IMG/VR virus record: IMGVR_UViG_3300045988_126562 | Length of the DNA stretch: 64,000 bases | Direction: 5' to 3' (one strand) | DNA from: a virus | Shown here: in pieces, positions 1-64,000 of the stretch | Numbering within the stretch: the stretch's first letter is position 1 | Layout of the letters: each line of letters begins with the position of its first letter | Made by a program: the position numbers and the translations under genes | The notes under the pieces: model-generated | What the model was told of the DNA's origin: nothing | Databases searched by the model: none | The model's input: the letters and a program-made list of their open reading frames with translations, nothing else

Positions 1-561
1 TCAGTTGTTCCAGGTCAATCTATCGAGATTATAGTAGGAAAAGGAGGAGAAGGGTTATATCATGGGTATCCAGACACAGGAGGATATTCTCAATTTATGA
101 ACTCTAATTATAGAGCTAATGGAGGAAACCCTTCAGGCAATGGACTACTTAATGGAGAAAATTCAACTGGAGGTCCTTATACTGGTGGGAATGGTGGTAG
201 TGGAGGATCTGTAGATCAATTAGGAGATGAATTTTATGCTGGATCAGATGGATCTGATGCACCTGGAATAACGGATGACAATGGAGTATATCATCAACCT
301 GGAACAAAATATGGAGGAGGAAAAGGTCAAGGATATACAACTAGAGATTTCGGTGAACCAACAGGTAAAAGAAATGCTGGTGGCGGAGGAGCTGATAGAA
401 ATAGAGATAATGGAAATGGAGGCGAATCTGATTATGATGAAGGATGTGGTACTGGTCGAGGTACTAGAAAAAGTGGAGGATATGGCGGAGGAGGTTGCGG
501 CTCCTATGGAACTGGAGGAGATGGAACAGTGCTAATTAGATATTATGCTTATAAAGAATAA
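1..561 (+). CDS. Glycine-rich tail-fibre-like protein, 5' end truncated by window edge
   Basis: Frame 1 is open from base 1 (SVVPGQSIEIIVGKGGEG...) through the ORF-track Met at 97 to TAA 559-561. Very Gly-rich (GGNGGSGG, GGYGGGGCGSYGTGGDG) and ends GTVLIRYYAYKE, like glycine-rich phage fibre domains. Confidence 0.5.
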   Translation, partial: SVVPGQSIEIIVGKGGEGLYHGYPDTGGYSQFMNSNYRANGGNPSGNGLLNGENSTGGPYTGGNGGSGGSVDQLGDEFYAGSDGSDAPGITDDNGVYHQPGTKYGGGKGQGYTTRDFGEPTGKRNAGGGGADRNRDNGNGGESDYDEGCGTGRGTRKSGGYGGGGCGSYGTGGDGTVLIRYYAYKE

Positions 562-586
562 ATTAACCACAATGATGATAAATAGA

Positions 587-595
587 GGGGGGGGG
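587..595. repeat. G9 homopolymer tract in the intergenic region between two fibre-module genes
   Basis: Read directly: aatagaGGGGGGGGGcatc. It is the only long G/C run I noticed in this AT-rich window. It lies inside a mini-ORF (ATG 572) just upstream of the ATG at 627. Confidence 0.9.
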
Positions 596-626
596 CATCA
601 ATAAGACTCCCAACAAAAAATATTTT

Positions 627-1289
627 ATGTTAAGAAGATGTTTAGGAAGTAAAAAATTAGAATATACTCTTAATACAAATCAGGGTACACCTGATGTTTA
701 TGTAAATGGAGTATATAAAGGTACTGTAAGTAATGGAGTTTGTAAGTGGAAAGATTCCGAATATAAAACTGATGTAACAATTACCCTTCAAAATTGTACA
801 GCAGGCAATACTTATCAATCTAGTCAAAATGCAGATGCATGGATCTCTGTAGATGGAGGAACTCCATATTATGATACACAATTTAAGAAAATAACATATA
901 CTGAAGAAGGATCACATACTGTACAAGCATTATGGGGAACAGCTTACTATAATAATGTACAAAGTATAAATAGTACTGGAACTTTAAAAGCAGGAAATAC
1001 TTCTTTAACTATGAATTATAATGTATCATCCTCTTATTTAAGATTTGAACAAAGAAGCGACTCCTTACCAGTTACTTGGGAATATAGCGGAGAAGATCAA
1101 TCTTCCAATCATTGGAATGAAAAACTATGCACATTTAGTTCTTCTGGAGATACTTTATATTTTACCATAGATAATAACACTGGAGAAACTTGGGCTTCGG
1201 GATCATATGAAGCATGCGCTGTACCCAATGAAACAGGCTTACATACTGCCTATGTAGATGTAATCTTAAAAAATATAAGAAATTACTAA
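627..1289 (+). CDS. Hypothetical beta-rich protein of the tail-fibre module (possible Ig/BACON-like carbohydrate-binding fold)
   Basis: 220-aa ORF, Ser/Thr/Asn/Tyr-rich with alternating beta-strand-like pattern, located between fibre genes. No catalytic motif recognised. Confidence 0.4.
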   Translation: MLRRCLGSKKLEYTLNTNQGTPDVYVNGVYKGTVSNGVCKWKDSEYKTDVTITLQNCTAGNTYQSSQNADAWISVDGGTPYYDTQFKKITYTEEGSHTVQALWGTAYYNNVQSINSTGTLKAGNTSLTMNYNVSSSYLRFEQRSDSLPVTWEYSGEDQSSNHWNEKLCTFSSSGDTLYFTIDNNTGETWASGSYEACAVPNETGLHTAYVDVILKNIRNY

Positions 1290-1529
1290 TGAGGTAAAAG
1301 TATCCATAATTTTCAAACTACAACTATCAATAAAAAATTTTTTAAAAAAAGTTAATAATTTTCTTGCAGGTATAAAATTTTTGTCGTACCTTTAAATGAG
1401 AAAGTAGTGATACTTTATTCATTTCTGTAATGTGCAATTTTCACGACAAAATTAGAGAAATTTATTTTTACGCGTAAGATTTATTATCTCTTTAGATTTT
1501 TTGATAAATTTTAATTTTTATTTATTATC

Positions 1530-2357
1530 ATGGCAGAATTTTTAACAATGGAAGAAGCCGAAGATAAATTCGGTAAGAAAGGTACGGCTAGAGCAGGTTT
1601 AACACTGGGTATCATTGGTACAGCTCTTGCAGCTCTTGGTAACAACAATGGATGTGGTTGTGGAGGCAATGGCATTCTTGGTGGACTATTTGGAGGAAAC
1701 AACAACGGTTGTGCTATGCAAGCAGCTGAACAAGCTAAAACATTAGCTATGGCTCAGGGACAAATGGCTGATAACTTATCTTGGGCTAACAGAGTTCAGT
1801 CTTTACAAGATGATGTAGATTTATATACTTATATAAATGCTACTAATCAGAAACTTGGAAATGAAGTACAGGTTTTAACTAATCAAATCTGGAATGACAG
1901 AGTACAAGATTTAAAAGACAAGAGCGGAATGTATGTTGATCTTCTAACTAGAGACAATGCACAGAATCTTAGATTATGTGATGAACTTTATAAGAGGAGA
2001 GAACAAGATGTTCAAGAAAAAACAGACATTTTTGAAAGATTGAGTACTAGAATCAATGAACTTGAAAAGAGAGAAGCCGCTACTAGTGCTGCTATTCCTC
2101 TGATGTTTGAACTTACTCAGGTTAAGGCTAACAAGTACACTGACGACTGCTGCTGCAAGGCTGAAAAACAGAATCTTATTTCTGATGCTTATCTACAAAG
2201 GCAAATAGATCATAAGATAGACGGAGAATTAAAATATGCTTATAGTAATTTATGCGCTCCTGTTCCAAGTATCTCTCCTTTGTATTGCACACCTTTCACT
2301 TCAGTTGGTAGTGGAACTACTTGGACTGGTTGCTGCGGGTCTAACCAAAACTTATAA
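1530..2357 (+). CDS. Membrane-anchored coiled-coil protein with Cys clusters
   Basis: 275-aa ORF with an N-terminal hydrophobic segment (AGLTLGIIGTALAALG) followed by a Gly/Cys stretch (GCGCGGNGILGGLFGGNNNGC). It has a long heptad-like middle region and Cys clusters DDCCCK and TGCCGS. It is preceded by the longest non-coding gap in the window. Confidence 0.5.
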   Translation: MAEFLTMEEAEDKFGKKGTARAGLTLGIIGTALAALGNNNGCGCGGNGILGGLFGGNNNGCAMQAAEQAKTLAMAQGQMADNLSWANRVQSLQDDVDLYTYINATNQKLGNEVQVLTNQIWNDRVQDLKDKSGMYVDLLTRDNAQNLRLCDELYKRREQDVQEKTDIFERLSTRINELEKREAATSAAIPLMFELTQVKANKYTDDCCCKAEKQNLISDAYLQRQIDHKIDGELKYAYSNLCAPVPSISPLYCTPFTSVGSGTTWTGCCGSNQNL

Positions 2358-2365
2358 TAATAAAC

Positions 2366-2821
2366 ATGGCTTGTAACTGTTGCAATAACAGGAGACGCTC
2401 AACGCCTGGTTATACCCTTGTAGAAAATAGTACAGCTCAAACATGGGCTGCTACTGGAGGATTATTACAGCCTGGATTTGTTTTAGAACATTCCAGTGCT
2501 GATAATATCTCCATTTCTGGAAGCTCGTTATCTGTTGAAAATACTGGAACTTACTACATAGATGTTAAAGTAACTGGTACTCCAGCTACAGCATCTGCAA
2601 CAGTAATTCCAACTATTAATATAAACGGGATTCCTGTAGCCAGCGATCCTAGAACTGGAGGAGCCACTCCTATAGTAGAGGAATTTGGAGTAAGAACCAT
2701 AGAGTTCTTAAAGAAAGGAGATATAATTACTATTTCTAACACTGGAGCTTCTGCATTAACAATAACAGGAGTTACTTCTCCAGGATATAATGTTAGTATA
2801 GTTATAGAAAGATTTAATTGA
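2366..2821 (+). CDS. Hypothetical beta-sandwich protein (possible C1q/TNF-like receptor-binding domain)
   Basis: 151-aa ORF starting MACNCCNN. The remainder shows a beta-strand pattern (TGTYYIDVKVTGT ... KGDIITISNTG ... YNVSIVIERF) reminiscent of jelly-roll head domains. The fold call is only inference. Confidence 0.35.
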   Translation: MACNCCNNRRRSTPGYTLVENSTAQTWAATGGLLQPGFVLEHSSADNISISGSSLSVENTGTYYIDVKVTGTPATASATVIPTININGIPVASDPRTGGATPIVEEFGVRTIEFLKKGDIITISNTGASALTITGVTSPGYNVSIVIERFN

Positions 2822-2836
2822 TAAAGCTAAAGAGTA

Positions 2837-3268
2837 ATGTTTGAAAACCCTTTCGGAACTAATCTTCAAGATTTACAACAGAACTATTATCAACAGTTAG
2901 CTGCAATGCAGCAGATGCAACAAAAACAAGGTAGTAGTTCTATCTTAGAAGAAATAAATAAGGTTGTTTCCGGTATGAGTTCTGACGAACAAGCAATGAT
3001 GTCAGAATCTCCAGAATATATCATGGCAAAACAAACTTATGAAGCAGGATTTATGGGATTCTTAGGTCAAAAATTCTCTCAAGAATATGTGAATACTCAA
3101 GAGGGGAAAACTGCTGCAAATAATCTTCTTAACTCAATTAAGAGGATTAAGGATAAAGTAAGTGAGGATTTAAAAGCCAAACAAAAGAAAGTTGATGAGC
3201 TAATTCACTTACTTGAAAATGACCCAGAACTAAAGAAGAGATATGAAGAATTATCAATTGGCAAATAG
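2837..3268 (+). CDS. Hypothetical Gln-rich coiled-coil protein
   Basis: 143-aa ORF, compact spacing with neighbours, no recognisable motif. Confidence 0.4.
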   Translation: MFENPFGTNLQDLQQNYYQQLAAMQQMQQKQGSSSILEEINKVVSGMSSDEQAMMSESPEYIMAKQTYEAGFMGFLGQKFSQEYVNTQEGKTAANNLLNSIKRIKDKVSEDLKAKQKKVDELIHLLENDPELKKRYEELSIGK

Positions 3269-3273
3269 TTATT

Positions 3274-3594
3274 ATGGTAAGTGACAAAGAATTATTAATC
3301 CAAGTAGTTGAAAAATATATTAAAGGTATAGCTTCCAACTTCTTTGGTTTTTCCACACTTCCAGCTCAAACGGTTGTAACCTATGTAGTTCGGAATTGGG
3401 TGGACAAACACAATGGAATGATAGATTTATTCGTAGACAAAGATGGAAATATTAATGCACCCTTAATAGCAGATGCACTTAAATCTGAACTAAAAGCAAG
3501 AGGAGGATTTACTATTGGTAGGGTGAAGTTTAGTGATTCAGATGTAGACGAGTTATTGACAGCGTTCAATCAAGCGAAACAAAAGAATAGGTAA
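3274..3594 (+). CDS. Hypothetical protein
   Basis: 106-aa ORF, last gene before a strong intrinsic terminator. Confidence 0.4.
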   Translation: MVSDKELLIQVVEKYIKGIASNFFGFSTLPAQTVVTYVVRNWVDKHNGMIDLFVDKDGNINAPLIADALKSELKARGGFTIGRVKFSDSDVDELLTAFNQAKQKNR

Positions 3595-3600
3595 ATAAGA

Positions 3601-3641
3601 AATACCACTGGCATGTTTGTGTCAGTGGTATTGTCGTTTTT
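3601..3641 (+). terminator. Rho-independent terminator
   Basis: Perfect 10-bp stem AATACCACTG (3601-3610) / CAGTGGTATT (3623-3632), 12-nt loop, then GTCGTTTTT. Confidence 0.8.
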
Positions 3642-3706
3642 ATAGGTGTCTTTAACTTAAATTAACTTAATAGATTATTAGTTCTTTACATAAAATCTAT
3701 ATATTT

Positions 3707-4090
3707 ATGGAATTACTATTAAAAAGGATTTTTAAAGGACCTCAATATACTATAGGCAAACTTTATATAAATGGTAAATACTTCTGTGATACCCTAGAGG
3801 ATGTTGTTAGAGAAACTAAGATACCTAATGAAACCGCTATACCGCCTGGTACGTATAAAGTAATAGTTAATATGTCTCCTAGATTTAAAAGACTTTTACC
3901 CAGACTTTTAAATGTTCCAGGATTTGATGGAATCCTTATACACAGAGGAAATACCCCATCTGATACATCTGGATGTATATTAGTTGGAGAAAATAAAGTA
4001 AAAGGGAAAGTAATAAACTCTACTCCATATGAAAAAAAGCTAGTAGAGATTTTAAAAGATGAAAATGATATATCTATAACCATAGAGTGA
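3707..4090 (+). CDS. DUF5675-like protein with a YkuD-like His...S-G-C motif
   Basis: 127 aa. The pattern MELLLKR..YTIGKLYINGKYFCDTLED...TAIPPGTYKV...PGFDGILIHRGNTPSDTSGCILVG matches my recollection of the DUF5675 family common in Bacteroidota and their phages. Confidence 0.55.
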   Translation: MELLLKRIFKGPQYTIGKLYINGKYFCDTLEDVVRETKIPNETAIPPGTYKVIVNMSPRFKRLLPRLLNVPGFDGILIHRGNTPSDTSGCILVGENKVKGKVINSTPYEKKLVEILKDENDISITIE

Positions 4091-4091
4091 T

Positions 4092-7000
4092 ATGAGCAAG
4101 GAGTTAGCTAGGTCAGCTAGGGCACTGGGGAGGGACATGAATTTTTTTGGATCTAAAGAAAAAGATTTCGTGATCCAAACCAAAGGGAGAGTTAAAATTA
4201 ATTTTGGAGACAAGTTTATAGAACTATTCAATGGTAGTAAGTTTACAGTCGGCAATAGTGACGCCATAAAAACTACTAACGGAGAACCTTCTTCAACTGA
4301 TTCTGATGGATTCTATTTTGATGAGAATACTGGAACTTTGTATTTAAAAATAGGAGATAAAGTATACGAAATATTTTCTAATGCTAAATTGAAAGATGGC
4401 TTTATTTCTTACAAAGAAGAACAGTCATTGAACGGCAATGAACAAGTTTTAGCCAAAGAAAATATAGGTTCCATATTTAATACGCCAGAGGAAGCAAAAA
4501 GTAGTGGTGGATCTGGGGTAGTATATATAAAGAATGAAAACAAGGCATATATACTGCAAAATGGAATTTTATATCCTATAACAAATAATACTGAAATAAA
4601 TATAGGAGGGGATTCAGAAGGCGATGATAGTTATTATTTCGATAAAACTGTTACTATAGATATAGACGATGAAGGTATAGCTCTAATAATAGAAGGTCTA
4701 AGAAAATATATTAGAGTAGGCACGGAAGACAACCATACAGATATATATCAAACTGAAGAGGGGGGAATAATAAATTCTGATAAGTCTTTAACCATTCAAA
4801 TAGGTGGAAAAAATATAATAAATATAACTAATGGTAAAGTAGACTTTAATTCCATCATAAAAGCTTTGAAAGGCATTATTACCGACGAAATATATTCTTC
4901 TAATTATCAAAAAGGAGATCCTAGTATAGGAGAAGGTTCAGGATGGGGTATATGGATAGATAAAGAAACAGGAGAATCTTATTTACAAGTAGATAATATA
5001 TTAACTAAATCTAATAACCCTCCTGTATTTTTAAGATATCAACAAGCATTGGATATATTAAAGTCTGGAGATATAGTTCCATCAAAAATATATGTTATAA
5101 TAGATTATCAGAATGAGTGGGAAATAACCCCTGTAGAAGAAATATATGGAGAAAAATATCCAAAGGAGGGATTTGACCCAGAGAATGATTCAGAAAACCC
5201 AGATGCCTATGAAGAAGATGCTGTTAATCCAGATCCCTTATTTGGCATAGATAGGAATGTTAGACCGTTAATTTTAGAAGGAAAATCCTCCAAATCGTTC
5301 CATGATACTGTACAATACTACTATAAAGAAGATTCAGATAGTATATTAGATATGAGATATGATATTAAAGAAGATAATTACTCCATAATAGAGAAAGAAT
5401 TTGATGATGAAAATTTTGATATATCTGATACTTTCCTAGAATTTCCTAATAAGGGAAGAATATATTATGCAAGAGATTCCTGGAATAATGAAGCCCCATG
5501 TGACTTTAAACACTTTACCAACGCAGATGGTAAATATGTTTTTACTTCTCCAGATGGTAAAGATTTATCCTCTATGAATACTGTAGACTCTATAGTTTGC
5601 TCAAATAATAAAATATTAGATGTAACTATTAGAATATCTGACAGTATAAATCCTATGATAATTACAGGTAAAAGGATAAATAGTAATACTGTCGGGGGAT
5701 CGTTTGAAAATGTTTCAATAGGAGACAAAGACTCCATTATAGAATACAATTACTTCAATGGAGAAATAAAAAACTGTAATTTTACTGGAACATTTACTAA
5801 TAACTCTATAGGTTGTTTAATGGATTCCTGTGAATTTAAAAAGGATGTTATCAATAATGAATTTAATAAAGATATAAAAAAATGTACCTTTAATGAAGAA
5901 GTTAAAGATAATGTATTTGATATGTCTATGGAGGAATGTATATTTGGAAAAATCTATAGTAATCAGCTTACAGGCTCAATGAAAAAATGTGAAACTTATA
6001 ATAAAGAAAATCCTGCTGAATTTAGAGAGAATCAAATGATGGGAGATTTTTCCGAATGTAAGTGGTTAGGGAATGTTTACAGTAATGATATGAAAGTAGA
6101 CACAGTAAATAAATGTATTTTTAAGAAAGATATGTTCGGCAATCAAATAGCATCTAGTCTGTGGGAAGAAAATACATTTGAGGATACTCTAAAATTTAAT
6201 GTATTTCAAGCTGATGTAGTTAAATTTCTGGTAGAGGGATTACTCAATAATAACCAATTTATAGGCAGAATCAATGACGTTTCATTCTTTAAAGATTTAT
6301 CAAACAAAGATTATGGTATAAATAATAATATAATAAATGGAACATTTGATACCTGTAAAATTTATGTAGATTTTAGTCACAATACTATAACAGGCCCTAT
6401 ATACCTTCTAACAGCTAATGTAGGAGAAACATATATAGAAAGTACATGTCAATTTAACTATAACGATATAAAAGCTGCTTCTATACACACTATAACTACA
6501 AATGGAGACTTTAGAAGAAATAATATAAAAGCTCAATATTTTGGATTATGCACTTTTAATAATGTATTTGAATGCAATAACTTATCATATTATAATATGA
6601 GAAGTGCAACATATAATAAGATGGTAGGATGTAGTGGCAGCGGAGACACTTTTATAGGAACATTTGCTTCGGAATTTATAAATTGTGAATTCGGAAACAT
6701 ATCAAATTGTACTTTTAGAGAATCTCCAATTAAATTTGCTAAATTTAGAAACAATTTCTCTGGGCAAAATTTTGATTCTAATACTAATATACAGGATCTA
6801 GAAAAACTATATAATGATAAGCATCAGGTTGATGTATTTTTTCATAATAATAAAATAGTAGTTTCTTGTCAGGCTTGTAATGAACCATTGAAAGGAGAAA
6901 TTAAAATGTTTAATGGTTTAGCTTCTGATATACCAGAAGGATGGCATATATGTGATGGTACAGAAGGAACTCCTGATCTAACTGATAAATTTATTAAAGC

Positions 7001-7367
7001 ATCCACTACAGCAGGTCAAACAGGAGGAGCAGAGGGAGGAGAAGTAACTTTGGAAAGTGGTAATATTCCATCGCACGAACATAGTATTACATTTGATCCT
7101 TCTGGATTATCTACTAAGAAATTTATGACTGCTGATAAATATATGGAATTTGTGGTAGATGAAGGAGGAGATCATCACTACTGTATGTGGACTGGAGAAA
7201 GAGAAGGAGACAATGAACCAGGATATGAATATATAGGTATTAGAGATACCTTCACTACAGCATTTAATAGCGCCAAAGTAGGAGCTAGTTCTTCTGGTGG
7301 AGGTAGTACTACTCCTATTAATATAGAACCTCCTTATTATACTCTAATATTTATTATGAAATTGTAA
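4092..7367 (+). CDS. Tail fibre protein with beta-helix-like repeat region and C-terminal phage tail-collar domain
   Basis: 1091 aa. The C-terminal GEIKMFNGLASDIPEGWHICDGTEGTPDLTDKFIKA plus ending EPPYYTLIFIMKL is the classic tail-collar fibre signature. The central part carries about 13 degenerate C-x-F repeats. Confidence 0.75.
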   Translation: MSKELARSARALGRDMNFFGSKEKDFVIQTKGRVKINFGDKFIELFNGSKFTVGNSDAIKTTNGEPSSTDSDGFYFDENTGTLYLKIGDKVYEIFSNAKLKDGFISYKEEQSLNGNEQVLAKENIGSIFNTPEEAKSSGGSGVVYIKNENKAYILQNGILYPITNNTEINIGGDSEGDDSYYFDKTVTIDIDDEGIALIIEGLRKYIRVGTEDNHTDIYQTEEGGIINSDKSLTIQIGGKNIINITNGKVDFNSIIKALKGIITDEIYSSNYQKGDPSIGEGSGWGIWIDKETGESYLQVDNILTKSNNPPVFLRYQQALDILKSGDIVPSKIYVIIDYQNEWEITPVEEIYGEKYPKEGFDPENDSENPDAYEEDAVNPDPLFGIDRNVRPLILEGKSSKSFHDTVQYYYKEDSDSILDMRYDIKEDNYSIIEKEFDDENFDISDTFLEFPNKGRIYYARDSWNNEAPCDFKHFTNADGKYVFTSPDGKDLSSMNTVDSIVCSNNKILDVTIRISDSINPMIITGKRINSNTVGGSFENVSIGDKDSIIEYNYFNGEIKNCNFTGTFTNNSIGCLMDSCEFKKDVINNEFNKDIKKCTFNEEVKDNVFDMSMEECIFGKIYSNQLTGSMKKCETYNKENPAEFRENQMMGDFSECKWLGNVYSNDMKVDTVNKCIFKKDMFGNQIASSLWEENTFEDTLKFNVFQADVVKFLVEGLLNNNQFIGRINDVSFFKDLSNKDYGINNNIINGTFDTCKIYVDFSHNTITGPIYLLTANVGETYIESTCQFNYNDIKAASIHTITTNGDFRRNNIKAQYFGLCTFNNVFECNNLSYYNMRSATYNKMVGCSGSGDTFIGTFASEFINCEFGNISNCTFRESPIKFAKFRNNFSGQNFDSNTNIQDLEKLYNDKHQVDVFFHNNKIVVSCQACNEPLKGEIKMFNGLASDIPEGWHICDGTEGTPDLTDKFIKASTTAGQTGGAEGGEVTLESGNIPSHEHSITFDPSGLSTKKFMTADKYMEFVVDEGGDHHYCMWTGEREGDNEPGYEYIGIRDTFTTAFNSAKVGASSSGGGSTTPINIEPPYYTLIFIMKL

Positions 7368-7440
7368 AAACGTATTCAAGGTAAAATTATTTAATTAAAT
7401 GCCTTATATGCTATCATTTACAAAAATATATAATAAGGAT

Positions 7441-7471
7441 TTTGATAAGCTATTAAATATGATTAACTTTG
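7441..7471 (+). promoter_or_regulatory. Bacteroides-type sigma-A promoter (-33 TTTG / -7 TAnnTTTG)
   Basis: TTTG at 7441-7444, a 19-nt spacer, then TAACTTTG at 7464-7471. The scaffold ATG lies at 7496. Confidence 0.7.
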
Positions 7472-7495
7472 CAAATAACTTTAAAAGGGAATAAT

Positions 7496-8626
7496 ATGAC
7501 TGATGATTTAAACAATTTAGACTTTGACGACGAATTAGAAGGTGGAGAAAGTGGAGGAGGTAACGTTAGTAACCAAGAACCAGATTTCGACCCAGATAAT
7601 TACGTTAAACCATATATTGGTGTCAATGGAGAACCTGAGCCTGATATTAAGCAACGAAATGATGAGCCAGGAGATGAAGACAAAGATGATGACCTTGTAA
7701 CTGCTTTATTAAAATCTAAAGGCATTAAGGATATTACTGCAATTAAAATGGAAGCAGAAGATGGTTCAATAGAAGAAAAAGATTTTAACTCTTTATCTAG
7801 AGAAGAGCAATTATCTATTTTAATGTCTTCTGAAAGTCCAGCTGACGCCTCACCTCAGCTATATGATGATGAAATTGATTTTTTAAATGAGGTTAGAGAT
7901 AACAATATATCAGTAAATGACTACATAAACTGGATTAGGCAACAAGCTGTAGAAGATTATATTAATTCTATTAGTTCTGAAAATAGTGACATTGACTCTT
8001 TATCTGATGAGGATCTATTCCTTCTAGACTTAAAAGATACATCTCCTGACCTAACTGACGAAGAATGCATAGCTGCTTTAGAGCATGAGAAAGAAAATCA
8101 AGTATTGTGGGAGAAGAGAATGCAAGGATTAAGAAACTCCTACAAAGCTAAAGAAACAGCTCGAAGAGAAGAAGAGGAATTTCTTAGACAAGAGGAAGAA
8201 CAAAGGCAAGCAGTTGAGTTCCAAAATGCTATTCAAGAAGCAGTAGGTAGGGTAGATTCCATTGGAGAATTTGATTTAGACGATGAGGATAAAGAAGAAA
8301 TCGCTGAATTTATTCTTGGAGTAGATAAGACTGGAACACGTTATTTTGCACGTGCTTTAAATGATCCAGAAACACTAACTAGAATGGCGTGGTTCGCACT
8401 TAATGGAGAAGATGCTTTAGAAACTTTGTCTAAGTACTATAAAGAGCAGATAGATGCATACTCCAGAGCTAATTACAAAAAAGGCTTTGAGGATGGGCAA
8501 AAAGGTAAACAGCCTGATAAACCAGCTGTTACTACAAAAACTACAGTACGTAAACCAGAATCTAAAACAACACCTCAGGGAGACTACAAACCTATATCAA
8601 CTCCCTATTACATTGATTTAGATTAA
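7496..8626 (+). CDS. Putative capsid scaffolding protein
   Basis: The ORF track starts at a TTG (7469); the first ATG is 7496 (MTDDLNNLDF). The protein is highly acidic with a charged coiled-coil segment (RREEEEFLRQEEEQRQAVEF) and lies immediately upstream of the capsid gene. Confidence 0.6.
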   Translation: MTDDLNNLDFDDELEGGESGGGNVSNQEPDFDPDNYVKPYIGVNGEPEPDIKQRNDEPGDEDKDDDLVTALLKSKGIKDITAIKMEAEDGSIEEKDFNSLSREEQLSILMSSESPADASPQLYDDEIDFLNEVRDNNISVNDYINWIRQQAVEDYINSISSENSDIDSLSDEDLFLLDLKDTSPDLTDEECIAALEHEKENQVLWEKRMQGLRNSYKAKETARREEEEFLRQEEEQRQAVEFQNAIQEAVGRVDSIGEFDLDDEDKEEIAEFILGVDKTGTRYFARALNDPETLTRMAWFALNGEDALETLSKYYKEQIDAYSRANYKKGFEDGQKGKQPDKPAVTTKTTVRKPESKTTPQGDYKPISTPYYIDLD

Positions 8627-8644
8627 ATTTAAACTATAATAAAT

Positions 8645-10063
8645 ATGATAGTAGCAAATTTCGTTACAAAAAGACCGACAATGTCGGAAACTCACACCTA
8701 TGAAGATTTTTATAAATTCTTAGGTACACGCCCAACAAGATTGGGAGTTATGTCTCGTATGTACCCAGAACTTACAGCAACATTCCTTACTGAATCTCTT
8801 AGAAATATCTTTTACATGGATAATAAGAGACAGCAATATAGGAGTATTGACTCCTTATATTTCGATTGGGATGTTGAAACTAACTACATTAAGAGAGTAG
8901 AGTTCGCAGCAGTTCCTACTGAAACTGGAGAAAATGGATCTGAAATCATTATGTATTTCAAAGAGAGGTACTACGAAAAATATGATATTTTCAAGATTGA
9001 TAAAACTAGGCAGCAATGTTTTGTTGTTGAACGCCCAGTAAGAAAGGCAGATGATATGTGGGAATATGTTGTTAGATTAATTGACAATGATTATTCTTCT
9101 TTACTTGATGTATCTGGATGTCAAATTGGAGACACTACTAGATTCCAATCTAATGCTATGCCAGAAATGCACGAAGAAGGTTATATCAAGTATCAATCTA
9201 ATATTGAAAAACACAGAGGTTATATTACTACTCACCGTGTTGATGTATCATATTCTGCATTATTCGCAGCTATGGAAGATCAATTCATCAGTATTGCAGA
9301 AGGAAAAGACAATGGTTCTTTAAAGGAAACTCTGTACAAGATGAATAAGAAGGAAAAAGACTTATTAAATAGCTTCTTAGAAGTTAGAAATAACGGTCTT
9401 TTATTTAATAAAACAAATGTAGACAAAAATGGTAAGTCTACTATCGTCGATCCTGATACAGGACGTCCAATTTATATTGGAGATGGAGTTATTCCTCAGG
9501 TAGAAAGGTTCGCATCTAAGTACGCGTTCAATAAATTAACTATTCAGGTATTTATGGATGCTATGTCTGCAATGGCAGAAAAGGCTGAACAACCTACAGG
9601 AAATCATTTTGTATTTATTTGCAATGAAAGAATGTGGACTCTTGTTCAACATATCTTAGGTGAATATTTATCTAGGTTTAAGCCAGCTACAGCTTATATG
9701 TATAGTAAGGCAAAGAACGGATACTTAGACGTAGGAGCTACATTCCAAGCATATGAATTTGGAGGAAATACTATCTCATTTAAAGTAGATAGGACGTTCT
9801 CTAGAGAATATGGGATGGAAAAGGCTTATGCTCTGTTACTTGATTTAACAGCTGATAAGTCTACAGGTGAACCTGCAATGCAAATGTTCACTTTAAAGGG
9901 AGGTGACTTCGTTACTAATAAATTCCCAGGAGTTGGTGGTCTTGATGGTCTAAGCTCTGGTATTGTTTCTTCTGCTGTAGCAGCTAGTAAACTTATCAAC
10001 TGGGGATACTCAGGTATCGCTGTATTCTCTCCATACAGGGCATATATTATGGAAGAAATTTAA
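8645..10063 (+). CDS. Major capsid protein (HK97-fold, crAss-like type)
   Basis: 472 aa, directly after the scaffold-like gene, followed by a hairpin, behind a strong host-type promoter. Size and sequence character are consistent with crAss-like MCPs as I recall them. Confidence 0.7.
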   Translation: MIVANFVTKRPTMSETHTYEDFYKFLGTRPTRLGVMSRMYPELTATFLTESLRNIFYMDNKRQQYRSIDSLYFDWDVETNYIKRVEFAAVPTETGENGSEIIMYFKERYYEKYDIFKIDKTRQQCFVVERPVRKADDMWEYVVRLIDNDYSSLLDVSGCQIGDTTRFQSNAMPEMHEEGYIKYQSNIEKHRGYITTHRVDVSYSALFAAMEDQFISIAEGKDNGSLKETLYKMNKKEKDLLNSFLEVRNNGLLFNKTNVDKNGKSTIVDPDTGRPIYIGDGVIPQVERFASKYAFNKLTIQVFMDAMSAMAEKAEQPTGNHFVFICNERMWTLVQHILGEYLSRFKPATAYMYSKAKNGYLDVGATFQAYEFGGNTISFKVDRTFSREYGMEKAYALLLDLTADKSTGEPAMQMFTLKGGDFVTNKFPGVGGLDGLSSGIVSSAVAASKLINWGYSGIAVFSPYRAYIMEEI

Positions 10064-10104
10064 TAAAAGATAACTATAAAATAAAAACATTATATAATAG
10101 ATGA

Positions 10105-10128
10105 GTGGGAGTTGAAAGACACTCCCAC
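10105..10128 (+). terminator. Hairpin downstream of the capsid gene (weak terminator/attenuator)
   Basis: 8-bp stem GTGGGAGT (10105-10112) / ACTCCCAC (10121-10128), 8-nt loop, with only a weak T-run after it. Confidence 0.45.
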
Positions 10129-10167
10129 ACCATTTATATGTATATACAAAAACGATAATGAATTAAT

Positions 10168-10995
10168 ATGGATGATAATAAAATTATACTTAGAAGTGTA
10201 TTTGGTAAAGTAGGACAAGTTTATTCTATTCAACCATGTAAAGATGCAAATGGCAATTGGCCTGATTGTGTCAGACAAGTAGATTCTTTTGGTAATATGA
10301 TTGCTTCAGAATCTGATAGAAATGCTGGAAAACCTTTAATTAAGGTAACAGAGACTTTTAGGATTCAGGATGGCCATGAATTTAACCTTAACGATCCCTG
10401 GGATAAAGCTAGATGGGATGCTATTAAAAACTGTCCTTTAATTGCTCAATCTAGAGGACAAAGAGATGCTAAAGGTAATCTAGTTATTGATGGGGATGCT
10501 AAAAGATATGGAAGAGCTGAACTTTATATAGAAAGACCAGGTTTAGAAGTATCTAAAAAAGTTAGCAGAAGACAAAAGATACATGATGCTGAGACTTACA
10601 TCTTTAATGACCCAAGGGGGGCAGATGGAAGGATTAAGATTGCCAGAATACTTGGTAAGCACATGAGGAATGCTTCCGATGCTGATATTAAAGATTACTT
10701 ATTGGATATAGCTTCTAAGACTCCTGAAAAAATTATTAACTTATACACTGGTGATGATCTAGAGTTAAGAATGTTATTCATGGATGCTAGAGATAAGAAC
10801 ATCATTCGCAGTGTATCTGGCGTTTATGTATATGGCGAAGGAATTTCATTAGGAGGGACAGTTGACGTGGTTATAGCGTGGATGCGTGATCCTAGAAATA
10901 AAAGAACTTTAGACCTTATCAAAAACGATACATATGGTTTAGAGGTAACTAATCCTAATGCAAAGGACAAGCTAAAGATTATTGAAGAACTATAA
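10168..10995 (+). CDS. Capsid-module protein, function unknown
   Basis: 275-aa ORF between the MCP and a strong terminator at 12908. No motif recognised. Confidence 0.4.
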   Translation: MDDNKIILRSVFGKVGQVYSIQPCKDANGNWPDCVRQVDSFGNMIASESDRNAGKPLIKVTETFRIQDGHEFNLNDPWDKARWDAIKNCPLIAQSRGQRDAKGNLVIDGDAKRYGRAELYIERPGLEVSKKVSRRQKIHDAETYIFNDPRGADGRIKIARILGKHMRNASDADIKDYLLDIASKTPEKIINLYTGDDLELRMLFMDARDKNIIRSVSGVYVYGEGISLGGTVDVVIAWMRDPRNKRTLDLIKNDTYGLEVTNPNAKDKLKIIEEL

Positions 10996-11049
10996 TAAAA
11001 TCATACAGCTATTACACTTAAACAATTATATGAGGCGTTGTTAGTTGAG

Positions 11050-11964
11050 ATGAATAAAGTAGAAACTCCATCTTTATTACTTCCAGACTTTAACTATTTA
11101 GTAAATAAAGCAGTATTACAATATATTAATACTAGATATAATATATACGATGCTAATCAACAAATTACTGATGATTTGAGAGTGTTGAAGGCAACTGCTC
11201 TACTTCCAGTTAAGATGGCTGATTATGGGGAAGATAATTCTTCTGCTATTAAAGGTTTATATGGAGCTACTTATGAAGTTGATTTACCAGAAGACTATTT
11301 ACATATTTTAAATTGTGTATGTATTTTTCAAGTAAATGAACAAAAAGACTGTTGGGATAAAGGGGATTTGTGGAATTGTGGAGCACAAAGATTAACATCA
11401 GATATGTGGCCCCTAGTTATAAATAACTTCTACATGAGGCCCTCATACAGGAGACCTTATTATTTTATTCATAATGTAAATACTTCTGTTAACTTACCTA
11501 CTAATCCTTATCAACCTGGAACTTCTTTAGGTTCAGGGACTGATATGAGAAGTGGAACATATAGTGCAGAAGACAATTCTAACCTATCTAGAACTATAAA
11601 AATAGGAAATTCTTCTGAAAGTCTTGTAGAAAAGAATATAGGGCATAGGTTTGGAAACGCTTCTAAAGTTAGAATGGAAGTTCGTTATGGAAAAGACAAT
11701 TCAGTATTTCAATTAATAAATGTTCATATTGATTATTTGAAATCACCCCAACATTTAAGACTAACACAAACTCAGTTAGATTCCACAAGAGATACTTCAC
11801 AAATGATGGAATTTCCTGATTATGTATGTCAAGAGATAATTAATGGGTTGGTAAAATTAGTTATGGAAAACTCAAGTGATCCAAGACTTCAAACAAATAT
11901 ACCAGTTAATCAGACTATAGCCCCACCAGCTCAGCTACAGTCACAACAACCAAATAAAAAATAA
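11050..11964 (+). CDS. Capsid-module protein, function unknown
   Basis: The ORF track starts at TTG 11038; the first ATG is 11050 (MNKVETPS). Confidence 0.4.
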   Translation: MNKVETPSLLLPDFNYLVNKAVLQYINTRYNIYDANQQITDDLRVLKATALLPVKMADYGEDNSSAIKGLYGATYEVDLPEDYLHILNCVCIFQVNEQKDCWDKGDLWNCGAQRLTSDMWPLVINNFYMRPSYRRPYYFIHNVNTSVNLPTNPYQPGTSLGSGTDMRSGTYSAEDNSNLSRTIKIGNSSESLVEKNIGHRFGNASKVRMEVRYGKDNSVFQLINVHIDYLKSPQHLRLTQTQLDSTRDTSQMMEFPDYVCQEIINGLVKLVMENSSDPRLQTNIPVNQTIAPPAQLQSQQPNKK

Positions 11965-11970
11965 TAAACT

Positions 11971-12891
11971 ATGTTTCAATACACAGGCACATACGTACTT
12001 AACACTAATGTAGATTCTAGCGGTAAACCTAAATGGACTTCTCAGGCTGAAGATACTCTTCAAGATCCAGTTGTAAAAGGTAGCTTCAATGTAAAGAGAG
12101 TGAATAAGTTTATTAAGGATAATGTAGTTAGTATCTATAAAAGAGTAGGATATAATCCAACATTTGCTACTATTACATTCAAAATTAAGAATGATGGAGT
12201 AGGTTTGTATAGAATAGCTTTGTACATTGGATATTCTGGAAATAGAGTATCATTCTTCGCTAATGATATGGTATTTCAAGGCAAACCAATGTGGATTGAG
12301 TACGAAATCAAAGACAACAGCGAATTGGCATCTGATATTGCTAAAAGAATAGTAAAAAATGCTGCTCTATATAAACAAATTTGGGATAATAAAGTATTTG
12401 AAATTTCAGCTACTGAAGACACAGTTACAATCACAGCTTGTGATGAATACGAAAGATTCAAGAAAGCTGATATTGAAAAATTCTTAACTGATGATAATAC
12501 TTGCGCTTGCTCTGATGTATGCTCTTGTAGTTATCAAGTAATTAAGAGTGCCTTAGATGCTTCTAATCCAGAACATGATGGAGAAAATACTATTACACAA
12601 GGAAAAGAAGGATTTGGCACATATACTAATATTATTCATGATTTAAGATTACCTACTATGGAAGCTATACGTTTTGGTGGTATCAACCAAGAGGAACTTC
12701 CTATTCCTGGAGCTTTATACAATCAGTATACTCTTACTTATTGTAAGCGCAGAGGAATTATGGGATCTGATGCAGTTGGGCAGGTTGTAAAATCTGCAAC
12801 TACTCATGTATTCTATGTAAAAACTGATATTGCTGCTGAATTTGAAGCAGCATTAGCTAATGTAGGTACTATTGAAGAAATTAGAGGTTAA
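11971..12891 (+). CDS. Capsid-module protein (possible auxiliary/decoration protein)
   Basis: 306-aa ORF and last gene of the promoter-to-terminator unit 7441-12942, which also contains the scaffold and MCP genes. Confidence 0.35.
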   Translation: MFQYTGTYVLNTNVDSSGKPKWTSQAEDTLQDPVVKGSFNVKRVNKFIKDNVVSIYKRVGYNPTFATITFKIKNDGVGLYRIALYIGYSGNRVSFFANDMVFQGKPMWIEYEIKDNSELASDIAKRIVKNAALYKQIWDNKVFEISATEDTVTITACDEYERFKKADIEKFLTDDNTCACSDVCSCSYQVIKSALDASNPEHDGENTITQGKEGFGTYTNIIHDLRLPTMEAIRFGGINQEELPIPGALYNQYTLTYCKRRGIMGSDAVGQVVKSATTHVFYVKTDIAAEFEAALANVGTIEEIRG

Positions 12892-12907
12892 AAATCAATA
12901 ACTTATA

Positions 12908-12942
12908 AAAGGCGGAGGGCGAAGAAGCCTTTCGCCTTTTTT
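12908..12942 (+). terminator. Rho-independent terminator
   Basis: AAAGGCGGAGGGC (12908-12920) pairs with GCCTTTCGCCTTT (12927-12939): 13 bp including 2 G-U pairs, with loop GAAGAA. The stem is followed by further T residues. Confidence 0.8.
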
Positions 12943-12955
12943 ATTATATAAAAAT

Positions 12956-13633
12956 ATGGTATTTGAAAAACTTTCTTCTGCAATATTTAATGATATAATA
13001 TCAGGCTTAAGAGGATATGCTTCTAATATATCCATGTCTTTAGAGCAACTAGAAGATGATATTGTTGATGAGAGGTTGCAGATAATAAAGGAATATTTTA
13101 TTAAAGGACTGGTTCCAAGAAGGGATTTAATGCTATCTCTTAATTGTGTAGAGCTGGATTGTGAATCTATGGACAGGTGTAGGTGTGGCAAAATGAGTGA
13201 TTGTGATGAATTAGTGGCACACTTTGAAATACCCCAGATATTAGGTGATTTCGGATCAGAAGCTATAGATTATATAGGTTCCACAGATAGACAAGTTCCA
13301 TTTATAGTATATACTAGTCCTCAATTCTGGAGGTATAGGAAATATAGAAAAAGAGGTAAAAATAGACCTTATGTTTTTATAGACACTACTCCTAATAAAA
13401 ATAATATGTATGATTGTTTTGTCTTTAACGCACCACTTCTTAAACAAATTTCAGTAGTAGCTATATTTAAAGATCCAAGACAGTTAGAACATTATGGATG
13501 TTGCCCAATAGGAGATATAGACAATTTTACCTTTATAAATAATGAAATAAAAAGAAGATTAACAGAAAAGAAGATTCGTTATTACCGTCAGTTACAACCA
13601 GTTCCAACCATTAATGATCAAGTTAACAGATGA
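12956..13633 (+). CDS. Putative head-tail connector/adaptor-region protein
   Basis: 225-aa ORF placed between the capsid genes and the giant tail genes. Assignment is by position only. Confidence 0.3.
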   Translation: MVFEKLSSAIFNDIISGLRGYASNISMSLEQLEDDIVDERLQIIKEYFIKGLVPRRDLMLSLNCVELDCESMDRCRCGKMSDCDELVAHFEIPQILGDFGSEAIDYIGSTDRQVPFIVYTSPQFWRYRKYRKRGKNRPYVFIDTTPNKNNMYDCFVFNAPLLKQISVVAIFKDPRQLEHYGCCPIGDIDNFTFINNEIKRRLTEKKIRYYRQLQPVPTINDQVNR

Positions 13634-14319
13634 ATGATTTTAATTATATATATACTATGGCTAATTCTCTATATGGCTTAGAACTAGAACCCGAAGAATT
13701 TGAGGAATTAGGACTTGTAGCTTGGAATTTAATAGGGAATAAGACTGTAAGATTATACAAGTATTGTTCTAGAATATCTTGCGAGGACTTATCTATTAAA
13801 CTTCCCTGCAACTGTGATATAATAGAAGCAGTGACTTACAATCACGAAGATTGGAACTATAGCACTAATAAAACAGTCAATGGAGATTATAACTCTCAGT
13901 TTACTGAACAATATATAGAAGCTAGGAAGTTATATCCTAATCCATTATACGTAAGTGGTAAATATGCTAAATATGAAAGGGTAGGAGATATTCTATATTT
14001 TGATAGGGACTATGGACAAGTAACAATACTATATAAAGGAGTTATTTTAGATGAAGATGGACTACCCCAAGTAACAGAAAAGGAGGCATTAGCTATATCC
14101 ACGTATATAGCCTTTGCCAAAAAGCAAAAACAAGGGTGGATTACTAATAATCAAAATTTAATTCAAATGGCTCAATATTTGTATCAACAATGGCTTAAGT
14201 ATTGTGATTCCGCAAGAGTTCCTATAAGCATTAGCCAGAATGAGATGAATGAGATTCTTGAAGCTAAATCTAGATGGGATAGGAAGATATTTAATAAGGC
14301 ATATAAACCTGTTAAATAA
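13630..14319 (+). CDS. Putative head-tail connector/adaptor-region protein
   Basis: 229-aa ORF whose start overlaps the upstream stop (ATGA at 13630-13633). Assignment is by position only. Confidence 0.3.
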   Translation: MNDFNYIYTMANSLYGLELEPEEFEELGLVAWNLIGNKTVRLYKYCSRISCEDLSIKLPCNCDIIEAVTYNHEDWNYSTNKTVNGDYNSQFTEQYIEARKLYPNPLYVSGKYAKYERVGDILYFDRDYGQVTILYKGVILDEDGLPQVTEKEALAISTYIAFAKKQKQGWITNNQNLIQMAQYLYQQWLKYCDSARVPISISQNEMNEILEAKSRWDRKIFNKAYKPVK

Positions 14320-14320
14320 T

Positions 14321-14758
14321 ATGAACTTTGCAACTGGATATGCTTTTAATACAAAAGACTTATTTGCAAACTTCCCCATTAAGAAAATGAAAATAAGTGG
14401 GGAAGCTTGTAAGTCTTTACTTGGATATTTAGACAAACGTGCTCTAGCTATAAGAATATTTCTTTATGCAGTAAAAATTATACTGTTAGATATTATAAAC
14501 AATAATGTTACATTTAAATTACCTACCAGGAGAGAATGCTATTTAAATATAGTAGGAACTTTTGGAGAGGACTTTAAAAAAGCCAGAAGAAATGGTAAAT
14601 GGATTGATGTTGATTATTTAAAATCTGATTTTACTGGCTACCAAATGCAGTTTATGTATTTAGCTAACGAAAGAGAAATTAAAAAGAAAGTTTATCTAAG
14701 TAAATGGATGAGAGATAAAATTACAGAAAATACAAATAAAGGAATGCAATATTATTAA
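14321..14758 (+). CDS. Hypothetical basic protein
   Basis: The ORF-track start at 14249 overlaps the previous gene by 71 nt. The ATG at 14321 (MNFATGYAF) follows the upstream TAA (14317-14319) by 1 nt and is preferred. Confidence 0.4.
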   Translation: MNFATGYAFNTKDLFANFPIKKMKISGEACKSLLGYLDKRALAIRIFLYAVKIILLDIINNNVTFKLPTRRECYLNIVGTFGEDFKKARRNGKWIDVDYLKSDFTGYQMQFMYLANEREIKKKVYLSKWMRDKITENTNKGMQYY

Positions 14759-14766
14759 TTATTAAT

Positions 14767-15324
14767 ATGGTAAAGACTGTTAGTGATTATTATGATGTGG
14801 TTGCAGATAAGTTTCCTACCGTTCCTAAAAAAGATATAGAAAGAATTTTGAATTTCGGCTGGAAATCACTATATTTGCACAATGTTTATGGTGGAGATAC
14901 TTTATTGAAAGATGATGCTATAAATAAGTATTTATTCTATATAGGAGAGCTAACATTTGATTCTCTTAAACACTTCCATTACTATATTAAAAAAATGTCA
15001 GTTAAATTAAGAGTGTTATATAATAGAGCCAAAGACAAATGGGATGGATATTATTATTTTGGGTTAACTCAGAATCAATATAATAACTATTTATCCCAAA
15101 ACAATAAGCGGGGAAGGAAAAGAAAGAAATTTAAATTTGGATCTATTAAGTTATATAAAATTTTAGAAGAATGTAAGCTAAGAGAATATAATAAAGAATA
15201 CTTCTTTAGAGTTCCTTATATATTAGATGCAGGATTTACTATATTAGAAAATGATTATGAAACAAGTAAGGCGGAGTATTTACTATATAGAAAATGTGAA
15301 GGCTTTGCCTCATTAAACAAATAA
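14767..15324 (+). CDS. Hypothetical basic, Tyr-rich protein
   Basis: 185-aa ORF containing a KRGRKRKKFKF patch. Confidence 0.4.
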   Translation: MVKTVSDYYDVVADKFPTVPKKDIERILNFGWKSLYLHNVYGGDTLLKDDAINKYLFYIGELTFDSLKHFHYYIKKMSVKLRVLYNRAKDKWDGYYYFGLTQNQYNNYLSQNNKRGRKRKKFKFGSIKLYKILEECKLREYNKEYFFRVPYILDAGFTILENDYETSKAEYLLYRKCEGFASLNK

Positions 15325-15326
15325 AT

Positions 15327-18300
15327 ATGAGCAAACAAGAATCTACTAATACTTTTAGTGAAGGACTAGTAATGGACTTAAATCCACTAACTACTCCAAA
15401 TAATGTTCTAACTAATGCTTTAAATGCAACTTTAATTACTTATAATGGAAATGAATTTGTACTCCAAAACGATTTAGGTAATGGAAGGGTAGAGACAGCA
15501 AAGCTTCCTACTGGGTTTGTTCCTTTAGGAGTTAAAGAATATGGGGGAATAATATATGTAGCATCATATAACCCCATTACTAATGAGGGCCAACTTGGAA
15601 GTTTTCCTTCTCCAGAAAGAAATTTATCTCAGAATGAAATAAGTGATAAAAGAACTGTTGTAACAAAAGGACAATTTACTGATTCTTCTGGACAAATAGA
15701 TAAATATTATATAAGGTATGATTTAATGCCAGATAATATGACTTTAAATCCAGGAGATAAATTTGGAATATATATAGGAGGAAGTCCTTATAACATAATA
15801 AGTTATAAAGATGAAGATAGGCCGAGGCTGGTTACTTTTCATCCGGCCATATTAGATGATTTAGGAAATATAAGTTATATAGATGATGAATGTAAAGTAG
15901 AAGGAATATTATCTAGGGGAATTGTATTTGGAGAGGCTCCTTCAATAGGGGGGAATGTGGATGATCAAGAGGTATTTGATTCTTTACTTGTTTATAAAGG
16001 AAAAAAATCCGGAAAATTATTACTAATAGTAGAATTAGAAACTTTAGAGGATTTTGTAGTAAGTAGAGGTATAATTTCTTATAAAGACCCAACTAAATCT
16101 GGAAATCCTATAATATCTACCGGTTCATCAGATACAGGATATTCAGACGATAGAAAAGAAAATGAGGATACTAAAAACGTAGGGTTTGCTGTTAAATTCT
16201 ATTGCTCTGGATGGCCAAAAGTAGATAATGACTACATACATTTCAAAGGTGTAAAATTTATAGGTAATGGTGAAGAGTCAGAATTTGAAATAACTTCTCC
16301 TGATTTGCAATCTATGACATTTGCATTTGGAGGATTTAAAAAAGGAGAGCAAGATAATTTATTAAAATATAAAATAATACCATATACTGAATTAGGCCCC
16401 AATATATCTTTAGCTAGAACTGGAATAATAAATTTTAATCTATTGGGTACTGGTAATATAATATTAAACGAATGGAGATATTATGTTGAAGGTAATAAGT
16501 TAAGATTAAATTATGGGTTCGATGTTAATCTGTTGGAAGGAGAATCCGTGAAAGAAGTAACTATGGAGTTTTATGATGTATTCTACGGATTAAACTATTA
16601 TGAAAAAGGACATATTTTTAATTGTAAATCTACAATTAATGGGAATTTTAACGGAAGTTATACTGAATATTTTGATATGCCCTATGACTTAAAGTATACT
16701 GACAAATATGATGAGGAAGAATCAAATTTGGATTATATATATAATAATATATTAGGGGATAATTTTAAGCTAAAGAATAATCAACTATTAAGAAATAATT
16801 TTTATTTAGTAAGAATTACTCTTAAAACAGTTGGATTAATAAATAAAGAAAACAAAGAACAATCAACAGAAAAATATTTTTATAGATTTTTATATACAAA
16901 TGGAATATTTAATAAACAATATATAGAAGGAGAAATAACTAATTTTTCTACAATATTGGTAGATCCTTATAAGGTTAAATTAAAAACCTCTTTATCTGAA
17001 TCTACTGATTTTAGTAACAATACAGATTTTAAAGTAGAATATTATAATTCTCCTACTGCTAATGGATACACTACTGGTGTGCAAGCAGTAGCCCCAGATG
17101 ATGTTACTTCTTTAGAAGAGTATAAATCATCTCCTTTGAAAGCTAATTTATTCCAAGATTGGGGCACTAGTGGCACAAGTAAAATGACCATTACAGCTGA
17201 TGTAAAAAATATAGATTCTTCTAAACCTTTAGAAGATGATAATTACTACCAATTTGGTGAGTATGCTCCAGGATTTTTTAAGCTAAATGATGGAGCTTTA
17301 ACTATAGATAATTGTAAAGTAGTATACGATAACTCTAAATTTGAATTACAGACGTATGGAGGGTCAGCTAGTGATGAAGAGATAAAATATGTAGATATAA
17401 CTAAAGATACAGAAGGAGAAACTCCTAATAAAGAAGTCCCGTACAAGAATATCAAGGGAGAATTACCAGAAGAAGTCAGTTCTATACTGGGGAAAACCTC
17501 TTATAGTTCAGATGATGAAACAGTATTAAAGACTTTTGAAGAGTTAAAAGACAGACAATTTTTCGATATAAGTGGATCATTCAATCAGCAATCTGAAGAG
17601 GGAAAAGATTCAGTTGTTACCTTGCCAACTATAAGTGGCAGGTTAATAAGAAGAGCTGCATCAAATAGAGAATTTGAAAATAAAACTATGGAATGTGAAG
17701 AAGCTAGACCTTGTTTTTATAAACAAATGTCTCCAGAAGAACAAAATGTGATGATATTAGGAAATTCTAGAACATCAAATGGGGATTTATCTGAACAAGG
17801 TATGCAGATAGCCTATTCAGGAGACTGGGACGGTAATGACGATAATTCTTTTTACTTCAGTAATAGTGAAAATGAAAAGACGGGAGAAGGTAATGGAGAT
17901 ACATTACTTATACATAGAAGTGACTTAGGAGCTGATGGTCACAATCATATACCTCATGAGGAAGTTATGAGAGCATTTGCAGATAATATGAATAGTGTGC
18001 TATCTCATTCGGCTATATGGCCATTTACAGCTAAATTAGATTCCAACTTAAAAAAGACAGGTAGATATAAAGCATTTACTCCAGGAGTATACCGTACCTC
18101 TGGTCAAATAAATGGTTCCATATTTATGTCTGCTAATACTTATGATAGATGTAAGATATATAGATGGGGGGCTACATCAGCTTTATGGAGAACTAATATA
18201 AGCACAGAGGAATCTCCAGATTATGCTTTTATAAATCTTGGTGGAAGTAATTATAAAACCTTTATAAAATATATGCAGAAATTATTATCTAATATGTATA

Positions 18301-19301
18301 TAGTCCAACCTAAGGTTAATAGAACATTAATGGTAAGAGGATCAGAAAGATATGCTTATTCAAATCAATACTCTACTAAAGTAAACATAGGTATAAAAAT
18401 TGGAAGCAAAGATAAGGATGGGAATATAAACTTGGATATGATTTCTCTAAATCACTCCCCAGTTAAACTTTATCCTAAAGACGGAAAAGAAAGGTATTTT
18501 GATGTTAAAACAGTAGCAGAAGAGATAGAATCTTTAGGTTCTGGAGATAGCAAGTGGAAACTAGAGGAAGATAAATGGTATAAATCCATAGAAGATATAT
18601 CTGGAGAACCTAATGTACATCAATGTAGTTATATGAATATTCCTTATCCATTTATAAGAAAGGAATATGAGAATAATGATGATACTGAAAGAAAGACAGC
18701 AGGAGATAACCCAAAGCCAGGAGTAGAATATGACACTACTTTATTATTCGAATTAACACAAGAAAACTCTAGTGATTTGTATTTAGGATTTTCCTTAGAA
18801 TTAGGAGGATCAATGGATATAACAAATATAGTAGGTTCTTGGGATAAATTAGAGACAAGCATACAATATATATACATAGAAGATGGAGATACTTTCAAGA
18901 TGGGTAAATTTGTAGACTATTTAAACACTCCTTTAAATAAGTCGAGTATATATTATCTAACAGAGGATAATAAACTGATATCTGGAAGTAGTGATAAATT
19001 AAGTGATATAAAACTAAAAGATATAAAATATAAAAAAATGCTTAAAAATCTGTTTGTATTGAAAGAACAAAACGGATTTAAAATTCCAGTATTAAATAAA
19101 TCAGCTATAACTACCCAAGTTTATGCCTTCTTTGTTAGTACAAATAATAATGGTAAATCTAGATTGGAAAGGATAGACTGGTATCTTAAGGCTGGAGATA
19201 CTCAATGGCCTTATTACACTGATGCATACTTTGGGTTAGAAACAGCCAGTATGAGTGGAACTGGAGACTTTGTGAGCAGTAATACAAAAGTATCAGGATA
19301 A
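15327..19301 (+). CDS. Large tail structural protein (tail hub/tubular-type)
   Basis: 1324 aa. The N-terminus (TFSEGLVMDLNPLTTPNNVLTNALNATLITYNGNEFVLQNDLGN) resembles the N-termini of podovirus tail tubular/hub proteins. It lies after the connector-sized genes. Confidence 0.45.
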   Translation: MSKQESTNTFSEGLVMDLNPLTTPNNVLTNALNATLITYNGNEFVLQNDLGNGRVETAKLPTGFVPLGVKEYGGIIYVASYNPITNEGQLGSFPSPERNLSQNEISDKRTVVTKGQFTDSSGQIDKYYIRYDLMPDNMTLNPGDKFGIYIGGSPYNIISYKDEDRPRLVTFHPAILDDLGNISYIDDECKVEGILSRGIVFGEAPSIGGNVDDQEVFDSLLVYKGKKSGKLLLIVELETLEDFVVSRGIISYKDPTKSGNPIISTGSSDTGYSDDRKENEDTKNVGFAVKFYCSGWPKVDNDYIHFKGVKFIGNGEESEFEITSPDLQSMTFAFGGFKKGEQDNLLKYKIIPYTELGPNISLARTGIINFNLLGTGNIILNEWRYYVEGNKLRLNYGFDVNLLEGESVKEVTMEFYDVFYGLNYYEKGHIFNCKSTINGNFNGSYTEYFDMPYDLKYTDKYDEEESNLDYIYNNILGDNFKLKNNQLLRNNFYLVRITLKTVGLINKENKEQSTEKYFYRFLYTNGIFNKQYIEGEITNFSTILVDPYKVKLKTSLSESTDFSNNTDFKVEYYNSPTANGYTTGVQAVAPDDVTSLEEYKSSPLKANLFQDWGTSGTSKMTITADVKNIDSSKPLEDDNYYQFGEYAPGFFKLNDGALTIDNCKVVYDNSKFELQTYGGSASDEEIKYVDITKDTEGETPNKEVPYKNIKGELPEEVSSILGKTSYSSDDETVLKTFEELKDRQFFDISGSFNQQSEEGKDSVVTLPTISGRLIRRAASNREFENKTMECEEARPCFYKQMSPEEQNVMILGNSRTSNGDLSEQGMQIAYSGDWDGNDDNSFYFSNSENEKTGEGNGDTLLIHRSDLGADGHNHIPHEEVMRAFADNMNSVLSHSAIWPFTAKLDSNLKKTGRYKAFTPGVYRTSGQINGSIFMSANTYDRCKIYRWGATSALWRTNISTEESPDYAFINLGGSNYKTFIKYMQKLLSNMYIVQPKVNRTLMVRGSERYAYSNQYSTKVNIGIKIGSKDKDGNINLDMISLNHSPVKLYPKDGKERYFDVKTVAEEIESLGSGDSKWKLEEDKWYKSIEDISGEPNVHQCSYMNIPYPFIRKEYENNDDTERKTAGDNPKPGVEYDTTLLFELTQENSSDLYLGFSLELGGSMDITNIVGSWDKLETSIQYIYIEDGDTFKMGKFVDYLNTPLNKSSIYYLTEDNKLISGSSDKLSDIKLKDIKYKKMLKNLFVLKEQNGFKIPVLNKSAITTQVYAFFVSTNNNGKSRLERIDWYLKAGDTQWPYYTDAYFGLETASMSGTGDFVSSNTKVSG

Positions 19302-22300
19302 TGGAACATTTATCAGCTTTTCTAGTTAATTGTAGTAAAAAATCCATAAATACTAGTTCATCTGATTTTACTTACAATATAACTCCATTATACAAATTAT
19401 TTCAAAATGAGGGGAATTTAGCATGGGAGTATAATCCTCTTAGAAACTATAGGGTAAATTCTAATTTATATGAAACTAATTCCTTGAATGAATTAATTGA
19501 TAAAAATGGAGAGATAATAGGAGAATATTCAGGATATAAAATGACTAAATCTAGCATAAAGAATTTATTATACTATGGGGGCATATCATCTGCCCCTAAC
19601 AATGCTAGAATAGCTCAGGAACCTATGGAATTATCTGACTTTACTACAGATAAATTAAATTTTGATTTAAATCATCCAGTACAAATAGAATGTCAACCAT
19701 CCTATGATGGATCTGTTAATTTAATATTAAATGATGATAAAAATCCTCCTAGATTAATAAATACTAGATTCACTCCTATGGAAAATAATACATACAAGAT
19801 AATAAATAGAATAGGCAATAATGATACTAATATATATGATGATGAGCAATTTGAAATAGATACTTCACTATACAAGAGGATAAGTAGACTTCCTAAATTA
19901 TTATTTAAAGGAATAGAGGACGGAGGAGCTTGTAAAGTTGGAAATTACGTGTTTTATTTTAAATATGAGGATGCTGATGGAAATCAAACTGATTTTGTCA
20001 CAGAATCTGGAGTAGTAACTTGTCATATAGGAGGAGTCAATGACATATTTTCTATAAAAGGAGGAATAAAAGATGAAAATAGTAATAAGATGATTAAATT
20101 CACCTTAGAAAATGTAGATCCAGGATATAATTACGTAAGAGTATATTATACTAGAACTACCTCAGATATAGATGGAATTAGAGCGTCTAAAAACCATCTG
20201 ATTGATCAGAAGTATATTGTAAAAAATACCTCTTGTTCTATTACTGTTACTGGGTATGAGCCTACAATTGAAGTTAGTGATAACGATATAAATATTCAAT
20301 ATAATTTGATAGAGTCCGCTAAAACAGCAGCCCAGTGCCAAAATATGTTATTCATGGGTAACATAAATAAAGTAGATATTCCTTATGAAGAATTAACTGA
20401 CTTATCTCTTAGAGTTTATCCTATACCAGTAGCTGTAGATACAGTAGGAGGGCTTACTCCGTCTTATGATGATTCTACTAATCAATTTGAATATTACAAT
20501 GTAAATAATATATATAATAAGTTAGGATATTGGAACGATGAAATTTACAGATTAGGTATAGTATATATACTTCCAGATTATTCTTTATCACCAGTATTTA
20601 ATATAAGAGGTAGAGATGAATTGGAAGTAACCACAAACCCGAGTAACCAAGATGTAATAAATTCCTATACTTCTATACCAGCTTATAGAGAATTTGACCC
20701 TAACACTGGTAAACCAATTAGAATAAAAATAACAACAAATGAGGGAGATTATTCCATATTCAAAGAGTCTGGAGAGTTATCTAATTTCCCATTAGAAAAT
20801 TCAAAAGGTGTAATTAGAATAATAACTAAAAATACTTCTGCTTCTCAAATTAGAACTGTAGACGAAGTTACACAGGTAAAACCAATAGGGTTAAAAATAG
20901 CATTTGATTCTACAGCCCTGTCAGTTTTGAAAACTATGGTAAAAGGATTTTTTATAGTTAGGCAAAAGAGAATCCCTACTATACTAGCTCAGGCCTTTAC
21001 TGTAGGTTTAGACAAAAATGCTTATATACCTCTTTTATATGTAAATAATATAAATAAAGATAATAAACAACAGTGGGTAGCTGAACGATTTTTAGATGAT
21101 GAAAGAATAATATCTCATGATTTTAAAAAGAGACTATACAATTATCCAGATAAATATGAAGGCATAATGATGAAAGCTGCTATATGTCCAGAAGCAGAAT
21201 TAAATCAGTCTTATTTCAACCAATTATTTACTGGAGCTAAATATACTATAACTAGGCCAATATTTCAACCTAAAGATAGATATTTAGAGTGTGATCCATT
21301 AGACGTTAGACACAGTTATGTAGACTCATATATAGGAGAATTTCAAGACAGAGACTATGCTTATACTTCTTGTAAACTAACTATGGTACAAGATGATTGT
21401 GTAATGATTACAAGTGGTACTCAAAAATACACTGGAAGAGCTGGTAATGCAGAAGAGGCGTGGAGACTTAGGTATCTTATGAAAGATGATGTAGATACAG
21501 AAGCTATAAACTTGGTAAGAGGATCATTTGGAACGTATATAGGGATAGAAGGATATGATGAGGGATTTGGAAGAATAATAAACATACATATACCCGGATA
21601 TGATGTTACTAAAATGAAAGATTATTTTAATATTAGGTATAATGATAAATCCTCGTTTTATCCTATAACAGATCGTATAGACATACAATCCATAGGAAAT
21701 GATTCTGTAGGGTACTATTTAACAGCATATAGAGGAGATTGTTATATAGGAAATTATACCCATAGAATGAATAGAAATTTCCAAGATCCAGAGGCTCCAA
21801 ATAATGATGTAATTGTAAACGAAAATACCTGGTCTGATAATTATGATGTCTCCAGTAAAGAGAAAAATGAGAATATAAATAGAGGAGATATAAATGCTGT
21901 TAAATTAGGACATTGGATGACATTTAAACTTTGTTCTAACATAAATATTTCAATGAGAACTACAGATGATTCTCATTACGAAGAAAATGGACTAACTGGT
22001 TTATCCAGAGGGTTTTTCCCATTGTACAGTAGATCAGTAACTGGAGAATCAAAAATACCTGAATCTTCAGTAATGAATGCTGGAATTAATTCTACAACTG
22101 GAGCCAAAGTAAACTTTTTGATGCCTGATGTACCATATTTAAAAGATGTGTTCTCTACAAGAATAATGTATAGCGATATATTCATAAATGACTCTTATAG
22201 AAATGGATACAGAGTATATCAATTAAATCATTATAGAGATTATGCTACTATTTATGGAGGCCTTACTAAGCTACTTGAATTTAATGGATTTTTAATTGCA

Positions 22301-24103
22301 GTATTTGAACATGGTACGGCTGTTATACCGGTAAATGAACGTGCTTTAGCTGGAGAAGGTCAAGGTGGTGAAGTATTTATTAATACCTCTAATGTATTAC
22401 CAGAAAATCCAAAAATGTTGAGTAGTAATTATGGTAGTCAATGGGTAGATGGAATAGCAGTTACTCCCTATTATGTTTACGGTATTGATACAGTAGCTAA
22501 AAAAATATGGAGAACTAATGGCCAGGTTTTTGAAATAATATCTGATTTTAAGATACAACAGTTCCTTAATAGAAATATTACTTTAAAAGAAAGGGAAATG
22601 ACTCCTGTAATAGGAGTTAGAAATGTAAAGGTGCATTATAATGCTTTTAAGCAAGATTTGATGTTTACTTTTTATGATAATCTATATGGATTTGAAGAAA
22701 AAGCTTGGAATATTTGCTTTAACGAAGTATTAGGAAAATGGATAACATTTTATTCCTGGATTCCTTCCTATTCTTCTAACATAGATAACATATTTTTTAG
22801 TTTTGATAGAGACACATCAAAAATGTTTTCCAAATTGGGAGTTAGTTCTACTAATAATCCAGCAGCTAATGGAATAACATTAGAAGATCCACTTAACCAA
22901 TCAAAATGGACTTTAAGTTTATCCGATAGATACCTTCCTAATACTAAGAATATAAAATCTTATGTAACTTTCTCTATAGAAAAAGACCAAATGGGATTTT
23001 GGAGGTACTTCACTATTTCTGGCAATTCATTAAAATATAATGGAGGATTACCAGAGAATACAATAGTAGCTTACTTAAATATAAAAGCTGATGTAAGCTT
23101 CGATTATGACACTACAGACCAAAATATGGCCCAATATGTAAATGGATGGAAGGAAAATATGAATGCCAACAATGGGTATTACACTAATTCAGTAGCAGTA
23201 TTGGTTGGAAACTATGACAAGAACATTACATATTTTTGGAAACATGGTCAATCTGGAATAATAGATATAAAAGATAAGTTGAAACCATGTTTCTGGTATG
23301 GAAAACAACATCCATTTGAGTTTGAATTTGTAGTAGTAGATAATCCTGGAATACATAAAATATTCAATAACTTGTATATAATAGCTAATAAGGCTAAGCC
23401 AGAATCCTTTCATTATGAAATAGTTGGAGAAGTCTATGACTTTGCTAAAGATAAGAAAAATGCTTATTATAGACAAGAGGCTACTAAGGAACTATATCAG
23501 AATTTAGGATGTGACATTTTATATGATAGGGATTATAAAGAAACTCTTATATCTAAAAATGTAAAATCTACTATGTTCCCCTGGTATTATGAAAGAATAG
23601 ACACATTTGATCAAATATATGATAGTTATCAAATGGCTACGTCTAAATATAATAGGGATTATCAAAATATAACTGGATCTGAGATAGTTCACGAACCTTT
23701 ACTAGATGAATATAGAATAGCTGTTCATCAAAAAGCTAATGATATAGTAGAAGTAGGCAGATTAAGAGGGAATATGCAATATAAGGAAGATATTTGGAAT
23801 GTAGAAATCAGGCCTATGTACTTTGTGCAAAGAAACGAAACTTGGGAATCTGTGCCTCCTATAATTCTAAATAATTTACCTAAAATAACAGCCACAGAAA
23901 TAACTACTGATGATTTACCTACTAATTATGATATAACAGATATAGAAAATACTCCAGATGATGAATTAATATACACTGGTTGGACTGATAGAAAGGAGAC
24001 CAGAATCAGAGATAAATATTGTAAAATCAAAGTAAGGTATAGCGGAGAAGATTTAGCTATAATAACTGCTTTGAAAACTATATATACTGCAAGTTATGCA
24101 TAA
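19301..24103 (+). CDS. Very large distal tail protein (muzzle-like by position)
   Basis: 1600 aa with TAATG coupling to the previous gene. Size and position are analogous to the muzzle protein described for crAss001. No motif was verified. Confidence 0.35.
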   Translation: MEHLSAFLVNCSKKSINTSSSDFTYNITPLYKLFQNEGNLAWEYNPLRNYRVNSNLYETNSLNELIDKNGEIIGEYSGYKMTKSSIKNLLYYGGISSAPNNARIAQEPMELSDFTTDKLNFDLNHPVQIECQPSYDGSVNLILNDDKNPPRLINTRFTPMENNTYKIINRIGNNDTNIYDDEQFEIDTSLYKRISRLPKLLFKGIEDGGACKVGNYVFYFKYEDADGNQTDFVTESGVVTCHIGGVNDIFSIKGGIKDENSNKMIKFTLENVDPGYNYVRVYYTRTTSDIDGIRASKNHLIDQKYIVKNTSCSITVTGYEPTIEVSDNDINIQYNLIESAKTAAQCQNMLFMGNINKVDIPYEELTDLSLRVYPIPVAVDTVGGLTPSYDDSTNQFEYYNVNNIYNKLGYWNDEIYRLGIVYILPDYSLSPVFNIRGRDELEVTTNPSNQDVINSYTSIPAYREFDPNTGKPIRIKITTNEGDYSIFKESGELSNFPLENSKGVIRIITKNTSASQIRTVDEVTQVKPIGLKIAFDSTALSVLKTMVKGFFIVRQKRIPTILAQAFTVGLDKNAYIPLLYVNNINKDNKQQWVAERFLDDERIISHDFKKRLYNYPDKYEGIMMKAAICPEAELNQSYFNQLFTGAKYTITRPIFQPKDRYLECDPLDVRHSYVDSYIGEFQDRDYAYTSCKLTMVQDDCVMITSGTQKYTGRAGNAEEAWRLRYLMKDDVDTEAINLVRGSFGTYIGIEGYDEGFGRIINIHIPGYDVTKMKDYFNIRYNDKSSFYPITDRIDIQSIGNDSVGYYLTAYRGDCYIGNYTHRMNRNFQDPEAPNNDVIVNENTWSDNYDVSSKEKNENINRGDINAVKLGHWMTFKLCSNINISMRTTDDSHYEENGLTGLSRGFFPLYSRSVTGESKIPESSVMNAGINSTTGAKVNFLMPDVPYLKDVFSTRIMYSDIFINDSYRNGYRVYQLNHYRDYATIYGGLTKLLEFNGFLIAVFEHGTAVIPVNERALAGEGQGGEVFINTSNVLPENPKMLSSNYGSQWVDGIAVTPYYVYGIDTVAKKIWRTNGQVFEIISDFKIQQFLNRNITLKEREMTPVIGVRNVKVHYNAFKQDLMFTFYDNLYGFEEKAWNICFNEVLGKWITFYSWIPSYSSNIDNIFFSFDRDTSKMFSKLGVSSTNNPAANGITLEDPLNQSKWTLSLSDRYLPNTKNIKSYVTFSIEKDQMGFWRYFTISGNSLKYNGGLPENTIVAYLNIKADVSFDYDTTDQNMAQYVNGWKENMNANNGYYTNSVAVLVGNYDKNITYFWKHGQSGIIDIKDKLKPCFWYGKQHPFEFEFVVVDNPGIHKIFNNLYIIANKAKPESFHYEIVGEVYDFAKDKKNAYYRQEATKELYQNLGCDILYDRDYKETLISKNVKSTMFPWYYERIDTFDQIYDSYQMATSKYNRDYQNITGSEIVHEPLLDEYRIAVHQKANDIVEVGRLRGNMQYKEDIWNVEIRPMYFVQRNETWESVPPIILNNLPKITATEITTDDLPTNYDITDIENTPDDELIYTGWTDRKETRIRDKYCKIKVRYSGEDLAIITALKTIYTASYA

Positions 24104-25388
24104 TAAATATAAATCTAGAAAGAGACCTCCCTTAGTTAGAAAAGCTCAGGGAGGACTTTCTCTTCCTGCATATTATGGAGTCACTGGTGATATTACTTCA
24201 TTAAATAATGATTTACAACAGTATGCTAAAAGCGCAAATGTATTAAATTCGATAGCATCTTCAGATAAAGCTAAAGGATTGACTACATTTTTTGGTAAAG
24301 CTGGGGCTTTAGGTAAAGCTAACAACACTCTGTCTAAATCTGTGGGAGGAATACAAGGTATGCCCAGTATGGGAGGGTTAGCTACATCTGCACTTAGTGT
24401 GGCAGATAAATTTATTCCACAAGCAGAGGATAAAGGTAGTAAAATTACTAGTGGAGTATTTAATGGCCTTAGTCAAGTAGCAGGAATGATACCTGGTGTA
24501 GGAACAATAGCATCAGTTGCTTTAAAAGGATTGGGAACTTTATTTGGGGCAGGTGTGAAAAGTGTGAAAGGTAACGCTGCTGACGAAATGGTAGACACTT
24601 CTTCATCATATACAGGAGCTGATGCTTATGATTCAAAAAGATTTGGATTACTAGGACTAGGCTCAGCAAAAAAATATCAAAAGAAGGTAGATAAAAGGCA
24701 ATGGGAAAGAGATACAGCTCATGACATACTACAAGAAGGAAAAGACGACCTACTGGCTTCATCCAATGTGCAGCAACTGCAATTAGTTGACAACTTAAAT
24801 AAAAATGCTAGTGATTGGATGTACAATATAAGAGCTGGAGAGTTTGGAATGAAAATAAAAGAGGCAAAGAGGTTATCTAGATTAGCAAAGAAAAAAGTAT
24901 CAATATCTGGAGAGCCTAGAAAAATCGGAACCACTGAACTTCGGGAAGGGGGAAATATACCAAAGAATACCTCTATGAGTAGTGTAGAGTCTTCTACAGA
25001 GATTTCTCTTACTGGGGTGAAGCAACAATACCAGGAAGGTGAAAGTGGTCAGCAAGCTCCTGAAATATTCCAAAATGGAGGTCAAGTAAATATTATACCA
25101 GAAGGAGCATTACACGCTAGAAAACACAACCTAGTGGAGCTAAATCCTGAATTGGAAGGTATAACTAAAAAGGGTATCCCAGTAATAACTCAGGAAGAAG
25201 GAGGAATTGTACAGCATGCAGAAATAGAACGTTCTGAAATAATATTTGCTAAAGAAATAACTGATAAATTAGAGGAATTGAGAAATATAGGTACAGATGA
25301 AGCTGCTATAGAAGCAGGTAAATTACTGGCCGAACAGATAATAGAAAATACTATTGATAATACTGGAGAATTATTGCATGATAGTTAA
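24096..25388 (+). CDS. Putative internal/ejection (cargo) protein
   Basis: 430 aa with N-terminal RKAQGG motif (24141-24155), a Gly/Ala-rich hydrophobic stretch (about 24318-24591) and an internal FQNGG (25068-25082). Confidence 0.4.
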   Translation: MHNKYKSRKRPPLVRKAQGGLSLPAYYGVTGDITSLNNDLQQYAKSANVLNSIASSDKAKGLTTFFGKAGALGKANNTLSKSVGGIQGMPSMGGLATSALSVADKFIPQAEDKGSKITSGVFNGLSQVAGMIPGVGTIASVALKGLGTLFGAGVKSVKGNAADEMVDTSSSYTGADAYDSKRFGLLGLGSAKKYQKKVDKRQWERDTAHDILQEGKDDLLASSNVQQLQLVDNLNKNASDWMYNIRAGEFGMKIKEAKRLSRLAKKKVSISGEPRKIGTTELREGGNIPKNTSMSSVESSTEISLTGVKQQYQEGESGQQAPEIFQNGGQVNIIPEGALHARKHNLVELNPELEGITKKGIPVITQEEGGIVQHAEIERSEIIFAKEITDKLEELRNIGTDEAAIEAGKLLAEQIIENTIDNTGELLHDS

Positions 25389-25947
25389 AATAAATGATAA
25401 AGAGTATAGAGTTAAAATAGCTTATACTGATGAGGAAAAATCCAGAGGCTTGCAGGGAATAAATTCTTTACCAGAGGATGAAGGTATGTTATTTGTATAT
25501 GATGAACCTCAAACGGTTGGGTTTTGGATGGATGATACTAATATTCCATTAGATATAGTCTTTATAGACGATGATGAAGAAGTATTATCTGTATATTCTG
25601 GAGAGCCTAATGATAGAACTATAGCAGAGGAAGATAATGTAAAATATGTACTAGAAGTCAATCAAGGCTCTGGAATTAAAGAAGGAGACGAGATTGACAT
25701 AGAAGAAGAGGAGGATGATTCCGAAACCTCTAAAATGTTAGTGATTGGGCCAGATGGAGGAGTACAAATGGAATTAGAAGGAGGAGAAAGAATTGTTTCT
25801 AGAAGAGAGACTAAAATATTAGTAAAAAAGGCTAAAAAAGCATATAATTCTGAATTAGATTCTGATTACAAATCTTTAGGAAAATATATGTTTAAAGTGC
25901 TAAACAAACAGGATAAGCGTGAGCCTGAATATGTGGAACAAGAATGA
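25378..25947 (+). CDS. DUF192 (COG1430) domain protein with acidic C-terminal extension
   Basis: From ATG 25378: MIVKINDKEYRVKIAYTDEEKSRGLQG...EGMLFVYDEPQTVGFWMDDTNIPLDIVFID...VKYVLEVNQG. This matches the DUF192 signature (GLM..GMLF..FWM.nT..PLD..F). The start overlaps the previous stop. Confidence 0.75.
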   Translation: MIVKINDKEYRVKIAYTDEEKSRGLQGINSLPEDEGMLFVYDEPQTVGFWMDDTNIPLDIVFIDDDEEVLSVYSGEPNDRTIAEEDNVKYVLEVNQGSGIKEGDEIDIEEEEDDSETSKMLVIGPDGGVQMELEGGERIVSRRETKILVKKAKKAYNSELDSDYKSLGKYMFKVLNKQDKREPEYVEQE

Positions 25948-25955
25948 AAAAAAAT

Positions 25956-25990
25956 AAGGGAGAAGCCGCAATAATTGCAACTTCTCCCTT
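25956..25990. terminator. Bidirectional intrinsic terminator at the convergence of the two late gene blocks
   Basis: Perfect 10-bp stem AAGGGAGAAG (25956-25965) / CTTCTCCCTT (25981-25990). An A-run lies upstream and a T-run downstream, so it works on both strands. It sits between stop codons at 25947 (+) and 25997 (-). Confidence 0.85.
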
Positions 25991-25996
25991 TTATTT

Positions 25997-28900
25997 TTAT
26001 TCCTGTTCATCTAACGGAAACATATCATATATCATTGGTTTAAATGGTTTAAATGCTCCTACATTTGAAACAAAAGCTCTTGGCAAATTACTATCACCAG
26101 ATATAGCATCTTTAAGTGATGTAACAAATCTTGTGATAACTCCCCAAGCTACGAAATTTAACTCTAATTGGCCAGTAAATGTTTTCCAAATATTAAATTC
26201 AGAACTAGCATTTCTTAATACTAATTCTATATTCTTATCAATGGCTGTTTTATCACTTTCTTTTACATTACCAAATAACAGATACATAAGTATCGAGAAG
26301 AAAGCTAATCCTCCTACATCTCCCAAAAATAGATTAAGATTTCTTAATTTAGTGGGATCATTCCATGCTTTTAAGAAGTCTTCTCTGCTAGTTCCTCCTT
26401 TTATATAATTAACCACATTAATTAAACTTGCCAAACTCCAGAATATACCTTCCATCATGCCTCCCTGCCAGTCTTTAACAGGAAATCCTGTGTTTTCTGT
26501 AGTTTCTACTCTTTTCCCAGAATCATCATATTTCCAATATAACTTTTTTCCTGTTACAGAGTCCACTTTGTCAACCCATTTACCTGTTTTATATGTTCCA
26601 GGAGTTAAAAAGTATTGAGCACCTCTAGCGGTAATATATGATTGGAATTGCCCTAAAATAACTCCGATGCCTTTCCTAAACCACATGGATTTGTTTGTAC
26701 TGTCCATATATCCGAACATCATATTAGCTTCCTGAATCATTTTATTTGATTCTAGAACTGTATATGCTTTAGGAATATCCTTATCATCGTCCGTCATAGA
26801 CCTAGTTTCTCCAGTTTCCCAGTTAGTTACAACAGCTCCCTCATCTATCATTTGCCTCCATATTGTCAAATAAAGAGATCTCTGCTCTTGAAATGTTTCT
26901 AATTCAGATTTAGGAATTTCAGATTCTGGAGTATTTTGATACTTAGCATAAATACTAAATCTTTTATCTTCACGCCAATTATATTCTATATGATCCCCCA
27001 CTAGTTTATGTGCATCATAATTACCATCCTTTAGCATATAAGCAGTAAATACTGTCATTCTGTGTAAAAAGTCCGGAGACCTAGCGGTAAAGAATAGTAT
27101 ATTATTAACTCTTCCTACTTCTCCCTGATAGTAATTTAATCTTTCTACCATTTCCTGTTCGGATACGTTAGCTATACCATATTGAGCGTTTAAATGCTCT
27201 CCCATAGTAATTGTTTTTATCTGCCTAAATCCATCCTGCCATACCATTGAATATGCTTTACTAGCTTCTTTTATTCCAAATCTGGAGTCATCAAATCTAT
27301 TGGCGTTAGCATTATTAAATAAAGTCCACCATCCGACTAATCCTTCCTTAGCCATAGATAGAACATTTAATCCTAATACCATCTTACTAGCCACAGACTT
27401 TATGGAAGAAACTGTTCTCCATAAACCTTTTTCATCTTTATCAAATAAAGACATATCCAATACTGAAGATTTAATGAAGTTGACAATGAAGTCCAAAGTA
27501 GGTTTATTAAGTTCCAGCTGCCCATTACTTAATTGGGCATTCCAAGCATACGAACACAATGAAGAACTTACGTTAGCAATTACAGGGTCTAATATTTCCT
27601 TTCTGGTAACTACATAATTATATAAATCCTTAATTCTTTCTAGATTTATGTCAAATGACTCTAATCCCTCTTTTTCTATCATTCCTAATCTTTTGTCAGG
27701 ATCAGATGATAAAGAAAAGGAATTAAATATACCATCAAAAATTAACCCATTTTTTCCAAAGTCTGTTTCAGAAGAATCCAATCCTAAACTCATTCTAGGA
27801 TCTATAGTAGCATCTTCTAAACCTAATGTATCTTTGAGAGCCTCCTTAATGTTTTGTTTATTGTTTACTATTCTTGATAAAGCTCCAGCTCTTACTAATG
27901 GTAATTGAAAAATATCGTACCCTTGATCTTCTGCCTCTTCTAAAGTTAAATCATATTTAATTCTAGTTAAATCCCTAACATACCATTCTAGATATTCTTT
28001 TTCGTCTTTACTAAGAGTATCATCATATCTAAAATCTTTTAGCCTTAGATCTCTTGTATTAGATCTATCTATTAAATTTTTAAATATTATTTCTGAGTTA
28101 TTAACAAATCTGTTATTCCTAAATCCTGGGTTGCTATTTTTAAATTTATCGGTATGTCTTCTATCAACTACTTTATAAGCCATATACTTATTTCTAATTA
28201 TAGAGTTAGCTTCCATAACTCTATCGTATATAGCTTGAATTATAGGAATAGTATCCTGAGGTCTTAAATTAATAGAATTAAATAAAGTCTTGTTTTCTAT
28301 ACTCTCTCTTAATCCTTGACCTCCCAATATATTGCCAGATAATTTAGTTTCATTCCTAAAGTCTATAGAATATCCAGATAGTTTAGAAATAGCTAGATCT
28401 ACCTGTGATTTTAAGTAGCCTAATATAGAATTATCTTCTGTAGCATTAAACCTATATTTATAATAATGCTCATTTAAAGCATCCCTTAGCTTCTCTAGTC
28501 TTTTTAATTGCTCTGCCTTGTCATTTACCAATTCCGATAGTTTATCGTTTTTGAAATTATTTGGATTAATCGAATTGGCTCTGAAATAATTAGCAACAGA
28601 AGTTGAATTGACTATAGCCTCATATAAGGAAGCAACCCTAGCGTATAGTTCTCCAGCCCTAACTTTATTTGTTTCTATTCCAACTGAGTTAGCTAAAATA
28701 TTATAATTGTTTTCTAATTTTTCACGAATTACAGTATCATCAATTACGGACTTATTGCTTAACCCTAGGACTTTAAGTTCGCCTGTTTCATAATTGTCGG
28801 CTAGTTGATTAGCTAAATACAATAATTTAACTAGCTCAATATTACCCATATTTGCTACAAGTTTGTTAGATGAGGACATGTTGTCACTATATAAATGACC

Positions 28901-30478
28901 TAATATAGTATTTCCTTTTTCTAAATTTAAAGGTAAGTCTATATCTTCATACATTATAGATACAAAATCTACTGTTCTGTCTGCATCATTTTTAAACATT
29001 AAAACTCCTAGAGCATTTAAGTCCTCATTTTGAATAGCTTTCCAGTTAGGGTTAATTTTATATTTAGTTAGATTAATATTCAGCCACCTATTAAGTGAGT
29101 TGTCTGATACGAAAGATATTTCTTTATTTTCACTATCTTTTAAGTCATTAAATATTTGAGCTATTTTAGAAGTTTGATTTTTTCTATGTTCTCTTAATAC
29201 AGCCAGATAGTTCTTTAATTCTTTTTCTATTTCTTCCCTTGAATTTTTAGATACTTTACGTTCTCCTTTTATAATTCCTTTGATCATAGTAAACTGATAA
29301 CTATTTCCTACTTTAGTTACCATAGCATCATAGGCTTTTTGGAAACTTGCTTCGTCATACCCAGAATTAAAAACATCAAAACCAAACATCTTAGTTACAG
29401 TTTCTACTGTATTCTCAGCTAATTTAGAAGTTAGCGGCTGAGATTCTGTTTTAATATTCAACAGGCCAAATAATTTATACCTAGTAGAAATATTTGGAGT
29501 TAAGATTTTGGATGTCACATTAGAACTAGTAAAAGAATCTCCTGTTCTTCCAAGTTGGATAGGAATTAACTTCAAATTAAAGTTAGTAGGCTTTACTCCT
29601 ATATTCTCTAGCATTGTTTGATAAGTCATTAACTGTGCTAAAGCTGTAGCTTTCTTATCCGGATCCCAGGCATCATAATTAGTTCCAGATACTTTAAAGT
29701 CAATTATGTCTATAGTATTATCATCGTAAACTAATACCATATCCATTTTTCCTCTAATATTATAGGTAGAGTCTTTAAAATCAATACAGGGTTCAATAAA
29801 AGTATATTTTATTTTCTTATTAGCTGTTAATCCCTTTTTAATAGAATATAGTTGTTTAACCGTCTGTAATATAGCTTCATCTGATAATGAGTCAATATTA
29901 ATGTTTTCGCTTCCAAATTCAGCAATTTTTCTTCTTACTTCCTTAGGATACTTAGAATAATCCAAAAATGGATTCATAAATACATCATAGGCTATTTTGT
30001 GTAATCCTTTACCTACTTTCCTTATTTGGTCAAATCTAAGTTTTTCAGAATTTACCTTTTCTTCGATTATAGCTTTCCTTTCTTCTTCTGGCAGTTGCCT
30101 ATAATCGCTTTCTAGAGTTCTTCTATAAGCTCTCTCCCAGTTTTCTAAATTAAATTGTTCTGATTTGTCAGTCAATCCTTGAGTTTTTATAAATTCAAGA
30201 ACTCCTATTGAATTATCATCATAAACATCATCAAACTCATCACTGTCATATTTTGATATCTTAGTTCTTAGTTTTTTTAGATGCTCTTGATTTTTATTGT
30301 TTACTTTGTTGATTATAGCTATATTTTCAGCAGTTAAATCTTTACTAAATCTATAGTCTTCTGCTGTTTCTAGACTAAACTCATCTGGATTATTTCTTAT
30401 ATATGAATCTAATTCCTCTTCACTTGAAAATGAACGAGCTATTTCTTTATATGTTAGTTCATACGTACAGTCTTTCAT
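25997..30478 (-). CDS. Giant protein with N-terminal PD-(D/E)xK (RecB/Cas4-like) nuclease motifs and C-terminal hydrophobic segments
   Basis: 1493 aa containing IRGKMDMVLVYDDNTIDIIDFKVSG (DFK codons 29693-29701) followed by QLMTYQ. This matches the G.iD...iiD(Y/F)K(T/S)G and Q..Y motifs of RecB-family nucleases. Confidence 0.55.
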   Translation of the reverse strand: MKDCTYELTYKEIARSFSSEEELDSYIRNNPDEFSLETAEDYRFSKDLTAENIAIINKVNNKNQEHLKKLRTKISKYDSDEFDDVYDDNSIGVLEFIKTQGLTDKSEQFNLENWERAYRRTLESDYRQLPEEERKAIIEEKVNSEKLRFDQIRKVGKGLHKIAYDVFMNPFLDYSKYPKEVRRKIAEFGSENINIDSLSDEAILQTVKQLYSIKKGLTANKKIKYTFIEPCIDFKDSTYNIRGKMDMVLVYDDNTIDIIDFKVSGTNYDAWDPDKKATALAQLMTYQTMLENIGVKPTNFNLKLIPIQLGRTGDSFTSSNVTSKILTPNISTRYKLFGLLNIKTESQPLTSKLAENTVETVTKMFGFDVFNSGYDEASFQKAYDAMVTKVGNSYQFTMIKGIIKGERKVSKNSREEIEKELKNYLAVLREHRKNQTSKIAQIFNDLKDSENKEISFVSDNSLNRWLNINLTKYKINPNWKAIQNEDLNALGVLMFKNDADRTVDFVSIMYEDIDLPLNLEKGNTILGHLYSDNMSSSNKLVANMGNIELVKLLYLANQLADNYETGELKVLGLSNKSVIDDTVIREKLENNYNILANSVGIETNKVRAGELYARVASLYEAIVNSTSVANYFRANSINPNNFKNDKLSELVNDKAEQLKRLEKLRDALNEHYYKYRFNATEDNSILGYLKSQVDLAISKLSGYSIDFRNETKLSGNILGGQGLRESIENKTLFNSINLRPQDTIPIIQAIYDRVMEANSIIRNKYMAYKVVDRRHTDKFKNSNPGFRNNRFVNNSEIIFKNLIDRSNTRDLRLKDFRYDDTLSKDEKEYLEWYVRDLTRIKYDLTLEEAEDQGYDIFQLPLVRAGALSRIVNNKQNIKEALKDTLGLEDATIDPRMSLGLDSSETDFGKNGLIFDGIFNSFSLSSDPDKRLGMIEKEGLESFDINLERIKDLYNYVVTRKEILDPVIANVSSSLCSYAWNAQLSNGQLELNKPTLDFIVNFIKSSVLDMSLFDKDEKGLWRTVSSIKSVASKMVLGLNVLSMAKEGLVGWWTLFNNANANRFDDSRFGIKEASKAYSMVWQDGFRQIKTITMGEHLNAQYGIANVSEQEMVERLNYYQGEVGRVNNILFFTARSPDFLHRMTVFTAYMLKDGNYDAHKLVGDHIEYNWREDKRFSIYAKYQNTPESEIPKSELETFQEQRSLYLTIWRQMIDEGAVVTNWETGETRSMTDDDKDIPKAYTVLESNKMIQEANMMFGYMDSTNKSMWFRKGIGVILGQFQSYITARGAQYFLTPGTYKTGKWVDKVDSVTGKKLYWKYDDSGKRVETTENTGFPVKDWQGGMMEGIFWSLASLINVVNYIKGGTSREDFLKAWNDPTKLRNLNLFLGDVGGLAFFSILMYLLFGNVKESDKTAIDKNIELVLRNASSEFNIWKTFTGQLELNFVAWGVITRFVTSLKDAISGDSNLPRAFVSNVGAFKPFKPMIYDMFPLDEQE

Positions 30479-33411
30479 TATTTACAGTCTATTTTTAAAT
30501 TATTATTTTGAATTAGGTTAGATTTCACATTAGAAATTTTATTTTCAGTAATGGTTTTATCTAAATTTACTCCTATCGTTAAGTCTTTCAAAAGAGAACT
30601 ATTTCCATCTAGTAATAATGTTTTCATTAGAGTATTCATAAACTCAGAGTCGTCTCTAAATTTATCTGTAGAGTCGGTCCGGAATAGTTGAAAAGCTAAC
30701 TCTTTAATATTTAAATCAGATACTTTTAAGGCTCCATAATCTTGTACCCTTCCCATAAAATAGTCAGTTACTGCATGTACCAAAACTTCTTCAGCATAAT
30801 CATTTGGAGATAACTCTCTGTACCTTTCTTTTAGTTCTTCAAATTGAGTTAAATCAGGTATATTTTTGAGCATTTCAGAATACGCTGCTGGATTAGATAC
30901 TTTATATTGAGCTAATAATAAATGCATCAACTCATGTATAGGAGAATCTTCTGTACTTAAATCTGAGTTTAAGATTATCATTCCACTATGTATAAAAGCT
31001 TTGTTACTTGCCAAATTAGGTCCAAATAATGAGGTAATTTCATCAGAAGTAAACATATTCACTTTGATTCCTGATCTTTTCAAAGAATTAGCTAAAACTT
31101 CAAGCATATTTACGTTAGAATAATTAGGAGCATTTACCTCTACTCTGGAAATTGCCTCTGGAGTATAATGGGCGAATACATAAAATTTTTTATTCTGAAA
31201 GTTATTATAATTTCCAAATTCTTCATTTAGGAAATTTTCATAAGTATCATAAATAGTTTTTTCAAAGATTTCTCTTAGTTCTGGCTCGAAGAATTTCTTG
31301 TATTCTGTTACATTATGTCCAACAAACAAATCATCCTTTACTAATCCAGATAAAGTATTGTAATATACATTATCTCCAATGTATCTTAAGTCTGACATAT
31401 ACAGAGGAGAATGGTTAGAATAAGTACTATTAATCTGAGACTTAGGTATTTCTACATAGGTATTACCTTCGGATAGAATGAATCCATAATTGTTGTCAGT
31501 TATATTTACTAATACCCCGGTCTTTCTTTTATTATCATCAAATAAGAGAGAAAATACTACTCCTTTATTAAATCCTCCAGTATATACATTATACATGGAA
31601 GTATAGGGATTGAGTTTAGGTCTAAATTTAAAATCATAGATATGGTCTATAACCATTTTCATCTTATTCTGTGATACTGTATTAGTTATTGTGACAGTAT
31701 CCCCAGCTTGCATCTCTTTTAAATTGGCAAATAATCCGGGATTCTCACTATTAGTAAATTTTTGAAATTCTTCATTAGTAAAAGACTTATTTATTGTTGA
31801 TTTTGTAAAAGATAAATTTAATTCACTATCCAAGTAAGATAAAAATTCTCCTCTGTTTCTATTAATTGTATAATAATTTGGATAAATATAAGAAGATATT
31901 CCAGATTGATTTGCAGCTTTAACTGCTTGTATTGCAAAATCATCATACACTGTAGAATGTACTGACTCTACTAATACTCCATCAGTGTTTAATTTTTCTA
32001 TTAATTCAGACAATCCCTTTACAACTGATTTAGTAGGAATGGATTTCTGTTTTAGAACTACCCATTTTGGTTTTTTACCTTTCCCTGCATTCTTTCCTGT
32101 TTTTGTTGAAACTTCCGCTTTTATTTCCTTTATTTGTTCATCAGTTAATTCATACTTAGGATTTATTAATATTTTTAAAGGTTTGCCTGACTTTACTGTT
32201 GCAAATTTGGAGGTTGATTCATCTAATATTAGTTCTACATAAGTATCTTTAGATTTTAAAGTACTATTCATTACGTAGTTACTCTCATTTAAATAAATCA
32301 CTTTATCCTCTACTTGATAATCATCCTCCACTTCAATAGAACCTACTTTTGGAATATAAGATTCATCCATTGAAATCTCTGGAGTTTTATATAAATAATC
32401 AATTATATTATTTATTGTTTTATTAACACTAGGATCAAATAATTCATTTACTTCTATATCTTCGTTATTCAATAAATCATTTAATAGCTGTTCGTACTTT
32501 CCAGTTTTATTATCCTCGTAAAACTTTTTAAATTGAATTGGAACATTGTCTGGCAATTGAGAATCTGATACATCAGTAGCACTTTTGTAATTTCTTACCT
32601 TCTGCAATAATCCTATAATATTAGAATTAGTATATTTATGATTATTGAATACTGTTATATTATTTCCATATCCTATTATTGATTTTATTTTATCTCCTAC
32701 AACTGTGGTTCCAGTTATATTTATAGAATTTTCCGTTTTAGATTTTATTATTCCTCCTAACTCTCTTAGTAAATTTTTACTTAATTCACTATCGTCCGAT
32801 TGAGCTAGCAATAGCAACTTTTTGGCAGCTGTTAATTCTGATACTCCTTCCAAATGTTCTCTAAATGGATGATTTGAATCTAGAATCTGCTCTACATAAT
32901 TAGATAAGGTTCTATAAATAGGACTGTTTTTATTAGTAGATTCCTTACTTGCGTATTTAAACGCTAGAGTTTGGGATAAAGAAGATCCTGATTCCATAAT
33001 TGATGGATTTAATAGAATAAAATCCCTTTTAGTTCCTATATAGGCTTTACTTAATTTAGTAGAGTCACTAAATAAAAAAGAATTATCAGTATAATTAAGA
33101 AGATTGGTAATAGCAGAAACTGCGCTAAAGTCAGTAGACTGATTTATTCTAGATAATGTAGCAAGATTTAAACTAGTTGCATTACCTATAGCATAATCTC
33201 CAATATTGGTAGCTATTTGTTCTCCTTTAGCAATAATTTCATTTACATCTTGATCTACAGTATTTATAATATCGTCAATTTCCGATTGAAATCTTTTACT
33301 TCTAACTAAAGTCCCTAAAATACTATCTAGAGATGTGGACGAAATATCCACATCTCTAAAAGTATATTTTTTAGAACCTATTTGTATTTGTACACAACCT
33401 TTCTTACTCAT
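30478..33411 (-). CDS. Large protein with C-terminal HExxH zincin-like motif
   Basis: The ORF track starts at GTG 33414; the first ATG is 33411. HELMH is encoded at 30922-30936 (aa 827-831 of the ORF-track protein), with a Glu 16 residues downstream. Confidence 0.45.
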   Translation of the reverse strand: MSKKGCVQIQIGSKKYTFRDVDISSTSLDSILGTLVRSKRFQSEIDDIINTVDQDVNEIIAKGEQIATNIGDYAIGNATSLNLATLSRINQSTDFSAVSAITNLLNYTDNSFLFSDSTKLSKAYIGTKRDFILLNPSIMESGSSLSQTLAFKYASKESTNKNSPIYRTLSNYVEQILDSNHPFREHLEGVSELTAAKKLLLLAQSDDSELSKNLLRELGGIIKSKTENSINITGTTVVGDKIKSIIGYGNNITVFNNHKYTNSNIIGLLQKVRNYKSATDVSDSQLPDNVPIQFKKFYEDNKTGKYEQLLNDLLNNEDIEVNELFDPSVNKTINNIIDYLYKTPEISMDESYIPKVGSIEVEDDYQVEDKVIYLNESNYVMNSTLKSKDTYVELILDESTSKFATVKSGKPLKILINPKYELTDEQIKEIKAEVSTKTGKNAGKGKKPKWVVLKQKSIPTKSVVKGLSELIEKLNTDGVLVESVHSTVYDDFAIQAVKAANQSGISSYIYPNYYTINRNRGEFLSYLDSELNLSFTKSTINKSFTNEEFQKFTNSENPGLFANLKEMQAGDTVTITNTVSQNKMKMVIDHIYDFKFRPKLNPYTSMYNVYTGGFNKGVVFSLLFDDNKRKTGVLVNITDNNYGFILSEGNTYVEIPKSQINSTYSNHSPLYMSDLRYIGDNVYYNTLSGLVKDDLFVGHNVTEYKKFFEPELREIFEKTIYDTYENFLNEEFGNYNNFQNKKFYVFAHYTPEAISRVEVNAPNYSNVNMLEVLANSLKRSGIKVNMFTSDEITSLFGPNLASNKAFIHSGMIILNSDLSTEDSPIHELMHLLLAQYKVSNPAAYSEMLKNIPDLTQFEELKERYRELSPNDYAEEVLVHAVTDYFMGRVQDYGALKVSDLNIKELAFQLFRTDSTDKFRDDSEFMNTLMKTLLLDGNSSLLKDLTIGVNLDKTITENKISNVKSNLIQNNNLKIDCK

Positions 33412-36400
33412 CACAGGTTAATTTAATATCAAGTTTATTATCTGCAAACAAATTCATAAATTTAACATAGATATTATCTGCCTTAATTTTATATACTCTG
33501 GAAACTCCATCTCTAAAGAATAGAGAAGTAGGATTGTTTTCAATAAACAAATCCTGAACCTTCCCATCATGATAAATAACTTTTTTACCAGCTACATATT
33601 GAACATCAAATCCACTACCAGTTTCACCTGCAAATCTAATAAGTAGATCGTCTTCGTCAATATTAATATCCATATTAGGAAGATTAGCTTCAAACTCCGT
33701 AAACTTAGAAATAATTGAATTTTTTGGACTAGACTTAATAGCATCCTCAAAAATCCTGGTCATAGTATTTGGACCAAAACCATTGTTGCTGACAAGAAGA
33801 TTATATGCGAAGAATAAGTCCTCTATTCTTACATTGTTATAAGTATCATCCTTAATAGAATTAAATCCAGAAACATAATCGTTAAATAGATTTTCATTCA
33901 TCTCGCTGGATATGTTATTTAAGTCTATAGGGAGTTTGAGAAAATCCCTCACTCCAAAAGAAGTTTTAGTATAACCAAACATCAAATCAGATAAAAATCT
34001 GTTAGTGGGATATTTGTTTTGCAACTCAGGTATGATATAGTTCTCCATGATTCTTTTAAATGAAGCTCTTCCAAATACATCATTTAATTGAAGCACTTCT
34101 TCCTCTCTTTTACTTGTTGATCCATCAGCATTATAATAAGGAAGTACTTCGCCAACCATAGGAATCTCAAAACTCAAATTATCAAAAAATTCACTAATAG
34201 TTACATCATCCACAAATCTCTTAATAACCCTCATTGTATCGGGCTTAATAGTCTTAACTATGCCCCTGTGAACTAACAGATCAGCCATTTTAGAAAACGT
34301 TCTATACTTATAACTAAAAGTATTAAGAATATCCTCATTCAATGCTAACGCTTGATACATTTTACTAAAGTGAGGTGATGATGAAATAGCAGCAAGTACA
34401 TTAAATGTAGTTTTGCTTTTTTCATATAGATTAATTTGATGTTGTCTATATTCAGGATCTTTAATGAACTGAATTAAATCAAAATTCTTTCCAGTTTTAG
34501 ATTTAATGAAATCTTCTCTTCTCTTAATAAAATTATAAAAATCATTTCTAAGAGTTTTTAGTCCCTGATTTAATCCACACCATTGAGAGTATTCAGAAAT
34601 TTCATCTCCTCCTTCCACAAGGTTATTCAATAATTCAAGAGTATTATTTATATCACCTTTAATAGTAGCCAACTGATTTTTTCTGTTTATAGACTCTGTA
34701 AGGAATCTATTAACTAAGAAAGCAGTTTGCTTAAAATCCCTTCTATTAGCTACAAATCCTTCTTCTCCTAATTCATCTGCTATTTCTCTTAATTGCTCAA
34801 TCTCATCTTGAGAAAGAACTCTACTAGCAGCAACAGAGAAATCTGATTCATGTTCAGTTATTTTATCAATTAAAGTATACAGATAATCGGAACCAGAATC
34901 CTTTATAAACTTCTTAAATTCAGCAGCCTTAGTAGGTATTTGGGAGTCTATTTTGGTGTTTAATACGTTTATTACACTATTAACAAAATCCTTTCCAACA
35001 TAATCAGCAATATCAGCTCCTTCTTGGTAAAATTTTATAGCCCTGTTAATATTAGAATATTTACTTTCTTCGTTAAACAACGACCGTTGAGCTTTATTAT
35101 TAACCAAAGAGATAACACTAGATGTCATAAACTTTGTAATGGTAGTAAATGGTACTCCAGAACTAATCAAGTAAATATATACCTTAGCCAAATCTCCAGA
35201 AGCGTTGATTTTTTTCAATACTAGCTCTTTAGCATTATCGGTAGAAATATTCAACATAACTCCCAAAGTTTCATAAACCTCTTCTTGTAAGCCTCCTTTC
35301 TTAATTTTGTCTACCAATTCTGAGATAGCAGAACCATCTGCTGCACTCAGATTTAAATTAGGTAAAGTAGGAGTAAACTTAATTTCAAATGGTTTACCTT
35401 CGCTATCATATGCTGTATAACTAGATGAGCCTTTAAGCTTTAACTCATATTTTTCTACGTTTGCTGTATCAGATAACTTAAGTAATTCCACTAGTAAGTT
35501 TAGGTGCTCCATAGACTTATCAGATTGTCTAAAGTCTTCCTTTCTAGCTTCTAAAACTAATTTAGCTTCTTCTTCAGATAATCCACTATTTATCAACTCA
35601 GATAAAGATAGTTCTTCAAGTCTAGACAGAACTACATCCAATTCAGGCTCTACTCCTAAATTCACAGAAATAGTTGCCAGGAAATTATCCAATGCTTGTT
35701 TAGCCATAGGAACAACTTTAGATAGATTGTCTTGATAGAAAACAAGTAAAGATGAAAACGCCTTAATTCCATTTGCAAAAGCTCCAATTGAAGATTTACC
35801 TACAGCATTTTCCTTTTGGGCAACCATTTTAGCACCAGGATTCTCATTTGATGATACTTCCCCAAATCTACCTGCTGTTGATTTAGAGGCCGCTTCACGA
35901 GCAGGGTCAATAGTTAATGTAGCAGTTTCAGCTAAGAAGTTTCTAGGATCAGCTCCTACTTTAAACATATTATTAAATATCTTATTCTTTACTCCTTCGT
36001 TTTTATTATATTGGAATTTATTATGAGTATTGATAATATTTAACAAATAGTCACTAGCTCCAGAAACTATGTTAGTTTCTTTTATTTTTTCTAACATTTC
36101 AGCTAATCTGTCCAAAAATACTGAATATTGTTTACCTTCGTATAAAGATTCTAAATCATTATACTCAGACACATCAATTCCCGATTCATCTACAGTATAA
36201 GTTTTTCCATTTGGTAGTGGAAGCTCTTTAGACTTATTAAATAAATCAGTAGTTTCCCACATAAAATAAGGAGACCAATTAATATATACTCCGTTATCAC
36301 CTATACTAGAGTTCATAACATAGATCTTATCAATATCAAAGTCGGAACCCTCATATATCAACATTTCTATTGGAGTATATACGATATTAGTATCAGTGTC

Positions 36401-39400
36401 TATAAAAGAAGCTATCTTCATATTCATGAATGACTGCATAGACTGAGCAGGAATACGAGCAGCAATTACTTTTAAAGCTTCATTGAAAGATTGATTCATC
36501 ATAAAAGCTCTCTTAGTATCCTCAGCTTCAGGATTTATCTTTGAGATATATTCAAAAGCTTCTTGATATGATTTAATGGGAACTTTTATTTTGTTCAAAG
36601 ATCCATACAGTTTAAGAAGATTAGATAATCTCTTAAAATTTCTACTTAAAGTCTCTTCATCATTATATTCTTTATCAAAATTAGAGAAGTTAAAGTTGTT
36701 AGTATAGAAGCTTTCAGTATTCCATATATTCTTAATATCCTCATTGGAAAATCCCGTAACCATTTCTACAGTTTCTCCATCTGGAGTAGTAACATCATAG
36801 AAGGCCATATTTTTATTAACAGGGTATTTAATATCATCATTAATTCTCCTAATAAGGCCCTCATTTGCGGTTATTATTTGGTCCTGAATATTTTTTTCAG
36901 AAACAGTATATCCTGCGCTTCTAAGTTTCTTGATAATATTAGGATCATATGAGAAGTTTAACTTATAGTTATTTCCAACAAAATATAGATTATAAAACTT
37001 AGAATCAATTGGATTGCTCCTTCTTTCTCTTAACTTATTCTTAAAAAACTCCACATCAATATTACTAATAGTATCTCCAGGAGATAACAAGAATTTAGAA
37101 GCAAATGGTTTACCTACTGCCAATTCATTAGGAGTATATTCTGATGTAATAATATCAGCTTGAGCAGAGTCATTTCTATATTTAATTGGAACTGGATACT
37201 TACCAGATTGAATACTCTTCATATCCTCTTGGATGGCAACTTTAATATAGCTCTTTAATTTATCTATATTTCCCTCCTTTAAATAAGGAATCAAATCAAC
37301 AGTTCTAGATTCTCCCTTATCATTGATAGTTAGATACTTAGCCTTAATAAGTTCATTAACCTCTATAAATACCTGATCCAAGTATTGGGGCTGCTCTAAG
37401 TTAAATTCTTTTACATACTGTTTCAGCTTACTAGATAACAAGACAGAATCCAAATCATAGATATCAAATGTAGAATCCTCTACATTTACTTGATCTGGAT
37501 TAACAGTAACTACATAATTTTGTGCTCTTAGATTTCTACCTTTTGAGGCAAGTTTCTTTACAGTTTGACCTCTCATAGATTTTACTTCTTCCAAAGTGAT
37601 ACTAGGAGTATTACCAAACGTAGTTACTAACGTTCCTACTTGTACTGCTTGACCATTTAATTCAATCCAATCTCCGCACCTTATTTGGGATACTGGAACT
37701 TCTACATCTAGAGATGTTAACGTCTCCTTAATATTAGATGTTTCATTTTTTTCCGCTATCCTAGAAAAATCCTGCTCAGTAATAACATTACCATTATAGT
37801 CATACACAGAATATAAATCAAAACAAGGAGTCATAACTCCAGTAAATCCAGAGAACTTACGTTTAATTATATCTTTATTAAATCCGTTTCTGAAATTAGT
37901 TTCAAACATTCCTAATAGGTTATTATCATCAAAAGGAATGGGTTGAGTAATTATGTTACTTTTTGCTAGCTCTTCTTGGATTCTATCCAAATAAGCAGAT
38001 GCAATACTAATTCTATCTTCTGAATCATTAAATACTCTACACAGTGCTCTACCTAGAATGGTGTTAAGTTCTTGCCTTCCTACTTCTGTATTAATATCCC
38101 ATTTCCTATACAGATCGAGTCTATCTGAAATAGTTTGTCCAATATCAGACAAGATTTTGATAGCGATATCATGAGTATATGAACCTTGTTCCAAAGCAGA
38201 AATAACTTGAGTCATTTCGGATACTTGCTCATTTTCCACATCATGTTCCGCCGTTAATTGAATAATTAAGTATGCTGGATCAAACTCAGATGATAAAAGA
38301 GGACTATCAAAATATTCAAACAAATCATGTCCAGTGGCATCAACTACTTTAGTATCAGGAATTGATTCTAAATAAGTATTTAAAGCCTCATCTAAATTAT
38401 GTTTCCACTCTCTAGCATTAGCATCATCAGTTCCTCCCCTCTGCCTATTTCTTTCAATAAAATTTTCTTCTGACATAGTATAGATTTCATCAATTACTAT
38501 TTCATCAGAATTATTTATAGCGTCCAGTAAAGATAAATCGGAAAAGAATATAGGAACATTTAAATCAAGATTCTCTTCTAATAAACTAAGTAAAAACTCT
38601 TGATAAGCTGGGTCTCTTCTTTTCTTAAATTGTTGAGTAGTTTCTCCTTCTAGCTTATTTTTTGCAATATAATTCTTTATTTTGTCTCTATTATAATCGT
38701 CGAAACTAATAAGATTATATCCCATTTTAGAAGCAACAGTTTTTCCTAAAGTTGGGTGTCCAAAAATAACTCTACTATTAGGATTAATTCTTTCCTGAGT
38801 AGAATTAAAGTATAAGCTTGCAGGATTAGGATTTACTATACCGTTTTTAACTCCAGAAGCATTAGCTAAGTAATGGATATCAGAATATTTCATTGGTTGA
38901 TAGTAAGTTCTCCCTCCTTCTATTTTTAAGTGCTTCTCAGGGATAAGCTTATTACTATACTGAGGAACATCTCTAATATCCTTAATTTTAGATATTTCTG
39001 CTAATTTAGGATTACTTAGACGTCCAAATTTAACTAAATCATTATATTCTGCTATTTCATCACTATCTTCATAGATATTCACATCATTAGCAATTCTAGC
39101 TACTTGGTGTATAGAATCTTCACTAGGCTCTAGTTTACCATTAGATAGTGAACAAGAATATGCCCCACCAAATGCTTTCCAAATATCATAATTACTATTT
39201 AAGTGCAGAATTTTAGTTTCAGTCTCAGAACCGATAATATTTCCTCTACTGTCTACCTCTATTACTTGGGCTTTATAAATATTATCTACCTTTCCATTTA
39301 CTACATCAGTTGATACCTTTTCTAAACTAGTTAACTCAAAATACCTATTCAAATCTAATTCTGGATCTATATAATACACAGATTGAAAATAGGGAGATAT

Positions 39401-42400
39401 ATCTAAATTAGGTATAACCCAAGGTCTGTCAGACATATTTTTCAACATAGTAGCCTTATTAACCTTACTTGTTTCAGAGCTGCGGATACTAGAATTAGTA
39501 ATAGAGAATGTAGCACATTTAAATAAAGTAGAGGCCCCATATTTACTTAAACTAGAGTATCCTAAAGGCTTTTCATGAACAGAACTATGAGTCAACTCAG
39601 GAGAAGAATTTTGAAACCAAATAGAGAAAAACGGATTGGTATGAATAGCACCATCTTGTGTGGTAGCGTCTTCATTATTCCCTGTTAAACTCATATTTGG
39701 GGCTGTTAAATCATCTATAACAGATATATTGAGATATTGAGGAATACCGTCTTTCTTATTTTTTATCAAAGTATGTCCAGTACCACCATAAATAACCCCA
39801 CGCTTACTAAATGCTACAGTTCTATTAGCTTCTTCTATTTTAATGGATTTAGAGTCGATACCAGTAGCTTGTACTTTAGTAGGATGTAAAAATGGAAGTC
39901 CTACAGTCGCTAGATTATAATTATTGCTCACAATATTATCTAATCTTTGGAACTTGTACAGTTCGGGATTCAATACTACGGTTATACCTAAATCTTTTTC
40001 GGCACTATATAAGGGCATAGCTGCATTTTTGATTAACTTACCATTTTTATCAAATGCTAGATAACCTCTTAATTCCTTAGTAGATTTATTAACCCAAATG
40101 TCTTCGTAGGTAGAACCATTTTTAGTTAATTCCTTAACTACAGATTCTGACAGTCTGTCGGATAAATACTTTGTCTGGTCCTCGAACTTATTGTAACCAG
40201 AGGTAATAATTTTATTTTCTAAACCATTAGCTAAAACAGTACTTAGTCTAACACCTCCACTTCTTAAAGTCTCTGCATATAATGTTTCCTCAATTCTGTT
40301 TTTTTCGTTAAATATATCTCTATTATTAGAGGTATATCTTTTAAATTCAAAAGCTAATAAATTATTAAAGATGTACTTGCCAGCTTTTTTATTCCAAGTA
40401 AAATGAATTTCTGGTATAATTGATATATCTTCTCCCTTAGATTGAAGAAGTTTTATAGCTACATAAATATCATTCTTTGATAATTTATTTACTAGAGGTT
40501 CATATTCTTCCCATTTATTATAATTAGCTTCCGGATATTTTTTTGGATATAAAGAATGTAAAGCTCCAAAGAATTTTTTATAATCTTCAACTATGGTCTT
40601 TTTTAGATTAATCATTTGACTTCTCATAGATTCATAGTAGAGATTGTCCAACTCGTCAGTGCTTAATTCAGAAAAGGATTTATCGTTAATTATGGTTTCT
40701 CCATCAATATTAACATAAGTGAACTTCTCATCAGTCCTGATAGCTTTAGCTTGAATTTTGCCTTTATCAGCATAAACAGCAGGCTGAATAGACACAAACT
40801 TCTTTTTATTAGCAAAATATCCTGATACAATACCATCGTATATAAGTTCTGCATCACTCATATTTTTTATTTGCTGAGAATCTCCATCGTATCCAATAAA
40901 TTCTGTTTTAAAGGTATTTCTCATCATACCGTAGATCTTATTATTCATAAATAAGTTATGTCTAAGGGTATGATTGGGGTTTTCTACTACCTGTTTAAAT
41001 AAGTTTCTAAACAGATATTTATCACCTTCACTTAAGGAAGTTAATCCAAATTTCGGAAGAGAAGCACCTTCAGAGTTTTTTACATTACTTTGAGTGGAAT
41101 CCTTACTAATATAAGACTTAGCTCTAGCCAATACTTCAACTGCATCTAATGCTCCGTTGAATCCATCAACTCTAACTGCCCCTAAATCATTGCTAAACCA
41201 AGACCTAGTGTTGTCTGAAAATGTTCCATCTATTACTTTTCCAGAGGCTATATTATAGGTAATGTTACTACCCAATTTGTTTGACAGGAAAATGTTAGAG
41301 GCTAAATTTAGCAATTTAAATACACTAGATGGAGAAGACTCATTAGCTATAAGTAGTCCAGCATAAAAATCCTTATCAAATCTTTGTTTAAAAACATCAT
41401 TGAAAAATTCTACATACTCTGGATTAGAAAACTTAGCAATTACACTTTTTACATTAGAGGGAGTATTATTTTTGTTGAAATTTATAACATAATTGTCTTC
41501 TCCTATCTTAAAAGATAAAGATTGTATTTTACCATTAGTAGTGTTGAATACTACATTATATTTTTCAACAAGGCTTGAGTAATCATCTTTGATAGCATGA
41601 AGAATCAAATTTCTAGATACATCACTTTTTGTCTTAGTTAAATTGGTGCTAGACAATAAGGCTGTTTTATATGTTTCTTCCTCTTCGTCCCATATAGTTT
41701 GAGTATACTCCATAGAAGCATTTTTGTTAATATGATTAACAATCATAGAATATAAATTATTCTTTGTACTTCTAGTATTAGCTGTATTTTTAGAATATAA
41801 ACTAATATCTTTTGGACCAAATACATTATTATAAACGGTATAAAATGTATTTAACAAGATAGTATCATTTCCAGTAAAATAATTTCTAGGATTTTTATAA
41901 ATTTCATCCATAGTAGCCTTAAGAGCCTCTCCAGGATACTCTCTTAACATTTTACTATAATTAGGATTTTTATCTTTGATAATTCTAATAAGATTATTAA
42001 AATCCCTAAATAGAATAGAATTACCAGTTAGTACACCTTTAGCATTAATTTCTGGAAGTGATGAAATATATTGCTGAACCGATTTATTAGTATGAATACC
42101 AATGGAAGATGCTTCAAATGAATCATCCCATCTTTGTTTTACATGGAGCGATCCAGCTTTATATTTTGATCCTCTAGAAAATAGTTCTTTGCTGTTTACC
42201 TGAATAGGATCAATTACAATGATCCCATTAGCATATTTTTGAATAGCAGAATCAAAATTAGTAAGCAATAAATATTTATTAAACTCTCCACGAATACCTT
42301 TAGAAGGAAAATCATATTTGCCCTCATCCAAGTAAGAATAAAAATTCAGTCTAGCAGCATTAACTAAATCATTATAAGCAGCCTCATTAAATTTAATTCC

Positions 42401-42949
42401 ATCATAGATATTCTTGGGTTCAATATTTAGATATTCTGCTAATGATACAGCTAGATCATTTTGTAAATCTAATAGAGATGCATTTAAATTATACTCTGTA
42501 GCTACTTCATCTCCAGTAACAGGGTTAACTGCACTTGAATTTACAAGAACATTCTGTGCCCATTTGGAGAATGCTCCTCTATCTGTACTTTTAGAAAAGA
42601 TAGAATCCAATCCAGAAGATATTCTAGGAAACTCCTGGTATTCTCCAGAATTGTATTTTGTATTATCTAAAGAGGAACGAGAGGGTGTACTCTCGTTCCA
42701 ATATTTAGTTATTTTATCATCTAAATCGTTTGTATTAAGTTCGACCTCATCTTCCTCTGCCGATTCGATTATTGCCTCAGTTAGGATAGACAATACCTTG
42801 TCATTTATAGGAAGCTTTCCTTCGTTAGTTTGGGATTTAATAGTTTTTACTAACTCCTTTAATTCCAGATCATTGTATTCTTCAATTTCCAGATTAAGAA
42901 TAGCATCAATTACTAAATCGCTAGTTAAAATGTTACAACTTTTACTCAT
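33404..42949 (-). CDS. crAss-type virion RNA polymerase polyprotein (two-barrel RNAP, DFDID loop) with embedded P-loop kinase-like module
   Basis: 3181 aa. AARIPAQSMQSF...YEGSDFDIDKIYVMN (DFDID codons 36329-36343, aa 2203-2207) parallels the beta-prime NADFDGD loop. Walker A GHPTLGKT lies at 38738-38761 (aa 1397-1404). Confidence 0.8.
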   Translation of the reverse strand: MSKSCNILTSDLVIDAILNLEIEEYNDLELKELVKTIKSQTNEGKLPINDKVLSILTEAIIESAEEDEVELNTNDLDDKITKYWNESTPSRSSLDNTKYNSGEYQEFPRISSGLDSIFSKSTDRGAFSKWAQNVLVNSSAVNPVTGDEVATEYNLNASLLDLQNDLAVSLAEYLNIEPKNIYDGIKFNEAAYNDLVNAARLNFYSYLDEGKYDFPSKGIRGEFNKYLLLTNFDSAIQKYANGIIVIDPIQVNSKELFSRGSKYKAGSLHVKQRWDDSFEASSIGIHTNKSVQQYISSLPEINAKGVLTGNSILFRDFNNLIRIIKDKNPNYSKMLREYPGEALKATMDEIYKNPRNYFTGNDTILLNTFYTVYNNVFGPKDISLYSKNTANTRSTKNNLYSMIVNHINKNASMEYTQTIWDEEEETYKTALLSSTNLTKTKSDVSRNLILHAIKDDYSSLVEKYNVVFNTTNGKIQSLSFKIGEDNYVINFNKNNTPSNVKSVIAKFSNPEYVEFFNDVFKQRFDKDFYAGLLIANESSPSSVFKLLNLASNIFLSNKLGSNITYNIASGKVIDGTFSDNTRSWFSNDLGAVRVDGFNGALDAVEVLARAKSYISKDSTQSNVKNSEGASLPKFGLTSLSEGDKYLFRNLFKQVVENPNHTLRHNLFMNNKIYGMMRNTFKTEFIGYDGDSQQIKNMSDAELIYDGIVSGYFANKKKFVSIQPAVYADKGKIQAKAIRTDEKFTYVNIDGETIINDKSFSELSTDELDNLYYESMRSQMINLKKTIVEDYKKFFGALHSLYPKKYPEANYNKWEEYEPLVNKLSKNDIYVAIKLLQSKGEDISIIPEIHFTWNKKAGKYIFNNLLAFEFKRYTSNNRDIFNEKNRIEETLYAETLRSGGVRLSTVLANGLENKIITSGYNKFEDQTKYLSDRLSESVVKELTKNGSTYEDIWVNKSTKELRGYLAFDKNGKLIKNAAMPLYSAEKDLGITVVLNPELYKFQRLDNIVSNNYNLATVGLPFLHPTKVQATGIDSKSIKIEEANRTVAFSKRGVIYGGTGHTLIKNKKDGIPQYLNISVIDDLTAPNMSLTGNNEDATTQDGAIHTNPFFSIWFQNSSPELTHSSVHEKPLGYSSLSKYGASTLFKCATFSITNSSIRSSETSKVNKATMLKNMSDRPWVIPNLDISPYFQSVYYIDPELDLNRYFELTSLEKVSTDVVNGKVDNIYKAQVIEVDSRGNIIGSETETKILHLNSNYDIWKAFGGAYSCSLSNGKLEPSEDSIHQVARIANDVNIYEDSDEIAEYNDLVKFGRLSNPKLAEISKIKDIRDVPQYSNKLIPEKHLKIEGGRTYYQPMKYSDIHYLANASGVKNGIVNPNPASLYFNSTQERINPNSRVIFGHPTLGKTVASKMGYNLISFDDYNRDKIKNYIAKNKLEGETTQQFKKRRDPAYQEFLLSLLEENLDLNVPIFFSDLSLLDAINNSDEIVIDEIYTMSEENFIERNRQRGGTDDANAREWKHNLDEALNTYLESIPDTKVVDATGHDLFEYFDSPLLSSEFDPAYLIIQLTAEHDVENEQVSEMTQVISALEQGSYTHDIAIKILSDIGQTISDRLDLYRKWDINTEVGRQELNTILGRALCRVFNDSEDRISIASAYLDRIQEELAKSNIITQPIPFDDNNLLGMFETNFRNGFNKDIIKRKFSGFTGVMTPCFDLYSVYDYNGNVITEQDFSRIAEKNETSNIKETLTSLDVEVPVSQIRCGDWIELNGQAVQVGTLVTTFGNTPSITLEEVKSMRGQTVKKLASKGRNLRAQNYVVTVNPDQVNVEDSTFDIYDLDSVLLSSKLKQYVKEFNLEQPQYLDQVFIEVNELIKAKYLTINDKGESRTVDLIPYLKEGNIDKLKSYIKVAIQEDMKSIQSGKYPVPIKYRNDSAQADIITSEYTPNELAVGKPFASKFLLSPGDTISNIDVEFFKNKLRERRSNPIDSKFYNLYFVGNNYKLNFSYDPNIIKKLRSAGYTVSEKNIQDQIITANEGLIRRINDDIKYPVNKNMAFYDVTTPDGETVEMVTGFSNEDIKNIWNTESFYTNNFNFSNFDKEYNDEETLSRNFKRLSNLLKLYGSLNKIKVPIKSYQEAFEYISKINPEAEDTKRAFMMNQSFNEALKVIAARIPAQSMQSFMNMKIASFIDTDTNIVYTPIEMLIYEGSDFDIDKIYVMNSSIGDNGVYINWSPYFMWETTDLFNKSKELPLPNGKTYTVDESGIDVSEYNDLESLYEGKQYSVFLDRLAEMLEKIKETNIVSGASDYLLNIINTHNKFQYNKNEGVKNKIFNNMFKVGADPRNFLAETATLTIDPAREAASKSTAGRFGEVSSNENPGAKMVAQKENAVGKSSIGAFANGIKAFSSLLVFYQDNLSKVVPMAKQALDNFLATISVNLGVEPELDVVLSRLEELSLSELINSGLSEEEAKLVLEARKEDFRQSDKSMEHLNLLVELLKLSDTANVEKYELKLKGSSSYTAYDSEGKPFEIKFTPTLPNLNLSAADGSAISELVDKIKKGGLQEEVYETLGVMLNISTDNAKELVLKKINASGDLAKVYIYLISSGVPFTTITKFMTSSVISLVNNKAQRSLFNEESKYSNINRAIKFYQEGADIADYVGKDFVNSVINVLNTKIDSQIPTKAAEFKKFIKDSGSDYLYTLIDKITEHESDFSVAASRVLSQDEIEQLREIADELGEEGFVANRRDFKQTAFLVNRFLTESINRKNQLATIKGDINNTLELLNNLVEGGDEISEYSQWCGLNQGLKTLRNDFYNFIKRREDFIKSKTGKNFDLIQFIKDPEYRQHQINLYEKSKTTFNVLAAISSSPHFSKMYQALALNEDILNTFSYKYRTFSKMADLLVHRGIVKTIKPDTMRVIKRFVDDVTISEFFDNLSFEIPMVGEVLPYYNADGSTSKREEEVLQLNDVFGRASFKRIMENYIIPELQNKYPTNRFLSDLMFGYTKTSFGVRDFLKLPIDLNNISSEMNENLFNDYVSGFNSIKDDTYNNVRIEDLFFAYNLLVSNNGFGPNTMTRIFEDAIKSSPKNSIISKFTEFEANLPNMDINIDEDDLLIRFAGETGSGFDVQYVAGKKVIYHDGKVQDLFIENNPTSLFFRDGVSRVYKIKADNIYVKFMNLFADNKLDIKLTCDE

Positions 42950-42952
42950 ATA

Positions 42953-45900
42953 TTAACATTTAGATTTATTATCTTTATTAAACAAGTTTTCTATTGCTCT
43001 TTTTCCTTTTGGTCCAACTTTTTTATCTGTTATTTTCCTTATATATTCCGTTAATAGTTCTACTTTGTCATTTATATTAGGAGTACTATTAACTGTTAAT
43101 ATCAGATTACTTACATCTTCTGTAATAGTTGTCTTAAAGGACTTTTGTAAGAGCTTATCTAGATCACTAGTAGTTATATTTTTAGTAGAATCAGTAATAG
43201 GAACGGTTGCATTAGTTTCTGAAAGTATAGTCTTAGAAAGTCTAATGTTTCCAGTCTTATCTAAATTTATCTTTATTGCTATTCCTCCATTTTCTGATTT
43301 AATCATTATAGAATCATCTTGGTATACAAAATTCAAGTTATCATCTGCTAATGAATTTAAAATATCAGGATTGATGGAAGAATTTAATAGGAAATTCTTA
43401 TTTAAATCAGTTCTAATAGAAGATAACTGATTGTTTTTCCATTGCAAAGATACCAATTTAGGAGAACTATCCCAAACTAATTTCTTAATACGTTGATAAT
43501 TATTATTTATATATGTATTTAGATTCTCATTTAGAACATCATTTGTCCATGATTGTTCTATTTGGAATTTACTTGTAATCTCGTTAAATTGACTTATTAA
43601 TTCAGGATCTATATTAGCTTTTAATTCATCTAATTTTTTAGAGTATAGTTCTTGTATATCGGTGTTAAGCTCATTAGTATTTGAATTTACTTCTATAGAG
43701 CTATAAGGTATAAATGCCCTTCTCGGTAACACTTGGCGATACATATAAACTTTGTCCTTTGTAGCTGCTGCTTTAATATATCCTTCAATATATTTAGCTT
43801 CTACATCTCTTCCTTGTGTTAAGATCCCATTGTCAAATAGACCAGAGGCTTCTAAGGAAGTTCTAAATAAGTCTTGTTTTTCTCCTTCTAATTTACTAAA
43901 AAACTCTACTAACTTTAAGTCTTTAATAGTATAAAATAACAAATTAGAGGAAAATAAATCAGACACACTTTCAAGTGTCCTGCCAGAGAATGTATCAGAT
44001 ATTTTAGATAAGGATTCAAACATAGTTTGAGCCTTTTCTGATAATGCCTGCTCTCCAGTTATATTAGGGTTTGGACTAATTAAATTTGAGTCCTTGTATA
44101 AACTACTTTCAGGATTAGATAATTCCTTGAACAGAGTTATTAATTTTCTATCTTTAAATTTGTTAATAAATTTTATTTCTAGATCATTGAACTTAGGAAT
44201 GCTAATTTCATCTAGTAATTGATCTAGAGCAGGTATATCAGCTTTATTTATAGCTCTTTGATAATTAGTTAAAGATGCTTCACTGATAACCATTTCCTTA
44301 CTTTCAGCAGGAATCTTTTCTGCGAATAAAGCCAATATGGACCTAAGTAACCTATTATTTTCTTTAGTAGATTCTAATGGTTTCTTTATAATTTTTCTAT
44401 AAGTTCCTCCTATTTTATCAGCTTCTTTGTTAAATTCTTCTGCCTCTTTATTGTATTCTTCTATAGATTTGTTATACTCATTTAAAGCATTTTCATTCTC
44501 CAATAAATATTGAAGTTTATACATAGAAGCTATCAATCTAGGGGCTAAAGCAGTAGGAACAAATTTCCTTAGTTTAAAATAATCAGTTTTATGATTTTTA
44601 CTGCTTTCTAGCAAAGTATTTAATTGACTAAAGAAATCATTGTATGAATAAGGAATTATAGATACTTTTCTTTTTTGTATATCGAATATTTCTGAGCCAT
44701 AGGAATTTAACATCTCAGATTCAGTTATTCCTGGAGTATCAGAAACTAAAACATATGGAGTTCCTTTGAAAGAACCTTCGGATTCAAAATAAATATTAGA
44801 AATAGTTAGTTCTGGATTAAGAGACTGTAACTTTTCCAATGTCAATCCATACTCATTTGTTTCGGATGAAGATATTAATCCTCTTACTTGTATATTATCA
44901 AAATTTAAGTTTAAATATTTGGGGTTGGGATAGTCTCCATTTATTAATTTCTTAAATTCTGAGTTTCCTACATTACTATTTTCAGAAATATCAGCTACTG
45001 TGATATCATAAGTTTGCCCGTCTAATCCTGTTAATTGTAATACAATTCTAGAAAAGTTTTTGGAAGTTCTATTATAGTTTAAATTGTCCAACTGATAATC
45101 AGTATCAGCATTTAGTTTAGATATTTTAAGCTTTAACTGACCTTTTTCTAGTATGTCCATCATGCCTAAGAAGTTATTTCTATCCCCTGTTAGTAATTCA
45201 GTGAATTTACTAAATACATTGATGTAATTAGTACCTTCCTTTAATTGCCTTAAGAAATTTTCCTTGTCTTCTGCATAACTAAATCTCTTCATTATAGACC
45301 AAGCTTTATACTCTGGGGTAGAAATTATCTCATCTTTAGACATAGGAGAAGTTAATACAAGATTCAAGTCTTCCCTATTAGAATTTGGAATAAAGGTATT
45401 CTCTCCAGTTCTAGACAATCCTATATGCTTAGATGAGAAGTAAATAGCAAGATTTTCCTTTTTAAATTCTGGAGTATCGTCTTCTTTAGTTACTTCTTTT
45501 TCTCTTTCTACAAGGTTCTTTTCTATAGCTGTTATGTTCTTAGGTTTATCTAGTTCATTAGCCTCCATTTTTTCTAAATCAGAATTAATTGTTTCTGTAT
45601 TAGAATTGGTACTTCTTTTGTAAATAGAAGATATAACTTCCTTATAATTGTTAATATCAGATTGTTGTAATCCAGAATCACTAGAGTATCCCATCCTAAT
45701 ACTACCTGCTATTGGGACATTATTACCTTCCATTATAATTATAGAGCCATCAGAAGATCTAGTAATATGGGTATAAAAAGCCCTAAGAGTTCCTAAGAAA
45801 GAGTCATTAATTTGAGTGTCATTAGACCCTCTTACTTTATCATATTTAACATCTACTACTACGTATTTAAATTCTGAACCCTGAACGTCATCTGCTTGCT

Positions 45901-48900
45901 TAATATTAATTTTATCAGGAAACTCTTCGATTAATCTTTGGAATAAATCTAAAGTACTAGATTTAGACTTATTAGTTATAAGAGTTATTTTTTCCTTTTC
46001 TCCTAGACTAGATATTAAATTTCTAATCTCTGGTTCAGAAATTGAATTAACGGTCTTGTCTCCCTGTAACTTATTGTTGCCTTCATAGTACTTTAAGTAA
46101 GTTTCCTTACTTAATATTTGGTATCTATCTGATAGATTTACATTTATTTTAGCTAATCTACTGTTATTTATATCTTCTAGAGATGTTCTTAATATAGTGG
46201 ACAAAATAGATAAATTATCTTGTTTATGCCCATTAGCAGCTCTTACAGACATCATTAAGGAAGGGGCAGAATATACTATACCAGAAACATAGTTCGGAGA
46301 ACCATCCACTTTGAATCCTTCTTGTTTAGTATCTCCTAATCCAACTATTCTTAAATTAGGTATTTTGGTTAATAAATCCATTTCATAAGAACTAAAATGA
46401 GTATATTCGTCTATAAAAACATATACTGGTTCTTTATATTGATGGACTAATTCATTAATATTGGGAATAGGATTTAATATTAATCCATTTCCATATGTTC
46501 TATTTCCATATGATGCTGTAATTTTGTCATAAAATTCTTTACCCTTGTTAGTTAATACCTCATTGAACAAATCACTTTTAGAGTATCCTTTGGCTTCACC
46601 AAGTAAAGAAGATAATTTATCAGCCTGATCAGAATTTGGTGCTGCTGCTATTATTTTTGCATCCGGATTTTTCTCTTTTATCAGTTGTTTAATAAAATAA
46701 GCTACACTAGTAGTTTTTCCAGAGCCTGGATCTCCATTAATAATAGTTATATTTTTAAATAGAATATTGCCTAATTCTCTTTCATTTAATTCCGATTTTC
46801 TATCAATAAACTTATTGATTAGGTCTGGATTTTCCTCCATAGCCATAGCCATAGAAATACTAAGATATTGTCCAAAGAATGGAGCATAAACGTTATCTCC
46901 ATCTAGTACTTTTAAGAACCTTTTCTTTAGATCCTTTTGGTTAATAGAAAATATAGACATAAGAAAATTCCCAATGAACTCTGGAGACATATCGTCAATA
47001 GTGCTATTCCTATTTATTTTAGTCTCAAAATTCTTTAAATAATCTAATCCTACTTTTCCATTACCTTTAATAGAAGCTATAGAATCAATTAATTCATTCT
47101 TAGCCTCAGCAGAAAGATTATTAAATTTATTATAATAATACTCCTGCATTTCTGTAAATATAGAATCTATTCTAGCCAATGTATTTTCATCATCAGCATC
47201 TTTGAAATTGTTTTTAGATAAATTAGAGAAAAATTGCTCAGAATCAGTAAATTTAAAATCAAAGAAAGGATTTCCATTTACTTCTAGTACCCCTCCGAAT
47301 ATAGACTTATTTTCTTCTGTGTCTGATAAAGCATATATAATATTAGCCTCATTTCTAGCTAAAGAAATAGAACTTTCTTTTAATTTGCTAACAGTATTAT
47401 TTGAACTTAGGTCTAATAGATAAGAGATATCCCCGCTCAGTCTATTTAAATCTTTCATCCAAATGATAGCTGCATTTGAATCAACTATTGGTATTTCTGG
47501 AAGGTTGGATTTTTTTCTGGCATTGTTTACTATATCTATCATACTTCCAAATTCACTTTCATTGTCTCCTTCAGAGTATTTGAGAATAGATTTAGCCATA
47601 GAGATAACTCCTAATGCAGCCCTTAATTGGCCTTCCGTTATCCTATTTTTTATAGAATAGTCAGCAAGATTATTAAGAGATCCAAACACTTTTTCCTCTT
47701 CATTTATAATAGAAAATACGTTTTCTCCAGTTAGTTCTTTAGATAATGTTTCTAACATTTTCCTTAGAGGAGAATCGGATACTGTTTTTTCTTTTACTTG
47801 ATTTAGTGAAGAAGCTACTTCCTGTAATATTGATATATTAGGGTTCAACTCTAAGGAAGACATAAGTACCTCCTCTATAATTTTAGACATAGATCCACTT
47901 TTGGAATTATATCCTTGATAATCATTGTCTGGAAGTAACCCGCCTATTATTTTGGTAGAAGAATCTACAGACCCAGAGAATACATCATTTATGATGGATT
48001 TTAAGTCTAAATCAGATAATTGTACTCCAATTTCTTCTATAGGTTCTTCAGCGTTTTCATCCATCAAGTTATATGTTCCATCAGGATTTTTAGTTATATC
48101 TACTATGCCAGAACCATCATTAAATTGAGGAAATTTTTCTAGTATAGTGGGAGACTTAAATGAATCCAAAGTAAGAGTTTGTCCAGATTCTAATTCTAAT
48201 TTAATTCTTTCTAATATAGTTCCAGAATAATCATTAAAATTAAACTTATTGAAATAATCAAAAGTTCTCTTTAACTTGTCTACAACTTCTGAATCTATTG
48301 TAGAATTAGAAGCAATTATATTACTTAATAATTCAGAATATCTAAGTAAAGTAGATTCTGGAGCTGCCAATAAAGTGGTATCAACTCCTAAACTAACATT
48401 ACTAGTGAGTGCTCCTACTTTATTTAATTCATTTTCTGTCCAATTGATCAATTCATCTTGAATAAATAGATCAGCCGCAATTCTTTTTTGCTCTTCTGTT
48501 TCTAGCTCATTATTTTTATCAAGATTATTGGATTCAATAAAGGCATCTAAATTTGCATCTCTGGCTGATTCTAATGCAGATTTGAAGGATTCTATTTTTT
48601 CTTTTGGGAGATATGTTTTTATTAAATCCTCTTGTATTTTATCCAAAGAATCTTGATAAACTTTTCTATTTTGCAGATTTTCTGATTGTAAAGATATATT
48701 TTGAATATCGCTTAATACTTTGTCTCTAAAGAATTTAAAAGTATTAAATGCTGTATCTTCTTTATTAGCATCATTAGATATTTTAACTTTATACAAGTTA
48801 TTAAGTTCCTCTTGTTCTTCTGGAGACATAGTAGCATAATTCTTACCTCTACTCATAGCAAAGGTATATATATCTAAATCATTTTTAAATGCACCACTAA

Positions 48901-51334
48901 CTCCTCTATTAAGAAGAAATGCCATTTTTTCTACATAATCAGCTGCTCTTTCTCCGTTTATTAACCTTTCATATTCTGACTTAGCCTCATTGTAGGCATC
49001 CATATCTGTCTTACTTGGAGATTCCCCATCTTTAGTACTAGATATTTTGGCTTTGGCTTGGACTAGACTAGTTACTATGTTATTAAAATCAGTAGCTATA
49101 TTTTGTAATATACTATATGATTGATTAGCTAACTCTCTAGCTCTAAAATCACGACCTAATGCGGTATTTAGAATGTTATTTTTATCTACTTTACCTATTT
49201 CAGAATTTATAGCATTATCTATGGAATCTACTATAGATAACATAGTTTTCTTCATTATAGCATCTTGAGAGTCCTCGTAACTATTAGCTTTCTTAAAATA
49301 TGTAGTTCCATCTGGAGCAGTTTCTAATTGGGCAGATAAAGTTTTAGAACCGTAATCAGTATTCTCTATGATTTTCTTTATAGCAGATACTGGATTATTA
49401 GATACGATTTTTATTAAATTGCTTAAATCCTCTTTAGGTAATTCTGATACAGCACTGTTTCCACTAATTAATGATTCCCATTTTCTTATACCAGTAAAAA
49501 CAGCTGAACCCATAGCTCCACCTGCTGCTGACATTAAATACCTTTCTAAAGGATTAGTATTGAAGTAATTATATGTATCAGAACTCTCATGTAGTCCTAG
49601 TTTTTCTAAGGCCGAATTTATTGCAGAAGCTGATATTAAAGCAGCATCTTGTAAAAATTCTTCAGAAGTTTCTTCTATAGATTCTTTAAGCATATCTGCT
49701 TTTAGAGTACTTGGCCCTGTAATAATGTCTTTGAATTTTTTAGCAAATTCAGATCCATATTTTCTTATAGCATTATATGTAACTGATTTTGATTTTTCTT
49801 CAGCTACTTCAGATGCTAGTTTTCCTAAACCTTCAGACATTTCTCCAGCCAGCTTTTTTGTAACTGGTTTTACAGCTGCTCCTAACTCATCAAGACCTAA
49901 TCCTGAAAGAGCTATTTCTCCTAAACTAGTATTAAATAATTTGTTAAATCCATAGGCTGTTCCAAGTAAGCCAATAGCAGTAGTTGTTTCATCAAATCCA
50001 TTTTCTTTAAATGTATCATATACTCCCTGAGATTGAGTAACAACCATATACAATTTTGAGGCATCAGAAGCTCTCTTATTCAGCTGCATCATACTGTTGT
50101 AATTGTCTAATAATCTCTTCTCAGACAATAAACTGGTGGCAGATATATCTCCGTCAGCTAATGCTTTAGATATATTTTTTCCATATTTCTTTAAGTATGA
50201 GTCTCCATGCTCATTTATAAAATCCTTAAGTATTTTAGTATCGGATTTATTCCATTTCAAGAATTTGGGAATTTGAGCTATGGCTCTTTGTTGAAACAGC
50301 TGAGAAGCAACAGAAGATAGCATATTAGTTCCCTGTTCAAAATATCCATTTTCATCAGATGCAGAGCTGTCAAACCTTCTCATGAAAGCGCCATACATAT
50401 TAAATGCATTCCATAATCTGTTATTTGTATAGTTAGGATCAAGCATTTCGGTGCCAGCTTTACCAAATGTAGATAAAGCATCAGATAATAGTACTCCAGC
50501 CATTAAATAGCCGTAAGCTGTATTAACTCCTGGTATCAATAAAGGGGCCATTATAGCAGCTGTTTTGGCTATTTGTCCTCCTATACTTTTACTTACTCCG
50601 TCAGAATCAAATGGATCAAATTTATTCCAAAATGTTCCATCTACAGTTAAAGTATCCCATTGTTTTAGAAAGCTTTTTCCAGAAGCATCTCTGCCCCCTA
50701 GTGTTTCATAATAGAAATTGCCATCCTCGTCTATTTTATGTTCTCCTTTTTTATGTTCTACAGTTTGATTTGTAAATGGGTCTATATGTGTACCGTCTTC
50801 CTCCCAAACAGCTTCTACTAAAGGCTCCAATCCTAAAAAGTCAAATAGACCTCTTTTGTCATCATCGTTAGGGGTATATCCAAGAGATTTTCCAGTTCTC
50901 CAATCTCTTACTTCAGCATTTTGCATAGCTTCTCTCCTACTAAGAGATCCCTCGGTAGTTCTGAATATGCCAGAAAGTCCTTGTTTATATTGTGTAGGAT
51001 TAGCTACTTTTTTTAAATAAACCTCACCAGTAAGTCTATTCCTCTTTCTCATATCATCTAAATCATAGTCCTTTGCAAATGCTTGAAGTTCCTGATCCTG
51101 CATTACATAGTTACTGTACATTTTAGATACATTTTTATAAAACTTGTCAAAATTAGACTCATTAAATGTTCCATTGCTGTCAGTAAACATCTGCTTTATC
51201 TCTGGTATATCTTTATAATAATCCGCCTCTTTAAGAGTTAGGCTTGATTCTGTAATACCAGCTAAAGCCAAATCTTCATTGCTTTTTTCTGGATTGTGTA
51301 TAACTAAATCAAGCCAATCTATATTTTCATTCAT
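42953..51334 (-). CDS. Giant protein with central SF1 (RecD/AAA_30-type) helicase core
   Basis: 2793 aa. Walker A GDPGSGKTT (46709-46735, aa 1534-1542), Walker B VYVFIDEYTHF, LGDTKQ, DDVQGSEFKYVVVDV (45848-45892) and FYTHITRS. A hydrophobic segment lies near aa 262-300. Confidence 0.7.
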   Translation of the reverse strand: MNENIDWLDLVIHNPEKSNEDLALAGITESSLTLKEADYYKDIPEIKQMFTDSNGTFNESNFDKFYKNVSKMYSNYVMQDQELQAFAKDYDLDDMRKRNRLTGEVYLKKVANPTQYKQGLSGIFRTTEGSLSRREAMQNAEVRDWRTGKSLGYTPNDDDKRGLFDFLGLEPLVEAVWEEDGTHIDPFTNQTVEHKKGEHKIDEDGNFYYETLGGRDASGKSFLKQWDTLTVDGTFWNKFDPFDSDGVSKSIGGQIAKTAAIMAPLLIPGVNTAYGYLMAGVLLSDALSTFGKAGTEMLDPNYTNNRLWNAFNMYGAFMRRFDSSASDENGYFEQGTNMLSSVASQLFQQRAIAQIPKFLKWNKSDTKILKDFINEHGDSYLKKYGKNISKALADGDISATSLLSEKRLLDNYNSMMQLNKRASDASKLYMVVTQSQGVYDTFKENGFDETTTAIGLLGTAYGFNKLFNTSLGEIALSGLGLDELGAAVKPVTKKLAGEMSEGLGKLASEVAEEKSKSVTYNAIRKYGSEFAKKFKDIITGPSTLKADMLKESIEETSEEFLQDAALISASAINSALEKLGLHESSDTYNYFNTNPLERYLMSAAGGAMGSAVFTGIRKWESLISGNSAVSELPKEDLSNLIKIVSNNPVSAIKKIIENTDYGSKTLSAQLETAPDGTTYFKKANSYEDSQDAIMKKTMLSIVDSIDNAINSEIGKVDKNNILNTALGRDFRARELANQSYSILQNIATDFNNIVTSLVQAKAKISSTKDGESPSKTDMDAYNEAKSEYERLINGERAADYVEKMAFLLNRGVSGAFKNDLDIYTFAMSRGKNYATMSPEEQEELNNLYKVKISNDANKEDTAFNTFKFFRDKVLSDIQNISLQSENLQNRKVYQDSLDKIQEDLIKTYLPKEKIESFKSALESARDANLDAFIESNNLDKNNELETEEQKRIAADLFIQDELINWTENELNKVGALTSNVSLGVDTTLLAAPESTLLRYSELLSNIIASNSTIDSEVVDKLKRTFDYFNKFNFNDYSGTILERIKLELESGQTLTLDSFKSPTILEKFPQFNDGSGIVDITKNPDGTYNLMDENAEEPIEEIGVQLSDLDLKSIINDVFSGSVDSSTKIIGGLLPDNDYQGYNSKSGSMSKIIEEVLMSSLELNPNISILQEVASSLNQVKEKTVSDSPLRKMLETLSKELTGENVFSIINEEEKVFGSLNNLADYSIKNRITEGQLRAALGVISMAKSILKYSEGDNESEFGSMIDIVNNARKKSNLPEIPIVDSNAAIIWMKDLNRLSGDISYLLDLSSNNTVSKLKESSISLARNEANIIYALSDTEENKSIFGGVLEVNGNPFFDFKFTDSEQFFSNLSKNNFKDADDENTLARIDSIFTEMQEYYYNKFNNLSAEAKNELIDSIASIKGNGKVGLDYLKNFETKINRNSTIDDMSPEFIGNFLMSIFSINQKDLKKRFLKVLDGDNVYAPFFGQYLSISMAMAMEENPDLINKFIDRKSELNERELGNILFKNITIINGDPGSGKTTSVAYFIKQLIKEKNPDAKIIAAAPNSDQADKLSSLLGEAKGYSKSDLFNEVLTNKGKEFYDKITASYGNRTYGNGLILNPIPNINELVHQYKEPVYVFIDEYTHFSSYEMDLLTKIPNLRIVGLGDTKQEGFKVDGSPNYVSGIVYSAPSLMMSVRAANGHKQDNLSILSTILRTSLEDINNSRLAKINVNLSDRYQILSKETYLKYYEGNNKLQGDKTVNSISEPEIRNLISSLGEKEKITLITNKSKSSTLDLFQRLIEEFPDKINIKQADDVQGSEFKYVVVDVKYDKVRGSNDTQINDSFLGTLRAFYTHITRSSDGSIIIMEGNNVPIAGSIRMGYSSDSGLQQSDINNYKEVISSIYKRSTNSNTETINSDLEKMEANELDKPKNITAIEKNLVEREKEVTKEDDTPEFKKENLAIYFSSKHIGLSRTGENTFIPNSNREDLNLVLTSPMSKDEIISTPEYKAWSIMKRFSYAEDKENFLRQLKEGTNYINVFSKFTELLTGDRNNFLGMMDILEKGQLKLKISKLNADTDYQLDNLNYNRTSKNFSRIVLQLTGLDGQTYDITVADISENSNVGNSEFKKLINGDYPNPKYLNLNFDNIQVRGLISSSETNEYGLTLEKLQSLNPELTISNIYFESEGSFKGTPYVLVSDTPGITESEMLNSYGSEIFDIQKRKVSIIPYSYNDFFSQLNTLLESSKNHKTDYFKLRKFVPTALAPRLIASMYKLQYLLENENALNEYNKSIEEYNKEAEEFNKEADKIGGTYRKIIKKPLESTKENNRLLRSILALFAEKIPAESKEMVISEASLTNYQRAINKADIPALDQLLDEISIPKFNDLEIKFINKFKDRKLITLFKELSNPESSLYKDSNLISPNPNITGEQALSEKAQTMFESLSKISDTFSGRTLESVSDLFSSNLLFYTIKDLKLVEFFSKLEGEKQDLFRTSLEASGLFDNGILTQGRDVEAKYIEGYIKAAATKDKVYMYRQVLPRRAFIPYSSIEVNSNTNELNTDIQELYSKKLDELKANIDPELISQFNEITSKFQIEQSWTNDVLNENLNTYINNNYQRIKKLVWDSSPKLVSLQWKNNQLSSIRTDLNKNFLLNSSINPDILNSLADDNLNFVYQDDSIMIKSENGGIAIKINLDKTGNIRLSKTILSETNATVPITDSTKNITTSDLDKLLQKSFKTTITEDVSNLILTVNSTPNINDKVELLTEYIRKITDKKVGPKGKRAIENLFNKDNKSKC

Positions 51335-53208
51335 TAATAACCACTTAGTTTTATGTCATTCTTCCTTAAATCTAAGTCCATATTTAGTGCTGAGTTCATA
51401 CTCTTGGGAACATTAATTCCAGATAAATAAGACTGAGATGTTCTAATATCTGAAGCCTCTATAAAGAATGTTCCAGAATAAATATTATCTCCATGACCAA
51501 ACCATAGGAAAGTGTCGTTGTCTACTTCATTTTCTCCATCTTTACCTGAAATTAACTTGTTCATATAAGCATTTATTTGATCATAATTATTAGTTTCTTC
51601 AACATATGGATTATCTTCTCCAAATTTTATCTTAGAAGCTCCTCCATCTGCTGCTATAGCATTTACCATATAATATGGCCTTACCAAGCCATTTTGAACT
51701 AATAATCTAGGATTATCATATATTCCGTAATAATCTTCAGCTCCATGCCTTTTATATATTTCTCTCTGGTCTTTTTCTGGAACTACAGCTCTGCCACCAC
51801 TTCTCTTGATTTCTTTCTCAGCATCTTCTATACCTTTCAGTGCTTCTAAATCTGGTTTAGTAGAACCGTCAGGAAGTGTTTTAACTGGTAAATAAGCACC
51901 AACAACCTCTCCTCCCTGGAATCCTATTCTATCCAAATCCATAGGATCAACTTTTTTATTACCAAACCACATAGAATTTTTGTATCCAGTAGATAGAGTA
52001 CTATCCTCTATTACCTTATCCATTCTAGATTGACCTACAGTTTTTGTTCCATCATAAGTCTTTAAAGCCGGAAGAACTATAGCAGGAGTTTGGAAAGTAT
52101 ATGTACCTCCTGTGTTTATTTGGTAAAGTCTGGTGTTATCAGGAGAATTGAATCCATCCCATATTTCTCTATCTTGAGTTACATCTATAGTAGATTTTCC
52201 GTCTCCTTCTGATTTATCCTTGGATAAGGTAGACTCATAATCCACTTTAAAAGAATTTTTAGAGTCTATTTTAGACTTAATTAAACTAGTTAGAACTTGT
52301 CTAGATCCTTCATTAGGATCTAATCCATTTATTGCTGCTTTAGCCCTAATGTAATTTTTAGCGTTTTCTGGTAATGTAGAATATAAATAATCTAATGCAG
52401 CAGTAGCCTGTTCAACATTAGATTCCTCCTCTCTAGATATTTTATACACACCATCAGAAGTTATAGCAGCTCTTACTCTGGGATTGTCTATTAGCTGATT
52501 CATTCCATTCATTAATTTCTCCCCTCTAGAAGATACATATTCTGAGGAAGATGATATAGATTTACCTAAATCGGATATAACTAAGTTTATGTACTTTTGA
52601 ATATCTTCTTGCCCTATACCATTATTCAATACATTAAATATGTCACTATTAAAAGCTAAGTTGGGATTAATAGCTCTTAAATGAGCTAAATCTCCGTTAG
52701 TAACAGCTTTATATAGCCCTTGATTGGAATAATATTCATCAGGAGAAACCTGTGATAATTCACCAGTTTCCATATTTTGTACTACCATTCTACCAACATT
52801 AGAAATGGCTACATCAGATAATCCCCCATTTTCTGTTAATCTTTTTATATTAGAATCATATAATTCTTTGTTATATTTTATTTTGTTTATGTTACTTATA
52901 ATACCTAAATACTGACTACTAAGCAAAGACGGATCAATACTTCCACTCATTCTAAATGTAGGATCATTATATAATTGATTCATTGATTTAGTAAATGCTT
53001 CTACATCGCTCGGTAATCCTTGTTCCATTAGAAGTTTAACCATTTCTTTGGATAATAAACCATCATCATTTTGTCCAGATGATTTAGAAGATCCAGTGGT
53101 ATCTTCAGTTGATGGAGCTACTGGAGTTGTAGGTATAGGAGACCAACTTACAAAAGGAGGAGCAGCTCCTCCTTGTTGTAGTTTGGGTATATTAGTATGT
53201 ATTTTCAT
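51334..53208 (-). CDS. Putative virion cargo protein
   Basis: 624 aa. The N-terminus MKIHTNIPKLQQGGAAPP is paralogous to the N-terminus of the 108-aa protein. It is coupled to both neighbours (TAATG and ATGA overlaps). Confidence 0.4.
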   Translation of the reverse strand: MKIHTNIPKLQQGGAAPPFVSWSPIPTTPVAPSTEDTTGSSKSSGQNDDGLLSKEMVKLLMEQGLPSDVEAFTKSMNQLYNDPTFRMSGSIDPSLLSSQYLGIISNINKIKYNKELYDSNIKRLTENGGLSDVAISNVGRMVVQNMETGELSQVSPDEYYSNQGLYKAVTNGDLAHLRAINPNLAFNSDIFNVLNNGIGQEDIQKYINLVISDLGKSISSSSEYVSSRGEKLMNGMNQLIDNPRVRAAITSDGVYKISREEESNVEQATAALDYLYSTLPENAKNYIRAKAAINGLDPNEGSRQVLTSLIKSKIDSKNSFKVDYESTLSKDKSEGDGKSTIDVTQDREIWDGFNSPDNTRLYQINTGGTYTFQTPAIVLPALKTYDGTKTVGQSRMDKVIEDSTLSTGYKNSMWFGNKKVDPMDLDRIGFQGGEVVGAYLPVKTLPDGSTKPDLEALKGIEDAEKEIKRSGGRAVVPEKDQREIYKRHGAEDYYGIYDNPRLLVQNGLVRPYYMVNAIAADGGASKIKFGEDNPYVEETNNYDQINAYMNKLISGKDGENEVDNDTFLWFGHGDNIYSGTFFIEASDIRTSQSYLSGINVPKSMNSALNMDLDLRKNDIKLSGY

Positions 53209-56200
53209 AAAGTCATAGATTTTATTATAAGCTCCTTAGTAAGTCCAGACAGGGACATAATAAGTTTGTTATTTTCTTTTTGAGAGTCAGATATCATTTT
53301 ATGAAATAGTTTGCGATCATTGATAAGACTTTTATTAAAATCCTTAGTTCTCTCCAACATAGATTTTTCTTTATATGTTAGATGCCCTCCAGACTTATAT
53401 ACAAATAAAAAAGGACTATATTTGTATGTATTTCTCCTAGCCGTTATCATTCCAGTTCTGTATCTATCCATTGCTTTTGAAGCAGCAGTATTATATGCCT
53501 TCATAGCAGATACATATTCTGGAGAGGTTGCCCATCCAGTTTCATTATTTCCTTCCTTAGCTAAATATGCAGCTTTGCTGTTATTCAGAGCTGTTTGAGC
53601 TGATCTTAAAGCATTTTCATACTCTGTTCCTCTTGCATATTGACTTTCCTGATAATCTAACTCATTGTTTAGTTTCCTATTTTCTGCTATTTTCATCTCT
53701 TTATCCATCAACCACGGAGCTATAGCTTGCTGCCAATTGGCCGATCTGCGTTGGGCTTCTATATTAGCTTTAGCTTGCTTAATTCCTAACATTGAAGCTC
53801 TATTTCTATTAGAAACATCTACTCTAGCAGCAGCATTTTGTTCAGCAGCTTGTCTAGCTTCTGCTGTGGATTTGTCAATAGCTTGTTTGTCAGCAAAATA
53901 ACCTTTAGTTCTATATTCTCCTGCTCTATTATTAAAATCTAAAGCTTGTCCTAGAGCTAAATTAGCATCAGAAGTTATAGGTCTAGATCCCAATCTATTG
54001 GCTTCTGCTCCTAAATTTTCCATATAATTTCTGGTAACTAAATCACCCACTACTTGTCTTCTTATTTGTAAAGGGTCTAGTAGTAATGGAGATAAGGAGT
54101 TTTTTAATCCTCTAGCTATAGCATTATTAGTAGCTATTGTTCCTAATAATCTTCCAGTACCTATTACATCATCCCATCTTATAGATGCAGTATTTCTTTT
54201 CTTAGGGCCTATTAATCCGGGACTACCAGTATTTGGACTAATACCAGTTAATTCTTGAGTTATCTGGGCTGGGGTTGTTCCTTTTAACTCTGGTTCCTCT
54301 TCTTCTATTGTTCCTATGTAAGGATTTACACCCTTGTCAGGTGAGGAGGGATTAAGTTCCCTTAATTTATAATAATTATCAGCTTCATCCAAGTAAAAAT
54401 CAAGACCTATTCCTTTATAGTCATTTATCATTTTTTGAAGCTGAGATTCATTGTAGTCTCCCTTTCTTCCTAGAAGTCTTCTATCATCAGTTATTCCACT
54501 ATATAATCCATCTGCCACAAATGATTTAGTTGGATTATCACCTGAGTATGCTTTGTTAGATACATTATATCTTCCGCTTGTAAATGCATTATTTATACCT
54601 ATAGTATTTCCAAAACCTCCTCCAAAATTATTAAATACTTCTTGATAATTTCTTACAGAATCACTTTTATATGGATTAGATAAGAAATTTTTCCCTGCCA
54701 TACTATATAATCTAGCATGGTCTGACTGCATATTATTAATATCTTGGTAACTTATTTTTCCAAGCTTCAAAGCATCTATCAAACTTCTATGAGTAGGAGA
54801 ATAATAATTATCATACCAAGTAGTATTTGGATTAAATTGAACCCCAGACATTCCAGTGCCCTGTTGATATTTAAATATTGTTCCTCCTTCTTGTTTTTTA
54901 TTTACATATCCCTTATTATCATTTTTTCTTTTGGGAGTTGAGGTTTTCTTCTGCTTTTTAGGTAAATTGTTATTCTTTCTATGAGAGTTATTTCCAACAT
55001 TAAGAGATTTTAATAATTGATCTTGAAATTGGTAGTATGTGTTTTCTGTATTTTTCTTATTTGGAATATAAGATACCTCAGTAGAGGTAATTGGTTTCCA
55101 AGGATTACTGTATTTGTCGAAATCAAATGCATCTGCCGATCTCCACCAATCTTCATAGTTTTTCCTATTCAGTTCTCTGTTAGTTATGGTTCCAGTTTCA
55201 GGAAGAGCTAATTGAGGCGATTTAGATCTTTTAGCTGCTTCTCTATAGACTCTACCACTATATAAAGTAGGTTCTAAGGACCCTTCTCCTACTCTTTCAT
55301 AGGAAATCCTTTCTTTAGAAGGCATAGGAATTTTGGATTCTGATTTAGTCGAATTATTTTTTAATTTATATTCAGCATCCCTTCTTCTACTTGGAGCTGG
55401 AAGAGCTAATTGAGAAGTACTTCCTACTTGTCCCACAACTTTACCAGCCATTTGAATGCGGGCTAAATTATCTGCAATAGCATTTATATTATTTTGAGCT
55501 TCTTCAGATAGAGGAGCTTCTGATTTAACTTTACTTGGTTCTCCAGTGTCAGATTTTTGCTTAGCTCTTCTAGAAGCTATAGGATGTACTATTTTGTTAT
55601 AGGCATTTCTAACATTAGGACTTCCAGGTATACGTATATTTGGTAATTGAGCATTTCCTAACCATCTTTCTGCTGGACCAAAATTATGAACTAATTTTAA
55701 GTCTCCAGAATAAGTTATAGCTGGCTTATTAAAGTCATATAGATCAGTAGTCTTTATATCAGATTTACCTTTGCCCTTACCTCTCCAATTTGAGCTTTCT
55801 GTAAGGGTAATTCCTGTATCCTTTAATAATTCATTTTGTGTTTTTAAGTCAGGAGCCTCTGCTACTTTTTGAGCTAAATTTTTGTCTATAGATCTCCATC
55901 CCTGATCAGTTTTCATCCATACCTTATCTGTTGATTTTACAGATTGTATATTTGAATTAGCTTTGGAAGCTCTATGTACAGCTGCTGTACCTCCTGCTAC
56001 TAATTGTAAAGAATTTAAAATATTTCTCCAATCATTAACTGATAATGATTCCCCTTTACTTATTTTATTCCAAGAACTTAGATATTGATCAGAATTAGCT
56101 AATCCTTGAGCAGTAGCAATTAATCCTACCATTTTGGGAGCAAATTTGCCAACTGCCTTAATCATCTTGGGAACTTTAGCTGCTTTAGCAAATGGAATTA

Positions 56201-57758
56201 AAGATAGAGCATCTAGTCCATAACTGCCAAGATTATTGGATAGGGATTCTAAAAATGACATTCCCTCCATCATATCAGCAGTTTGATTTAAGGCGGTAGA
56301 TGTAGCTCCAATTCCAGCAGATGCTACTGAACCAACTCCAGACATACTAGCTATTAAGCTAGCTATATCTCCAGCTATGGCCCCCATTCTTACTTTGTCA
56401 GCTCTAGAGAACTCTGTATGAGTATCGCTAGAGTTTTCAAATCCAGTAGTAGCTTTACTAAGTTGCTTTTCTTCCCTAGCTCTTTGTTCTACGGCTTCTT
56501 GAGCTATTTTTCTGTTAGCACTTCTTATTTTTTCTGTGTTATCAACATACCATCCCTCTTGAGCTTTTATTATGTTACCTCCATTCTTATATTCCCAAGG
56601 TTTCTTCATCCCTAAAGACCTTTCTATATTATATATAAGTTTTTGCCTACCTTTTTCGAAAGTAGACATAGGAACCTTTTCTATAACGTTGGTATTCCTA
56701 TTAAACCTAAATATAGAACCTTCATTATCATTTGCTGATTCTGGTAAGTAGTAATAGTTATTTTCATAGAATCCCTGATCTTCTAGGTCTTTTATTTTTT
56801 CTTTAGAAAAGTATCCCCAGAACCTATTAGAAAATGAATTAGAATCGTTAGAATAGTTTTGACTATTCCAATTTGCCCAATTTACTGGATTTCTTCTAGA
56901 AAACTCATCTATACTGGAATATCCTTCTAAATTAAAATTGGGATTTATTAGTTTACTACTAAAGTAAAAGGAATCTCCAGATTCTCTATTAGCTTTAATA
57001 GCTTCTTCTACTCTTTCTTCCAAGCTTTCCTTTTCAGATTTAGGAGTAGTGCCATAATTTTTATCAAAATATTGCCTAAAATCTCCTAGTCTAGAACCCA
57101 GTATTAGATCATTAGAATTATCATTATCATTAAAAGCATTAAAAAAGTCAGAAAATCTTGACTCATAATCTTCTTTATTAGACCAATTACCAGATTTAAA
57201 TCTATCATACTCTGATTTTACTACTTTTAATACATTATCTCTAGCTTGATCATAATTCCACCTTGTGGGGTCAAAAGTAGAACTATTGAAGTAGTACTTG
57301 TTTATTATATCTGGAGAAAAAGAATATTCTTTAGGTTTTTCTTGCGTTTCTTTCTTTTCAACTGGTGCAGTATAAATTGAAACTCCCTTGAATATATTAT
57401 CCAGTATACCGTAAGCATTATTCTTGTAAAAATCTTCATCCTTTTTATATTTCCCAGTCCATTTAGTCTTATTTACTCCTGTACTAGCTAGACTAGGATC
57501 TCCAAATATCTGAAATCTACCAGAAGCATCTCTTCCTTTTATAGACCCGGATTTTATTCCAGACATTATTTTATATGTATAGTCCCTAATAATTTGTTTG
57601 TCTGAACTATCTAAATCCAGTGAATTTAATTCATCGTCTATTTGTTGTGCATAAGCTCTATTAAGATCATCAAAATTATAATCACCTATACCCTCATGAT
57701 GAAATAATATTGGTTTATTAATAGAATTTCCGTTAGCATACTTTCTTACTTGTGCCAT
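53205..57758 (-). CDS. Putative ejection/tape-measure-like internal protein
   Basis: 1517 aa with a Gly/Ala/Ser-rich hydrophobic block (MGAIAGDIASLIASMSGVGSVASAGIGATS..., about 56079-56396). It also has C-terminal coiled coils and internal KNGG/KAQEGW (56550-56588) and KKQEGG (54882-54899) motifs. Confidence 0.4.
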   Translation of the reverse strand: MAQVRKYANGNSINKPILFHHEGIGDYNFDDLNRAYAQQIDDELNSLDLDSSDKQIIRDYTYKIMSGIKSGSIKGRDASGRFQIFGDPSLASTGVNKTKWTGKYKKDEDFYKNNAYGILDNIFKGVSIYTAPVEKKETQEKPKEYSFSPDIINKYYFNSSTFDPTRWNYDQARDNVLKVVKSEYDRFKSGNWSNKEDYESRFSDFFNAFNDNDNSNDLILGSRLGDFRQYFDKNYGTTPKSEKESLEERVEEAIKANRESGDSFYFSSKLINPNFNLEGYSSIDEFSRRNPVNWANWNSQNYSNDSNSFSNRFWGYFSKEKIKDLEDQGFYENNYYYLPESANDNEGSIFRFNRNTNVIEKVPMSTFEKGRQKLIYNIERSLGMKKPWEYKNGGNIIKAQEGWYVDNTEKIRSANRKIAQEAVEQRAREEKQLSKATTGFENSSDTHTEFSRADKVRMGAIAGDIASLIASMSGVGSVASAGIGATSTALNQTADMMEGMSFLESLSNNLGSYGLDALSLIPFAKAAKVPKMIKAVGKFAPKMVGLIATAQGLANSDQYLSSWNKISKGESLSVNDWRNILNSLQLVAGGTAAVHRASKANSNIQSVKSTDKVWMKTDQGWRSIDKNLAQKVAEAPDLKTQNELLKDTGITLTESSNWRGKGKGKSDIKTTDLYDFNKPAITYSGDLKLVHNFGPAERWLGNAQLPNIRIPGSPNVRNAYNKIVHPIASRRAKQKSDTGEPSKVKSEAPLSEEAQNNINAIADNLARIQMAGKVVGQVGSTSQLALPAPSRRRDAEYKLKNNSTKSESKIPMPSKERISYERVGEGSLEPTLYSGRVYREAAKRSKSPQLALPETGTITNRELNRKNYEDWWRSADAFDFDKYSNPWKPITSTEVSYIPNKKNTENTYYQFQDQLLKSLNVGNNSHRKNNNLPKKQKKTSTPKRKNDNKGYVNKKQEGGTIFKYQQGTGMSGVQFNPNTTWYDNYYSPTHRSLIDALKLGKISYQDINNMQSDHARLYSMAGKNFLSNPYKSDSVRNYQEVFNNFGGGFGNTIGINNAFTSGRYNVSNKAYSGDNPTKSFVADGLYSGITDDRRLLGRKGDYNESQLQKMINDYKGIGLDFYLDEADNYYKLRELNPSSPDKGVNPYIGTIEEEEPELKGTTPAQITQELTGISPNTGSPGLIGPKKRNTASIRWDDVIGTGRLLGTIATNNAIARGLKNSLSPLLLDPLQIRRQVVGDLVTRNYMENLGAEANRLGSRPITSDANLALGQALDFNNRAGEYRTKGYFADKQAIDKSTAEARQAAEQNAAARVDVSNRNRASMLGIKQAKANIEAQRRSANWQQAIAPWLMDKEMKIAENRKLNNELDYQESQYARGTEYENALRSAQTALNNSKAAYLAKEGNNETGWATSPEYVSAMKAYNTAASKAMDRYRTGMITARRNTYKYSPFLFVYKSGGHLTYKEKSMLERTKDFNKSLINDRKLFHKMISDSQKENNKLIMSLSGLTKELIIKSMTL

Positions 57759-57769
57759 ATACTTGAAAT

Positions 57770-57804
57770 AAAAAAGGAGTATGTAACGAAATCACACACT
57801 CCTT
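57770..57804 (-). terminator. Hairpin plus U-run between the 108-aa gene and the 1517-aa gene (possible attenuator)
   Basis: On the minus strand: AAGGAGT (57804-57798), a 17-nt loop, ACTCCTT (57780-57774), then TTTTATTT. Confidence 0.4.
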
Positions 57805-57809
57805 ATAAA

Positions 57810-58136
57810 TTAAACTCTCCTGACTATCAATCCACCATTTTTGAATACTGGTTCCCCTTGAGGAGCTTCTTGAGGACCTCCTGCACCACCTGCCATTTGT
57901 TGGATTAATTGTAAAAATCCTTCACACACAGCTAATGCTAATTGACCATCTCCTGCTTGTAATGCTTGCTGTGCCATTTGAGCTAGCTGCATAATTGGAT
58001 CTCCTCCTGCATCTGGACCAGCTGCTGGAGCTGGAGCACCTGTAGGTTGTCCTGCTGGAGCAGCCATTCCTTGTTCTTGTGGAGTGGGAGCTGCCCCTCC
58101 TTCTTGAAATTTTGCTACTTTTGAATTAATTTTCAT
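57810..58136 (-). CDS. Small Ala/Gly/Pro/Gln-rich low-complexity protein, first gene of the giant operon
   Basis: The start is moved from 58202 to ATG 58136 (MKINSKVAKFQEGGAAP). The -7 promoter box abuts 58202, and the new N-terminus aligns with that of the 624-aa protein. The gene is locally GC-rich. Confidence 0.5.
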   Translation of the reverse strand: MKINSKVAKFQEGGAAPTPQEQGMAAPAGQPTGAPAPAAGPDAGGDPIMQLAQMAQQALQAGDGQLALAVCEGFLQLIQQMAGGAGGPQEAPQGEPVFKNGGLIVRRV

Positions 58137-58203
58137 TTTTACATGATTTAATATGTTAGTACTAACTATCGAATTATTCAATAGCTCGATCATTGTAATC
58201 ATG

Positions 58204-58234
58204 CAAAATTACGTAGAAATATTTCAAAAACAAA
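58204..58234 (-). promoter_or_regulatory. Bacteroides-type sigma-A promoter for the giant-ORF operon
   Basis: The minus strand reads TTTG (58234-58231), a 19-nt spacer, then TAATTTTG (58211-58204). This is an exact match to TTTG-N19-21-TAnnTTTG. Confidence 0.65.
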
Positions 58235-58278
58235 AAGAACAGTAGTAAACTAACGGTTAAGCCAATATAGCACTATAG

Positions 58279-58326
58279 AAAAAAAATAAGGGTGACACTT
58301 AGAAATTATATCCTAAATATCACCCT
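58279..58326 (-). terminator. Rho-independent terminator ending the accessory-gene block
   Basis: The minus strand reads AGGGTGA (58326-58320), a loop, TCACCCT (58295-58289), then TA plus T8 (58286-58279). It lies directly after the stop at 58337. Confidence 0.75.
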
Positions 58327-58336
58327 ATAAAGGTGA

Positions 58337-58945
58337 CTAAAACAATTTATCATATATTTCAATTACCTTTTTTATAAGTTCTTCCACAGAACCATTATTA
58401 TCAATTATAAAATCAAATTTATTATAGTCATCCAAATCTATCTCAGATTTGTGATTATCATTATTATGAGTATTTCTGTTTACTCTGATAAGGATACCTC
58501 CCTTATTTTTTATATGGTCAGCTTCATTCTGATACCTAACATCAGTAACGATCCAATTATCTTTTTTTGCCTGATAGTCAGTCATTAAGGCCTTAATCCA
58601 AATATCCTCTCCTAGAGAACTACGAAAAGACTCTCCTATTTTTTGTAGTACTTCTCTATTTGTGATGCCAGTAATAGGATCAATACTTTTTTTGAAACTT
58701 TCCCTTTCATAATCTTCTACGTAATGGGAGCACAAAATTGAAGTTATTTCTTTTAGCTTGCCAGCAAAAGACTTTAGTTCAAATCTGGCTGTTGTTGGAA
58801 TGAGTTCACTATCACGATACTGCTTTACATAATCTTCTAAAGAAATAAAATGTCTATTAGAGTTTCTATATATATCTATTAATATTAAAATATTTCCTAT
58901 AGTGTTCTTTCCACATTGCTTTTTGCCAGATATACCTACTATCAT
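58337..58945 (-). CDS. Deoxynucleoside monophosphate kinase-like P-loop protein
   Basis: 202 aa with an N-terminal GISGKKQCGKNT P-loop, REVLQKIGE..R and VTDVRYQNEADHIKNKGGILIRVNR, as in phage dNMP kinases. Confidence 0.65.
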   Translation of the reverse strand: MIVGISGKKQCGKNTIGNILILIDIYRNSNRHFISLEDYVKQYRDSELIPTTARFELKSFAGKLKEITSILCSHYVEDYERESFKKSIDPITGITNREVLQKIGESFRSSLGEDIWIKALMTDYQAKKDNWIVTDVRYQNEADHIKNKGGILIRVNRNTHNNDNHKSEIDLDDYNKFDFIIDNNGSVEELIKKVIEIYDKLF

Positions 58946-59370
58946 ACAATCAGAGTCTTAACAATTTCAGAAACCATCTTTCCATCTGCTGCTGGAAAAT
59001 TGGATTTTATATCTTTAATAACAGAACCCATTTCCTTTTTCTCTATGTGATGATAATTGTTATCCTCTAGCCAGTCTAAAATATCTTCTTTAGTTGGCTC
59101 TTCTGGAATTAATTCCTTTAGGTATATAAGTTCTATATTTTCTAAATCAGCTAAGTCCTTTCTTCCAGCGTCAGTGTATTGTTGAATAGAATCCTCTCTT
59201 TGCTTAATCATTCTCTTTAGCAAAGATATTTCTGCAATTTCATCATACGGTTTGGCATTTTTAGCAGTTTTAAATGCTTGAATTTCAGACTTTATAGCTC
59301 TATAAGTTTTAACTTTCCCCTGCTGTTTATCCTTCATTGCTTGAAGGATCATTAAATCAATGTTCATCAT
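58942..59370 (-). CDS. GatB/YqeY-domain protein
   Basis: 142 aa. AMKDKQQGKVKTYRAIKSEI..LLKRMIKQREDSIQQYTDAGRKDLADLENIELIYLKELIPE...MGSVIKDIK matches the YqeY domain pattern. Confidence 0.7.
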   Translation of the reverse strand: MMNIDLMILQAMKDKQQGKVKTYRAIKSEIQAFKTAKNAKPYDEIAEISLLKRMIKQREDSIQQYTDAGRKDLADLENIELIYLKELIPEEPTKEDILDWLEDNNYHHIEKKEMGSVIKDIKSNFPAADGKMVSEIVKTLIV

Positions 59371-59857
59371 ACCTGTTTAATATTTTAATTGCTTTATTAA
59401 CATTATCTTCAGTTAATCCCACTCTAAAATCAGTTTGGATAAAATTGTCTAATTGTGTAGGTAGCATATCACAGTCGTCATCCAATATACAATAAGATAA
59501 TACGTTTTTCTGGGCGTCTAAATAATTTTGTATTTCAAATCCCCTATATCTGGTTTGACTTATTCCTGTTATTCCAAAGATCTCATTGCTAATGCCCACC
59601 ATTTTAAATAATTCCTTTAAATCAGAATCAAATCTCCAACTAGAGGATACTATTAATTTACATCCCGTTTCTTTAAATATCTTATTAAGCCTTTTTATAG
59701 CTTCTGGATCAAAATTAGACAGTTTATATACCATCTGCCCTGATATACTTGGATTTTCCTCATGTATTTTGAGCATTCTATCATTTTGAGATATTTCTGT
59801 GTAGAATGCTTCACTATTCAGAACTCCATCCACATCTAAAAATAGATACTTATTCAC
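59357..59857 (-). CDS. HAD-superfamily phosphatase (HAD_SAK-like)
   Basis: 166 aa with motif I FLDVDGVLN, motif II VSSSWR and a late acidic motif CILDDD. Confidence 0.65.
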   Translation of the reverse strand: MNKYLFLDVDGVLNSEAFYTEISQNDRMLKIHEENPSISGQMVYKLSNFDPEAIKRLNKIFKETGCKLIVSSSWRFDSDLKELFKMVGISNEIFGITGISQTRYRGFEIQNYLDAQKNVLSYCILDDDCDMLPTQLDNFIQTDFRVGLTEDNVNKAIKILNRYDEH

Positions 59858-59863
59858 GTGATA

Positions 59864-60640
59864 TTAGTTGTTTTTTATTTCGTTGTAAGCTTGGTCTTCC
59901 AATTCTGGTGTGACGTCTTCAAGACGAATGCCTTTCATACAAGGACAGTTTTTCCATTGAATATCATAATCACAAGAAAGTAAAAGTAAATCAGTATTAT
60001 CAGCATTAACGGCCATAATCCAATTATCGGAAGCTGTCTCTACTTCAACACAGTCAATTGCCCTTGTGGGTTTAGGTATCCATCCATTATTAATCTCGTA
60101 GTACCATAAAAGACAAGTACTAAAATATCTTCCAGTAAGAACATTATCTTTATGCTCAAATAGTCCTCCACTCCAACAAACAGGGCTTTTATTTTCAGTC
60201 CATTCTTTAGTGGCAAAACTATACTTACCAGTAGCTCGCTTAGTGAAAGCTCCATTATAATGAATACTACCATCTGGCTCCTTGAAAACATCACTTTTAC
60301 GCTTGTTTTGACAAGTACCATCTGCACTTATTTGTTCCCATTCATCATCGGTAAATCTAAGGGGACTAATAATATCCCAATTGCAAAGCCTTTTAACAAG
60401 ATTAATCTCCCAGGGAGCTGACATTCCAGAGTTACCATGAGAACTAAATACAGCTATAGCTTCGAGAACTTGTTGGTACATCCAATCATTTGGACCACCT
60501 TCTCCTCCATATCCAGCTAGTTTAAGCTCTTTTATTGCGTGTTGACAAAGATTACTTTCTCTAATAATACGTTGAAGAACTTTTTTATTAATAAGTTCTT
60601 TCTTTTGCTGCTTCTTAATATATCGTTTACTATGTTTCAT
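59864..60640 (-). CDS. Hypothetical protein
   Basis: 258-aa ORF with a basic N-terminus and many Trp/Cys residues. No motif recognised. Confidence 0.4.
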   Translation of the reverse strand: MKHSKRYIKKQQKKELINKKVLQRIIRESNLCQHAIKELKLAGYGGEGGPNDWMYQQVLEAIAVFSSHGNSGMSAPWEINLVKRLCNWDIISPLRFTDDEWEQISADGTCQNKRKSDVFKEPDGSIHYNGAFTKRATGKYSFATKEWTENKSPVCWSGGLFEHKDNVLTGRYFSTCLLWYYEINNGWIPKPTRAIDCVEVETASDNWIMAVNADNTDLLLLSCDYDIQWKNCPCMKGIRLEDVTPELEDQAYNEIKNN

Positions 60641-60642
60641 AA

Positions 60643-61035
60643 TTAGATGTTATATCGTCTTTTTATATTCTGAGCTGTTCCACTGTTCCATCTGCAATCC
60701 TTTACGAATGCAATGTCGAAATCAGAATCTCTAGTCATGGCTGAGTCTCTTTCTTCGTCAGACTTAAATCCTCCACGGAAATCCACTAAATCTAATATAA
60801 CCCTTGTATTCGCCTCTGGAATATTTCTTGGCTTATTAAACATGTGGTAAATTGTTATATGGCATATATCCTTGTTGAATATATAGTCCATTGCAAACTT
60901 ATCTACCCCACAGCAGTCACCTATTACAAACTTAGCCTCATCATCCTCTCTTATAGCCTTGTCTATAATTGGAGTATAATATTTCTCAAAGTCCTCATAA
61001 GAAAGGTTTCTGTGCCCACTTATAAAATATATCAT
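60643..61035 (-). CDS. SLOG-superfamily (DUF2493/YpsA-like) protein
   Basis: 130 aa. YFISGHRN...AKFVIGDCCGVDKFAMDY...ERDSAMTRDSDFDIAFV...SGTAQNIKR follows the DUF2493 layout (G.R...hG...GaD..A...Rn..m...d..iaF...s.GT). Confidence 0.5.
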   Translation of the reverse strand: MIYFISGHRNLSYEDFEKYYTPIIDKAIREDDEAKFVIGDCCGVDKFAMDYIFNKDICHITIYHMFNKPRNIPEANTRVILDLVDFRGGFKSDEERDSAMTRDSDFDIAFVKDCRWNSGTAQNIKRRYNI

Positions 61036-61051
61036 TTTATTTTATGTTTAA

Positions 61052-61435
61052 TTATAATTGAAAATTTGAATTAAAAATAGATAAGGCTTCTGATAGACAG
61101 GCTATAAAAGTAGTCTTTTCCCTAAAATTCCAGGAATCTCTAGGAAACCAACTACCATCATCCTCTCCCAATATTATAGTATAATATGTTTTATAAAATT
61201 TATCATATATTATAACAATTCCTCCTTCATAAGCTACAAGACTATAAGCTCTTACAAACCTATCATCCTCATAATATCTAATGATAGAATTGCAACGCTC
61301 TGAAGCTCTTTTATAAGATTTACATTTCTTAGTTTCAAAAGCACTATAAATGATTATGTCTTCACCATTACGTTCTGGATTTAAAGCACTGGTATCTTTT
61401 ATTATTACATTTTCTACCTCTTCATTTAATTCCAT
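61052..61435 (-). CDS. Hypothetical protein
   Basis: 127-aa ORF whose start overlaps the end of the upstream gene by 10 nt. Confidence 0.4.
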   Translation of the reverse strand: MELNEEVENVIIKDTSALNPERNGEDIIIYSAFETKKCKSYKRASERCNSIIRYYEDDRFVRAYSLVAYEGGIVIIYDKFYKTYYTIILGEDDGSWFPRDSWNFREKTTFIACLSEALSIFNSNFQL

Positions 61436-61842
61436 TCTACTTTATACTTAGTATTATTTTCGTCATAGTAATAAATTTCAATTCCTTGAAATACTAAAAA
61501 TGAATATTCATTTCTGCTTGCTAGACAACTTTGTATTTCACTTCTTTCTTTAGAAATATAAAATTCACAATCTAACAAATCCATAAATACATTATATTCT
61601 ACTTCAGATAGTCCAATATATTCTCCTGGATATTCTTTTTCATAGTTATCAAAGCATATACCCCAATGGTCTTTAAGAGGTTTTAATTTATTTAATATAC
61701 TTACATACTTAACAACCTTTTCTATCTCGGATTCGTTACAGATGAAATCATATGTAGTATTTCCGTTAGCATCTCCTATCATATAATTAAATATTACATG
61801 ATAATAAGGAGTTTGATTCTTTATAGGGATTAATTTTATCAT
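61426..61842 (-). CDS. Hypothetical protein
   Basis: 138-aa ORF with ATGA coupling to the Sir2 gene. Confidence 0.4.
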   Translation of the reverse strand: MIKLIPIKNQTPYYHVIFNYMIGDANGNTTYDFICNESEIEKVVKYVSILNKLKPLKDHWGICFDNYEKEYPGEYIGLSEVEYNVFMDLLDCEFYISKERSEIQSCLASRNEYSFLVFQGIEIYYYDENNTKYKVEWN

Positions 61843-62513
61843 AATTTTTGGATTAATTGTTTCATTCCTTCTGTAGCAGTAGCTTTGATAACTTCAATAT
61901 CAAGATATTCAGGAGTGGGAGCAGGATTAGGGTCAATATAATAAATGGGAACTCCGTACTCTACATATTGTACTAGGCCAGCAGCCGGATATACGTTAAA
62001 ACTAGTTCCAATAACTACGCAAATGTCAGCATCTAATAATTCTTTAGAAGCAAGCTCAATATTGGGAACATCCTCTCCAAATAATACAATGTGAGGTCTT
62101 ACTTTATGTCCTCTAATTTCAGTTTCCGGTGTAATATCATCTAAGTACTCAAAATATAAATTATCATCGTCTATTGCCCTTACTTGGTTTAGATTACCAT
62201 GTAAGTGAATTATGTTAGTAGAGCCAGCTTGCTCATGCAAAGTATCTACATTCTGAGTTATAACTACCACATTATAATCCTTCTCTAACTCAGCTATGAT
62301 TTTATGGGCATCATTTGGCTTACATCCTGCATATTTCTTCCTAAGCTCGTTCATAAAGTTATATACTACATCAGGATGTTCCACTATAGCTCTATGAGTA
62401 GCTATATCTTCTACTTTATGATTTTCCCAAAGACCTGTTACTGCATCCCTAAATGTTGGGATTCCAGATTCTGCTGAAATACCCGCTCCTGTTAAAAATA
62501 CTATTTTCTTCAT
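61839..62513 (-). CDS. Sir2-family NAD-dependent deacylase/ADP-ribosyltransferase-like protein lacking zinc-ribbon cysteines
   Basis: 224 aa with GAGISAESGIPTFR, TQNVDTLH, the catalytic His in IHLHGN, RPHIVLFGE and VIGTSFNVYPAA. No CxxC pairs occur between the His and RPHIV. Confidence 0.8.
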   Translation of the reverse strand: MKKIVFLTGAGISAESGIPTFRDAVTGLWENHKVEDIATHRAIVEHPDVVYNFMNELRKKYAGCKPNDAHKIIAELEKDYNVVVITQNVDTLHEQAGSTNIIHLHGNLNQVRAIDDDNLYFEYLDDITPETEIRGHKVRPHIVLFGEDVPNIELASKELLDADICVVIGTSFNVYPAAGLVQYVEYGVPIYYIDPNPAPTPEYLDIEVIKATATEGMKQLIQKL

Positions 62514-62803
62514 ATTTTAATTGTTTTGACAAAGTCAGCACTGTTAGCTAATTCATATACTACTTGTTTAGATTCTGGCACATAAACAATATAATAATAA
62601 TCACAAAAGGAATTACAATCTTCTATTCCTATTATAATTCCTTGTAGTCCTTTATCTGTAGTACATTCCTTCCCTAAATAGTCAATACTCTTATCCCACT
62701 TTATAGATTTAAGAAATTCTTCTGCATCCTTACTAAAGTATTGACAATCCTCTACAGGACCTCTTCCATAAATATCCTTTTCTACAGTTCTCTTAATTAT
62801 CAT
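62510..62803 (-). CDS. Hypothetical protein
   Basis: 97-aa ORF with ATGA coupling on both sides. Confidence 0.4.
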   Translation of the reverse strand: MIIKRTVEKDIYGRGPVEDCQYFSKDAEEFLKSIKWDKSIDYLGKECTTDKGLQGIIIGIEDCNSFCDYYYIVYVPESKQVVYELANSADFVKTIKI

Positions 62804-62979
62804 TTTATTTTCAATTTTACCATTATTTCATCCCATAATAGCAAATAACTTTCCCAATAGTCGTTAAAGTCAAAGTAGTACCAACTCATTTGAATATACC
62901 ATATGAACAAATATATAAAAAATATTATTATCCATACAGGAATTAATAAGACTCTAATAAAAAGTTTTAAAGTTTTCAT
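62800..62979 (-). CDS. Small single-pass membrane protein (59 aa), absent from the ORF track
   Basis: Hand translation of the minus strand gives MKTLKLFIRVLLIPVWIIIFFIYLFIWYIQMSWYYFDFNDYWESYLLLWDEIMVKLKIK. Its ATG (62979-62977) overlaps the upstream TGA, and its TGA (62802-62800) overlaps the downstream ATG. It exactly fills an otherwise empty 172-nt gap. Confidence 0.6.
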   Translation of the reverse strand: MKTLKLFIRVLLIPVWIIIFFIYLFIWYIQMSWYYFDFNDYWESYLLLWDEIMVKLKIK

Positions 62980-63278
62980 TTCTCCAATTTGTGAACTAAT
63001 CCATATACATTTTTAGTCCATCCATTCATATGGCCTTTATTATTTCCTATGAGACAACCTTTTTTAGGGTTAATGGCATACACTTTATGAGTAAAGCAAC
63101 TTCCTTTTACTTTGCAAAATACTACGTCACCTACTTTGCACTGTTCCCATGTAATAGGAGTAAGCAAATGCTCCTCATTACTTTTGTATAATGGAAGCAT
63201 AGAATTTCCTGGCTCCTTAGTTATAAATGATTCACCGTTCAGAAGCCTAGTTATTTTGTTAAACGTATTGGGATTCAT
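62976..63278 (-). CDS. S24 (LexA/UmuD/signal-peptidase-like) serine peptidase domain protein without an HTH domain
   Basis: GNSMLP (the G-[DN]-S-M-x-P Ser motif), GDVVFCKV and THKV. Start chosen at ATG 63278, 1 nt after the Nudix stop. The ORF-track start at 63302 overlaps the Nudix gene by 23 nt. Confidence 0.5.
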   Translation of the reverse strand: MNPNTFNKITRLLNGESFITKEPGNSMLPLYKSNEEHLLTPITWEQCKVGDVVFCKVKGSCFTHKVYAINPKKGCLIGNNKGHMNGWTKNVYGLVHKLEK

Positions 63279-63279
63279 C

Positions 63280-63804
63280 TTATAACTTTCTAAACATTTC
63301 AAATATTAGCTTGTCATGCCCAAACGCCCAATCATATTTGTTAACATCAGCTAGGGGAATCCAAGCTAAGTCATCACATTCGTCCTTCTCAGAAAATACT
63401 TTAGATAGTTGAGGTTTAAAATGAAATCTAATTAGTCCAGCATAATAAAAAGTAATATTCTGAAGTACATCATCCTCAGGATTGCTATTAAATCCCTTGA
63501 AATCCAGATGTAAATCATAGTAAGAATCTCCTACTTGTAAACTAGTTTCCTCCAATAATTCTCTCGCTGCTGCTTCTTGTACGGTTTCGTTATAATCTAC
63601 ATATCCGCAAGGGCAACACCATTTTCCTATGTTATTAGGGCATCCTGGACCTCTTTTTACCGCCGCTACACACCACTCATCATTCATGTTAGAGAATACA
63701 AATATAGCTGTAGCACAGGAACGGCTATGCCAAACTGTCTTCCCTTTCATGTTTTCTCCATCTACTATAATATCCTCTGTTATTTTAATTGGAAAATTTT
63801 TCAT
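63280..63804 (-). CDS. Nudix hydrolase
   Basis: The Nudix box GYVDYNETVQEAAARELLEETSL fits G-x5-E-x7-R-E-U-x-E-E-x-(G/S)-U. 174 aa. Confidence 0.8.
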   Translation of the reverse strand: MKNFPIKITEDIIVDGENMKGKTVWHSRSCATAIFVFSNMNDEWCVAAVKRGPGCPNNIGKWCCPCGYVDYNETVQEAAARELLEETSLQVGDSYYDLHLDFKGFNSNPEDDVLQNITFYYAGLIRFHFKPQLSKVFSEKDECDDLAWIPLADVNKYDWAFGHDKLIFEMFRKL

Positions 63805-64000
63805 TTATATAGATTATTTTTTCTGATTATTAACTGTGCCTCTTCTGGAACATATGGAGAAATGATTTTATTCTCTTTTATCATATTTCTAATTTTAGTA
63901 GAACTTATATCTATAAATTTTAAATGGGTATCGCAAATACATTTATTGCCCAAGCTTCTAATGCTAGATAATTAGCGTTATCATATCCATATTGTGCTCC
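63801..64000 (-). pseudogene. NadD-like NMN/NaMN adenylyltransferase, C-terminal part, frame-interrupted and cut by the window edge
   Basis: One frame (63971-63801) ends ...FIDISSTKIRNMIKENKIISPYVPEEAQLIIRKNNLYK*. This aligns residue-for-residue in spacing with the NadD C-terminus (ISATxIR ... P-E ... I ... LY[RK]-end). The upstream part (64000-63920) is open in a different frame (GAQYGYDNANYLALEAWAINVFAIPI*). The stop overlaps the Nudix ATG (ATGA). Confidence 0.45.

What the first reader, a model, noticed from the sequence alone, without database searches (positions are those of the whole stretch)
25997..58234. 32-kb seven-gene operon of giant ORFs behind one host-type promoter: a candidate virion-delivered enzyme toolkit
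Seven ORFs run from the promoter at 58204-58234 to the bidirectional terminator at 25956-25990: 108, 1517, 624, 2793, 3181, 977 and 1493 aa, about 10,700 codons and half the window. They lie head to tail with 1-8 nt overlaps or gaps of at most about 50 nt. Besides the crAss-type RNAP loop I can read four further enzyme signatures: a P-loop kinase-like module, an SF1 helicase, a PD-(D/E)xK nuclease and an HExxH motif. Several hydrophobic Gly-rich segments are also present. Published work on crAss-like phages established that the RNAP is virion-packaged and that large cargo proteins are ejected. As far as I know, the co-packaging and role of helicase, nuclease, protease and kinase modules are not characterised. 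Together they would form an injected early transcription and DNA-processing machine.
Basis: partly seen in the sequence, partly recalled or inferred. Interest (0 to 1): 0.75.

Follow-up and report, generated by a model that had tools for sequence, protein, structure and literature searches.

The report
Crass-like phage injected-protein gene block
This 32-kb stretch is the known "cargo / virion RNA polymerase" gene block of a divergent crAss-like gut phage. This version carries extra helicase and kinase modules. Its giant proteins also keep conserved cysteines at their ends, which suggests they are tied head to tail for injection.

Summary
Seven co-oriented minus-strand genes (108, 1517, 624, 2793, 3181, 977 and 1493 aa) run from a Bacteroidetes-type promoter match (58204-58234) to a bidirectional terminator (25956-25990).

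The phage is a divergent, probably Zeta-group, crAss-like phage. The block is its version of the known Crassvirales cargo/"transcription" block, whose products are virion-packaged in phi14:2 and crAss001.

- **Enzyme signatures.** The RNAP DFDID loop, SF1 helicase, PD-(D/E)xK nuclease and P-loop kinase are all supported. The HExxH module is only weakly supported.
- **Already published.** The zincin and nuclease modules were already reported in these proteins. The helicase is absent from every cultured crassvirus I checked. The kinase is a sub-lineage insertion in the RNAP.
- **Operon reading.** A conserved hairpin plus T-run follows the first gene, so "one simple operon" needs qualifying.
- **Unexpected result.** The giants are about 9-fold cysteine-depleted but keep terminal cysteines in gene order: A[..C], B[C..C], B'[C..C], C[C..]. 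This holds in large homolog families. The cysteines disappear exactly where neighbouring proteins are fused in other phages. That suggests head-to-tail linkage for ordered ejection.

Packaging in this lineage is inferred, not shown.

The parts
58289..58326 (-). Terminator-like hairpin plus T-run that ends the preceding operon (dNMP kinase, YqeY, HAD and Tad3-like genes)
   Evidence: 16-bp stem followed by T8. An equivalent hairpin lies upstream of the block in relatives L055 and L056. The upstream genes were identified with Pfam.
58204..58234 (-). Bacteroidetes-type promoter match, TTTG-N19-TAATTTTG, 67 nt before the first ATG
   Evidence: Exact pattern match. It is not significant by count alone (6 observed against 3.6 expected). 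It is conserved in sequence and position in L055 and L056. No transcript data exist.
57810..58136 (-). Gene 1: a 108-aa Ala/Pro/Gly/Gln-rich protein with KFQEGG at its N end and FKNGG at its C end. It is the best-conserved protein of the block.
   Evidence: ORF. It is 80-81% identical in relatives whose 2793-aa homolog is only 38-49% identical. No Pfam or PHROG match.
57774..57804 (-). Hairpin plus T6 in the 51-nt gap after gene 1: a candidate leaky terminator (attenuator)
   Evidence: Consensus scan. Folding energy is -17.5 kcal/mol. Hairpin and T-run are conserved in L055 and L056.
53205..57758 (-). Gene 2: a 1517-aa, cysteine-free protein. It has a Gly/Ala/Ser-rich hydrophobic segment (aa 465-483; 56310-56366) and three [YK]K.GG motifs. 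Candidate counterpart of crAss001 cargo protein C1 (gp45), that is, an ejection-channel protein.
   Evidence: The hydrophobic segment resembles the gp45 transmembrane segment in composition. The motifs are conserved in orthologs. There is no significant sequence match to gp45, so this assignment is an inference.
51334..53208 (-). Gene 3: a 624-aa, cysteine-free protein with an N-terminal KLQQGGAAPPF motif. Candidate counterpart of cargo protein C2 (gp46).
   Evidence: Orthologs of 644 aa occupy the same position, with the N-terminal motif conserved. Equivalence to gp46 rests on position and size only.
42953..51334 (-). Gene 4, "A-type" giant (2793 aa). It holds an SF1 helicase core at about aa 1520-1870 (45725-46777). 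Its only cysteine is the last residue (42956-42958).
   Evidence: Pfam AAA_19 (32.3 bits) and AAA_30 (29.8 bits) score above their cut-offs. Helicase motifs I, II, III, V and VI are invariant or nearly so in 86 homologs. There are 87 homolog clusters of 2.4-3.5 k aa, apart from one 1644-aa fragment. A cysteine lies within the last 6 residues in 72 of 87.
33404..42949 (-). Gene 5, "B-type" giant (3181 aa): the virion-type two-barrel RNA polymerase. DFDID is at aa 2203-2207 (36329-36343). A P-loop NMP-kinase-like domain is inserted at about aa 1385-1575 (38225-38797). Cys5 (42935-42937) and Cys3179 (33413-33415) lie at the two ends.
   Evidence: BLASTP to the phi14:2 gp66 catalytic loop (E 2e-5) and to crAss001 gp50 (E 1e-4). 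GSDxDxD is conserved in homologs. The kinase module is present only in close relatives. The AF2 model has pLDDT 79, and all of the top 50 PDB matches are P-loop kinases. Terminal cysteines are conserved.
30478..33411 (-). Gene 6, "B'-type" protein (977 aa). It has HELMH at aa 826-830 (30922-30936) and EEVLVH at aa 874-879. Its only two cysteines are Cys6 and Cys976.
   Evidence: HExxH and the downstream EE..H are invariant in 7 orthologs. Weak zincin matches: SprT-like in 5 of 7 orthologs, Peptidase_M78 in the window copy. hhalign against the C-terminal zincin modules of crAss001 gp47, crAss002 gp32, LMMB and Fpv1 gives P 0.002. The fold could not be modelled.
25997..30478 (-). Gene 7, "C-type" giant (1493 aa). 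It has a PD-(D/E)xK nuclease at about aa 150-310 (29549-30031), Cys4 (30467-30469), and a hydrophobic helix 110 aa from the C end (26276-26332).
   Evidence: Pfam PDDEXK_1 matches 4 of 7 orthologs (best E 7e-8); the window copy matches DUF2800. The profile matches crAss001 gp47 aa 1717-1815 at E 5e-8. D, DxK and Q...Y are invariant. An N-terminal cysteine is present in 122 of 131 family representatives. The hydrophobic helix sits at the same relative position in crAss001 gp49 and phi14:2 g065.
25956..25990 (.). Bidirectional terminator hairpin between the convergent structural genes and the block
   Evidence: 16-bp stem with 7 GC pairs, flanked by an A-run and a T-rich run.

Best explanation
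The stretch is the cargo (internal virion protein) and virion-RNA-polymerase gene block of a divergent, probably Zeta-group, crAss-like phage of human-gut Bacteroidota.

**Expression (inferred).** Host RNA polymerase transcribes the block late or mid-infection from the conserved TTTG-N19-TAnnTTTG promoter. It makes much of the small 108-aa protein. A conserved hairpin plus T-run then lets only part of the transcription read through into the six large genes.

**Packaging (inferred by homology and shared signatures).** The products are loaded into the capsid and leave through the tail ahead of the DNA.
- The cysteine-free 1517-aa and 624-aa proteins act like crAss001 C1 and C2, which are thought to form the envelope-spanning channel.
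- The four giants then follow: A (2793 aa, SF1 helicase), B (3181 aa, two-barrel RNAP with an inserted NMP-kinase-like domain), B' (977 aa, zincin-like HExxH) and C (1493 aa, PD-(D/E)xK nuclease).
- B transcribes the early genes. The helicase plausibly opens or feeds template DNA to a polymerase whose characterised relative prefers single-stranded DNA. The roles of the nuclease, protease and kinase are not known.

**Shown here.** Gene structure, conserved synteny, RNAP loop homology, helicase, nuclease and kinase domain identity, and promoter and hairpin conservation.

**Inferred.** Packaging, order of ejection and the roles after entry.
For: **Crassvirus identity**
- Muzzle protein matches Pfam crAss_MUZ at E 2e-23.
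- The MCP is about 23% identical to Crassvirales MCPs.
- The source contig is 145.6 kb, and in some relatives the RNAP ORF breaks exactly at GSD|FDID. Both match the Zeta group as described in PMC7886860.

**RNAP**
- Aa 2157-2212 are 42% identical to phi14:2 gp66 aa 1314-1370, and also match crAss001 gp50.
- GSDxDxD and ARIPxQSMQSF are conserved across 17 homologs.

**Synteny**
- The order 1517-624-2793-3181-977-1493 is kept in relatives at 25-40% identity.

**Virion presence of the counterparts**
- phi14:2 g065-g070 are annotated from MS/MS proteomics.
- crAss001 gp45, gp46, gp47, gp49 and gp50 were detected in virions (PMC10172136).
- The gp66 RNAP is reported as a virion component that enters the host cell with the phage DNA and transcribes the early genes (PMC7886860, citing the phi14:2 study). 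Orthologs of gp66 and of the two adjacent gene products are reported in virions (bioRxiv 10.1101/2020.03.07.982082).

**Signatures linking the window's A and C proteins to those virion-verified proteins**
- A single C-terminal cysteine in A-type proteins, an N-terminal cysteine in C-type proteins, and a hydrophobic helix 110-137 aa from the C end of C-type proteins.
- PD-(D/E)xK homology to crAss001 gp47 at E 5e-8.

**Domains**
- Helicase, kinase, nuclease.

**Regulation**
- Promoter and hairpins are conserved.
Against: - No experimental data exist for any Zeta-type phage, so packaging is an extrapolation.
- Direct sequence homology could not be shown between 2793 and gp47/g067, 1517 and gp45, or 624 and gp46, even with family profiles.
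- The domain layout differs from the studied phages. There the zincin and nuclease sit in the A-type protein (gp47). Here they sit in separate proteins after the RNAP.
- The promoter pattern alone is not above chance.
- In crAss001 the RNAP genes fall into two temporal classes on two strands (PMC8375218), so one co-transcribed unit is not the rule.
- The HExxH fold is unconfirmed.
Confidence: 0.78

Rival explanations
1. The four giants are joined head to tail through their terminal cysteines, by disulfide or metal bridges, in the order A-B-B'-C. This would give one thread of about 8,400 residues. The thread would be pulled through the tail in a fixed order, and the reducing cytoplasm would then release its parts. 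This extends the best explanation and does not replace it.
For: **Depletion and placement**
- Cysteine makes up 0.14% of the block, against 1.24% and 2.2% in the other ORFs of the same window. Six of the block's 15 cysteines are terminal.

**Family-wide pattern**
- A-type family: 72 of 87 have a cysteine in the last 6 residues and at least 82 of 87 in the last 9. In 20 it is the only cysteine in about 3,000 aa. None has an N-terminal cysteine.
- B-type family: 17 of 17 have a cysteine at position 3-7, and 13 of 13 full-length members have one in the last 5 residues.
- C-type family: 122 of 131 have a cysteine in the first 8 residues, and only 2 of 131 in the last 9.

**Same pattern in other crass-like phages**
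- It holds in the virion-verified proteins of crAss001 and phi14:2, and also in DAC15.

**Covariation with gene fusion**
- In the Fpv1 A+B fusion (4401 aa) the only cysteine is residue 4400, and the next protein starts MAC.
- In the B+C fusions of LMMB, crAss002 and Rudgehvirus, the A|B cysteine pair is kept and no cysteine lies at the fused junction.

**Plausibility**
- Disulfides are used widely in the crAss001 tail (PMC10172136).
- I found no report of this pattern in the searchable literature.
Against: - No biochemical evidence exists, and the partner of each cysteine is inferred from gene order only.
- Proteins are made in a reducing cytoplasm, so bonds would have to form inside the particle.
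- The cysteines could instead bind metal, attach to the portal or capsid, or form part of a packaging signal.
- The C-terminal cysteine of crAss001 gp50 is 8 residues from the end, and the crAss002 gp33 start had to be re-read (M33-S-C35).
- In crAss001 the A-type gene (gp47) lies on the opposite strand from the B and C genes and is expressed later.
Confidence: 0.4
2. The helicase, nuclease and kinase modules are not early-transcription helpers. They are injected counter-defence or host-takeover effectors: they would protect the incoming DNA end, degrade host DNA or defence nucleic acids, or rebalance nucleotide pools. Phage P1 DarB, a capsid-packaged giant protein with a helicase-like domain, is a precedent (own knowledge).
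For: - The helicase is absent from the A-type proteins of every cultured crassvirus I checked: crAss001, phi14:2, crAss002, LMMB and Fpv1. It is therefore an accessory, not a core RNAP component.
- The kinase module is an insertion limited to a sub-lineage.
- The neighbouring operon encodes a Tad3-like anti-Thoeris protein, so this phage invests in counter-defence.
Against: - The helicase catalytic motifs are invariant in 86 giant homologs that always sit next to the RNAP gene. This suggests a tight functional link with transcription.
- The kinase is inserted inside the RNAP polypeptide close to conserved polymerase motifs.
- No match to known defence or anti-defence families was sought for these domains; PADLOC was not run.
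Confidence: 0.25
3. The large proteins are not packaged. They would be made and used inside the infected cell as a phage-encoded transcription and replication factory, and only the RNAP or a fragment of it would enter virions.
For: - In crAss001, gp49 and gp50 are expressed at the middle stage, and the authors suggested they may also transcribe late genes in the same cycle (PMC8375218).
- No proteomics exist for this lineage.
Against: - All three RNAP-block proteins were detected in virions of both phi14:2 and crAss001.
- Extreme cysteine depletion with retained terminal cysteines is hard to explain for ordinary cytoplasmic enzymes. It fits proteins that must pass unfolded through a narrow channel.
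- The block converges on the structural module and is separated from the replication and nucleotide-metabolism genes by a terminator.
Confidence: 0.1

Closest known systems
Cellulophaga phage phi14:2 g065-g070 (gp66 virion RNAP with its neighbours gp65 and gp67)
   Same: - Co-oriented run of smaller virion proteins, then A (g067), B (g066, DFDID RNAP) and C (g065).
- All are annotated from virion MS/MS.
- The catalytic loop is 42% identical.
- The terminal-cysteine pattern is identical: g067 ends in Cys, g066 has MAC...ECK, g065 starts MSC.
- The C-type protein has a hydrophobic helix about 130 aa from its end.
   Different: - The proteins here are larger: 2793 and 3181 aa against 1797 and 2180 aa.
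- There is an extra 977-aa protein between B and C.
- The SF1 helicase and the kinase insert are absent from phi14:2.
- HExxH lies near the N end of gp65 there, and near the C end of the 977-aa protein here.
- Outside the catalytic loop there is no detectable sequence similarity.
Bacteroides phage crAss001 cargo proteins C1 (gp45) and C2 (gp46), and RNAP-associated gp47, gp50 and gp49
   Same: - Detected in virions and proposed to be ejected ahead of the DNA (PMC10172136).
- The PD-(D/E)xK region of gp47 is homologous to that of the 1493-aa protein (E 5e-8).
- The gp45-like Gly/Ala-rich hydrophobic segment is present.
- Same terminal-cysteine logic.
   Different: - In crAss001 the block is split over two strands and two temporal classes. 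Here it is one co-oriented cluster.
- Nuclease and zincin are both inside gp47 (A-type) there.
- There is no helicase or kinase module there.
"Transcription gene block" of crAss-like phages (Yutin et al. 2018, 2021), Zeta group
   Same: - Several large multidomain proteins, one with DxDxD. Some have a PDDEXK domain.
- Zeta genomes are 145-192 kb.
- RNAP ORFs are interrupted inside DxDxD in some members (PMC7886860; seen here in relatives).
   Different: - In the window all ORFs are intact under the standard genetic code.
- I could not see that paper's Figure 3, so I cannot say whether the helicase or kinase domains were drawn there. The text and supplements do not mention them.
Coliphage N4 / Schitoviridae ejectosome (giant vRNAP plus two ejection proteins)
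   Same: A giant polymerase is packaged in the capsid and expelled with helper proteins to start early transcription (PMC13434306 abstract).
   Different: - The N4 vRNAP is a T7-like single-subunit polymerase (own knowledge). This one is a two-barrel DFDID enzyme with no Pfam match to any polymerase family.
- They are analogous, not homologous.
Phage P1 DarB and other capsid-packaged antirestriction proteins (own knowledge, not checked here)
   Same: A protein of more than 2,000 aa with helicase-type motifs is packaged in the head and injected with the DNA.
   Different: - DarB is an SF2-type helicase plus methyltransferase and is not linked to a polymerase.
- No homology was tested.

Membership tests
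Crassvirales cargo / virion-RNAP gene block | Giant protein with the DFDxD catalytic loop homologous to phi14:2 gp66 / crAss001 gp50 | tested here: met
   BLASTP E 2e-5 and 1e-4 in a 13-protein database. GSDxDxD is conserved in the homologs that span the motif.
Crassvirales cargo / virion-RNAP gene block | Located in a crassvirus genome next to the structural module (muzzle protein, crass-type MCP) | tested here: met
   Pfam crAss_MUZ at E 2e-23 for 19301-24103. MCP tblastn matches Crassvirales records.
Crassvirales cargo / virion-RNAP gene block | RNAP flanked by two further giant proteins (A before it, C after it) homologous to gp47/g067 and gp49/g065 | tested here: inconclusive
   Order, sizes, terminal-cysteine signature and hydrophobic-helix positions agree. 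Family HMMs give no significant whole-protein match. Only the nuclease domain matches gp47.
Crassvirales cargo / virion-RNAP gene block | Products present in purified virions and ejected into the host | not testable with these tools
   Known only for phi14:2 and crAss001.
Two-barrel (double-psi beta-barrel) RNA polymerases | Two DPBB domains forming the active site | not tested
Sequence and profile searches of the PDB did not reach 6VR4-type entries.
SF1 helicases (RecD / Pif1 / Dda-like; Pfam AAA_19, AAA_30) | Motifs I (GxGKT/S), II (DE), III (GDxxQ), V (QGxE) and VI (YTxxxR) in order | tested here: met
   Pfam scores are above the gathering cut-offs. There is a weak RecD match in the PDB. 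The motifs are invariant or nearly so in 86 homologs.
PD-(D/E)xK nucleases (Pfam PDDEXK_1 clan) | Core D ... (D/E)xK, plus the RecB-type Q...Y motif | tested here: met
   D246, D260-x-K262 and Q282...Y286 are invariant. PF12705 matches 4 of 7 orthologs at E down to 7e-8, and the window copy matches DUF2800 at E 0.011.
P-loop NMP / nucleoside kinases | Walker A plus the kinase fold with an arginine-rich LID-type segment | tested here: met
   GHPxxGK[TS], FFSD and ERxRxRG are invariant. AF2 model pLDDT 79. The top 50 PDB matches are all shikimate, adenylate, dNMP or similar kinases, with E from 2e-4 and TM 0.4-0.5. The best viral match is a giant protein of crAss-like phage cr124_1 (E 2e-6). The substrate is unknown.
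Zincin-like metallopeptidases | HExxH helix plus a third zinc ligand, within the zincin fold | tested here: inconclusive
   HExxH and a downstream EE..H are invariant. Sub-threshold SprT-like and M78 matches. hhalign P 0.002 against the annotated crass zincin modules. The AF2 model has pLDDT 47 and the Foldseek matches are meaningless.
N4-like (T7-type single-subunit) virion RNAP | T7-like polymerase domain | tested here: not met
   No Pfam or PHROG match of any kind for the 3181-aa protein. Its catalytic motif is the multisubunit-type DFDID.

The most novel reading that the evidence does not exclude
The virion RNA-polymerase giants of crAss-like phages would be covalently or metal-linked head to tail through conserved terminal cysteines. 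The C-terminal Cys of each protein would pair with the N-terminal Cys of the next gene's product. This would rebuild, after translation, the single polyprotein that some relatives encode directly.

The resulting megadalton thread would be ejected in a fixed order through the tail. Reduction in the host cytoplasm would then take it apart. In this lineage the thread would also carry an SF1 helicase, an NMP-type kinase, a zincin and a nuclease.
Probability: 0.4. Interest if true: 0.85.

Novelty: new variant of a known kind. Interest (0 to 1): 0.55.

Why it matters
crAss-like phages are the most abundant viruses of the human gut. How they move more than a megadalton of protein, including their polymerase, through a channel narrower than 50 A is an open question raised by the crAss001 structure.

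This locus adds two things.
- **Module accretion.** In a large uncultured lineage the injected giants have picked up an SF1 helicase with intact catalytic motifs and a kinase domain inserted into the polymerase itself. This gives concrete candidates for how a polymerase that prefers single-stranded DNA gets started on injected double-stranded DNA.
- **Terminal cysteines.** The rule, and its covariation with gene fusion, gives a simple hypothesis for ordered ejection and release. It can be tested in the already cultured phages crAss001, phi14:2 and DAC15 with existing methods, and possibly with mass-spectrometry data that already exist.

Tried and rejected
- **Megablast of the 2793-aa gene against GenBank phages:** no match.
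- **PHROGs:** nothing useful for any of the seven proteins.
- **PDB by sequence:** phmmer with the two largest proteins gave only a weak RecD P-loop match. Profiles of the kinase, nuclease and HExxH modules gave nothing.
- **Family HMMs against crAss001 and phi14:2 proteins:** only the RNAP loop and the nuclease domain came out. The low-scoring matches of the 86-member A-family HMM to gp46 and g068 look compositional, and I did not use them.
- **HExxH structure:** The accepted alignment had only 4 close sequences and gave pLDDT 47. Its Foldseek matches are meaningless and I discarded them.
- **RNA searches:** Rfam at gathering threshold on the window and two relatives found nothing, so the interruption of the RNAP gene in relatives could not be typed as a known intron family. 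There are no tRNAs in the window.
- **Sigma-70 scan:** it gave only a 9/12 site at the promoter. I set it aside because Bacteroidetes promoters differ.
- **Split inteins or protein splicing as the reason for the terminal cysteines:** rejected. No intein-sized segments flank the termini, and the cysteines are the last residue, or the 3rd to 7th residue, of otherwise ordinary ends.
- **Records not available:** two papers (PMC5736458, PMC12127119) and one genome record (NC_024711).

Full report
**1. The observation**

The window holds seven co-oriented minus-strand ORFs of 108, 1517, 624, 2793, 3181, 977/978 and 1493 aa between 58136 and 25997. GC skew flips at about 26000, where the plus-strand genes meet them.

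The terminator hairpin at 25956-25990 is real. It is flanked by an A-run and a T-rich run, so it can serve both convergent units.

The claimed promoter at 58234-58204 reads TTTG-N19-TAATTTTG, which is the Bacteroidetes -33/-7 consensus (consensus from my own knowledge). The pattern is not rare in this AT-rich window: 6 matches against 3.6 +/- 1.8 expected. By itself it therefore proves little.

Two relatives help here. Their 2793-aa homologs are only 49% and 38% identical, but the head of the block is conserved almost base for base:
- an upstream terminator hairpin;
- the same promoter-like sequence, 67-88 nt before the ATG;
- a small protein 80-81% identical to the window's 108-aa protein;
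- a hairpin followed by T6 in the 50-55-nt gap before the next gene.

It looks like an intrinsic terminator that must be read through for the six large genes to be expressed. "One promoter" is therefore plausible and conserved. "One simple operon" is not the whole story.

**2. What phage this is**

The window is the reverse complement of part of IMG/VR contig IMGVR_UViG_3300045988_105784 (145.6 kb).

- The plus-strand gene 19301-24103 matches Pfam's crassvirus muzzle protein family at E 2e-23.
- The major capsid protein is about 23% identical to Crassvirales capsid proteins. It is 57-75% identical to two unannotated human-faecal phage records.
- Several features fit the Zeta group of crAss-like phages as described in PMC7886860. 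These are genome size and near-absence from GenBank phages. In some relatives the RNAP ORF also stops exactly inside GSD|FDID.
- In the window all ORFs are intact under the standard genetic code.

**3. The block is a known kind of thing**

- In phi14:2 the run g070-g065 is annotated from virion MS/MS. It includes the catalytic RNAP gp66 and its neighbours gp67 and gp65.
- In crAss001, mass spectrometry found gp45 (C1), gp46 (C2), gp47, gp49 and gp50 in particles. They are proposed to leave ahead of the DNA (PMC10172136).
- The phi14:2 preprint states that in some phages the three RNAP-block proteins are fused into one polyprotein. It also states that gp65 orthologs contain a zincin-like protease.

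In the window, aa 2157-2212 of the 3181-aa protein align with the catalytic loop of gp66 (42% identity, E 2e-5) and with crAss001 gp50. The gene order 1517-624-2793-3181-977-1493 is kept in IMG/VR and Logan relatives at 25-40% identity.

Outside the catalytic loop and the nuclease domain, I could not show sequence homology to the studied phages, even with family HMMs. The equivalence of the other proteins rests on position, size and the signatures described in section 5.

**4. The enzyme signatures**

| Module | Protein and position | Verdict | Key evidence |
|---|---|---|---|
| SF1 helicase | 2793 aa, about aa 1520-1870 | strong | |
| PD-(D/E)xK nuclease | 1493 aa, about aa 150-310 | supported | |
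| P-loop kinase | 3181 aa, about aa 1385-1575 | supported at fold level | |
| HExxH (zincin-like) | 977 aa, aa 826-830 | likely, not confirmed | |

*SF1 helicase.*
- Pfam AAA_19 and AAA_30 score above their curated cut-offs.
- The protein belongs to a family of 87 clusters of 2,400-3,500-aa proteins, apart from one 1644-aa fragment. Most carry the same Pfam domains.
- Motifs I, II, III, V and VI are invariant or nearly so in 86 of them. The ATPase is under selection.
- No such domain is detectable in the A-type proteins of crAss001, phi14:2, crAss002, a p-crAssphage-type genome (LMMB) or Fpv1.

*PD-(D/E)xK nuclease.*
- D, DxK and Q...Y are invariant in orthologs.
- Pfam PDDEXK_1 matches four of seven orthologs, down to E 7e-8.
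- The domain profile matches crAss001 gp47 aa 1717-1815 at E 5e-8. So the nuclease module lies in a protein shown to be in virions.

*P-loop kinase.*
- The module is an insertion between two conserved RNAP segments. It is present in the closer homologs and absent from eleven more distant ones.
- Walker A, an FFSD strand and an ERxRxRG segment are invariant.
- The AlphaFold model has pLDDT 79. All of its top 50 PDB matches are shikimate, adenylate, dNMP or similar kinases.
- The best viral match is part of a giant protein of another crAss-like phage, cr124_1 (E 2e-6, 27% identity). Such modules are therefore not unique to this lineage.

*HExxH.*
- HExxH and a downstream EE..H are invariant.
- The only Pfam family hit by several orthologs is the zincin family SprT-like, below threshold.
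- A profile-profile comparison with the C-terminal zincin-annotated modules of gp47-type proteins gives P 0.002, with the motifs aligned.
- In all these proteins the motif lies 150-222 residues before a C-terminal cysteine.
- The structure model failed (pLDDT 47) and its Foldseek matches are meaningless.

**5. An unexpected regularity: terminal cysteines**

The seven proteins contain 15 cysteines in 10,693 residues (0.14%). The other ORFs of the same window have 1.24% and 2.2%. Six of the 15 sit at protein ends, in a pattern that follows gene order:

| Protein | Type | N-terminal Cys | C-terminal Cys |
|---|---|---|---|
| 2793 aa | A | none | last residue (its only cysteine) |
| 3181 aa | B | Cys5 | third residue from the end |
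| 977 aa | B' | Cys6 | second residue from the end (no other cysteines) |
| 1493 aa | C | Cys4 | none |

The same pattern, A[..C], B[C..C], C[C..], is found in crAss001 (gp47, gp50, gp49), phi14:2 (g067, g066, g065) and DAC15.

It also holds across large families:
- A-type: 72 of 87 have a cysteine in the last 6 residues and at least 82 of 87 in the last 9. In 20 it is the sole cysteine. None has one near the N end.
- B-type: 17 of 17 have a cysteine at position 3-7, and all 13 full-length members have one within the last 5 residues.
- C-type: 122 of 131 representatives at the 50%-identity cluster level have a cysteine in the first 8 residues. Only 2 have one in the last 9.

The pattern tracks gene fusion:
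- In Flavobacterium phage Fpv1, A and B are fused into a 4401-aa protein whose single cysteine is residue 4400. The next protein starts MAC.
- In LMMB, crAss002 and Rudgehvirus, B and C are fused. The A-type protein still ends in a cysteine and the fusion starts MSC or MAC. No cysteine lies at the fused junction or at the C end.
- For crAss002 this requires reading the start at M33.

Cysteine pairs therefore occur exactly where the polypeptide chain is broken. The simplest reading is that consecutive products are joined end to end inside the particle, by a disulfide or a shared metal. This would recreate the polyprotein thread that some relatives encode directly. The strong depletion of internal cysteines would avoid knots in proteins that must pass unfolded through the tail.

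Disulfides are common in the crAss001 tail. I found no mention of this pattern in the searchable literature, but the published phi14:2 paper itself was not available to me. The reading is an inference. I give it about 0.4.

**6. Other shared signatures**

- C-type proteins (1493 aa, crAss001 gp49, phi14:2 g065) all have a hydrophobic helix 110-137 residues from the C end.
- The 1517-aa protein has a Gly/Ala/Ser-rich hydrophobic segment like the predicted membrane helix of crAss001 gp45.
- A short motif of the form [YFK][KR]x-GG, usually followed by basic residues, recurs in the first three proteins:
  - at both ends of the 108-aa protein, at the N end of the 624-aa protein, and at three sites in the 1517-aa protein;
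  - it is conserved in orthologs;
  - it also occurs as KCGG/RCGG in the first cargo proteins of LMMB, crAss002 and Rudgehvirus;
  - its role is unknown. A docking or processing site is a guess.

**7. How it most likely works**

- **Shown:** gene structure, synteny, domain identities, and conservation of the promoter and hairpins.
- **Inferred from the studied relatives:** expression by host RNAP at middle or late times, packaging into the capsid, and exit before the DNA. The cysteine-free 1517- and 624-aa proteins would form the envelope channel, and the RNAP would transcribe the early genes.
- **Inferred from this work:** the A-B-B'-C chain.
- **Open:** what the helicase, kinase, nuclease and protease do after entry.

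For the helicase I favour template opening for a polymerase whose characterised relative is most active on single-stranded DNA. A counter-defence role is a real alternative, because the helicase is lineage-specific.

**8. Verdict**

The finding is real and correctly placed in crAss biology, but its core is already known. The block, virion packaging of its counterparts, the zincin and the nuclease are all published.

What is new is the lineage-specific helicase with intact catalytic motifs, the kinase inserted in the polymerase, the conserved attenuator after a very conserved small first gene, and above all the terminal-cysteine rule.

I rate the locus as a new variant of a known kind, with interest 0.55. 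The cysteine-chain reading, if true, would deserve about 0.85.

Noticed in passing
window 42956-42958, 42935-42937, 33413-33415, 33394-33396, 30484-30486, 30467-30469; also L033, L051, L052, L053, L054, L057, L058: The giant proteins are almost cysteine-free except at their termini, in the gene-order pattern A[..C], B[C..C], B'[C..C], C[C..]. The rule holds in families of 87, 17 and 131 homologs. The cysteines vanish at junctions that are fused in other phages.
   Followed up: yes
window 57810-58136 and 57774-57804; L055:3090-3442; L056:2360-2741: The 108-aa first gene is the most conserved protein of the block: 80-81% identical where the giants are 38-49% identical. It is followed by a conserved hairpin plus T6 that looks like a leaky terminator.
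   Followed up: partly
window genes 57810-58136, 53205-57758, 51334-53208; L052:146-940; L053:1301-2974; L058:843-3116: A short motif, [YFK][KR]x-GG usually followed by basic residues, recurs in the first cargo proteins. It is conserved in orthologs. It appears as KCGG/RCGG in p-crAssphage-type, crAss002 and Rudgehvirus proteins. Its function is unknown.
   Followed up: partly
L026:10960-12100; L056:25330-25700: In relatives the RNAP gene is interrupted exactly between GSDF and DIDK. The insert is 0.33 kb in one relative. In the other it is 1.1 kb and encodes a LAGLIDADG-type endonuclease. The window copy is uninterrupted. Rfam found no known intron family.
   Followed up: partly
window 59864-60640 (-): A 258-aa protein matches Pfam Tad3, a Type I Thoeris inhibitor, at E 9e-36. 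It is a likely anti-defence gene in the operon just upstream of the block.
   Followed up: no
window 58337-59857 (-): The upstream operon also encodes a dNMP kinase (DNMK), a YqeY-like protein and a HAD_SAK_2 domain protein of the "Swiss Army Knife" RNA-repair type. DNMK is also the last gene before the block in relative L055, and the second-last in L056.
   Followed up: no
window 7441-7471 (+) and 43445-43476 (-): There are two further exact TTTG-N19/20-TAnnTTTG matches. One overlaps the start of the gene that precedes the major capsid protein gene. The other lies inside the 3' end of the 2793-aa gene, about 500 nt before the RNAP start. Either could be chance.
   Followed up: no
window 38225-38797 (-): The closest viral structural match of the kinase insert is a segment of a giant protein of crAss-like phage cr124_1 (27% identity, E 2e-6). 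Kinase modules in crass giants may therefore be more widespread than this lineage.
   Followed up: partly
window 25354-25947 (+): The last plus-strand gene before the convergent terminator is a DUF192 (COG1430) protein at E 3e-26. This is an unusual family next to crassvirus tail genes.
   Followed up: no

Follow-up and report, generated by a model that had tools for sequence, protein, structure and literature searches.

A predicted P-loop kinase module inserted in the virion RNA polymerase of a crAss-like phage

The crAss-like phages are among the most abundant human gut viruses, and little is understood about what happens in the first minutes after they infect a cell. The locus described here, from a stretch of viral DNA of 64,000 nucleotides (the window), raises the question of what a small kinase-like segment is doing in the middle of a giant virion RNA polymerase. 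A sequence-only reading of the window had described this segment as a P-loop kinase-like module with a Walker A motif, a Walker B-like strand and an Arg-rich lid. Taken as a whole, the evidence is best explained by a catalytically intact P-loop kinase that was inserted in the virion polymerase, a reading to which we give a probability of roughly 0.6.

The polymerase and its genome setting

The features of the window that identify the host protein and its surroundings are as follows.

33404..42949, minus strand: open reading frame of the predicted crAss-like two-barrel virion RNA polymerase, host of the module (blastp to phi14:2 gp66; gene order)
36329..36343, minus strand: DFDID catalytic metal-binding motif of the polymerase, residues 2203-2207 (identical in phi14:2 gp66)
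30922..30936, minus strand: HELMH zincin-type motif, residues 827-831 of the next open reading frame, 30478..33414 (regular expression)
46310..46756, minus strand: SF1-helicase-like P-loop region of the upstream 2793-residue open reading frame, 42953..51334, outside the module (Pfam)
19301..24103, plus strand: Crassvirus muzzle protein gene (Pfam crAss_MUZ, E 2e-23)

The module is encoded within an open reading frame of 3181 amino acids, in which residues 1390-1535 correspond to positions 38345-38782 and the peptide quoted by the sequence-only reading begins at residue 1393. The gene lies on the minus strand, and a plus-strand reading of the same positions is broken by many stop codons. As the window contains a crAss_MUZ gene, it is assigned to a crAss-like phage. 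Judged by sequence, the 3181-residue protein is a crAss-like virion RNA polymerase, as it carries a DFDID motif identical to that of phi14:2 gp66, matches gp66 locally near this motif (residues 2157-2212 against gp66 1314-1370 by blastp, 42% identity over 59 residues, E 3e-6), stands in the gene order of phi14:2 g065-g068 and has the muzzle gene nearby. Each Asp of the gp66 DFDID motif is needed for RNA synthesis (bioRxiv 10.1101/2020.03.07.982082). The two proteins differ in size and content, as gp66 has 2180 amino acids and no kinase module, whereas in the window protein the part upstream of the motif is longer by about 840 residues. Searches of the PDB with a polymerase profile or fragment reached no polymerase entry and no entry of the 6VR4 type, and hhalign of a five-sequence polymerase alignment against gp66 returned only a meaningless two-column match. 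Polymerase and kinase are the only recognised parts of the 3181-residue protein. The P-loop of the upstream neighbour is a separate feature (residues 1527-1672; Pfam AAA_19, E 1.3e-7, and AAA_30, E 6e-7), and a 2793-residue module carrier from the family search (P0099), considered as a candidate for this neighbour, proved to be a different protein.

Fold, family and conserved residues of the module

Module boundaries were taken from an orthologue alignment, and the resulting segment is an autonomous, self-contained domain with the following parts.

38309..38797, minus strand: P-loop kinase module, inserted domain, residues 1385-1547 (gap in MT835470; AlphaFold2; Foldseek; family search)
38738..38761, minus strand: Walker A motif or P-loop GHPTLGKT, residues 1397-1404 (G1402, K1403 and [TS]1404 invariant in 109 sequences)
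38687..38707, minus strand: end of strand 2, SFDDYNR, residues 1415-1421 (invariant Asp1417, putative general base)
38537..38551, minus strand: strand 3, IFFSD, residues 1467-1471 (invariant Ser1470; Asp or Asn at 1471)
38435..38461, minus strand: lid helix and loop FIERNRQRG, residues 1497-1505 (invariant Arg1500 and Arg1504)
38402..38407, minus strand: Trp1515-Lys1516, near-invariant family-specific pair in the helix after the lid (family alignment)

AlphaFold2 gave a confident model of the module from a 35-sequence alignment (pLDDT 91.7, pTM 0.86), compared with an unusable one from the single sequence (pLDDT 52). Along the chain the model runs through strand 1, the P-loop, a helix, strand 2, four helices, strand 3, a helix, strand 4, the lid helix (115-124 in the model), a further helix and strand 5. 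Features of the P-loop kinase class that appear along the chain are the five strands of the predicted sheet, Walker A after strand 1, acceptor helices between strands 2 and 3, and an arginine-bearing lid (R1500, R1504) after strand 4. Among the 50 PDB matches listed by Foldseek, 49 are P-loop kinases (shikimate, adenylate, thymidylate, deoxynucleoside, dephospho-CoA and guanylate kinases) and one is a designed nanoparticle protein; the best of those listed are shikimate kinase 3vaa (E 2.5e-4) and AK1 (E 4.6e-4), at TM-scores of only about 0.45-0.5 and sequence identities of 12-19%. In a viral structure library, the homologue cr124_1 came first, followed by zeta-toxin, nucleotide and polynucleotide kinases. 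The assignment of the module to the P-loop kinase fold, and its status as an insertion, are well supported, and the fold predicted here is the one that the sequence-only reading had proposed from motifs.

A word-indexed protein search recovered only two or three relatives, even with a profile, so an exhaustive search of cluster representatives was needed. When a 181-residue segment was compared by phmmer with 1.84 billion representatives, 113 were found at E<=1e-3, six of them at E<=1e-10. Counted in clusters at 50% identity, the family has no fewer than 113. Across 109 aligned copies, G1402, K1403, [TS]1404, D1417, S1470, R1500 and R1504 are invariant. Nearly invariant are H1398, P1399, F1497, W1515 (107/109) and K1516 (102/108), and the family signature consists of the GHP in the P-loop, the invariant Ser and the W-K pair. 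The proposed Walker A (GxxxxGKT) and the Arg-rich lid are both borne out by this alignment, with GK[TS] kept in every homologue, including four related module-bearing polymerases. The proposed Walker B-like strand stands in part: IFFSD is a conserved strand, but its invariant residue is Ser1470, and the acidic position 1471 is Asp or Asn across the family. As the fold bears a lid and the invariant residue after strand 3 is a Ser and not an acidic Walker B residue, a Walker-B-type ATPase or motor is not favoured. A chance motif was rejected on the grounds of the 113-representative family, the invariant residues and the confident model.

This family is uncatalogued. Single-sequence searches with the segment or the whole open reading frame against Pfam, PHROGs and the PDB gave nothing significant, no Pfam or NCBIfam model covers the module, with every curated kinase family below threshold, and its function is not annotated in Pfam, NCBIfam or PHROGs. 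When 35 members were scanned against Pfam at E<=1, the 25 families listed of 39 included AAA_18, Cytidylate_kin2, CoaE and SKI as weak matches (SKI in one of the 35, E 0.046), and included neither the ADK and thymidylate-kinase families nor Zeta_toxin (PF06414). AAA_33 (PF13671) was sub-threshold in five of the 35 members (best E 0.0023) and had no match in the window segment. The family profile reached the PDB sequences at best with a shikimate kinase at E 0.35. With a nine-sequence sub-alignment, relatives were found at 17 viral loci and at none in 185,579 bacterial and archaeal genomes, a negative scan that is limited by its reliance on two short peptide patterns. The family is apparently restricted to phages, having been seen so far in phage and metagenome sequences only. 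The module had been proposed as new to crAss-like RNA polymerases, and in agreement with this we found no description of it in the papers searched on crAss-like phages and polyvalent proteins.

Insertion and mobility among giant phage proteins

The suggestion that the module is an insertion was upheld by comparison with orthologues. In MT835470, exactly the module segment is absent and the flanks are directly joined (...SSWFD continuing straight into DSPLMEMEF...), and neither gp66 nor g065 or g067 of phi14:2 has any match to the module. No compositional jump or flanking repeats mark a recent insertion, and no second copy is present in the window or the MT835470 locus. A rival account without insertion, in which this polymerase clade had the module from its origin and MT835470 lost it by deletion, draws on the fact that MT835470 is the only module-less orthologue aligned and is distant (25% identity). 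We consider it improbable, given the clean MT835470 junction, the absence of the module from the characterised gp66, and the finding of the same domain in many giant proteins that are unrelated to one another, at positions that do not correspond, as well as in stand-alone open reading frames.

Carriers of the module range from 143 to 5253 amino acids, and the module is N-terminal, central or C-terminal in them. Among those found, about 19 are RNA-polymerase-like: the window protein, four close relatives, nine with a G[ST]D[FY]DxD motif, three open reading frames from viral contigs, P0066, which was counted by similarity around the active site, and L003, a near-identical copy. An ART-PolyVal-like domain, detected with a custom profile seeded from Pfam-confirmed cases, is present in 32 of 128 carriers and follows the kinase within 80 residues in about 20. 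Further partners are PD-(D/E)XK nucleases, an AlkB-like dioxygenase and zincin motifs. These carriers fit the definition of polyvalent proteins, in which a single giant polypeptide, encoded together with virion genes, combines several effector domains of unrelated kinds, and the same ART-PolyVal, zincin, PD-(D/E)XK and AlkB domains co-occur in polyvalent proteins. The module is a mobile domain of many giant phage proteins of the polyvalent type and is not peculiar to the window polymerase. That it combines a real P-loop kinase fold with a mobile insertion is, in our judgement, very probable.

In the consulted portion of Iyer et al. 2017 (PMC5512222), the polyvalent proteins include virion RNA polymerases of the N4 type with fused peptidase, ART and further effector domains, and the only kinases listed are of the Ser/Thr/Tyr type and zeta-toxin-like, the present family not being among them. 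The N4 case resembles the window in that a virion polymerase carries extra enzymatic domains, and differs in that the N4 polymerase is T7-like, whereas the present carrier is an unrelated crAss-like polymerase of the predicted two-barrel type. An active kinase in this polymerase would carry the notion of polyvalent proteins from N4-like polymerases, for which it is known, over to polymerases of another kind.

Predicted activity, acceptor and role at entry

The module is predicted to be an active phosphotransferase, which we regard as probable. By analogy, Lys1403 and Thr1404 would hold the beta and gamma phosphates of ATP and the Mg, and the lid residues Arg1500 and Arg1504 would stabilise the phosphate during its transfer. 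A hydroxyl acceptor, held by the four helices that separate strands 2 and 3, would be deprotonated by Asp1417, which lies where strand 2 ends. In one lineage, such a module would have been inserted into a loop of a two-barrel virion polymerase, about 650 residues upstream of DFDID.

The copy in the window keeps all invariant residues and a full-length helical subdomain, which speaks against the idea that the module merely binds ATP or is decaying, serving as a spacer, as a nucleotide-sensing switch of the polymerase or as the remnant of an effector. This idea has some basis. Two related polymerases (P0004, P0005) have deletions that shorten the helical subdomain and have lost the W-K pair, and their module identity is 36% compared with 46-55% in the flanks; the window copy departs from consensus at several positions, among others Lys (97/109) to Val1465, Ala (91/107) to Asn1460 and Tyr (95/108) to His1541; and both gp66 and the distant orthologue work without the module. 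Against P0003, however, the module is conserved as much as its flanks (49.7% identity compared with 50-53%), and GKT and both lid arginines are retained in all polymerase-embedded copies. An inert module is therefore improbable.

Comparison with reference kinases bears on the acceptor. When the family profile was aligned by hhalign with six reference kinases, T4 polynucleotide kinase (Pnk) was the closest of those, with 85% over 101 columns for its single sequence, followed by a canonical AAA_33 domain (19-28%), E. coli Adk (7%), Tmk (5%), and AroK and GntK (about 1% each). Against a 22-sequence Pnk/AAA_33 profile, the value was 89-90% (E 2e-6). Across the two Pnk comparisons, E was 2e-6 to 6e-6 over about 100 columns and the values lie below the usual 95% level, and the region of the strand-2 Asp was aligned differently in the profile-profile run. 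Six residues are essential to the T4 Pnk kinase, K15, S16, D35, R38, D85 and R126 (PMC2831316), and these align with K1403, T1404, D1417, R1421, D1471 and R1504 of the module. In the same alignment, GCPGSGKS of T4 Pnk (K15/S16) falls on the Walker A motif, IISD (S84-D85) on IFFSD, and KRNSKRG (R122/R126) on the lid FIERNRQRG. Five of the six have conserved counterparts in the family: those of K15, S16, D35 and R126 are invariant and that of D85 is D or N, whereas the Arg38 counterpart varies, being Arg in the window copy and Lys (54), Ala (30) or Asn (10) elsewhere. Motifs that T4 Pnk and AAA_33 proteins share with the module in collinear order are GxxGxGK[ST], the Asp where strand 2 ends, an S-D that follows strand 3, and RxxxRG on the lid. 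The likeness has its bounds, as true T4 Pnk homologues all carry PF13671, whose gathering score the module family does not reach. Neither 3'-phosphatase nor RNA ligase Pfam domains were found in about 90 carriers scanned or in neighbouring giant open reading frames. With no fused 3'-phosphatase seen, a signature of its own and a place in a giant virion protein, the module differs from the small repair enzyme.

The invariant strand-2 Asp and the profile similarity to T4 Pnk argue for a hydroxyl acceptor over a nucleoside monophosphate. Our leading guess, a tentative one drawn from the analogy with T4 Pnk, is that the phosphate would go to a nucleic-acid or nucleotide 5'-OH. The earlier suggestion that the module supplies NTPs becomes, on the same grounds, the least favoured of the functional guesses.

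Alternatively, the module may be a small-molecule kinase whose acceptor is a nucleoside, nucleotide or metabolite related to NAD. It could then supply the injected polymerase, replenish a pool that host defence has drained, or switch off a nucleotide used in signalling. Small-molecule kinases (shikimate, adenylate, thymidylate, deoxynucleoside, dephospho-CoA) rank first among the 50 PDB matches listed by Foldseek, with no Pnk structure among these; the weak Pfam matches to AAA_18, Cytidylate_kin2, SKI and CoaE point the same way, and the frequent pairing with an NAD-consuming ART would fit an acceptor related to NAD or ADP-ribose. Shikimate and adenylate kinases are the closest solved folds, sharing strand order and lid position with the module, yet their acceptor helical subdomain differs and the hhalign values for kinases of this group are only 1-7%, compared with 85% for T4 Pnk. 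No curated kinase family matches at threshold, and Asp1417 is invariant although nucleoside-monophosphate kinases, as is established for that class, need no general base. We therefore think a small-molecule acceptor unlikely, if less so than an inert module. A zeta-toxin-like kinase that phosphorylates UDP-N-acetylglucosamine and so weakens the cell wall during entry, an activity proposed for P-loop kinases in polyvalent proteins, is very improbable. Iyer et al. 2017 (PMC5512222) describe zeta-toxin-like kinases in such proteins, the viral fold library ranks a protein with a zeta-toxin domain second, and the module and the zeta toxins both have an Asp after strand 2. Against this, the 25 Pfam families listed of 39 for the 35 members do not include PF06414, hhalign to such a domain gives only 19-28%, and five carriers hold a separate canonical AAA_33 or Zeta_toxin domain beside the module, which suggests distinct roles.

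Polymerases of this crAss-like kind are packaged and ejected with the DNA, as is known for phi14:2 gp66, and a kinase built into one would reach the cell interior as infection begins. By this analogy, the phage probably injects the kinase together with the polymerase. If the acceptor is a 5'-OH as favoured above, the kinase may process the ends of RNA or DNA during early infection, whether in counter-defence or in the service of the polymerase. A predicted active kinase in an injected polymerase would mean that a second enzymatic activity is delivered at entry, and the repeated fusion to virion polymerases, together with the ART pairing, leads to testable hypotheses of counter-defence or RNA-end chemistry. 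With about 165 amino acids, a confident structure prediction and clear predicted catalytic residues, the module is experimentally tractable.

Some ART-fold enzymes of the Tpt1/PARP literature are known to add ADP-ribose to 5'-phosphate ends. A more specific and improbable proposal is that the module is a nucleic-acid 5'-end kinase working with the virion polymerase or with the ART that often follows, in which the kinase would convert a 5'-OH to a 5'-phosphate and the ART would then ADP-ribosylate that phosphate. If this were true, the phage would inject the pair to modify ends, so that early transcripts or the ends of the genome are marked or protected, or host repair of cleaved RNAs is blocked, and the window phage polymerase would hold the kinase half only.

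A separate observation concerns the open reading frame at 30478..33414, which carries the HELMH motif. The sequence-only reading had also suggested that the module may be a cargo enzyme released by proteolysis from a polyprotein, a proposal that the analysis neither favours nor disfavours; a regular-expression search found no HExxH motif in the 3181-residue protein itself. Residues 782-907 of the neighbour match three kinase carriers (P0024, P0040 and P0093; E 1e-7 to 9e-10), and this peptidase-like segment is common to other proteins that carry the kinase.

The kinase module, its conservation and its predicted fold

The sequence-only reading had described a Walker A motif, a Walker B-like strand and an Arg-rich lid within the polymerase ORF. 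The peptide that it quoted starts at aa 1393, with GHPTLGKT at aa 1397-1404, and nucleotides 38345-38782 correspond to aa 1390-1535. A plus-strand reading of 38345-38782 contains many stops, which places the feature in the minus-strand gene. The module and its surroundings in the window are as follows.

33404-42949, minus strand: 3181-aa ORF that hosts the module
38309-38797, minus strand: P-loop kinase module, aa 1385-1547 of that ORF
36329-36343, minus strand: DFDID motif at aa 2203 of that ORF, identical to the catalytic motif of gp66, the characterised crAss-like virion RNA polymerase of phage phi14:2
46310-46756, minus strand: SF1-helicase-like region, aa 1527-1675 of a 2793-aa ORF (Pfam AAA_19 and AAA_30)
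19301-24103: crAss_MUZ gene (Pfam crAss_MUZ, E 2e-23)

As single-sequence queries, neither the module segment nor the full-length ORF had a significant match in Pfam, PHROGs or the PDB sequences. No annotation source supplied a functional name, there was no NCBIfam model, and 14 of 35 family members fall in phrog_4182 (function unknown). An exhaustive phmmer run over 1.84 billion cluster representatives, with aa 1380-1560 as query, recovered 113 proteins at E<=1e-3 and six at E<=1e-10, counts that refer to cluster representatives and not to independent evolutionary events. Across an alignment of 108 matching segments plus the window copy, G1402, K1403, [TS]1404, D1417, S1470, R1500 and R1504 are invariant and H1398, P1399, L1475, F1497, W1515 and K1516 nearly so, with the signature GHPxxGK[ST] ... 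IDFD(d)(d)Y ... LFxS[DN]xxLL ... FDKVI ... FxxRxxxRG ... WK. The Walker B-like strand was located as IFFSD, but its invariant residue is the serine, the next position being Asp or Asn. Judged by this conservation, the module is a real, conserved domain. The window copy is off-consensus at several strongly conserved but non-catalytic positions, at 38537-38560 and elsewhere in the module: Val1465 for Lys before strand 3 (97 of 109 sequences), Asn1460 for Ala (91 of 107), Ala1538 for Thr and His1541 for Tyr (each 95 of 108); the polymerase-embedded clade may have an altered acceptor site.

A single-sequence AlphaFold2 model was poor (pLDDT 52), and a model built with a 35-sequence module alignment reached pLDDT 91.7 and pTM 0.86. 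The latter runs from strand 1 through the P-loop, a helix, strand 2, four helices and strand 3 to a further helix, strand 4, the lid helix, a long helix and strand 5. P-loop kinases made up 49 of the 50 Foldseek PDB matches listed, the remaining one being a designed nanoparticle protein; shikimate kinase 3vaa was best (E 2.5e-4), with adenylate kinases, thymidylate kinase, deoxycytidine kinase and dephospho-CoA kinase also among the best, at TM-scores of about 0.4-0.5 and 12-19% identity. Among predicted viral structures, a protein of the crAss-like phage cr124_1 came first, followed by zeta-toxin, guanylate, nucleotide and polynucleotide kinases. A non-P-loop fold would have spoken against the earlier reading; the predicted structure is instead a divergent P-loop kinase fold.

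Resemblance to known kinases

The family profile was aligned by hhalign with each of six single reference sequences, including the T4 polynucleotide kinase (T4 Pnk) kinase domain (100% identical to X03007) and the canonical AAA_33 domain of P0032, a cluster-representative protein that also carries the module.

Alignment of the module family profile with reference kinases (reference; hhalign probability; score; aligned columns)
T4 Pnk; 85%; 38.8; 101, spanning all motifs
P0032 AAA_33 domain; 19-28%; 26.1-28.4; 75-76
E. coli Adk; 7%; 23.5-24.0; 24-25
E. coli Tmk; 5-6%; 22.7-22.8; 31-32
E. coli AroK and GntK; ~1%; 15.5-18.1; 14-28

Against a 22-sequence Pnk/AAA_33 profile the probability was 89-90% (E 2e-6). 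The kinase residues essential in T4 Pnk are Lys15, Ser16, Asp35, Arg38, Asp85 and Arg126, with Asp35 acting as general base on the 5'-OH, Arg38 contacting the 3'-phosphate of the acceptor nucleotide and Arg126 the NTP beta phosphate (PMC2831316). Their hhalign counterparts are, in the same order, K1403, T1404, D1417, R1421, D1471 and R1504; four of these are invariant in the module family and D1471 is Asp or Asn, whereas the Arg38 counterpart is Arg in the window and Lys, Ala or Asn elsewhere. By these profile comparisons, the family most resembles polynucleotide kinase among the six kinases compared. It is not classed as one, because it falls below the AAA_33 threshold and no phosphatase or ligase partner was found among the roughly 90 carriers scanned or the neighbouring giant ORFs. 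Sequence profiles point to the Pnk/AAA_33 branch, whereas the structure search ranks small-molecule kinases first, and a small-molecule kinase is an unlikely alternative that still carries some weight.

Host polymerase and insertion

Residues 2157-2212 of the host ORF align with gp66 residues 1314-1370 at 42% identity (pairwise blastp, E 3e-6), with a second, weaker match farther downstream in the same order. Every Asp of DFDID is needed for gp66 activity (bioRxiv 10.1101/2020.03.07.982082), and the giant genes of the window follow the order of phi14:2 g068, g067, g066 and g065. Profile searches with the polymerase did not match the solved gp66 structure. On sequence grounds the host ORF is a crAss-like virion RNA polymerase, with a two-barrel fold predicted by relation to the gp66 type. 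A 180-aa TTG-start ORF (42414-42956, plus strand) that overlaps the start of the polymerase gene on the opposite strand is probably spurious.

The module occupies the same place in four related polymerases, P0003, P0004, P0005 and P0007 (38-45% identity to the window). Relative to P0003 it is 49.7% conserved and its flanks 50-53%; relative to P0004 and P0005 the values are 36% and 46-55%. In the latter two the helical subdomain is shorter and the W-K pair is lost, while GKT, S-D and both lid arginines are kept. A module that binds ATP but is inert or decaying is improbable beside this retention.

Comparison with orthologues bore out the proposed insertion, the module being missing from MT835470 and gp66. 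In the MT835470 orthologue (25% identity to the window) the flanks are joined directly, NINGDSSWFD running into DSPLMEMEFN, versus ASLYFN, the module and DSPLLSSEFD in the window; with the E cut-off relaxed to 10, the family profile still had no match in phi14:2 gp66, g065 or g067. Neither a GC jump nor flanking repeats were found at the insertion, which argues that it is not recent. By these alignments, the module is an insert within a crAss-like virion RNA polymerase; an ancestral module that was lost later is a history to which we give little credence.

The analysis shows a conserved P-loop kinase fold, with a predicted intact ATP site and lid, that is inserted in a polymerase of the virion type and is one of a mobile family found in giant phage proteins. 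If it behaves as gp66 does, the polymerase would be packaged and then ejected. The module would move the ATP gamma phosphate onto a hydroxyl activated by Asp1417, the leading candidate for the acceptor being a nucleic-acid or nucleotide 5'-OH, and might act in early infection in counter-defence or in end processing for transcription.

The catalytic motif is split between GSDF and DIDK in relatives' polymerase genes (MT835470; C-termini of P0003, P0004 and P0005). Within the MT835470.1 gap (reverse complement 12250-13310, ~1 kb) lie a LAGLIDADG-type ORF (LLGDG ... WYMDDG) and a group I intron match that stays below the Rfam threshold (12283-12489, 23 bits, E 0.0026), after which the frame resumes at DIDKAYIMGYD; the window gene has no intron (compare the motif at 36329-36343). 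Zeta-group polymerase ORFs broken within DxDxD, and LAGLIDADG introns in the same gene block, were described by Yutin et al. 2021. A 99% identical module copy lies in a 3182-codon frame, located by the family profile, of IMGVR_UViG_3300045988_105784 (145.6 kb).

Carriers, domain partners and neighbouring ORFs

The module is N-terminal, central or C-terminal in carriers of 143-5253 aa, stand-alone ORFs included, many of them fragments of short metagenomic contigs. The carrier in cr124_1 (Suoliviridae) is a 2068-aa protein with the module close to its N-terminus and a HELAH zincin motif after the module. Nine further carriers (3591-5253 aa) contain the polymerase motif G[ST]D[FY]DxD, P0066 is similar to the window ORF around the active site, and the motif occurs in 3 of 17 IMG/VR loci, with the kinase ~840-1100 residues downstream; these varied carriers and positions indicate that the kinase was fused to virion-type polymerases repeatedly, at different positions. 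Two peptide patterns, the sole basis of a scan through 185,579 genomes of bacteria and archaea, found no relative there. The module is mobile and, apparently, phage-restricted.

Pfam scans of ~90 carriers found ART-PolyVal, an ADP-ribosyltransferase (ART) domain family of polyvalent proteins, in 12 proteins, a distinct canonical kinase of the AAA_33 or Zeta_toxin type in five, and PD-(D/E)XK nucleases, AlkB-like dioxygenase, cpYpsA and DUF7831 as other partners. The second kinase (aa 1154-1308 in P0032, and in four other carriers) shares the polypeptide with the module, which argues that the two do different jobs; that the module is itself a zeta-toxin-like kinase of a cell-wall precursor is very improbable. 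With a custom profile built on ART-PolyVal regions that Pfam had confirmed, an ART-PolyVal-like domain was seen in 32 of 128 carriers, following the kinase within 80 aa in ~20. Zincin segments are another recurrent neighbour. Cassettes of kinase then ART occur, for example, in P0039, P0042, P0063, P0066, P0067, P0070, P0082, P0083, P0089, P0094, P0101 and locus L016. The ART shows DTIFPDSKVKDIVYHG ... VFEPEQIHILGSK, with a QQKQQAQQLYSQYL-type linker before it in several carriers; the polymerase of the window carries the kinase without an ART.

Module carriers have the hallmarks of polyvalent proteins as defined by Iyer et al. 2017 (PMC5512222). Fusions of N4-like virion polymerases with peptidase, ART, lysozyme and RNase domains were already reported there, and in the passages searched the only kinases listed were Ser/Thr/Tyr-type and zeta-toxin-like. 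It was known that virion polymerases and other ejected giant proteins carry effector domains. Literature searches, with reading of the gp66 preprint, Yutin et al. 2021, Iyer et al. 2017 and the 2022 NAD-ADPr survey, turned up no account of crAss-like polymerases that contain a P-loop or polynucleotide kinase. What appears to be new is the kinase family, the repeated joining of this kinase to two-barrel polymerases, and its frequent pairing with an ADP-ribosyltransferase domain.

Under the standard bacterial code the cr124_1 module protein (NC_055899.1, 7719-13925) has many in-frame stops, consistent with stop-codon reassignment as reported for some crAss-like phages. Just downstream of the window polymerase, a 978-aa ORF (30478-33414, minus strand; no Pfam family detected) has a HELMH zincin-type motif at aa 827 (30922-30936); residues 782-907 of this ORF match parts of carriers P0024, P0040 and P0093, and the zincin segment resembles the peptidase domain accompanying N4-like virion polymerases. 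Upstream, the 2793-aa ORF (42953-51334, minus strand) has, besides its SF1-helicase-like P-loop region, another Walker A sequence (GRDASGKS, aa 214), and in cr124_1 the gene before the kinase-bearing protein is likewise giant and annotated 'DNA helicase'.

Follow-up and report, generated by a model that had tools for sequence, protein, structure and literature searches.

Four proteins of a gut crAss-like phage carry a short Gly-Gly motif at their starts, their ends and their internal joints, and this motif most likely acts as a docking or joining signal rather than as a cutting site. Within the stretch of DNA analysed here (64 kb, hereafter the window), it is limited to one gene block, in which it is enriched, conserved in position and located at the boundaries of protein modules. 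We put at about 0.5 the probability that it represents an uncleaved docking or joint motif for the non-RNAP cargo of a divergent crassvirus clade; that it binds, and what it binds, we infer. A GG motif on crassvirus cargo proteins is new and without earlier description, and the crAss001 paper does not describe it either (PMC10172136).

Two related half-motifs were recognised. The N-type, [KR]-phi-Q-x-G-G (phi, hydrophobic), is found at the N-terminus of each of the four proteins, where an amphipathic strand leads into a Gly-Gly turn and, in most cases, a flexible linker rich in Pro, Ala and Ser comes next; the C-type, phi-phi-[KR]-x-G-G-x-phi-phi, may carry a basic tail. In fused modules, the C-type abuts the N-type with the middle strand common to both, resulting in 9-residue units of the form GG-phi-phi-x-K-phi-Q-x, and the internal junctions of the 1517-aa protein are such fusions with one to three 9-residue repeats (Table 1). 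The peptides quoted in an earlier note on this DNA all translate as claimed, with exact coordinates for KFQEGG (58095-58112, minus strand), KLQQGG (53167-53184, minus), KNGGNIIKAQEGW (56550-56588, minus), KKQEGGTIFKYQQGTG (54852-54899, minus) and FQNGG (25068-25082, plus). Two further sites were off by 3 bases: 24141-24155 encodes KAQGG, the Arg of the quoted RKAQGG lying at 24138-24140, and 57831-57842 encodes KNGG, the Phe of FKNGG lying at 57843-57845. The C-proximal copy of the 1517-aa protein was absent from that note.

Table 1. Genes and motif copies of the presumed cargo block (positions in the window).
Feature	Position	Strand	Basis or remark
Muzzle protein gene	19301..24103	+	PF25731 crAss_MUZ, 2e-23; anchors cargo block
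430-aa protein, C1 gene position	24096..25388	+	directly downstream of muzzle gene; 3485 homologues
N-type VRKAQGG, aa 14-20 of 430-aa protein	24135..24155	+	after basic stretch
C-type IFQNGG of 430-aa protein	25065..25115	+	runs into near-invariant VN(I/V)IPEGALHARK
DUF192 gene, without motif	25354..25947	+	PF02643, 3.4e-26; synteny
624-aa protein, C2 gene position	51334..53208	-	ORF; 86 homologues
N-type IPKLQQGG, aa 7-14 of 624-aa protein	53167..53190	-	followed by conserved PPFVSWSP
Large modular cargo-like protein, 1517 aa	53205..57758	-	ORF; 92 homologues
C-proximal C-type VYKSGGHLT, aa 1453-1461 of 1517-aa protein	53376..53402	-	translation, homologues
Junction 2 KKQEGGTIFKYQQGTG, aa 954-969 of 1517-aa protein	54852..54899	-	translation, homologues
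Junction 1 EYKNGGNIIKAQEGW, aa 389-403 of 1517-aa protein	56550..56594	-	C-type fused to N-type
Degenerate N-type VRKYANGN, aa 4-11 of 1517-aa protein	57726..57749	-	homologues MAQVRKY[SAQ]xGG
Small motif protein, 108 aa	57810..58136	-	ORF; 132 representative relatives at E<=0.001
C-type PVFKNGGLIVRRV, aa 96-108 of 108-aa protein	57813..57851	-	translation, AF2
N-type KVAKFQEGG, aa 6-14 of 108-aa protein	58095..58121	-	translation

Pfam matches (Crass_capsid, ring proteins, muzzle) identify the window as part of a divergent crassvirus. The genes of the four motif proteins are flanked by the muzzle gene on one side and the giant RNAP-like genes on the other. In crAss001 this position, with the muzzle gene immediately before it and the RNAP-like giants following, belongs to the ejected proteins C1 and C2 (gp45 and gp46), which are virion cargo (Bayfield et al. 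2023, PMC10172136). Judged by this synteny, the four window proteins are probably virion residents, carried inside the particle and injected into the host; the simple label of virion proteins given in the earlier note is better replaced by that of a non-RNAP block adjoining the muzzle gene. The window clade differs from crAss001 in having two extra motif proteins (108 and 1517 aa) and the DUF192 gene, which in every relative holding that part of the block has the C1-position gene on one side and the small motif protein on the other, and whose product is a candidate partner. The motif was not found in the giant RNAP-like proteins (2793, 3181, 978 and 1493 aa), so that it is not a general cargo tag and another route of incorporation must exist for them. 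Of the cargo tag originally proposed, what remains is a shared, selected signal in presumed cargo.

For enrichment, the regular expression of the earlier note, [KR].[QAK].GG, was scored against within-protein shuffles for proteins and dinucleotide shuffles for six-frame scans. The four window proteins gave 4 matches versus 0.50 expected, a number reached in 1 of 500 shuffles, and the other 35 window ORFs gave 2 versus 1.19. Six matches were obtained in the six-frame scan of the window (1.5 expected; 0 of 100 shuffles reached six), all of them in real coding frames. As an independent replication, the four families in eight diverged relatives yielded 31 matches versus 3.6 expected, and the other proteins of these genomes (37,385 aa, including muzzle and giant RNAP-like proteins) 2 versus 2.4. 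The common motif suspected earlier is real: in the window as in the eight relatives, its enrichment in the four proteins is about 8-fold, and all other proteins stay at chance level. Shuffles were exceeded, and equal frequency in other proteins was not seen. In all four families, the motif keeps its position down to about 25% identity.

The 108-aa protein shows the simplest layout, an N-type motif followed by a Pro/Ala/Gln-rich linker, a helical hairpin, a second linker and a C-type hairpin with basic tail. Its start (M23 of a 130-aa ORF) is right, because homologues begin MKI... or MQI.... AF2 predicts helices at residues 47-61 and 64-84 (pLDDT >90) and strands at 96-99 and 103-107, such that PVFKNGGLIVRRV would form a beta-hairpin that turns at N-G-G and ends in a basic tail; the hairpin with x-G-G turn predicted for the C-type has pLDDT 67-76. 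The N-type motif is unstructured in the predicted monomer, without any confident structure, which suits a peptide that would fold only when bound. In the small family, P4 is Gln in 99/100 members, P5 is F/Y/L in 91/100 and P6 is K/R in 80/100, and the sole invariant columns of alignment A2, which consists of motif-selected sequences, are M1, Q11, G13, G14, G101 and G102; in an unselected set, the N-type was present in about 100 and the C-type in 91 of 126 sequences. The leader before the motif is 1 to 30 residues long (in one relative starting MKFQEGG, the motif may begin at residue 2-3), and this latitude fits a terminal docking peptide.

The 1517-aa protein combines four motif sites, positionally conserved in homologues, with a Gly/Ala-rich hydrophobic segment. 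Its degenerate N-terminal RKYANGN, already suspected to belong to the motif, is borne out by homologues carrying RKY[SAQ]xGG; junction 1 is conserved across 23 diverse homologues, and junction 2, preceded by a Lys-rich stretch, comprises one to three 9-residue units among homologues. In the 624-aa family, IPKLQQGG ranks among the three best-conserved 8-residue blocks, Q11, G13 and G14 being 97-100% conserved versus a mean column conservation of 48%. The 430-aa protein has a Gly-zipper-like hydrophobic region and no confident AF2 structure (pLDDT 40); its family shows the N-type consensus [IV]-[RK]-K-[GA]-Q-x-G-[LG], and G328, G329, N332, I334, P335, G337, L339, H340, A341, R342 and K343 are invariant in 30 sequences.

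Relatives extend this picture. Peptidoglycan-hydrolase domains are joined there by C-type plus N-type units; KFENGGIIKYQQAG links two hydrolase domains in one case, and in another SLKQGGTL...RKFQEGG connects a glucosaminidase domain with the small protein in a single fusion. C1 in Steigviridae and Suoliviridae is headed by a weaker form, a basic stretch followed by phi-x-x-GG, and in crAss001-type gp45 the ends of a deletion of roughly 110 aa fall exactly on AFAEGG and AKDGG. In crAss001 itself, C1 resembles its window counterpart in the basic N-terminus followed by phi-x-x-GG (NIFDTGG), the Gly-zipper hydrophobic segments, the many aromatic-(x)-GG sites and the basic C-terminal ...KAKGGKVRTKKKK, and the ordered, portal-bound residues 425-552 of gp45 open at the tandem AFGGWLNTQGGDF. 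The crAss001 motif is, however, looser and lacks the invariant Gln, the N-terminus of gp46 is free of GG, and significant sequence homology to the window proteins was not detected, neither between gp45 and the 430-aa protein nor, by BLASTP, between gp46 and the 624-aa protein.

Could the motif be an artefact, arising as a chance or compositional match, by recent DNA duplication, or as a nucleotide signal of the Shine-Dalgarno-like GGAGG type? GGAGG does encode six of the seven window copies, and the Gly content of the four proteins is relatively high (GG 8.6 versus 4.7 per 1000 aa). Yet composition-preserving shuffles are exceeded, GGAGG makes up just 17 of 42 GG codon pairs in relatives compared with about 50% GGA among their Gly codons, the two leaders are 67% identical in DNA with synonymous differences, and conservation of K, phi and Q holds at the amino-acid level in genomes with three genetic codes; shuffles, codon background, leader divergence and cross-code conservation refute this reading, to which we attach next to no weight. 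Synonymous variation at the motif tracks background Gly codon use, which places the selection at the level of the protein. That the motif is cut by a maturation protease, whether or not a targeting leader is involved, we consider unlikely: on this reading N-terminal leaders and C-terminal tails would be clipped, and the 1517-aa protein and the two-domain hydrolases would be polyproteins cut at their junctions. GG-X is a known cleavage signature in packaged core proteins of adenovirus, ASFV and poxviruses, the conserved sites are short and lie within variable linkers and at module boundaries, genes have fused and split at the motif, as would be expected if cleavage gave the same products either way, the DUF192 gene is always embedded in the block, and the junction copies could be accounted for just as well by a GG-directed protease encoded outside the window or supplied by the host. 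These points have to be set against the lack of any peptidase family in the 39 window ORFs (Pfam, PHROGs; covering 64 of 145.6 kb), Pro, a residue before which most endopeptidases do not cut, at P1' in 9/100 small-family members and after several crAss001 and DAC15 GG sites, leaders as short as 1-2 residues, and Gln or Lys at P4 instead of the hydrophobic residue required by adenain. Moreover, proteins encoded separately keep invariant half-sites at their free N- and C-termini; each half therefore works alone, which pure junction cleavage leaves unexplained. The crAss001 authors view gp45 as a single chain bridging tail and capsid and report no protease (PMC10172136). The internal copies, read in the earlier note as polyprotein cleavage points, do mark module boundaries, since indels, gene fusions and gene fissions coincide with them, but nothing points to proteolysis; leader length varies, and copies are also located at C-termini.

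Somewhat less probable again is a passive structural element, Gly-Gly turns or hinges and flanking beta-strands that part independently folding modules and make it easier for the proteins to unfold in part and thread through the narrow tail channel, with no specific shared partner. The location at module boundaries and indel hot spots, the predicted hairpin, the roughly 11 looser aromatic-(x)-GG sites dotted along crAss001 gp45 and the partial unfolding that cargo must undergo to traverse the tail (PMC10172136) are in line with it; a mere hinge, however, needs neither a near-invariant Gln, K/R at P6 and an aromatic P5, nor extreme N-terminal placement in four different proteins, nor 97-100% retention while the rest diverges to 25% identity. 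We regard as improbable a role after ejection, in which the motif would be a host-directed epitope on leading ends engaging a Bacteroidota envelope or periplasmic component, or would mediate co-assembly of a trans-envelope channel. It would account for the limitation to the presumed channel-forming or ejectosome set plus peptidoglycan hydrolases and the absence from RNAP-like cargo, and the N-termini are basic and expected to exit first, as inferred for gp45, whose N-terminal part resides in the tail (N to C; PMC10172136). On the other hand, a host partner is not known, strands of just 5-6 residues between GG turns are too short for a membrane span, and C-terminal copies are not leading ends.

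If the motif is indeed the uncleaved docking element that we favour, it would remain intact in all four cargo proteins and serve as a recognition element placing them in the particle in a defined orientation, with the N-terminus towards the tail. All four might dock at one site, in the portal, the tail barrel or the muzzle, or else bind the motifs of other cargo proteins, and docking could ready them to leave the particle before the DNA, in order and N to C.

Comparable signals are found in several systems. The T4 capsid-targeting sequence (CTS) of IPI-III and Alt is likewise a short N-terminal sequence common to unrelated proteins that are packaged and later injected; with a length of about 10 residues, it attaches to the scaffolding core and is cut off by gp21 at (L/I)-x-E, whereas the window motif also occurs at C-termini and internal junctions, lies 1 to 30 residues from Met-1, and has no known protease or scaffolding core. 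Clan CE proteases (adenain, (M/L/I)-X-G-G↓X; ASFV pS273R on the polyproteins pp220/pp62; poxvirus I7, A-G↓X; arrows mark cleavage) offer a parallel in that a Gly-Gly signature of a dsDNA virus is found repeatedly in internal proteins that are packaged and at junctions like those of polyproteins, but the window sites have Gln or Lys at P4, a hydrophobic residue at P5 and frequent Pro at P1', and neither a clan CE nor another protease was detected in the window. Bacteriocin double-glycine leaders, processed by C39 peptidase ABC exporters, resemble the motif in that the N-terminal stretch closes with GG near residue 14; unlike them, the window proteins lack conserved hydrophobic residues at -4, -7 and -12, a C39 peptidase and an ABC transporter, and have C-terminal and internal copies. 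RTX nonapeptide repeats (GGxGxDxUx) share the 9-residue unit, the GG start, the hydrophobic position and a likely strand-turn character, but here Gly-4 and the Ca-binding Asp-6 are missing, each site has 1-3 units, and the conserved residues are Lys and Gln instead. Sets of internal proteins that leave the particle ahead of the DNA are also known from T7 (gp14/15/16, gp6.7, gp7.3), P22 (gp7/16/20) and N4 (gp51/52); we know of no report of a terminal motif common to them, and a Schitovirus paper mentions none. As among the motif proteins, some members of these ejection sets carry peptidoglycan hydrolase domains and some are small proteins.

The earlier note had proposed the expression [KR].[QAK].GG to scan for the signature shared by the small (108-aa), big (1517-aa), C2-position (624-aa) and C1-position (430-aa) proteins. 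Every peptide it listed is indeed encoded in the window, with positions to be shifted by 3 bases at two sites. The expression matched the four proteins 4 times versus 0.50 expected from within-protein shuffles (1/500 reaching 4), compared with 2 matches versus 1.19 expected in the other 35 window ORFs. A six-frame scan likewise yielded an excess (6 matches versus 1.5 expected, with none of 100 dinucleotide-preserving shuffles reaching 6), and all six matches fall in reading frames of real genes. The refined pattern φ-[QK]-x-G-G gave 6 matches versus 1.0 expected (0/500 shuffles); as it was drawn up after seeing the data, more weight is to be placed on an independent test with the unmodified expression in eight diverged relatives. 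Here, the four protein families contained 31 matches versus 3.6 expected, whereas the other proteins of these relatives, including the muzzle and giant RNAP-like proteins, contained 2 versus 2.4 expected in 37,385 residues. Enrichment in the relatives is thus confined to the four families, contrary to the concern raised in the note itself that similar frequencies might be seen in non-structural proteins or in shuffled sequences. We regard it as established that a protein-level short linear motif is positively maintained at the termini and junctions of four proteins.

Trivial explanations at the nucleotide level fail, because codon usage at the motif is at background, the leaders have diverged in DNA and the motif is retained across genomes with three different genetic codes. 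A Shine-Dalgarno-like GGAGG signal was rejected, since the Gly codon pairs at the motif follow background and GGAGG occurs in only 17/42 cases in the relatives; recent DNA duplication of the leader was rejected as well, the two near-identical leaders being 67% identical in DNA, with synonymous differences. An artefact is accordingly a highly improbable explanation.

Comparison of homologues (n = 86 for the 624-aa, n = 92 for the 1517-aa and >3,400 for the 430-aa protein, and n = 132 representatives for the 108-aa protein) resolves the signature into two half-motifs, an N-type, [KR]-φ-Q-x-G-G, and a C-type, φ-φ-[KR]-x-G-G-x-φ-φ. In all four proteins, as in their homologues, the N-type lies among the first 20 residues, preceded by a basic, variable stretch of 1 to 30 residues (e.g., MKFQEGG...). 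Relative to the GG, the small family has Gln at P4 in 99/100, F/Y/L at P5 in 91/100 and K/R at P6 in 80/100 members; in the 624-aa family, P4 is Q in 81/81, and Q11, G13 and G14 are conserved to 97–100% versus a column mean of 48%. The 430-aa family follows the consensus [IV]-[RK]-K-[GA]-Q-x-G-[LG], again behind a basic stretch. The window's RKYANGN in the big protein, already suspected to be a degenerate motif, proved to be a decayed copy of RKY[SAQ]xGG in homologues. The C-type forms the C-terminus of the small protein (GEPV[FY][KR]xGGxLxRR in 91/126 representatives) and, in the 430-aa protein, runs into the best-conserved block of the family, FKNGGS(I/V)N(V/I)IPEGALHARK. In the 1517-aa protein, it also occurs ~60 residues from the C-terminus (VYKSGGHLT), a copy overlooked in the note; the 624-aa family lacks it. 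The internal copies in the 1517-aa protein are a C-type fused to an N-type, e.g., YKNGG-NII-KAQEGW, and homologue junctions consist of one to three 9-residue units GG-φ-φ-x-K-φ-Q-x.

For the small protein, AlphaFold2 (60-sequence alignment) predicted a confident helical hairpin at residues 47–84 (pLDDT >90) and modelled the C-type as a β-hairpin with an N-G-G turn (strands 96–99 and 103–107; pLDDT 67–76); with this alignment, the N-type was without confident structure and N–C pairing within the small protein was not predicted. Foldseek comparison of this model with the PDB returned generic helical hairpins only (E>4), and the model of the 430-aa protein was unusable (pLDDT 40). Gene callers tend to misplace starts near the motif: three entries of the 624-aa family (P0074–P0076) begin at MVYTP, downstream of the motif, and one of the big family (P0160) has its start within the protein. 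For the window's small protein, a 130-aa ORF is listed, with homologues pointing to the 108-aa start as the real one.

None of the four motif proteins matched a Pfam or PHROGs family. The giant RNAP-like window proteins (2793, 3181, 978 and 1493 aa) lack the motif, which is therefore not a general cargo tag; it marks the non-RNAP set, presumably made up of proteins that form the channel or ejectosome. The junction motif also connects domains of peptidoglycan hydrolases (glucosaminidase, lysozyme-like) to motif modules or to each other: in the 366-aa protein P0428 a glucosaminidase-like domain is joined to a small-protein module via ...SLKQGGTL...RKFQEGG..., and a two-domain hydrolase of relative L009 carries KFENGGIIKYQQAG between its domains. 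These fusions suggest that the motif system also recruits enzymes which the virion carries for degrading the cell wall. Other enzyme genes of the block are devoid of the motif, namely those for a Peptidase_M15_3 protein (L007), a lysozyme (L010) and an ADP-ribosylglycohydrolase (L002). Wherever that part of the block was captured, a DUF192 (PF02643) gene lies between the C1-position gene and the small protein, in L009 as two copies, one with a weak GIY-YIG match; the regions examined in crAss001 and cr52_1 do not have such a gene. Possible roles of the DUF192 protein towards the motif proteins are those of a partner, a chaperone or an enzyme. Its relatives with solved structures (3M7A, 3PJY) are both uncharacterised, and a literature search on DUF192 returned nothing useful.

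The earlier note had tentatively interpreted the motif as a cargo-targeting signal or a maturation-protease site, with the internal copies as polyprotein cleavage points. The notion of a signal common to packaged proteins was retained; a role in processing is unproven and the less likely one. We favour a putative uncleaved docking or joint signal over cleavage, with a probability of about 0.5, and group it with the short signals for incorporation or docking that phage internal proteins carry. In function, the motif is closest to the T4 capsid-targeting sequence, in which unrelated injected proteins have one short signal at the N-terminus in common, much as the window motif is conserved at the N-termini of all four proteins. 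T4-type capsid-targeting sequences are removed by the phage prohead protease, and the GG signature recalls the GG-X sites of adenain and ASFV pS273R. Their consensus (M/L/I)-X-G-G|X with a hydrophobic P4 is not matched, though, the window motif having Gln at P4 and the hydrophobic residue at P5, and no clan CE cysteine protease was found in the window (64 of 145.6 kb); among the 39 window ORFs, no peptidase family was detected at all. Cleavage is further disfavoured by separately encoded proteins retaining invariant half-sites at their free ends, which argues that each half has a function of its own, and by the variable length of the stretch before the N-type, which fits a terminal binding peptide rather than a leader that is recognised and removed. 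Likewise, Pro follows the GG (P1') in 9/100 members of the small family and at several sites of crAss001 and DAC15, and one to three strand-turn repeats per junction would be natural for a small β-sheet but redundant for cleavage. On these grounds, a protease site appears rather unlikely. An unrecognised maturation protease, if the window has one, could be concealed only in a 385-aa ORF immediately upstream of the capsid gene, with an acidic N-terminus and no family match, which by its position is a candidate scaffolding protein. Less likely still is that the motif acts as a passive hinge, and a post-ejection, host-directed role is the more doubtful again. A transglutaminase-type Q/K cross-link, raised by the K...Q of the motif, was ruled out since the C-type position is often Arg (PVYRRGG), as was Asn-Gly autocleavage, the x position not being conserved as Asn.

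Docking might take the form of a β-sheet 'joint' of which the C-type hairpin and the N-type strand are the two halves, linking cargo head-to-tail in trans; we consider this specific version rather improbable. The joint would form in cis within fused modules and in trans between separately encoded proteins, in the gene order C1-position, small, 1517-aa and 624-aa protein. Of the first protein, the unpaired N-type end would be placed in the tail or muzzle, and the last protein would need no C-type, which agrees with the 624-aa family having none. Inside the particle, the cargo would thus be threaded in advance as a non-covalent chain, leaving in a set order before the DNA as the chain is pulled out, and hydrolase or other effector domains could be joined to the chain just by carrying the joint.

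Two further systems resemble the motif in part. Double-glycine bacteriocin leaders share the GG, but their hydrophobic pattern at −4, −7 and −12 is not matched (position −4 is Gln here), the upstream region of the window motif is basic and variable in length, and the window encodes no C39 peptidase or ABC transporter. RTX nonapeptide repeats (GGxGxDxUx, long arrays) share the GG-initiated 9-residue periodicity, whereas the units described here lack Gly-4 and Asp-6 and occur in 1–3 copies per site. No description of the motif was found in the literature, string searches with motif peptides giving unrelated matches only. According to a Schitovirus paper of 2026, the ejection proteins of crassviruses have yet to be resolved structurally.

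At the gene position of the motif block, crAss001 has the genes for two virion cargo proteins, C1 (gp45) and C2 (gp46), and after them those for the RNAP-associated gp47, gp49 and gp50 (PMC10172136). Homology of the 430-aa protein to gp45, its portal-bound domain (residues 425–552) included, was not demonstrable: BLASTP gave E=0.45, three hhalign attempts with enlarged alignments gave E=0.13–0.19 at a probability <1%, and a profile search against PDB sequences did not recover gp45. By eye, there is a resemblance (VNIIPEGALH...GIPV versus VTFINEGGSH...G(A/I)P). The 624-aa protein showed no significant homology to gp46. We therefore speak of C1-position and C2-position proteins only and claim no family membership. 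A looser form of the motif, a basic stretch followed by φ-x-x-GG, heads C1 proteins of named families, including gp45 of crAss001 plus 15 further distinct N-terminal variants in its relatives (e.g., NIFDTGG, NMFENGG, NSYANGG, RYYDLGG), DAC15 and IAS virus, as well as the C1-position protein of the Suoliviridae phage cr52_1 (NCFSGGG); C1 of cr108_1 begins with KLQKGVG and has no GG there. gp45 contains ~11 aromatic-(x)-GG sites, and its C-terminus, ...KAKGGKVRTKKKK, resembles the tail of the small protein. In 6/12 gp45 homologues, a ~110-residue segment is deleted exactly between AFAEGG and AKDGG; as the deletion ends coincide with GG sites, the latter are module boundaries in gp45 too. The portal-bound ordered segment seen by cryo-EM begins at AFGGWLNTQGGDF (residues 425–437), and the tail-barrel helix (214–245) comes after SAYGGPLE. 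gp45 is expected to exit N-terminus first, and no protease or processing was reported by the authors (PMC10172136); the crAss001 paper of 2018 and its supplements give band sizes, with no gp45 band assignment. In gp45-type C1 proteins of crAss001 relatives (L011–L055), GG sites flank the indels and the duplicated modules; a long insertion follows AFADGG in L052, and DAC15 (L059) has a duplicated unit AEGG-x5-GGGIHIKK...Y-C-GG.

Among the viruses of the human gut, crassviruses are the most abundant. Since the motif is a mark of the non-RNAP cargo and of the boundaries between its modules, it offers a means of recognising ejected proteins where homology searches fail, as for the C1- and C2-position proteins of this clade, which have no Pfam/PHROG match and no detectable match to gp45 or gp46. 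It also provides a concrete handle on cargo loading and ordered ejection in this phage order, with defined residues to mutate and the looser form present in the cultured relatives crAss001 and DAC15. Should it suffice for loading, it could be used as a tag that brings foreign proteins into Bacteroidota-targeting particles; were it a cleavage site after all, the order would have a maturation protease that has so far escaped recognition.

The window (31% G+C) derives from an uncultured metagenomic assembly and contains the Crassvirales virion module, with capsid, ring and muzzle families detected by Pfam. Judged by its capsid protein, which is no more than ~23% identical to those of classified crassviruses, the phage is a member of a divergent, large-genome crAss-like clade; contigs of relatives measure 145 to 185 kb. 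A near-identity DNA search of the region in GenBank phages gave no match, tblastn with the 624-aa protein and the 430-aa C-terminal domain only two unannotated records, and a search of IMG/VR with the 624-aa protein for related loci only the source contig, IMGVR_UViG_3300045988_105784 (145.6 kb). The sole host-like label seen for the clade is that of P0125, a homologue of the 1517-aa protein listed at NCBI as hypothetical protein of 'Intestinibacter sp.' (Firmicute), which is probably a phage contig binned into a MAG.

Coordinates of features in the window and in related loci
Feature	Locus	Position (strand)	Remark
Gly-rich 154-aa, BclA_C-like and DUF5675 proteins	window	97-561 (+), 2366-2821 (+), 3707-4090 (+)	start of structural block
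385-aa ORF	window	7469-8626 (+)	
Major capsid protein	window	8645-10063	PF23898 Crass_capsid, 4.1e-15, passes cut-off
Tail ring protein 2	window	12956-13633	PF25702 CrAss_Ring_2, below Pfam cut-off
Tail ring protein 1	window	13630-14319	PF24228 CrAss_Ring_1, 1.4e-08, passes cut-off
Muzzle protein	window	19301-24103	PF25731 crAss_MUZ, 2e-23, passes cut-off
430-aa C1-position protein	window	24096-25388	
C-type copy in 1517-aa protein	window	53376-53402	VYKSGGHLT
Small protein as listed (130 aa)	window	57810-58202	
Tad3 homologue, SIR2-family protein and NUDIX hydrolase	window	59864-60640 (-), 61839-62513 (-), 63280-63804 (-)	
DUF192	window	25354-25947 (+)	
DUF192	L002	4180-4734	
DUF192	L003	3512-4162	
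DUF192	L006	5176-5739	
DUF192	L007	3927-4514	
DUF192	L009	8126-8923 and 8910-9530	two copies
DUF192	L010	8688-9278	
Two-domain hydrolase	L009	6885-8126	
tmRNA (SsrA) gene of cr52_1	L056	256-636	NC_055888

The 430-aa gene starts inside the end of the muzzle gene and thus occupies the C1 position directly downstream of it, an order also found in L003, L006, L007, L009 and L010. In the genomic contexts compared (n = 10), the relatives' block is colinear and comprises the muzzle, the C1-position protein (411–595 aa), optional inserts (lysozyme, glucosaminidase, homing endonucleases), DUF192, the small protein (80–115 aa), the big protein (976–1715 aa), a 606–658-aa protein and giants of 2,650–3,190 aa. 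Colinearity refers to all relatives except L005, whose upstream 10 kb show no MUZ, C1 or DUF192 gene, and L008, whose contig ends too early on that side. The window differs in that the stretch beginning with the small protein and including the giant RNAP-like genes (25997-58136, minus strand) is inverted relative to the muzzle/C1-position/DUF192 side (97-25947, plus strand), whereas it is colinear on one strand in L002, L003, L006, L007, L009 and L010; crAss001 has another partial inversion, with gp48–gp50 on the opposite strand.

In the late-gene block, in-frame TAG is read through as Gln in L002, L009 and L010 (e.g., M-TAG-QGG = MQQGG) and in-frame TGA as Trp in L003 and L008. Such recoding leaves the relatives' block without internal stops, the window using the standard code there; stop-codon reassignment therefore switched repeatedly within one clade. 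cr52_1 has in-frame stops in late genes and is annotated with its own tmRNA gene and a tRNA-Gln. At the start of the structural block, a Gly-rich 154-aa protein, source of one of the two off-target matches (KRNAGG), is accompanied by a 151-aa BclA_C-like protein (sub-threshold) and a DUF5675 protein (3.2e-33). An anti-defence or NAD-related cluster adjoins the cargo block, consisting of a Tad3 Thoeris-inhibitor homologue (PF25185, 8.6e-36), a SIR2-family protein (1.8e-41) and a NUDIX hydrolase (7e-16); YqeY, HAD_SAK_2 and dNMP kinase genes separate it from the small protein.
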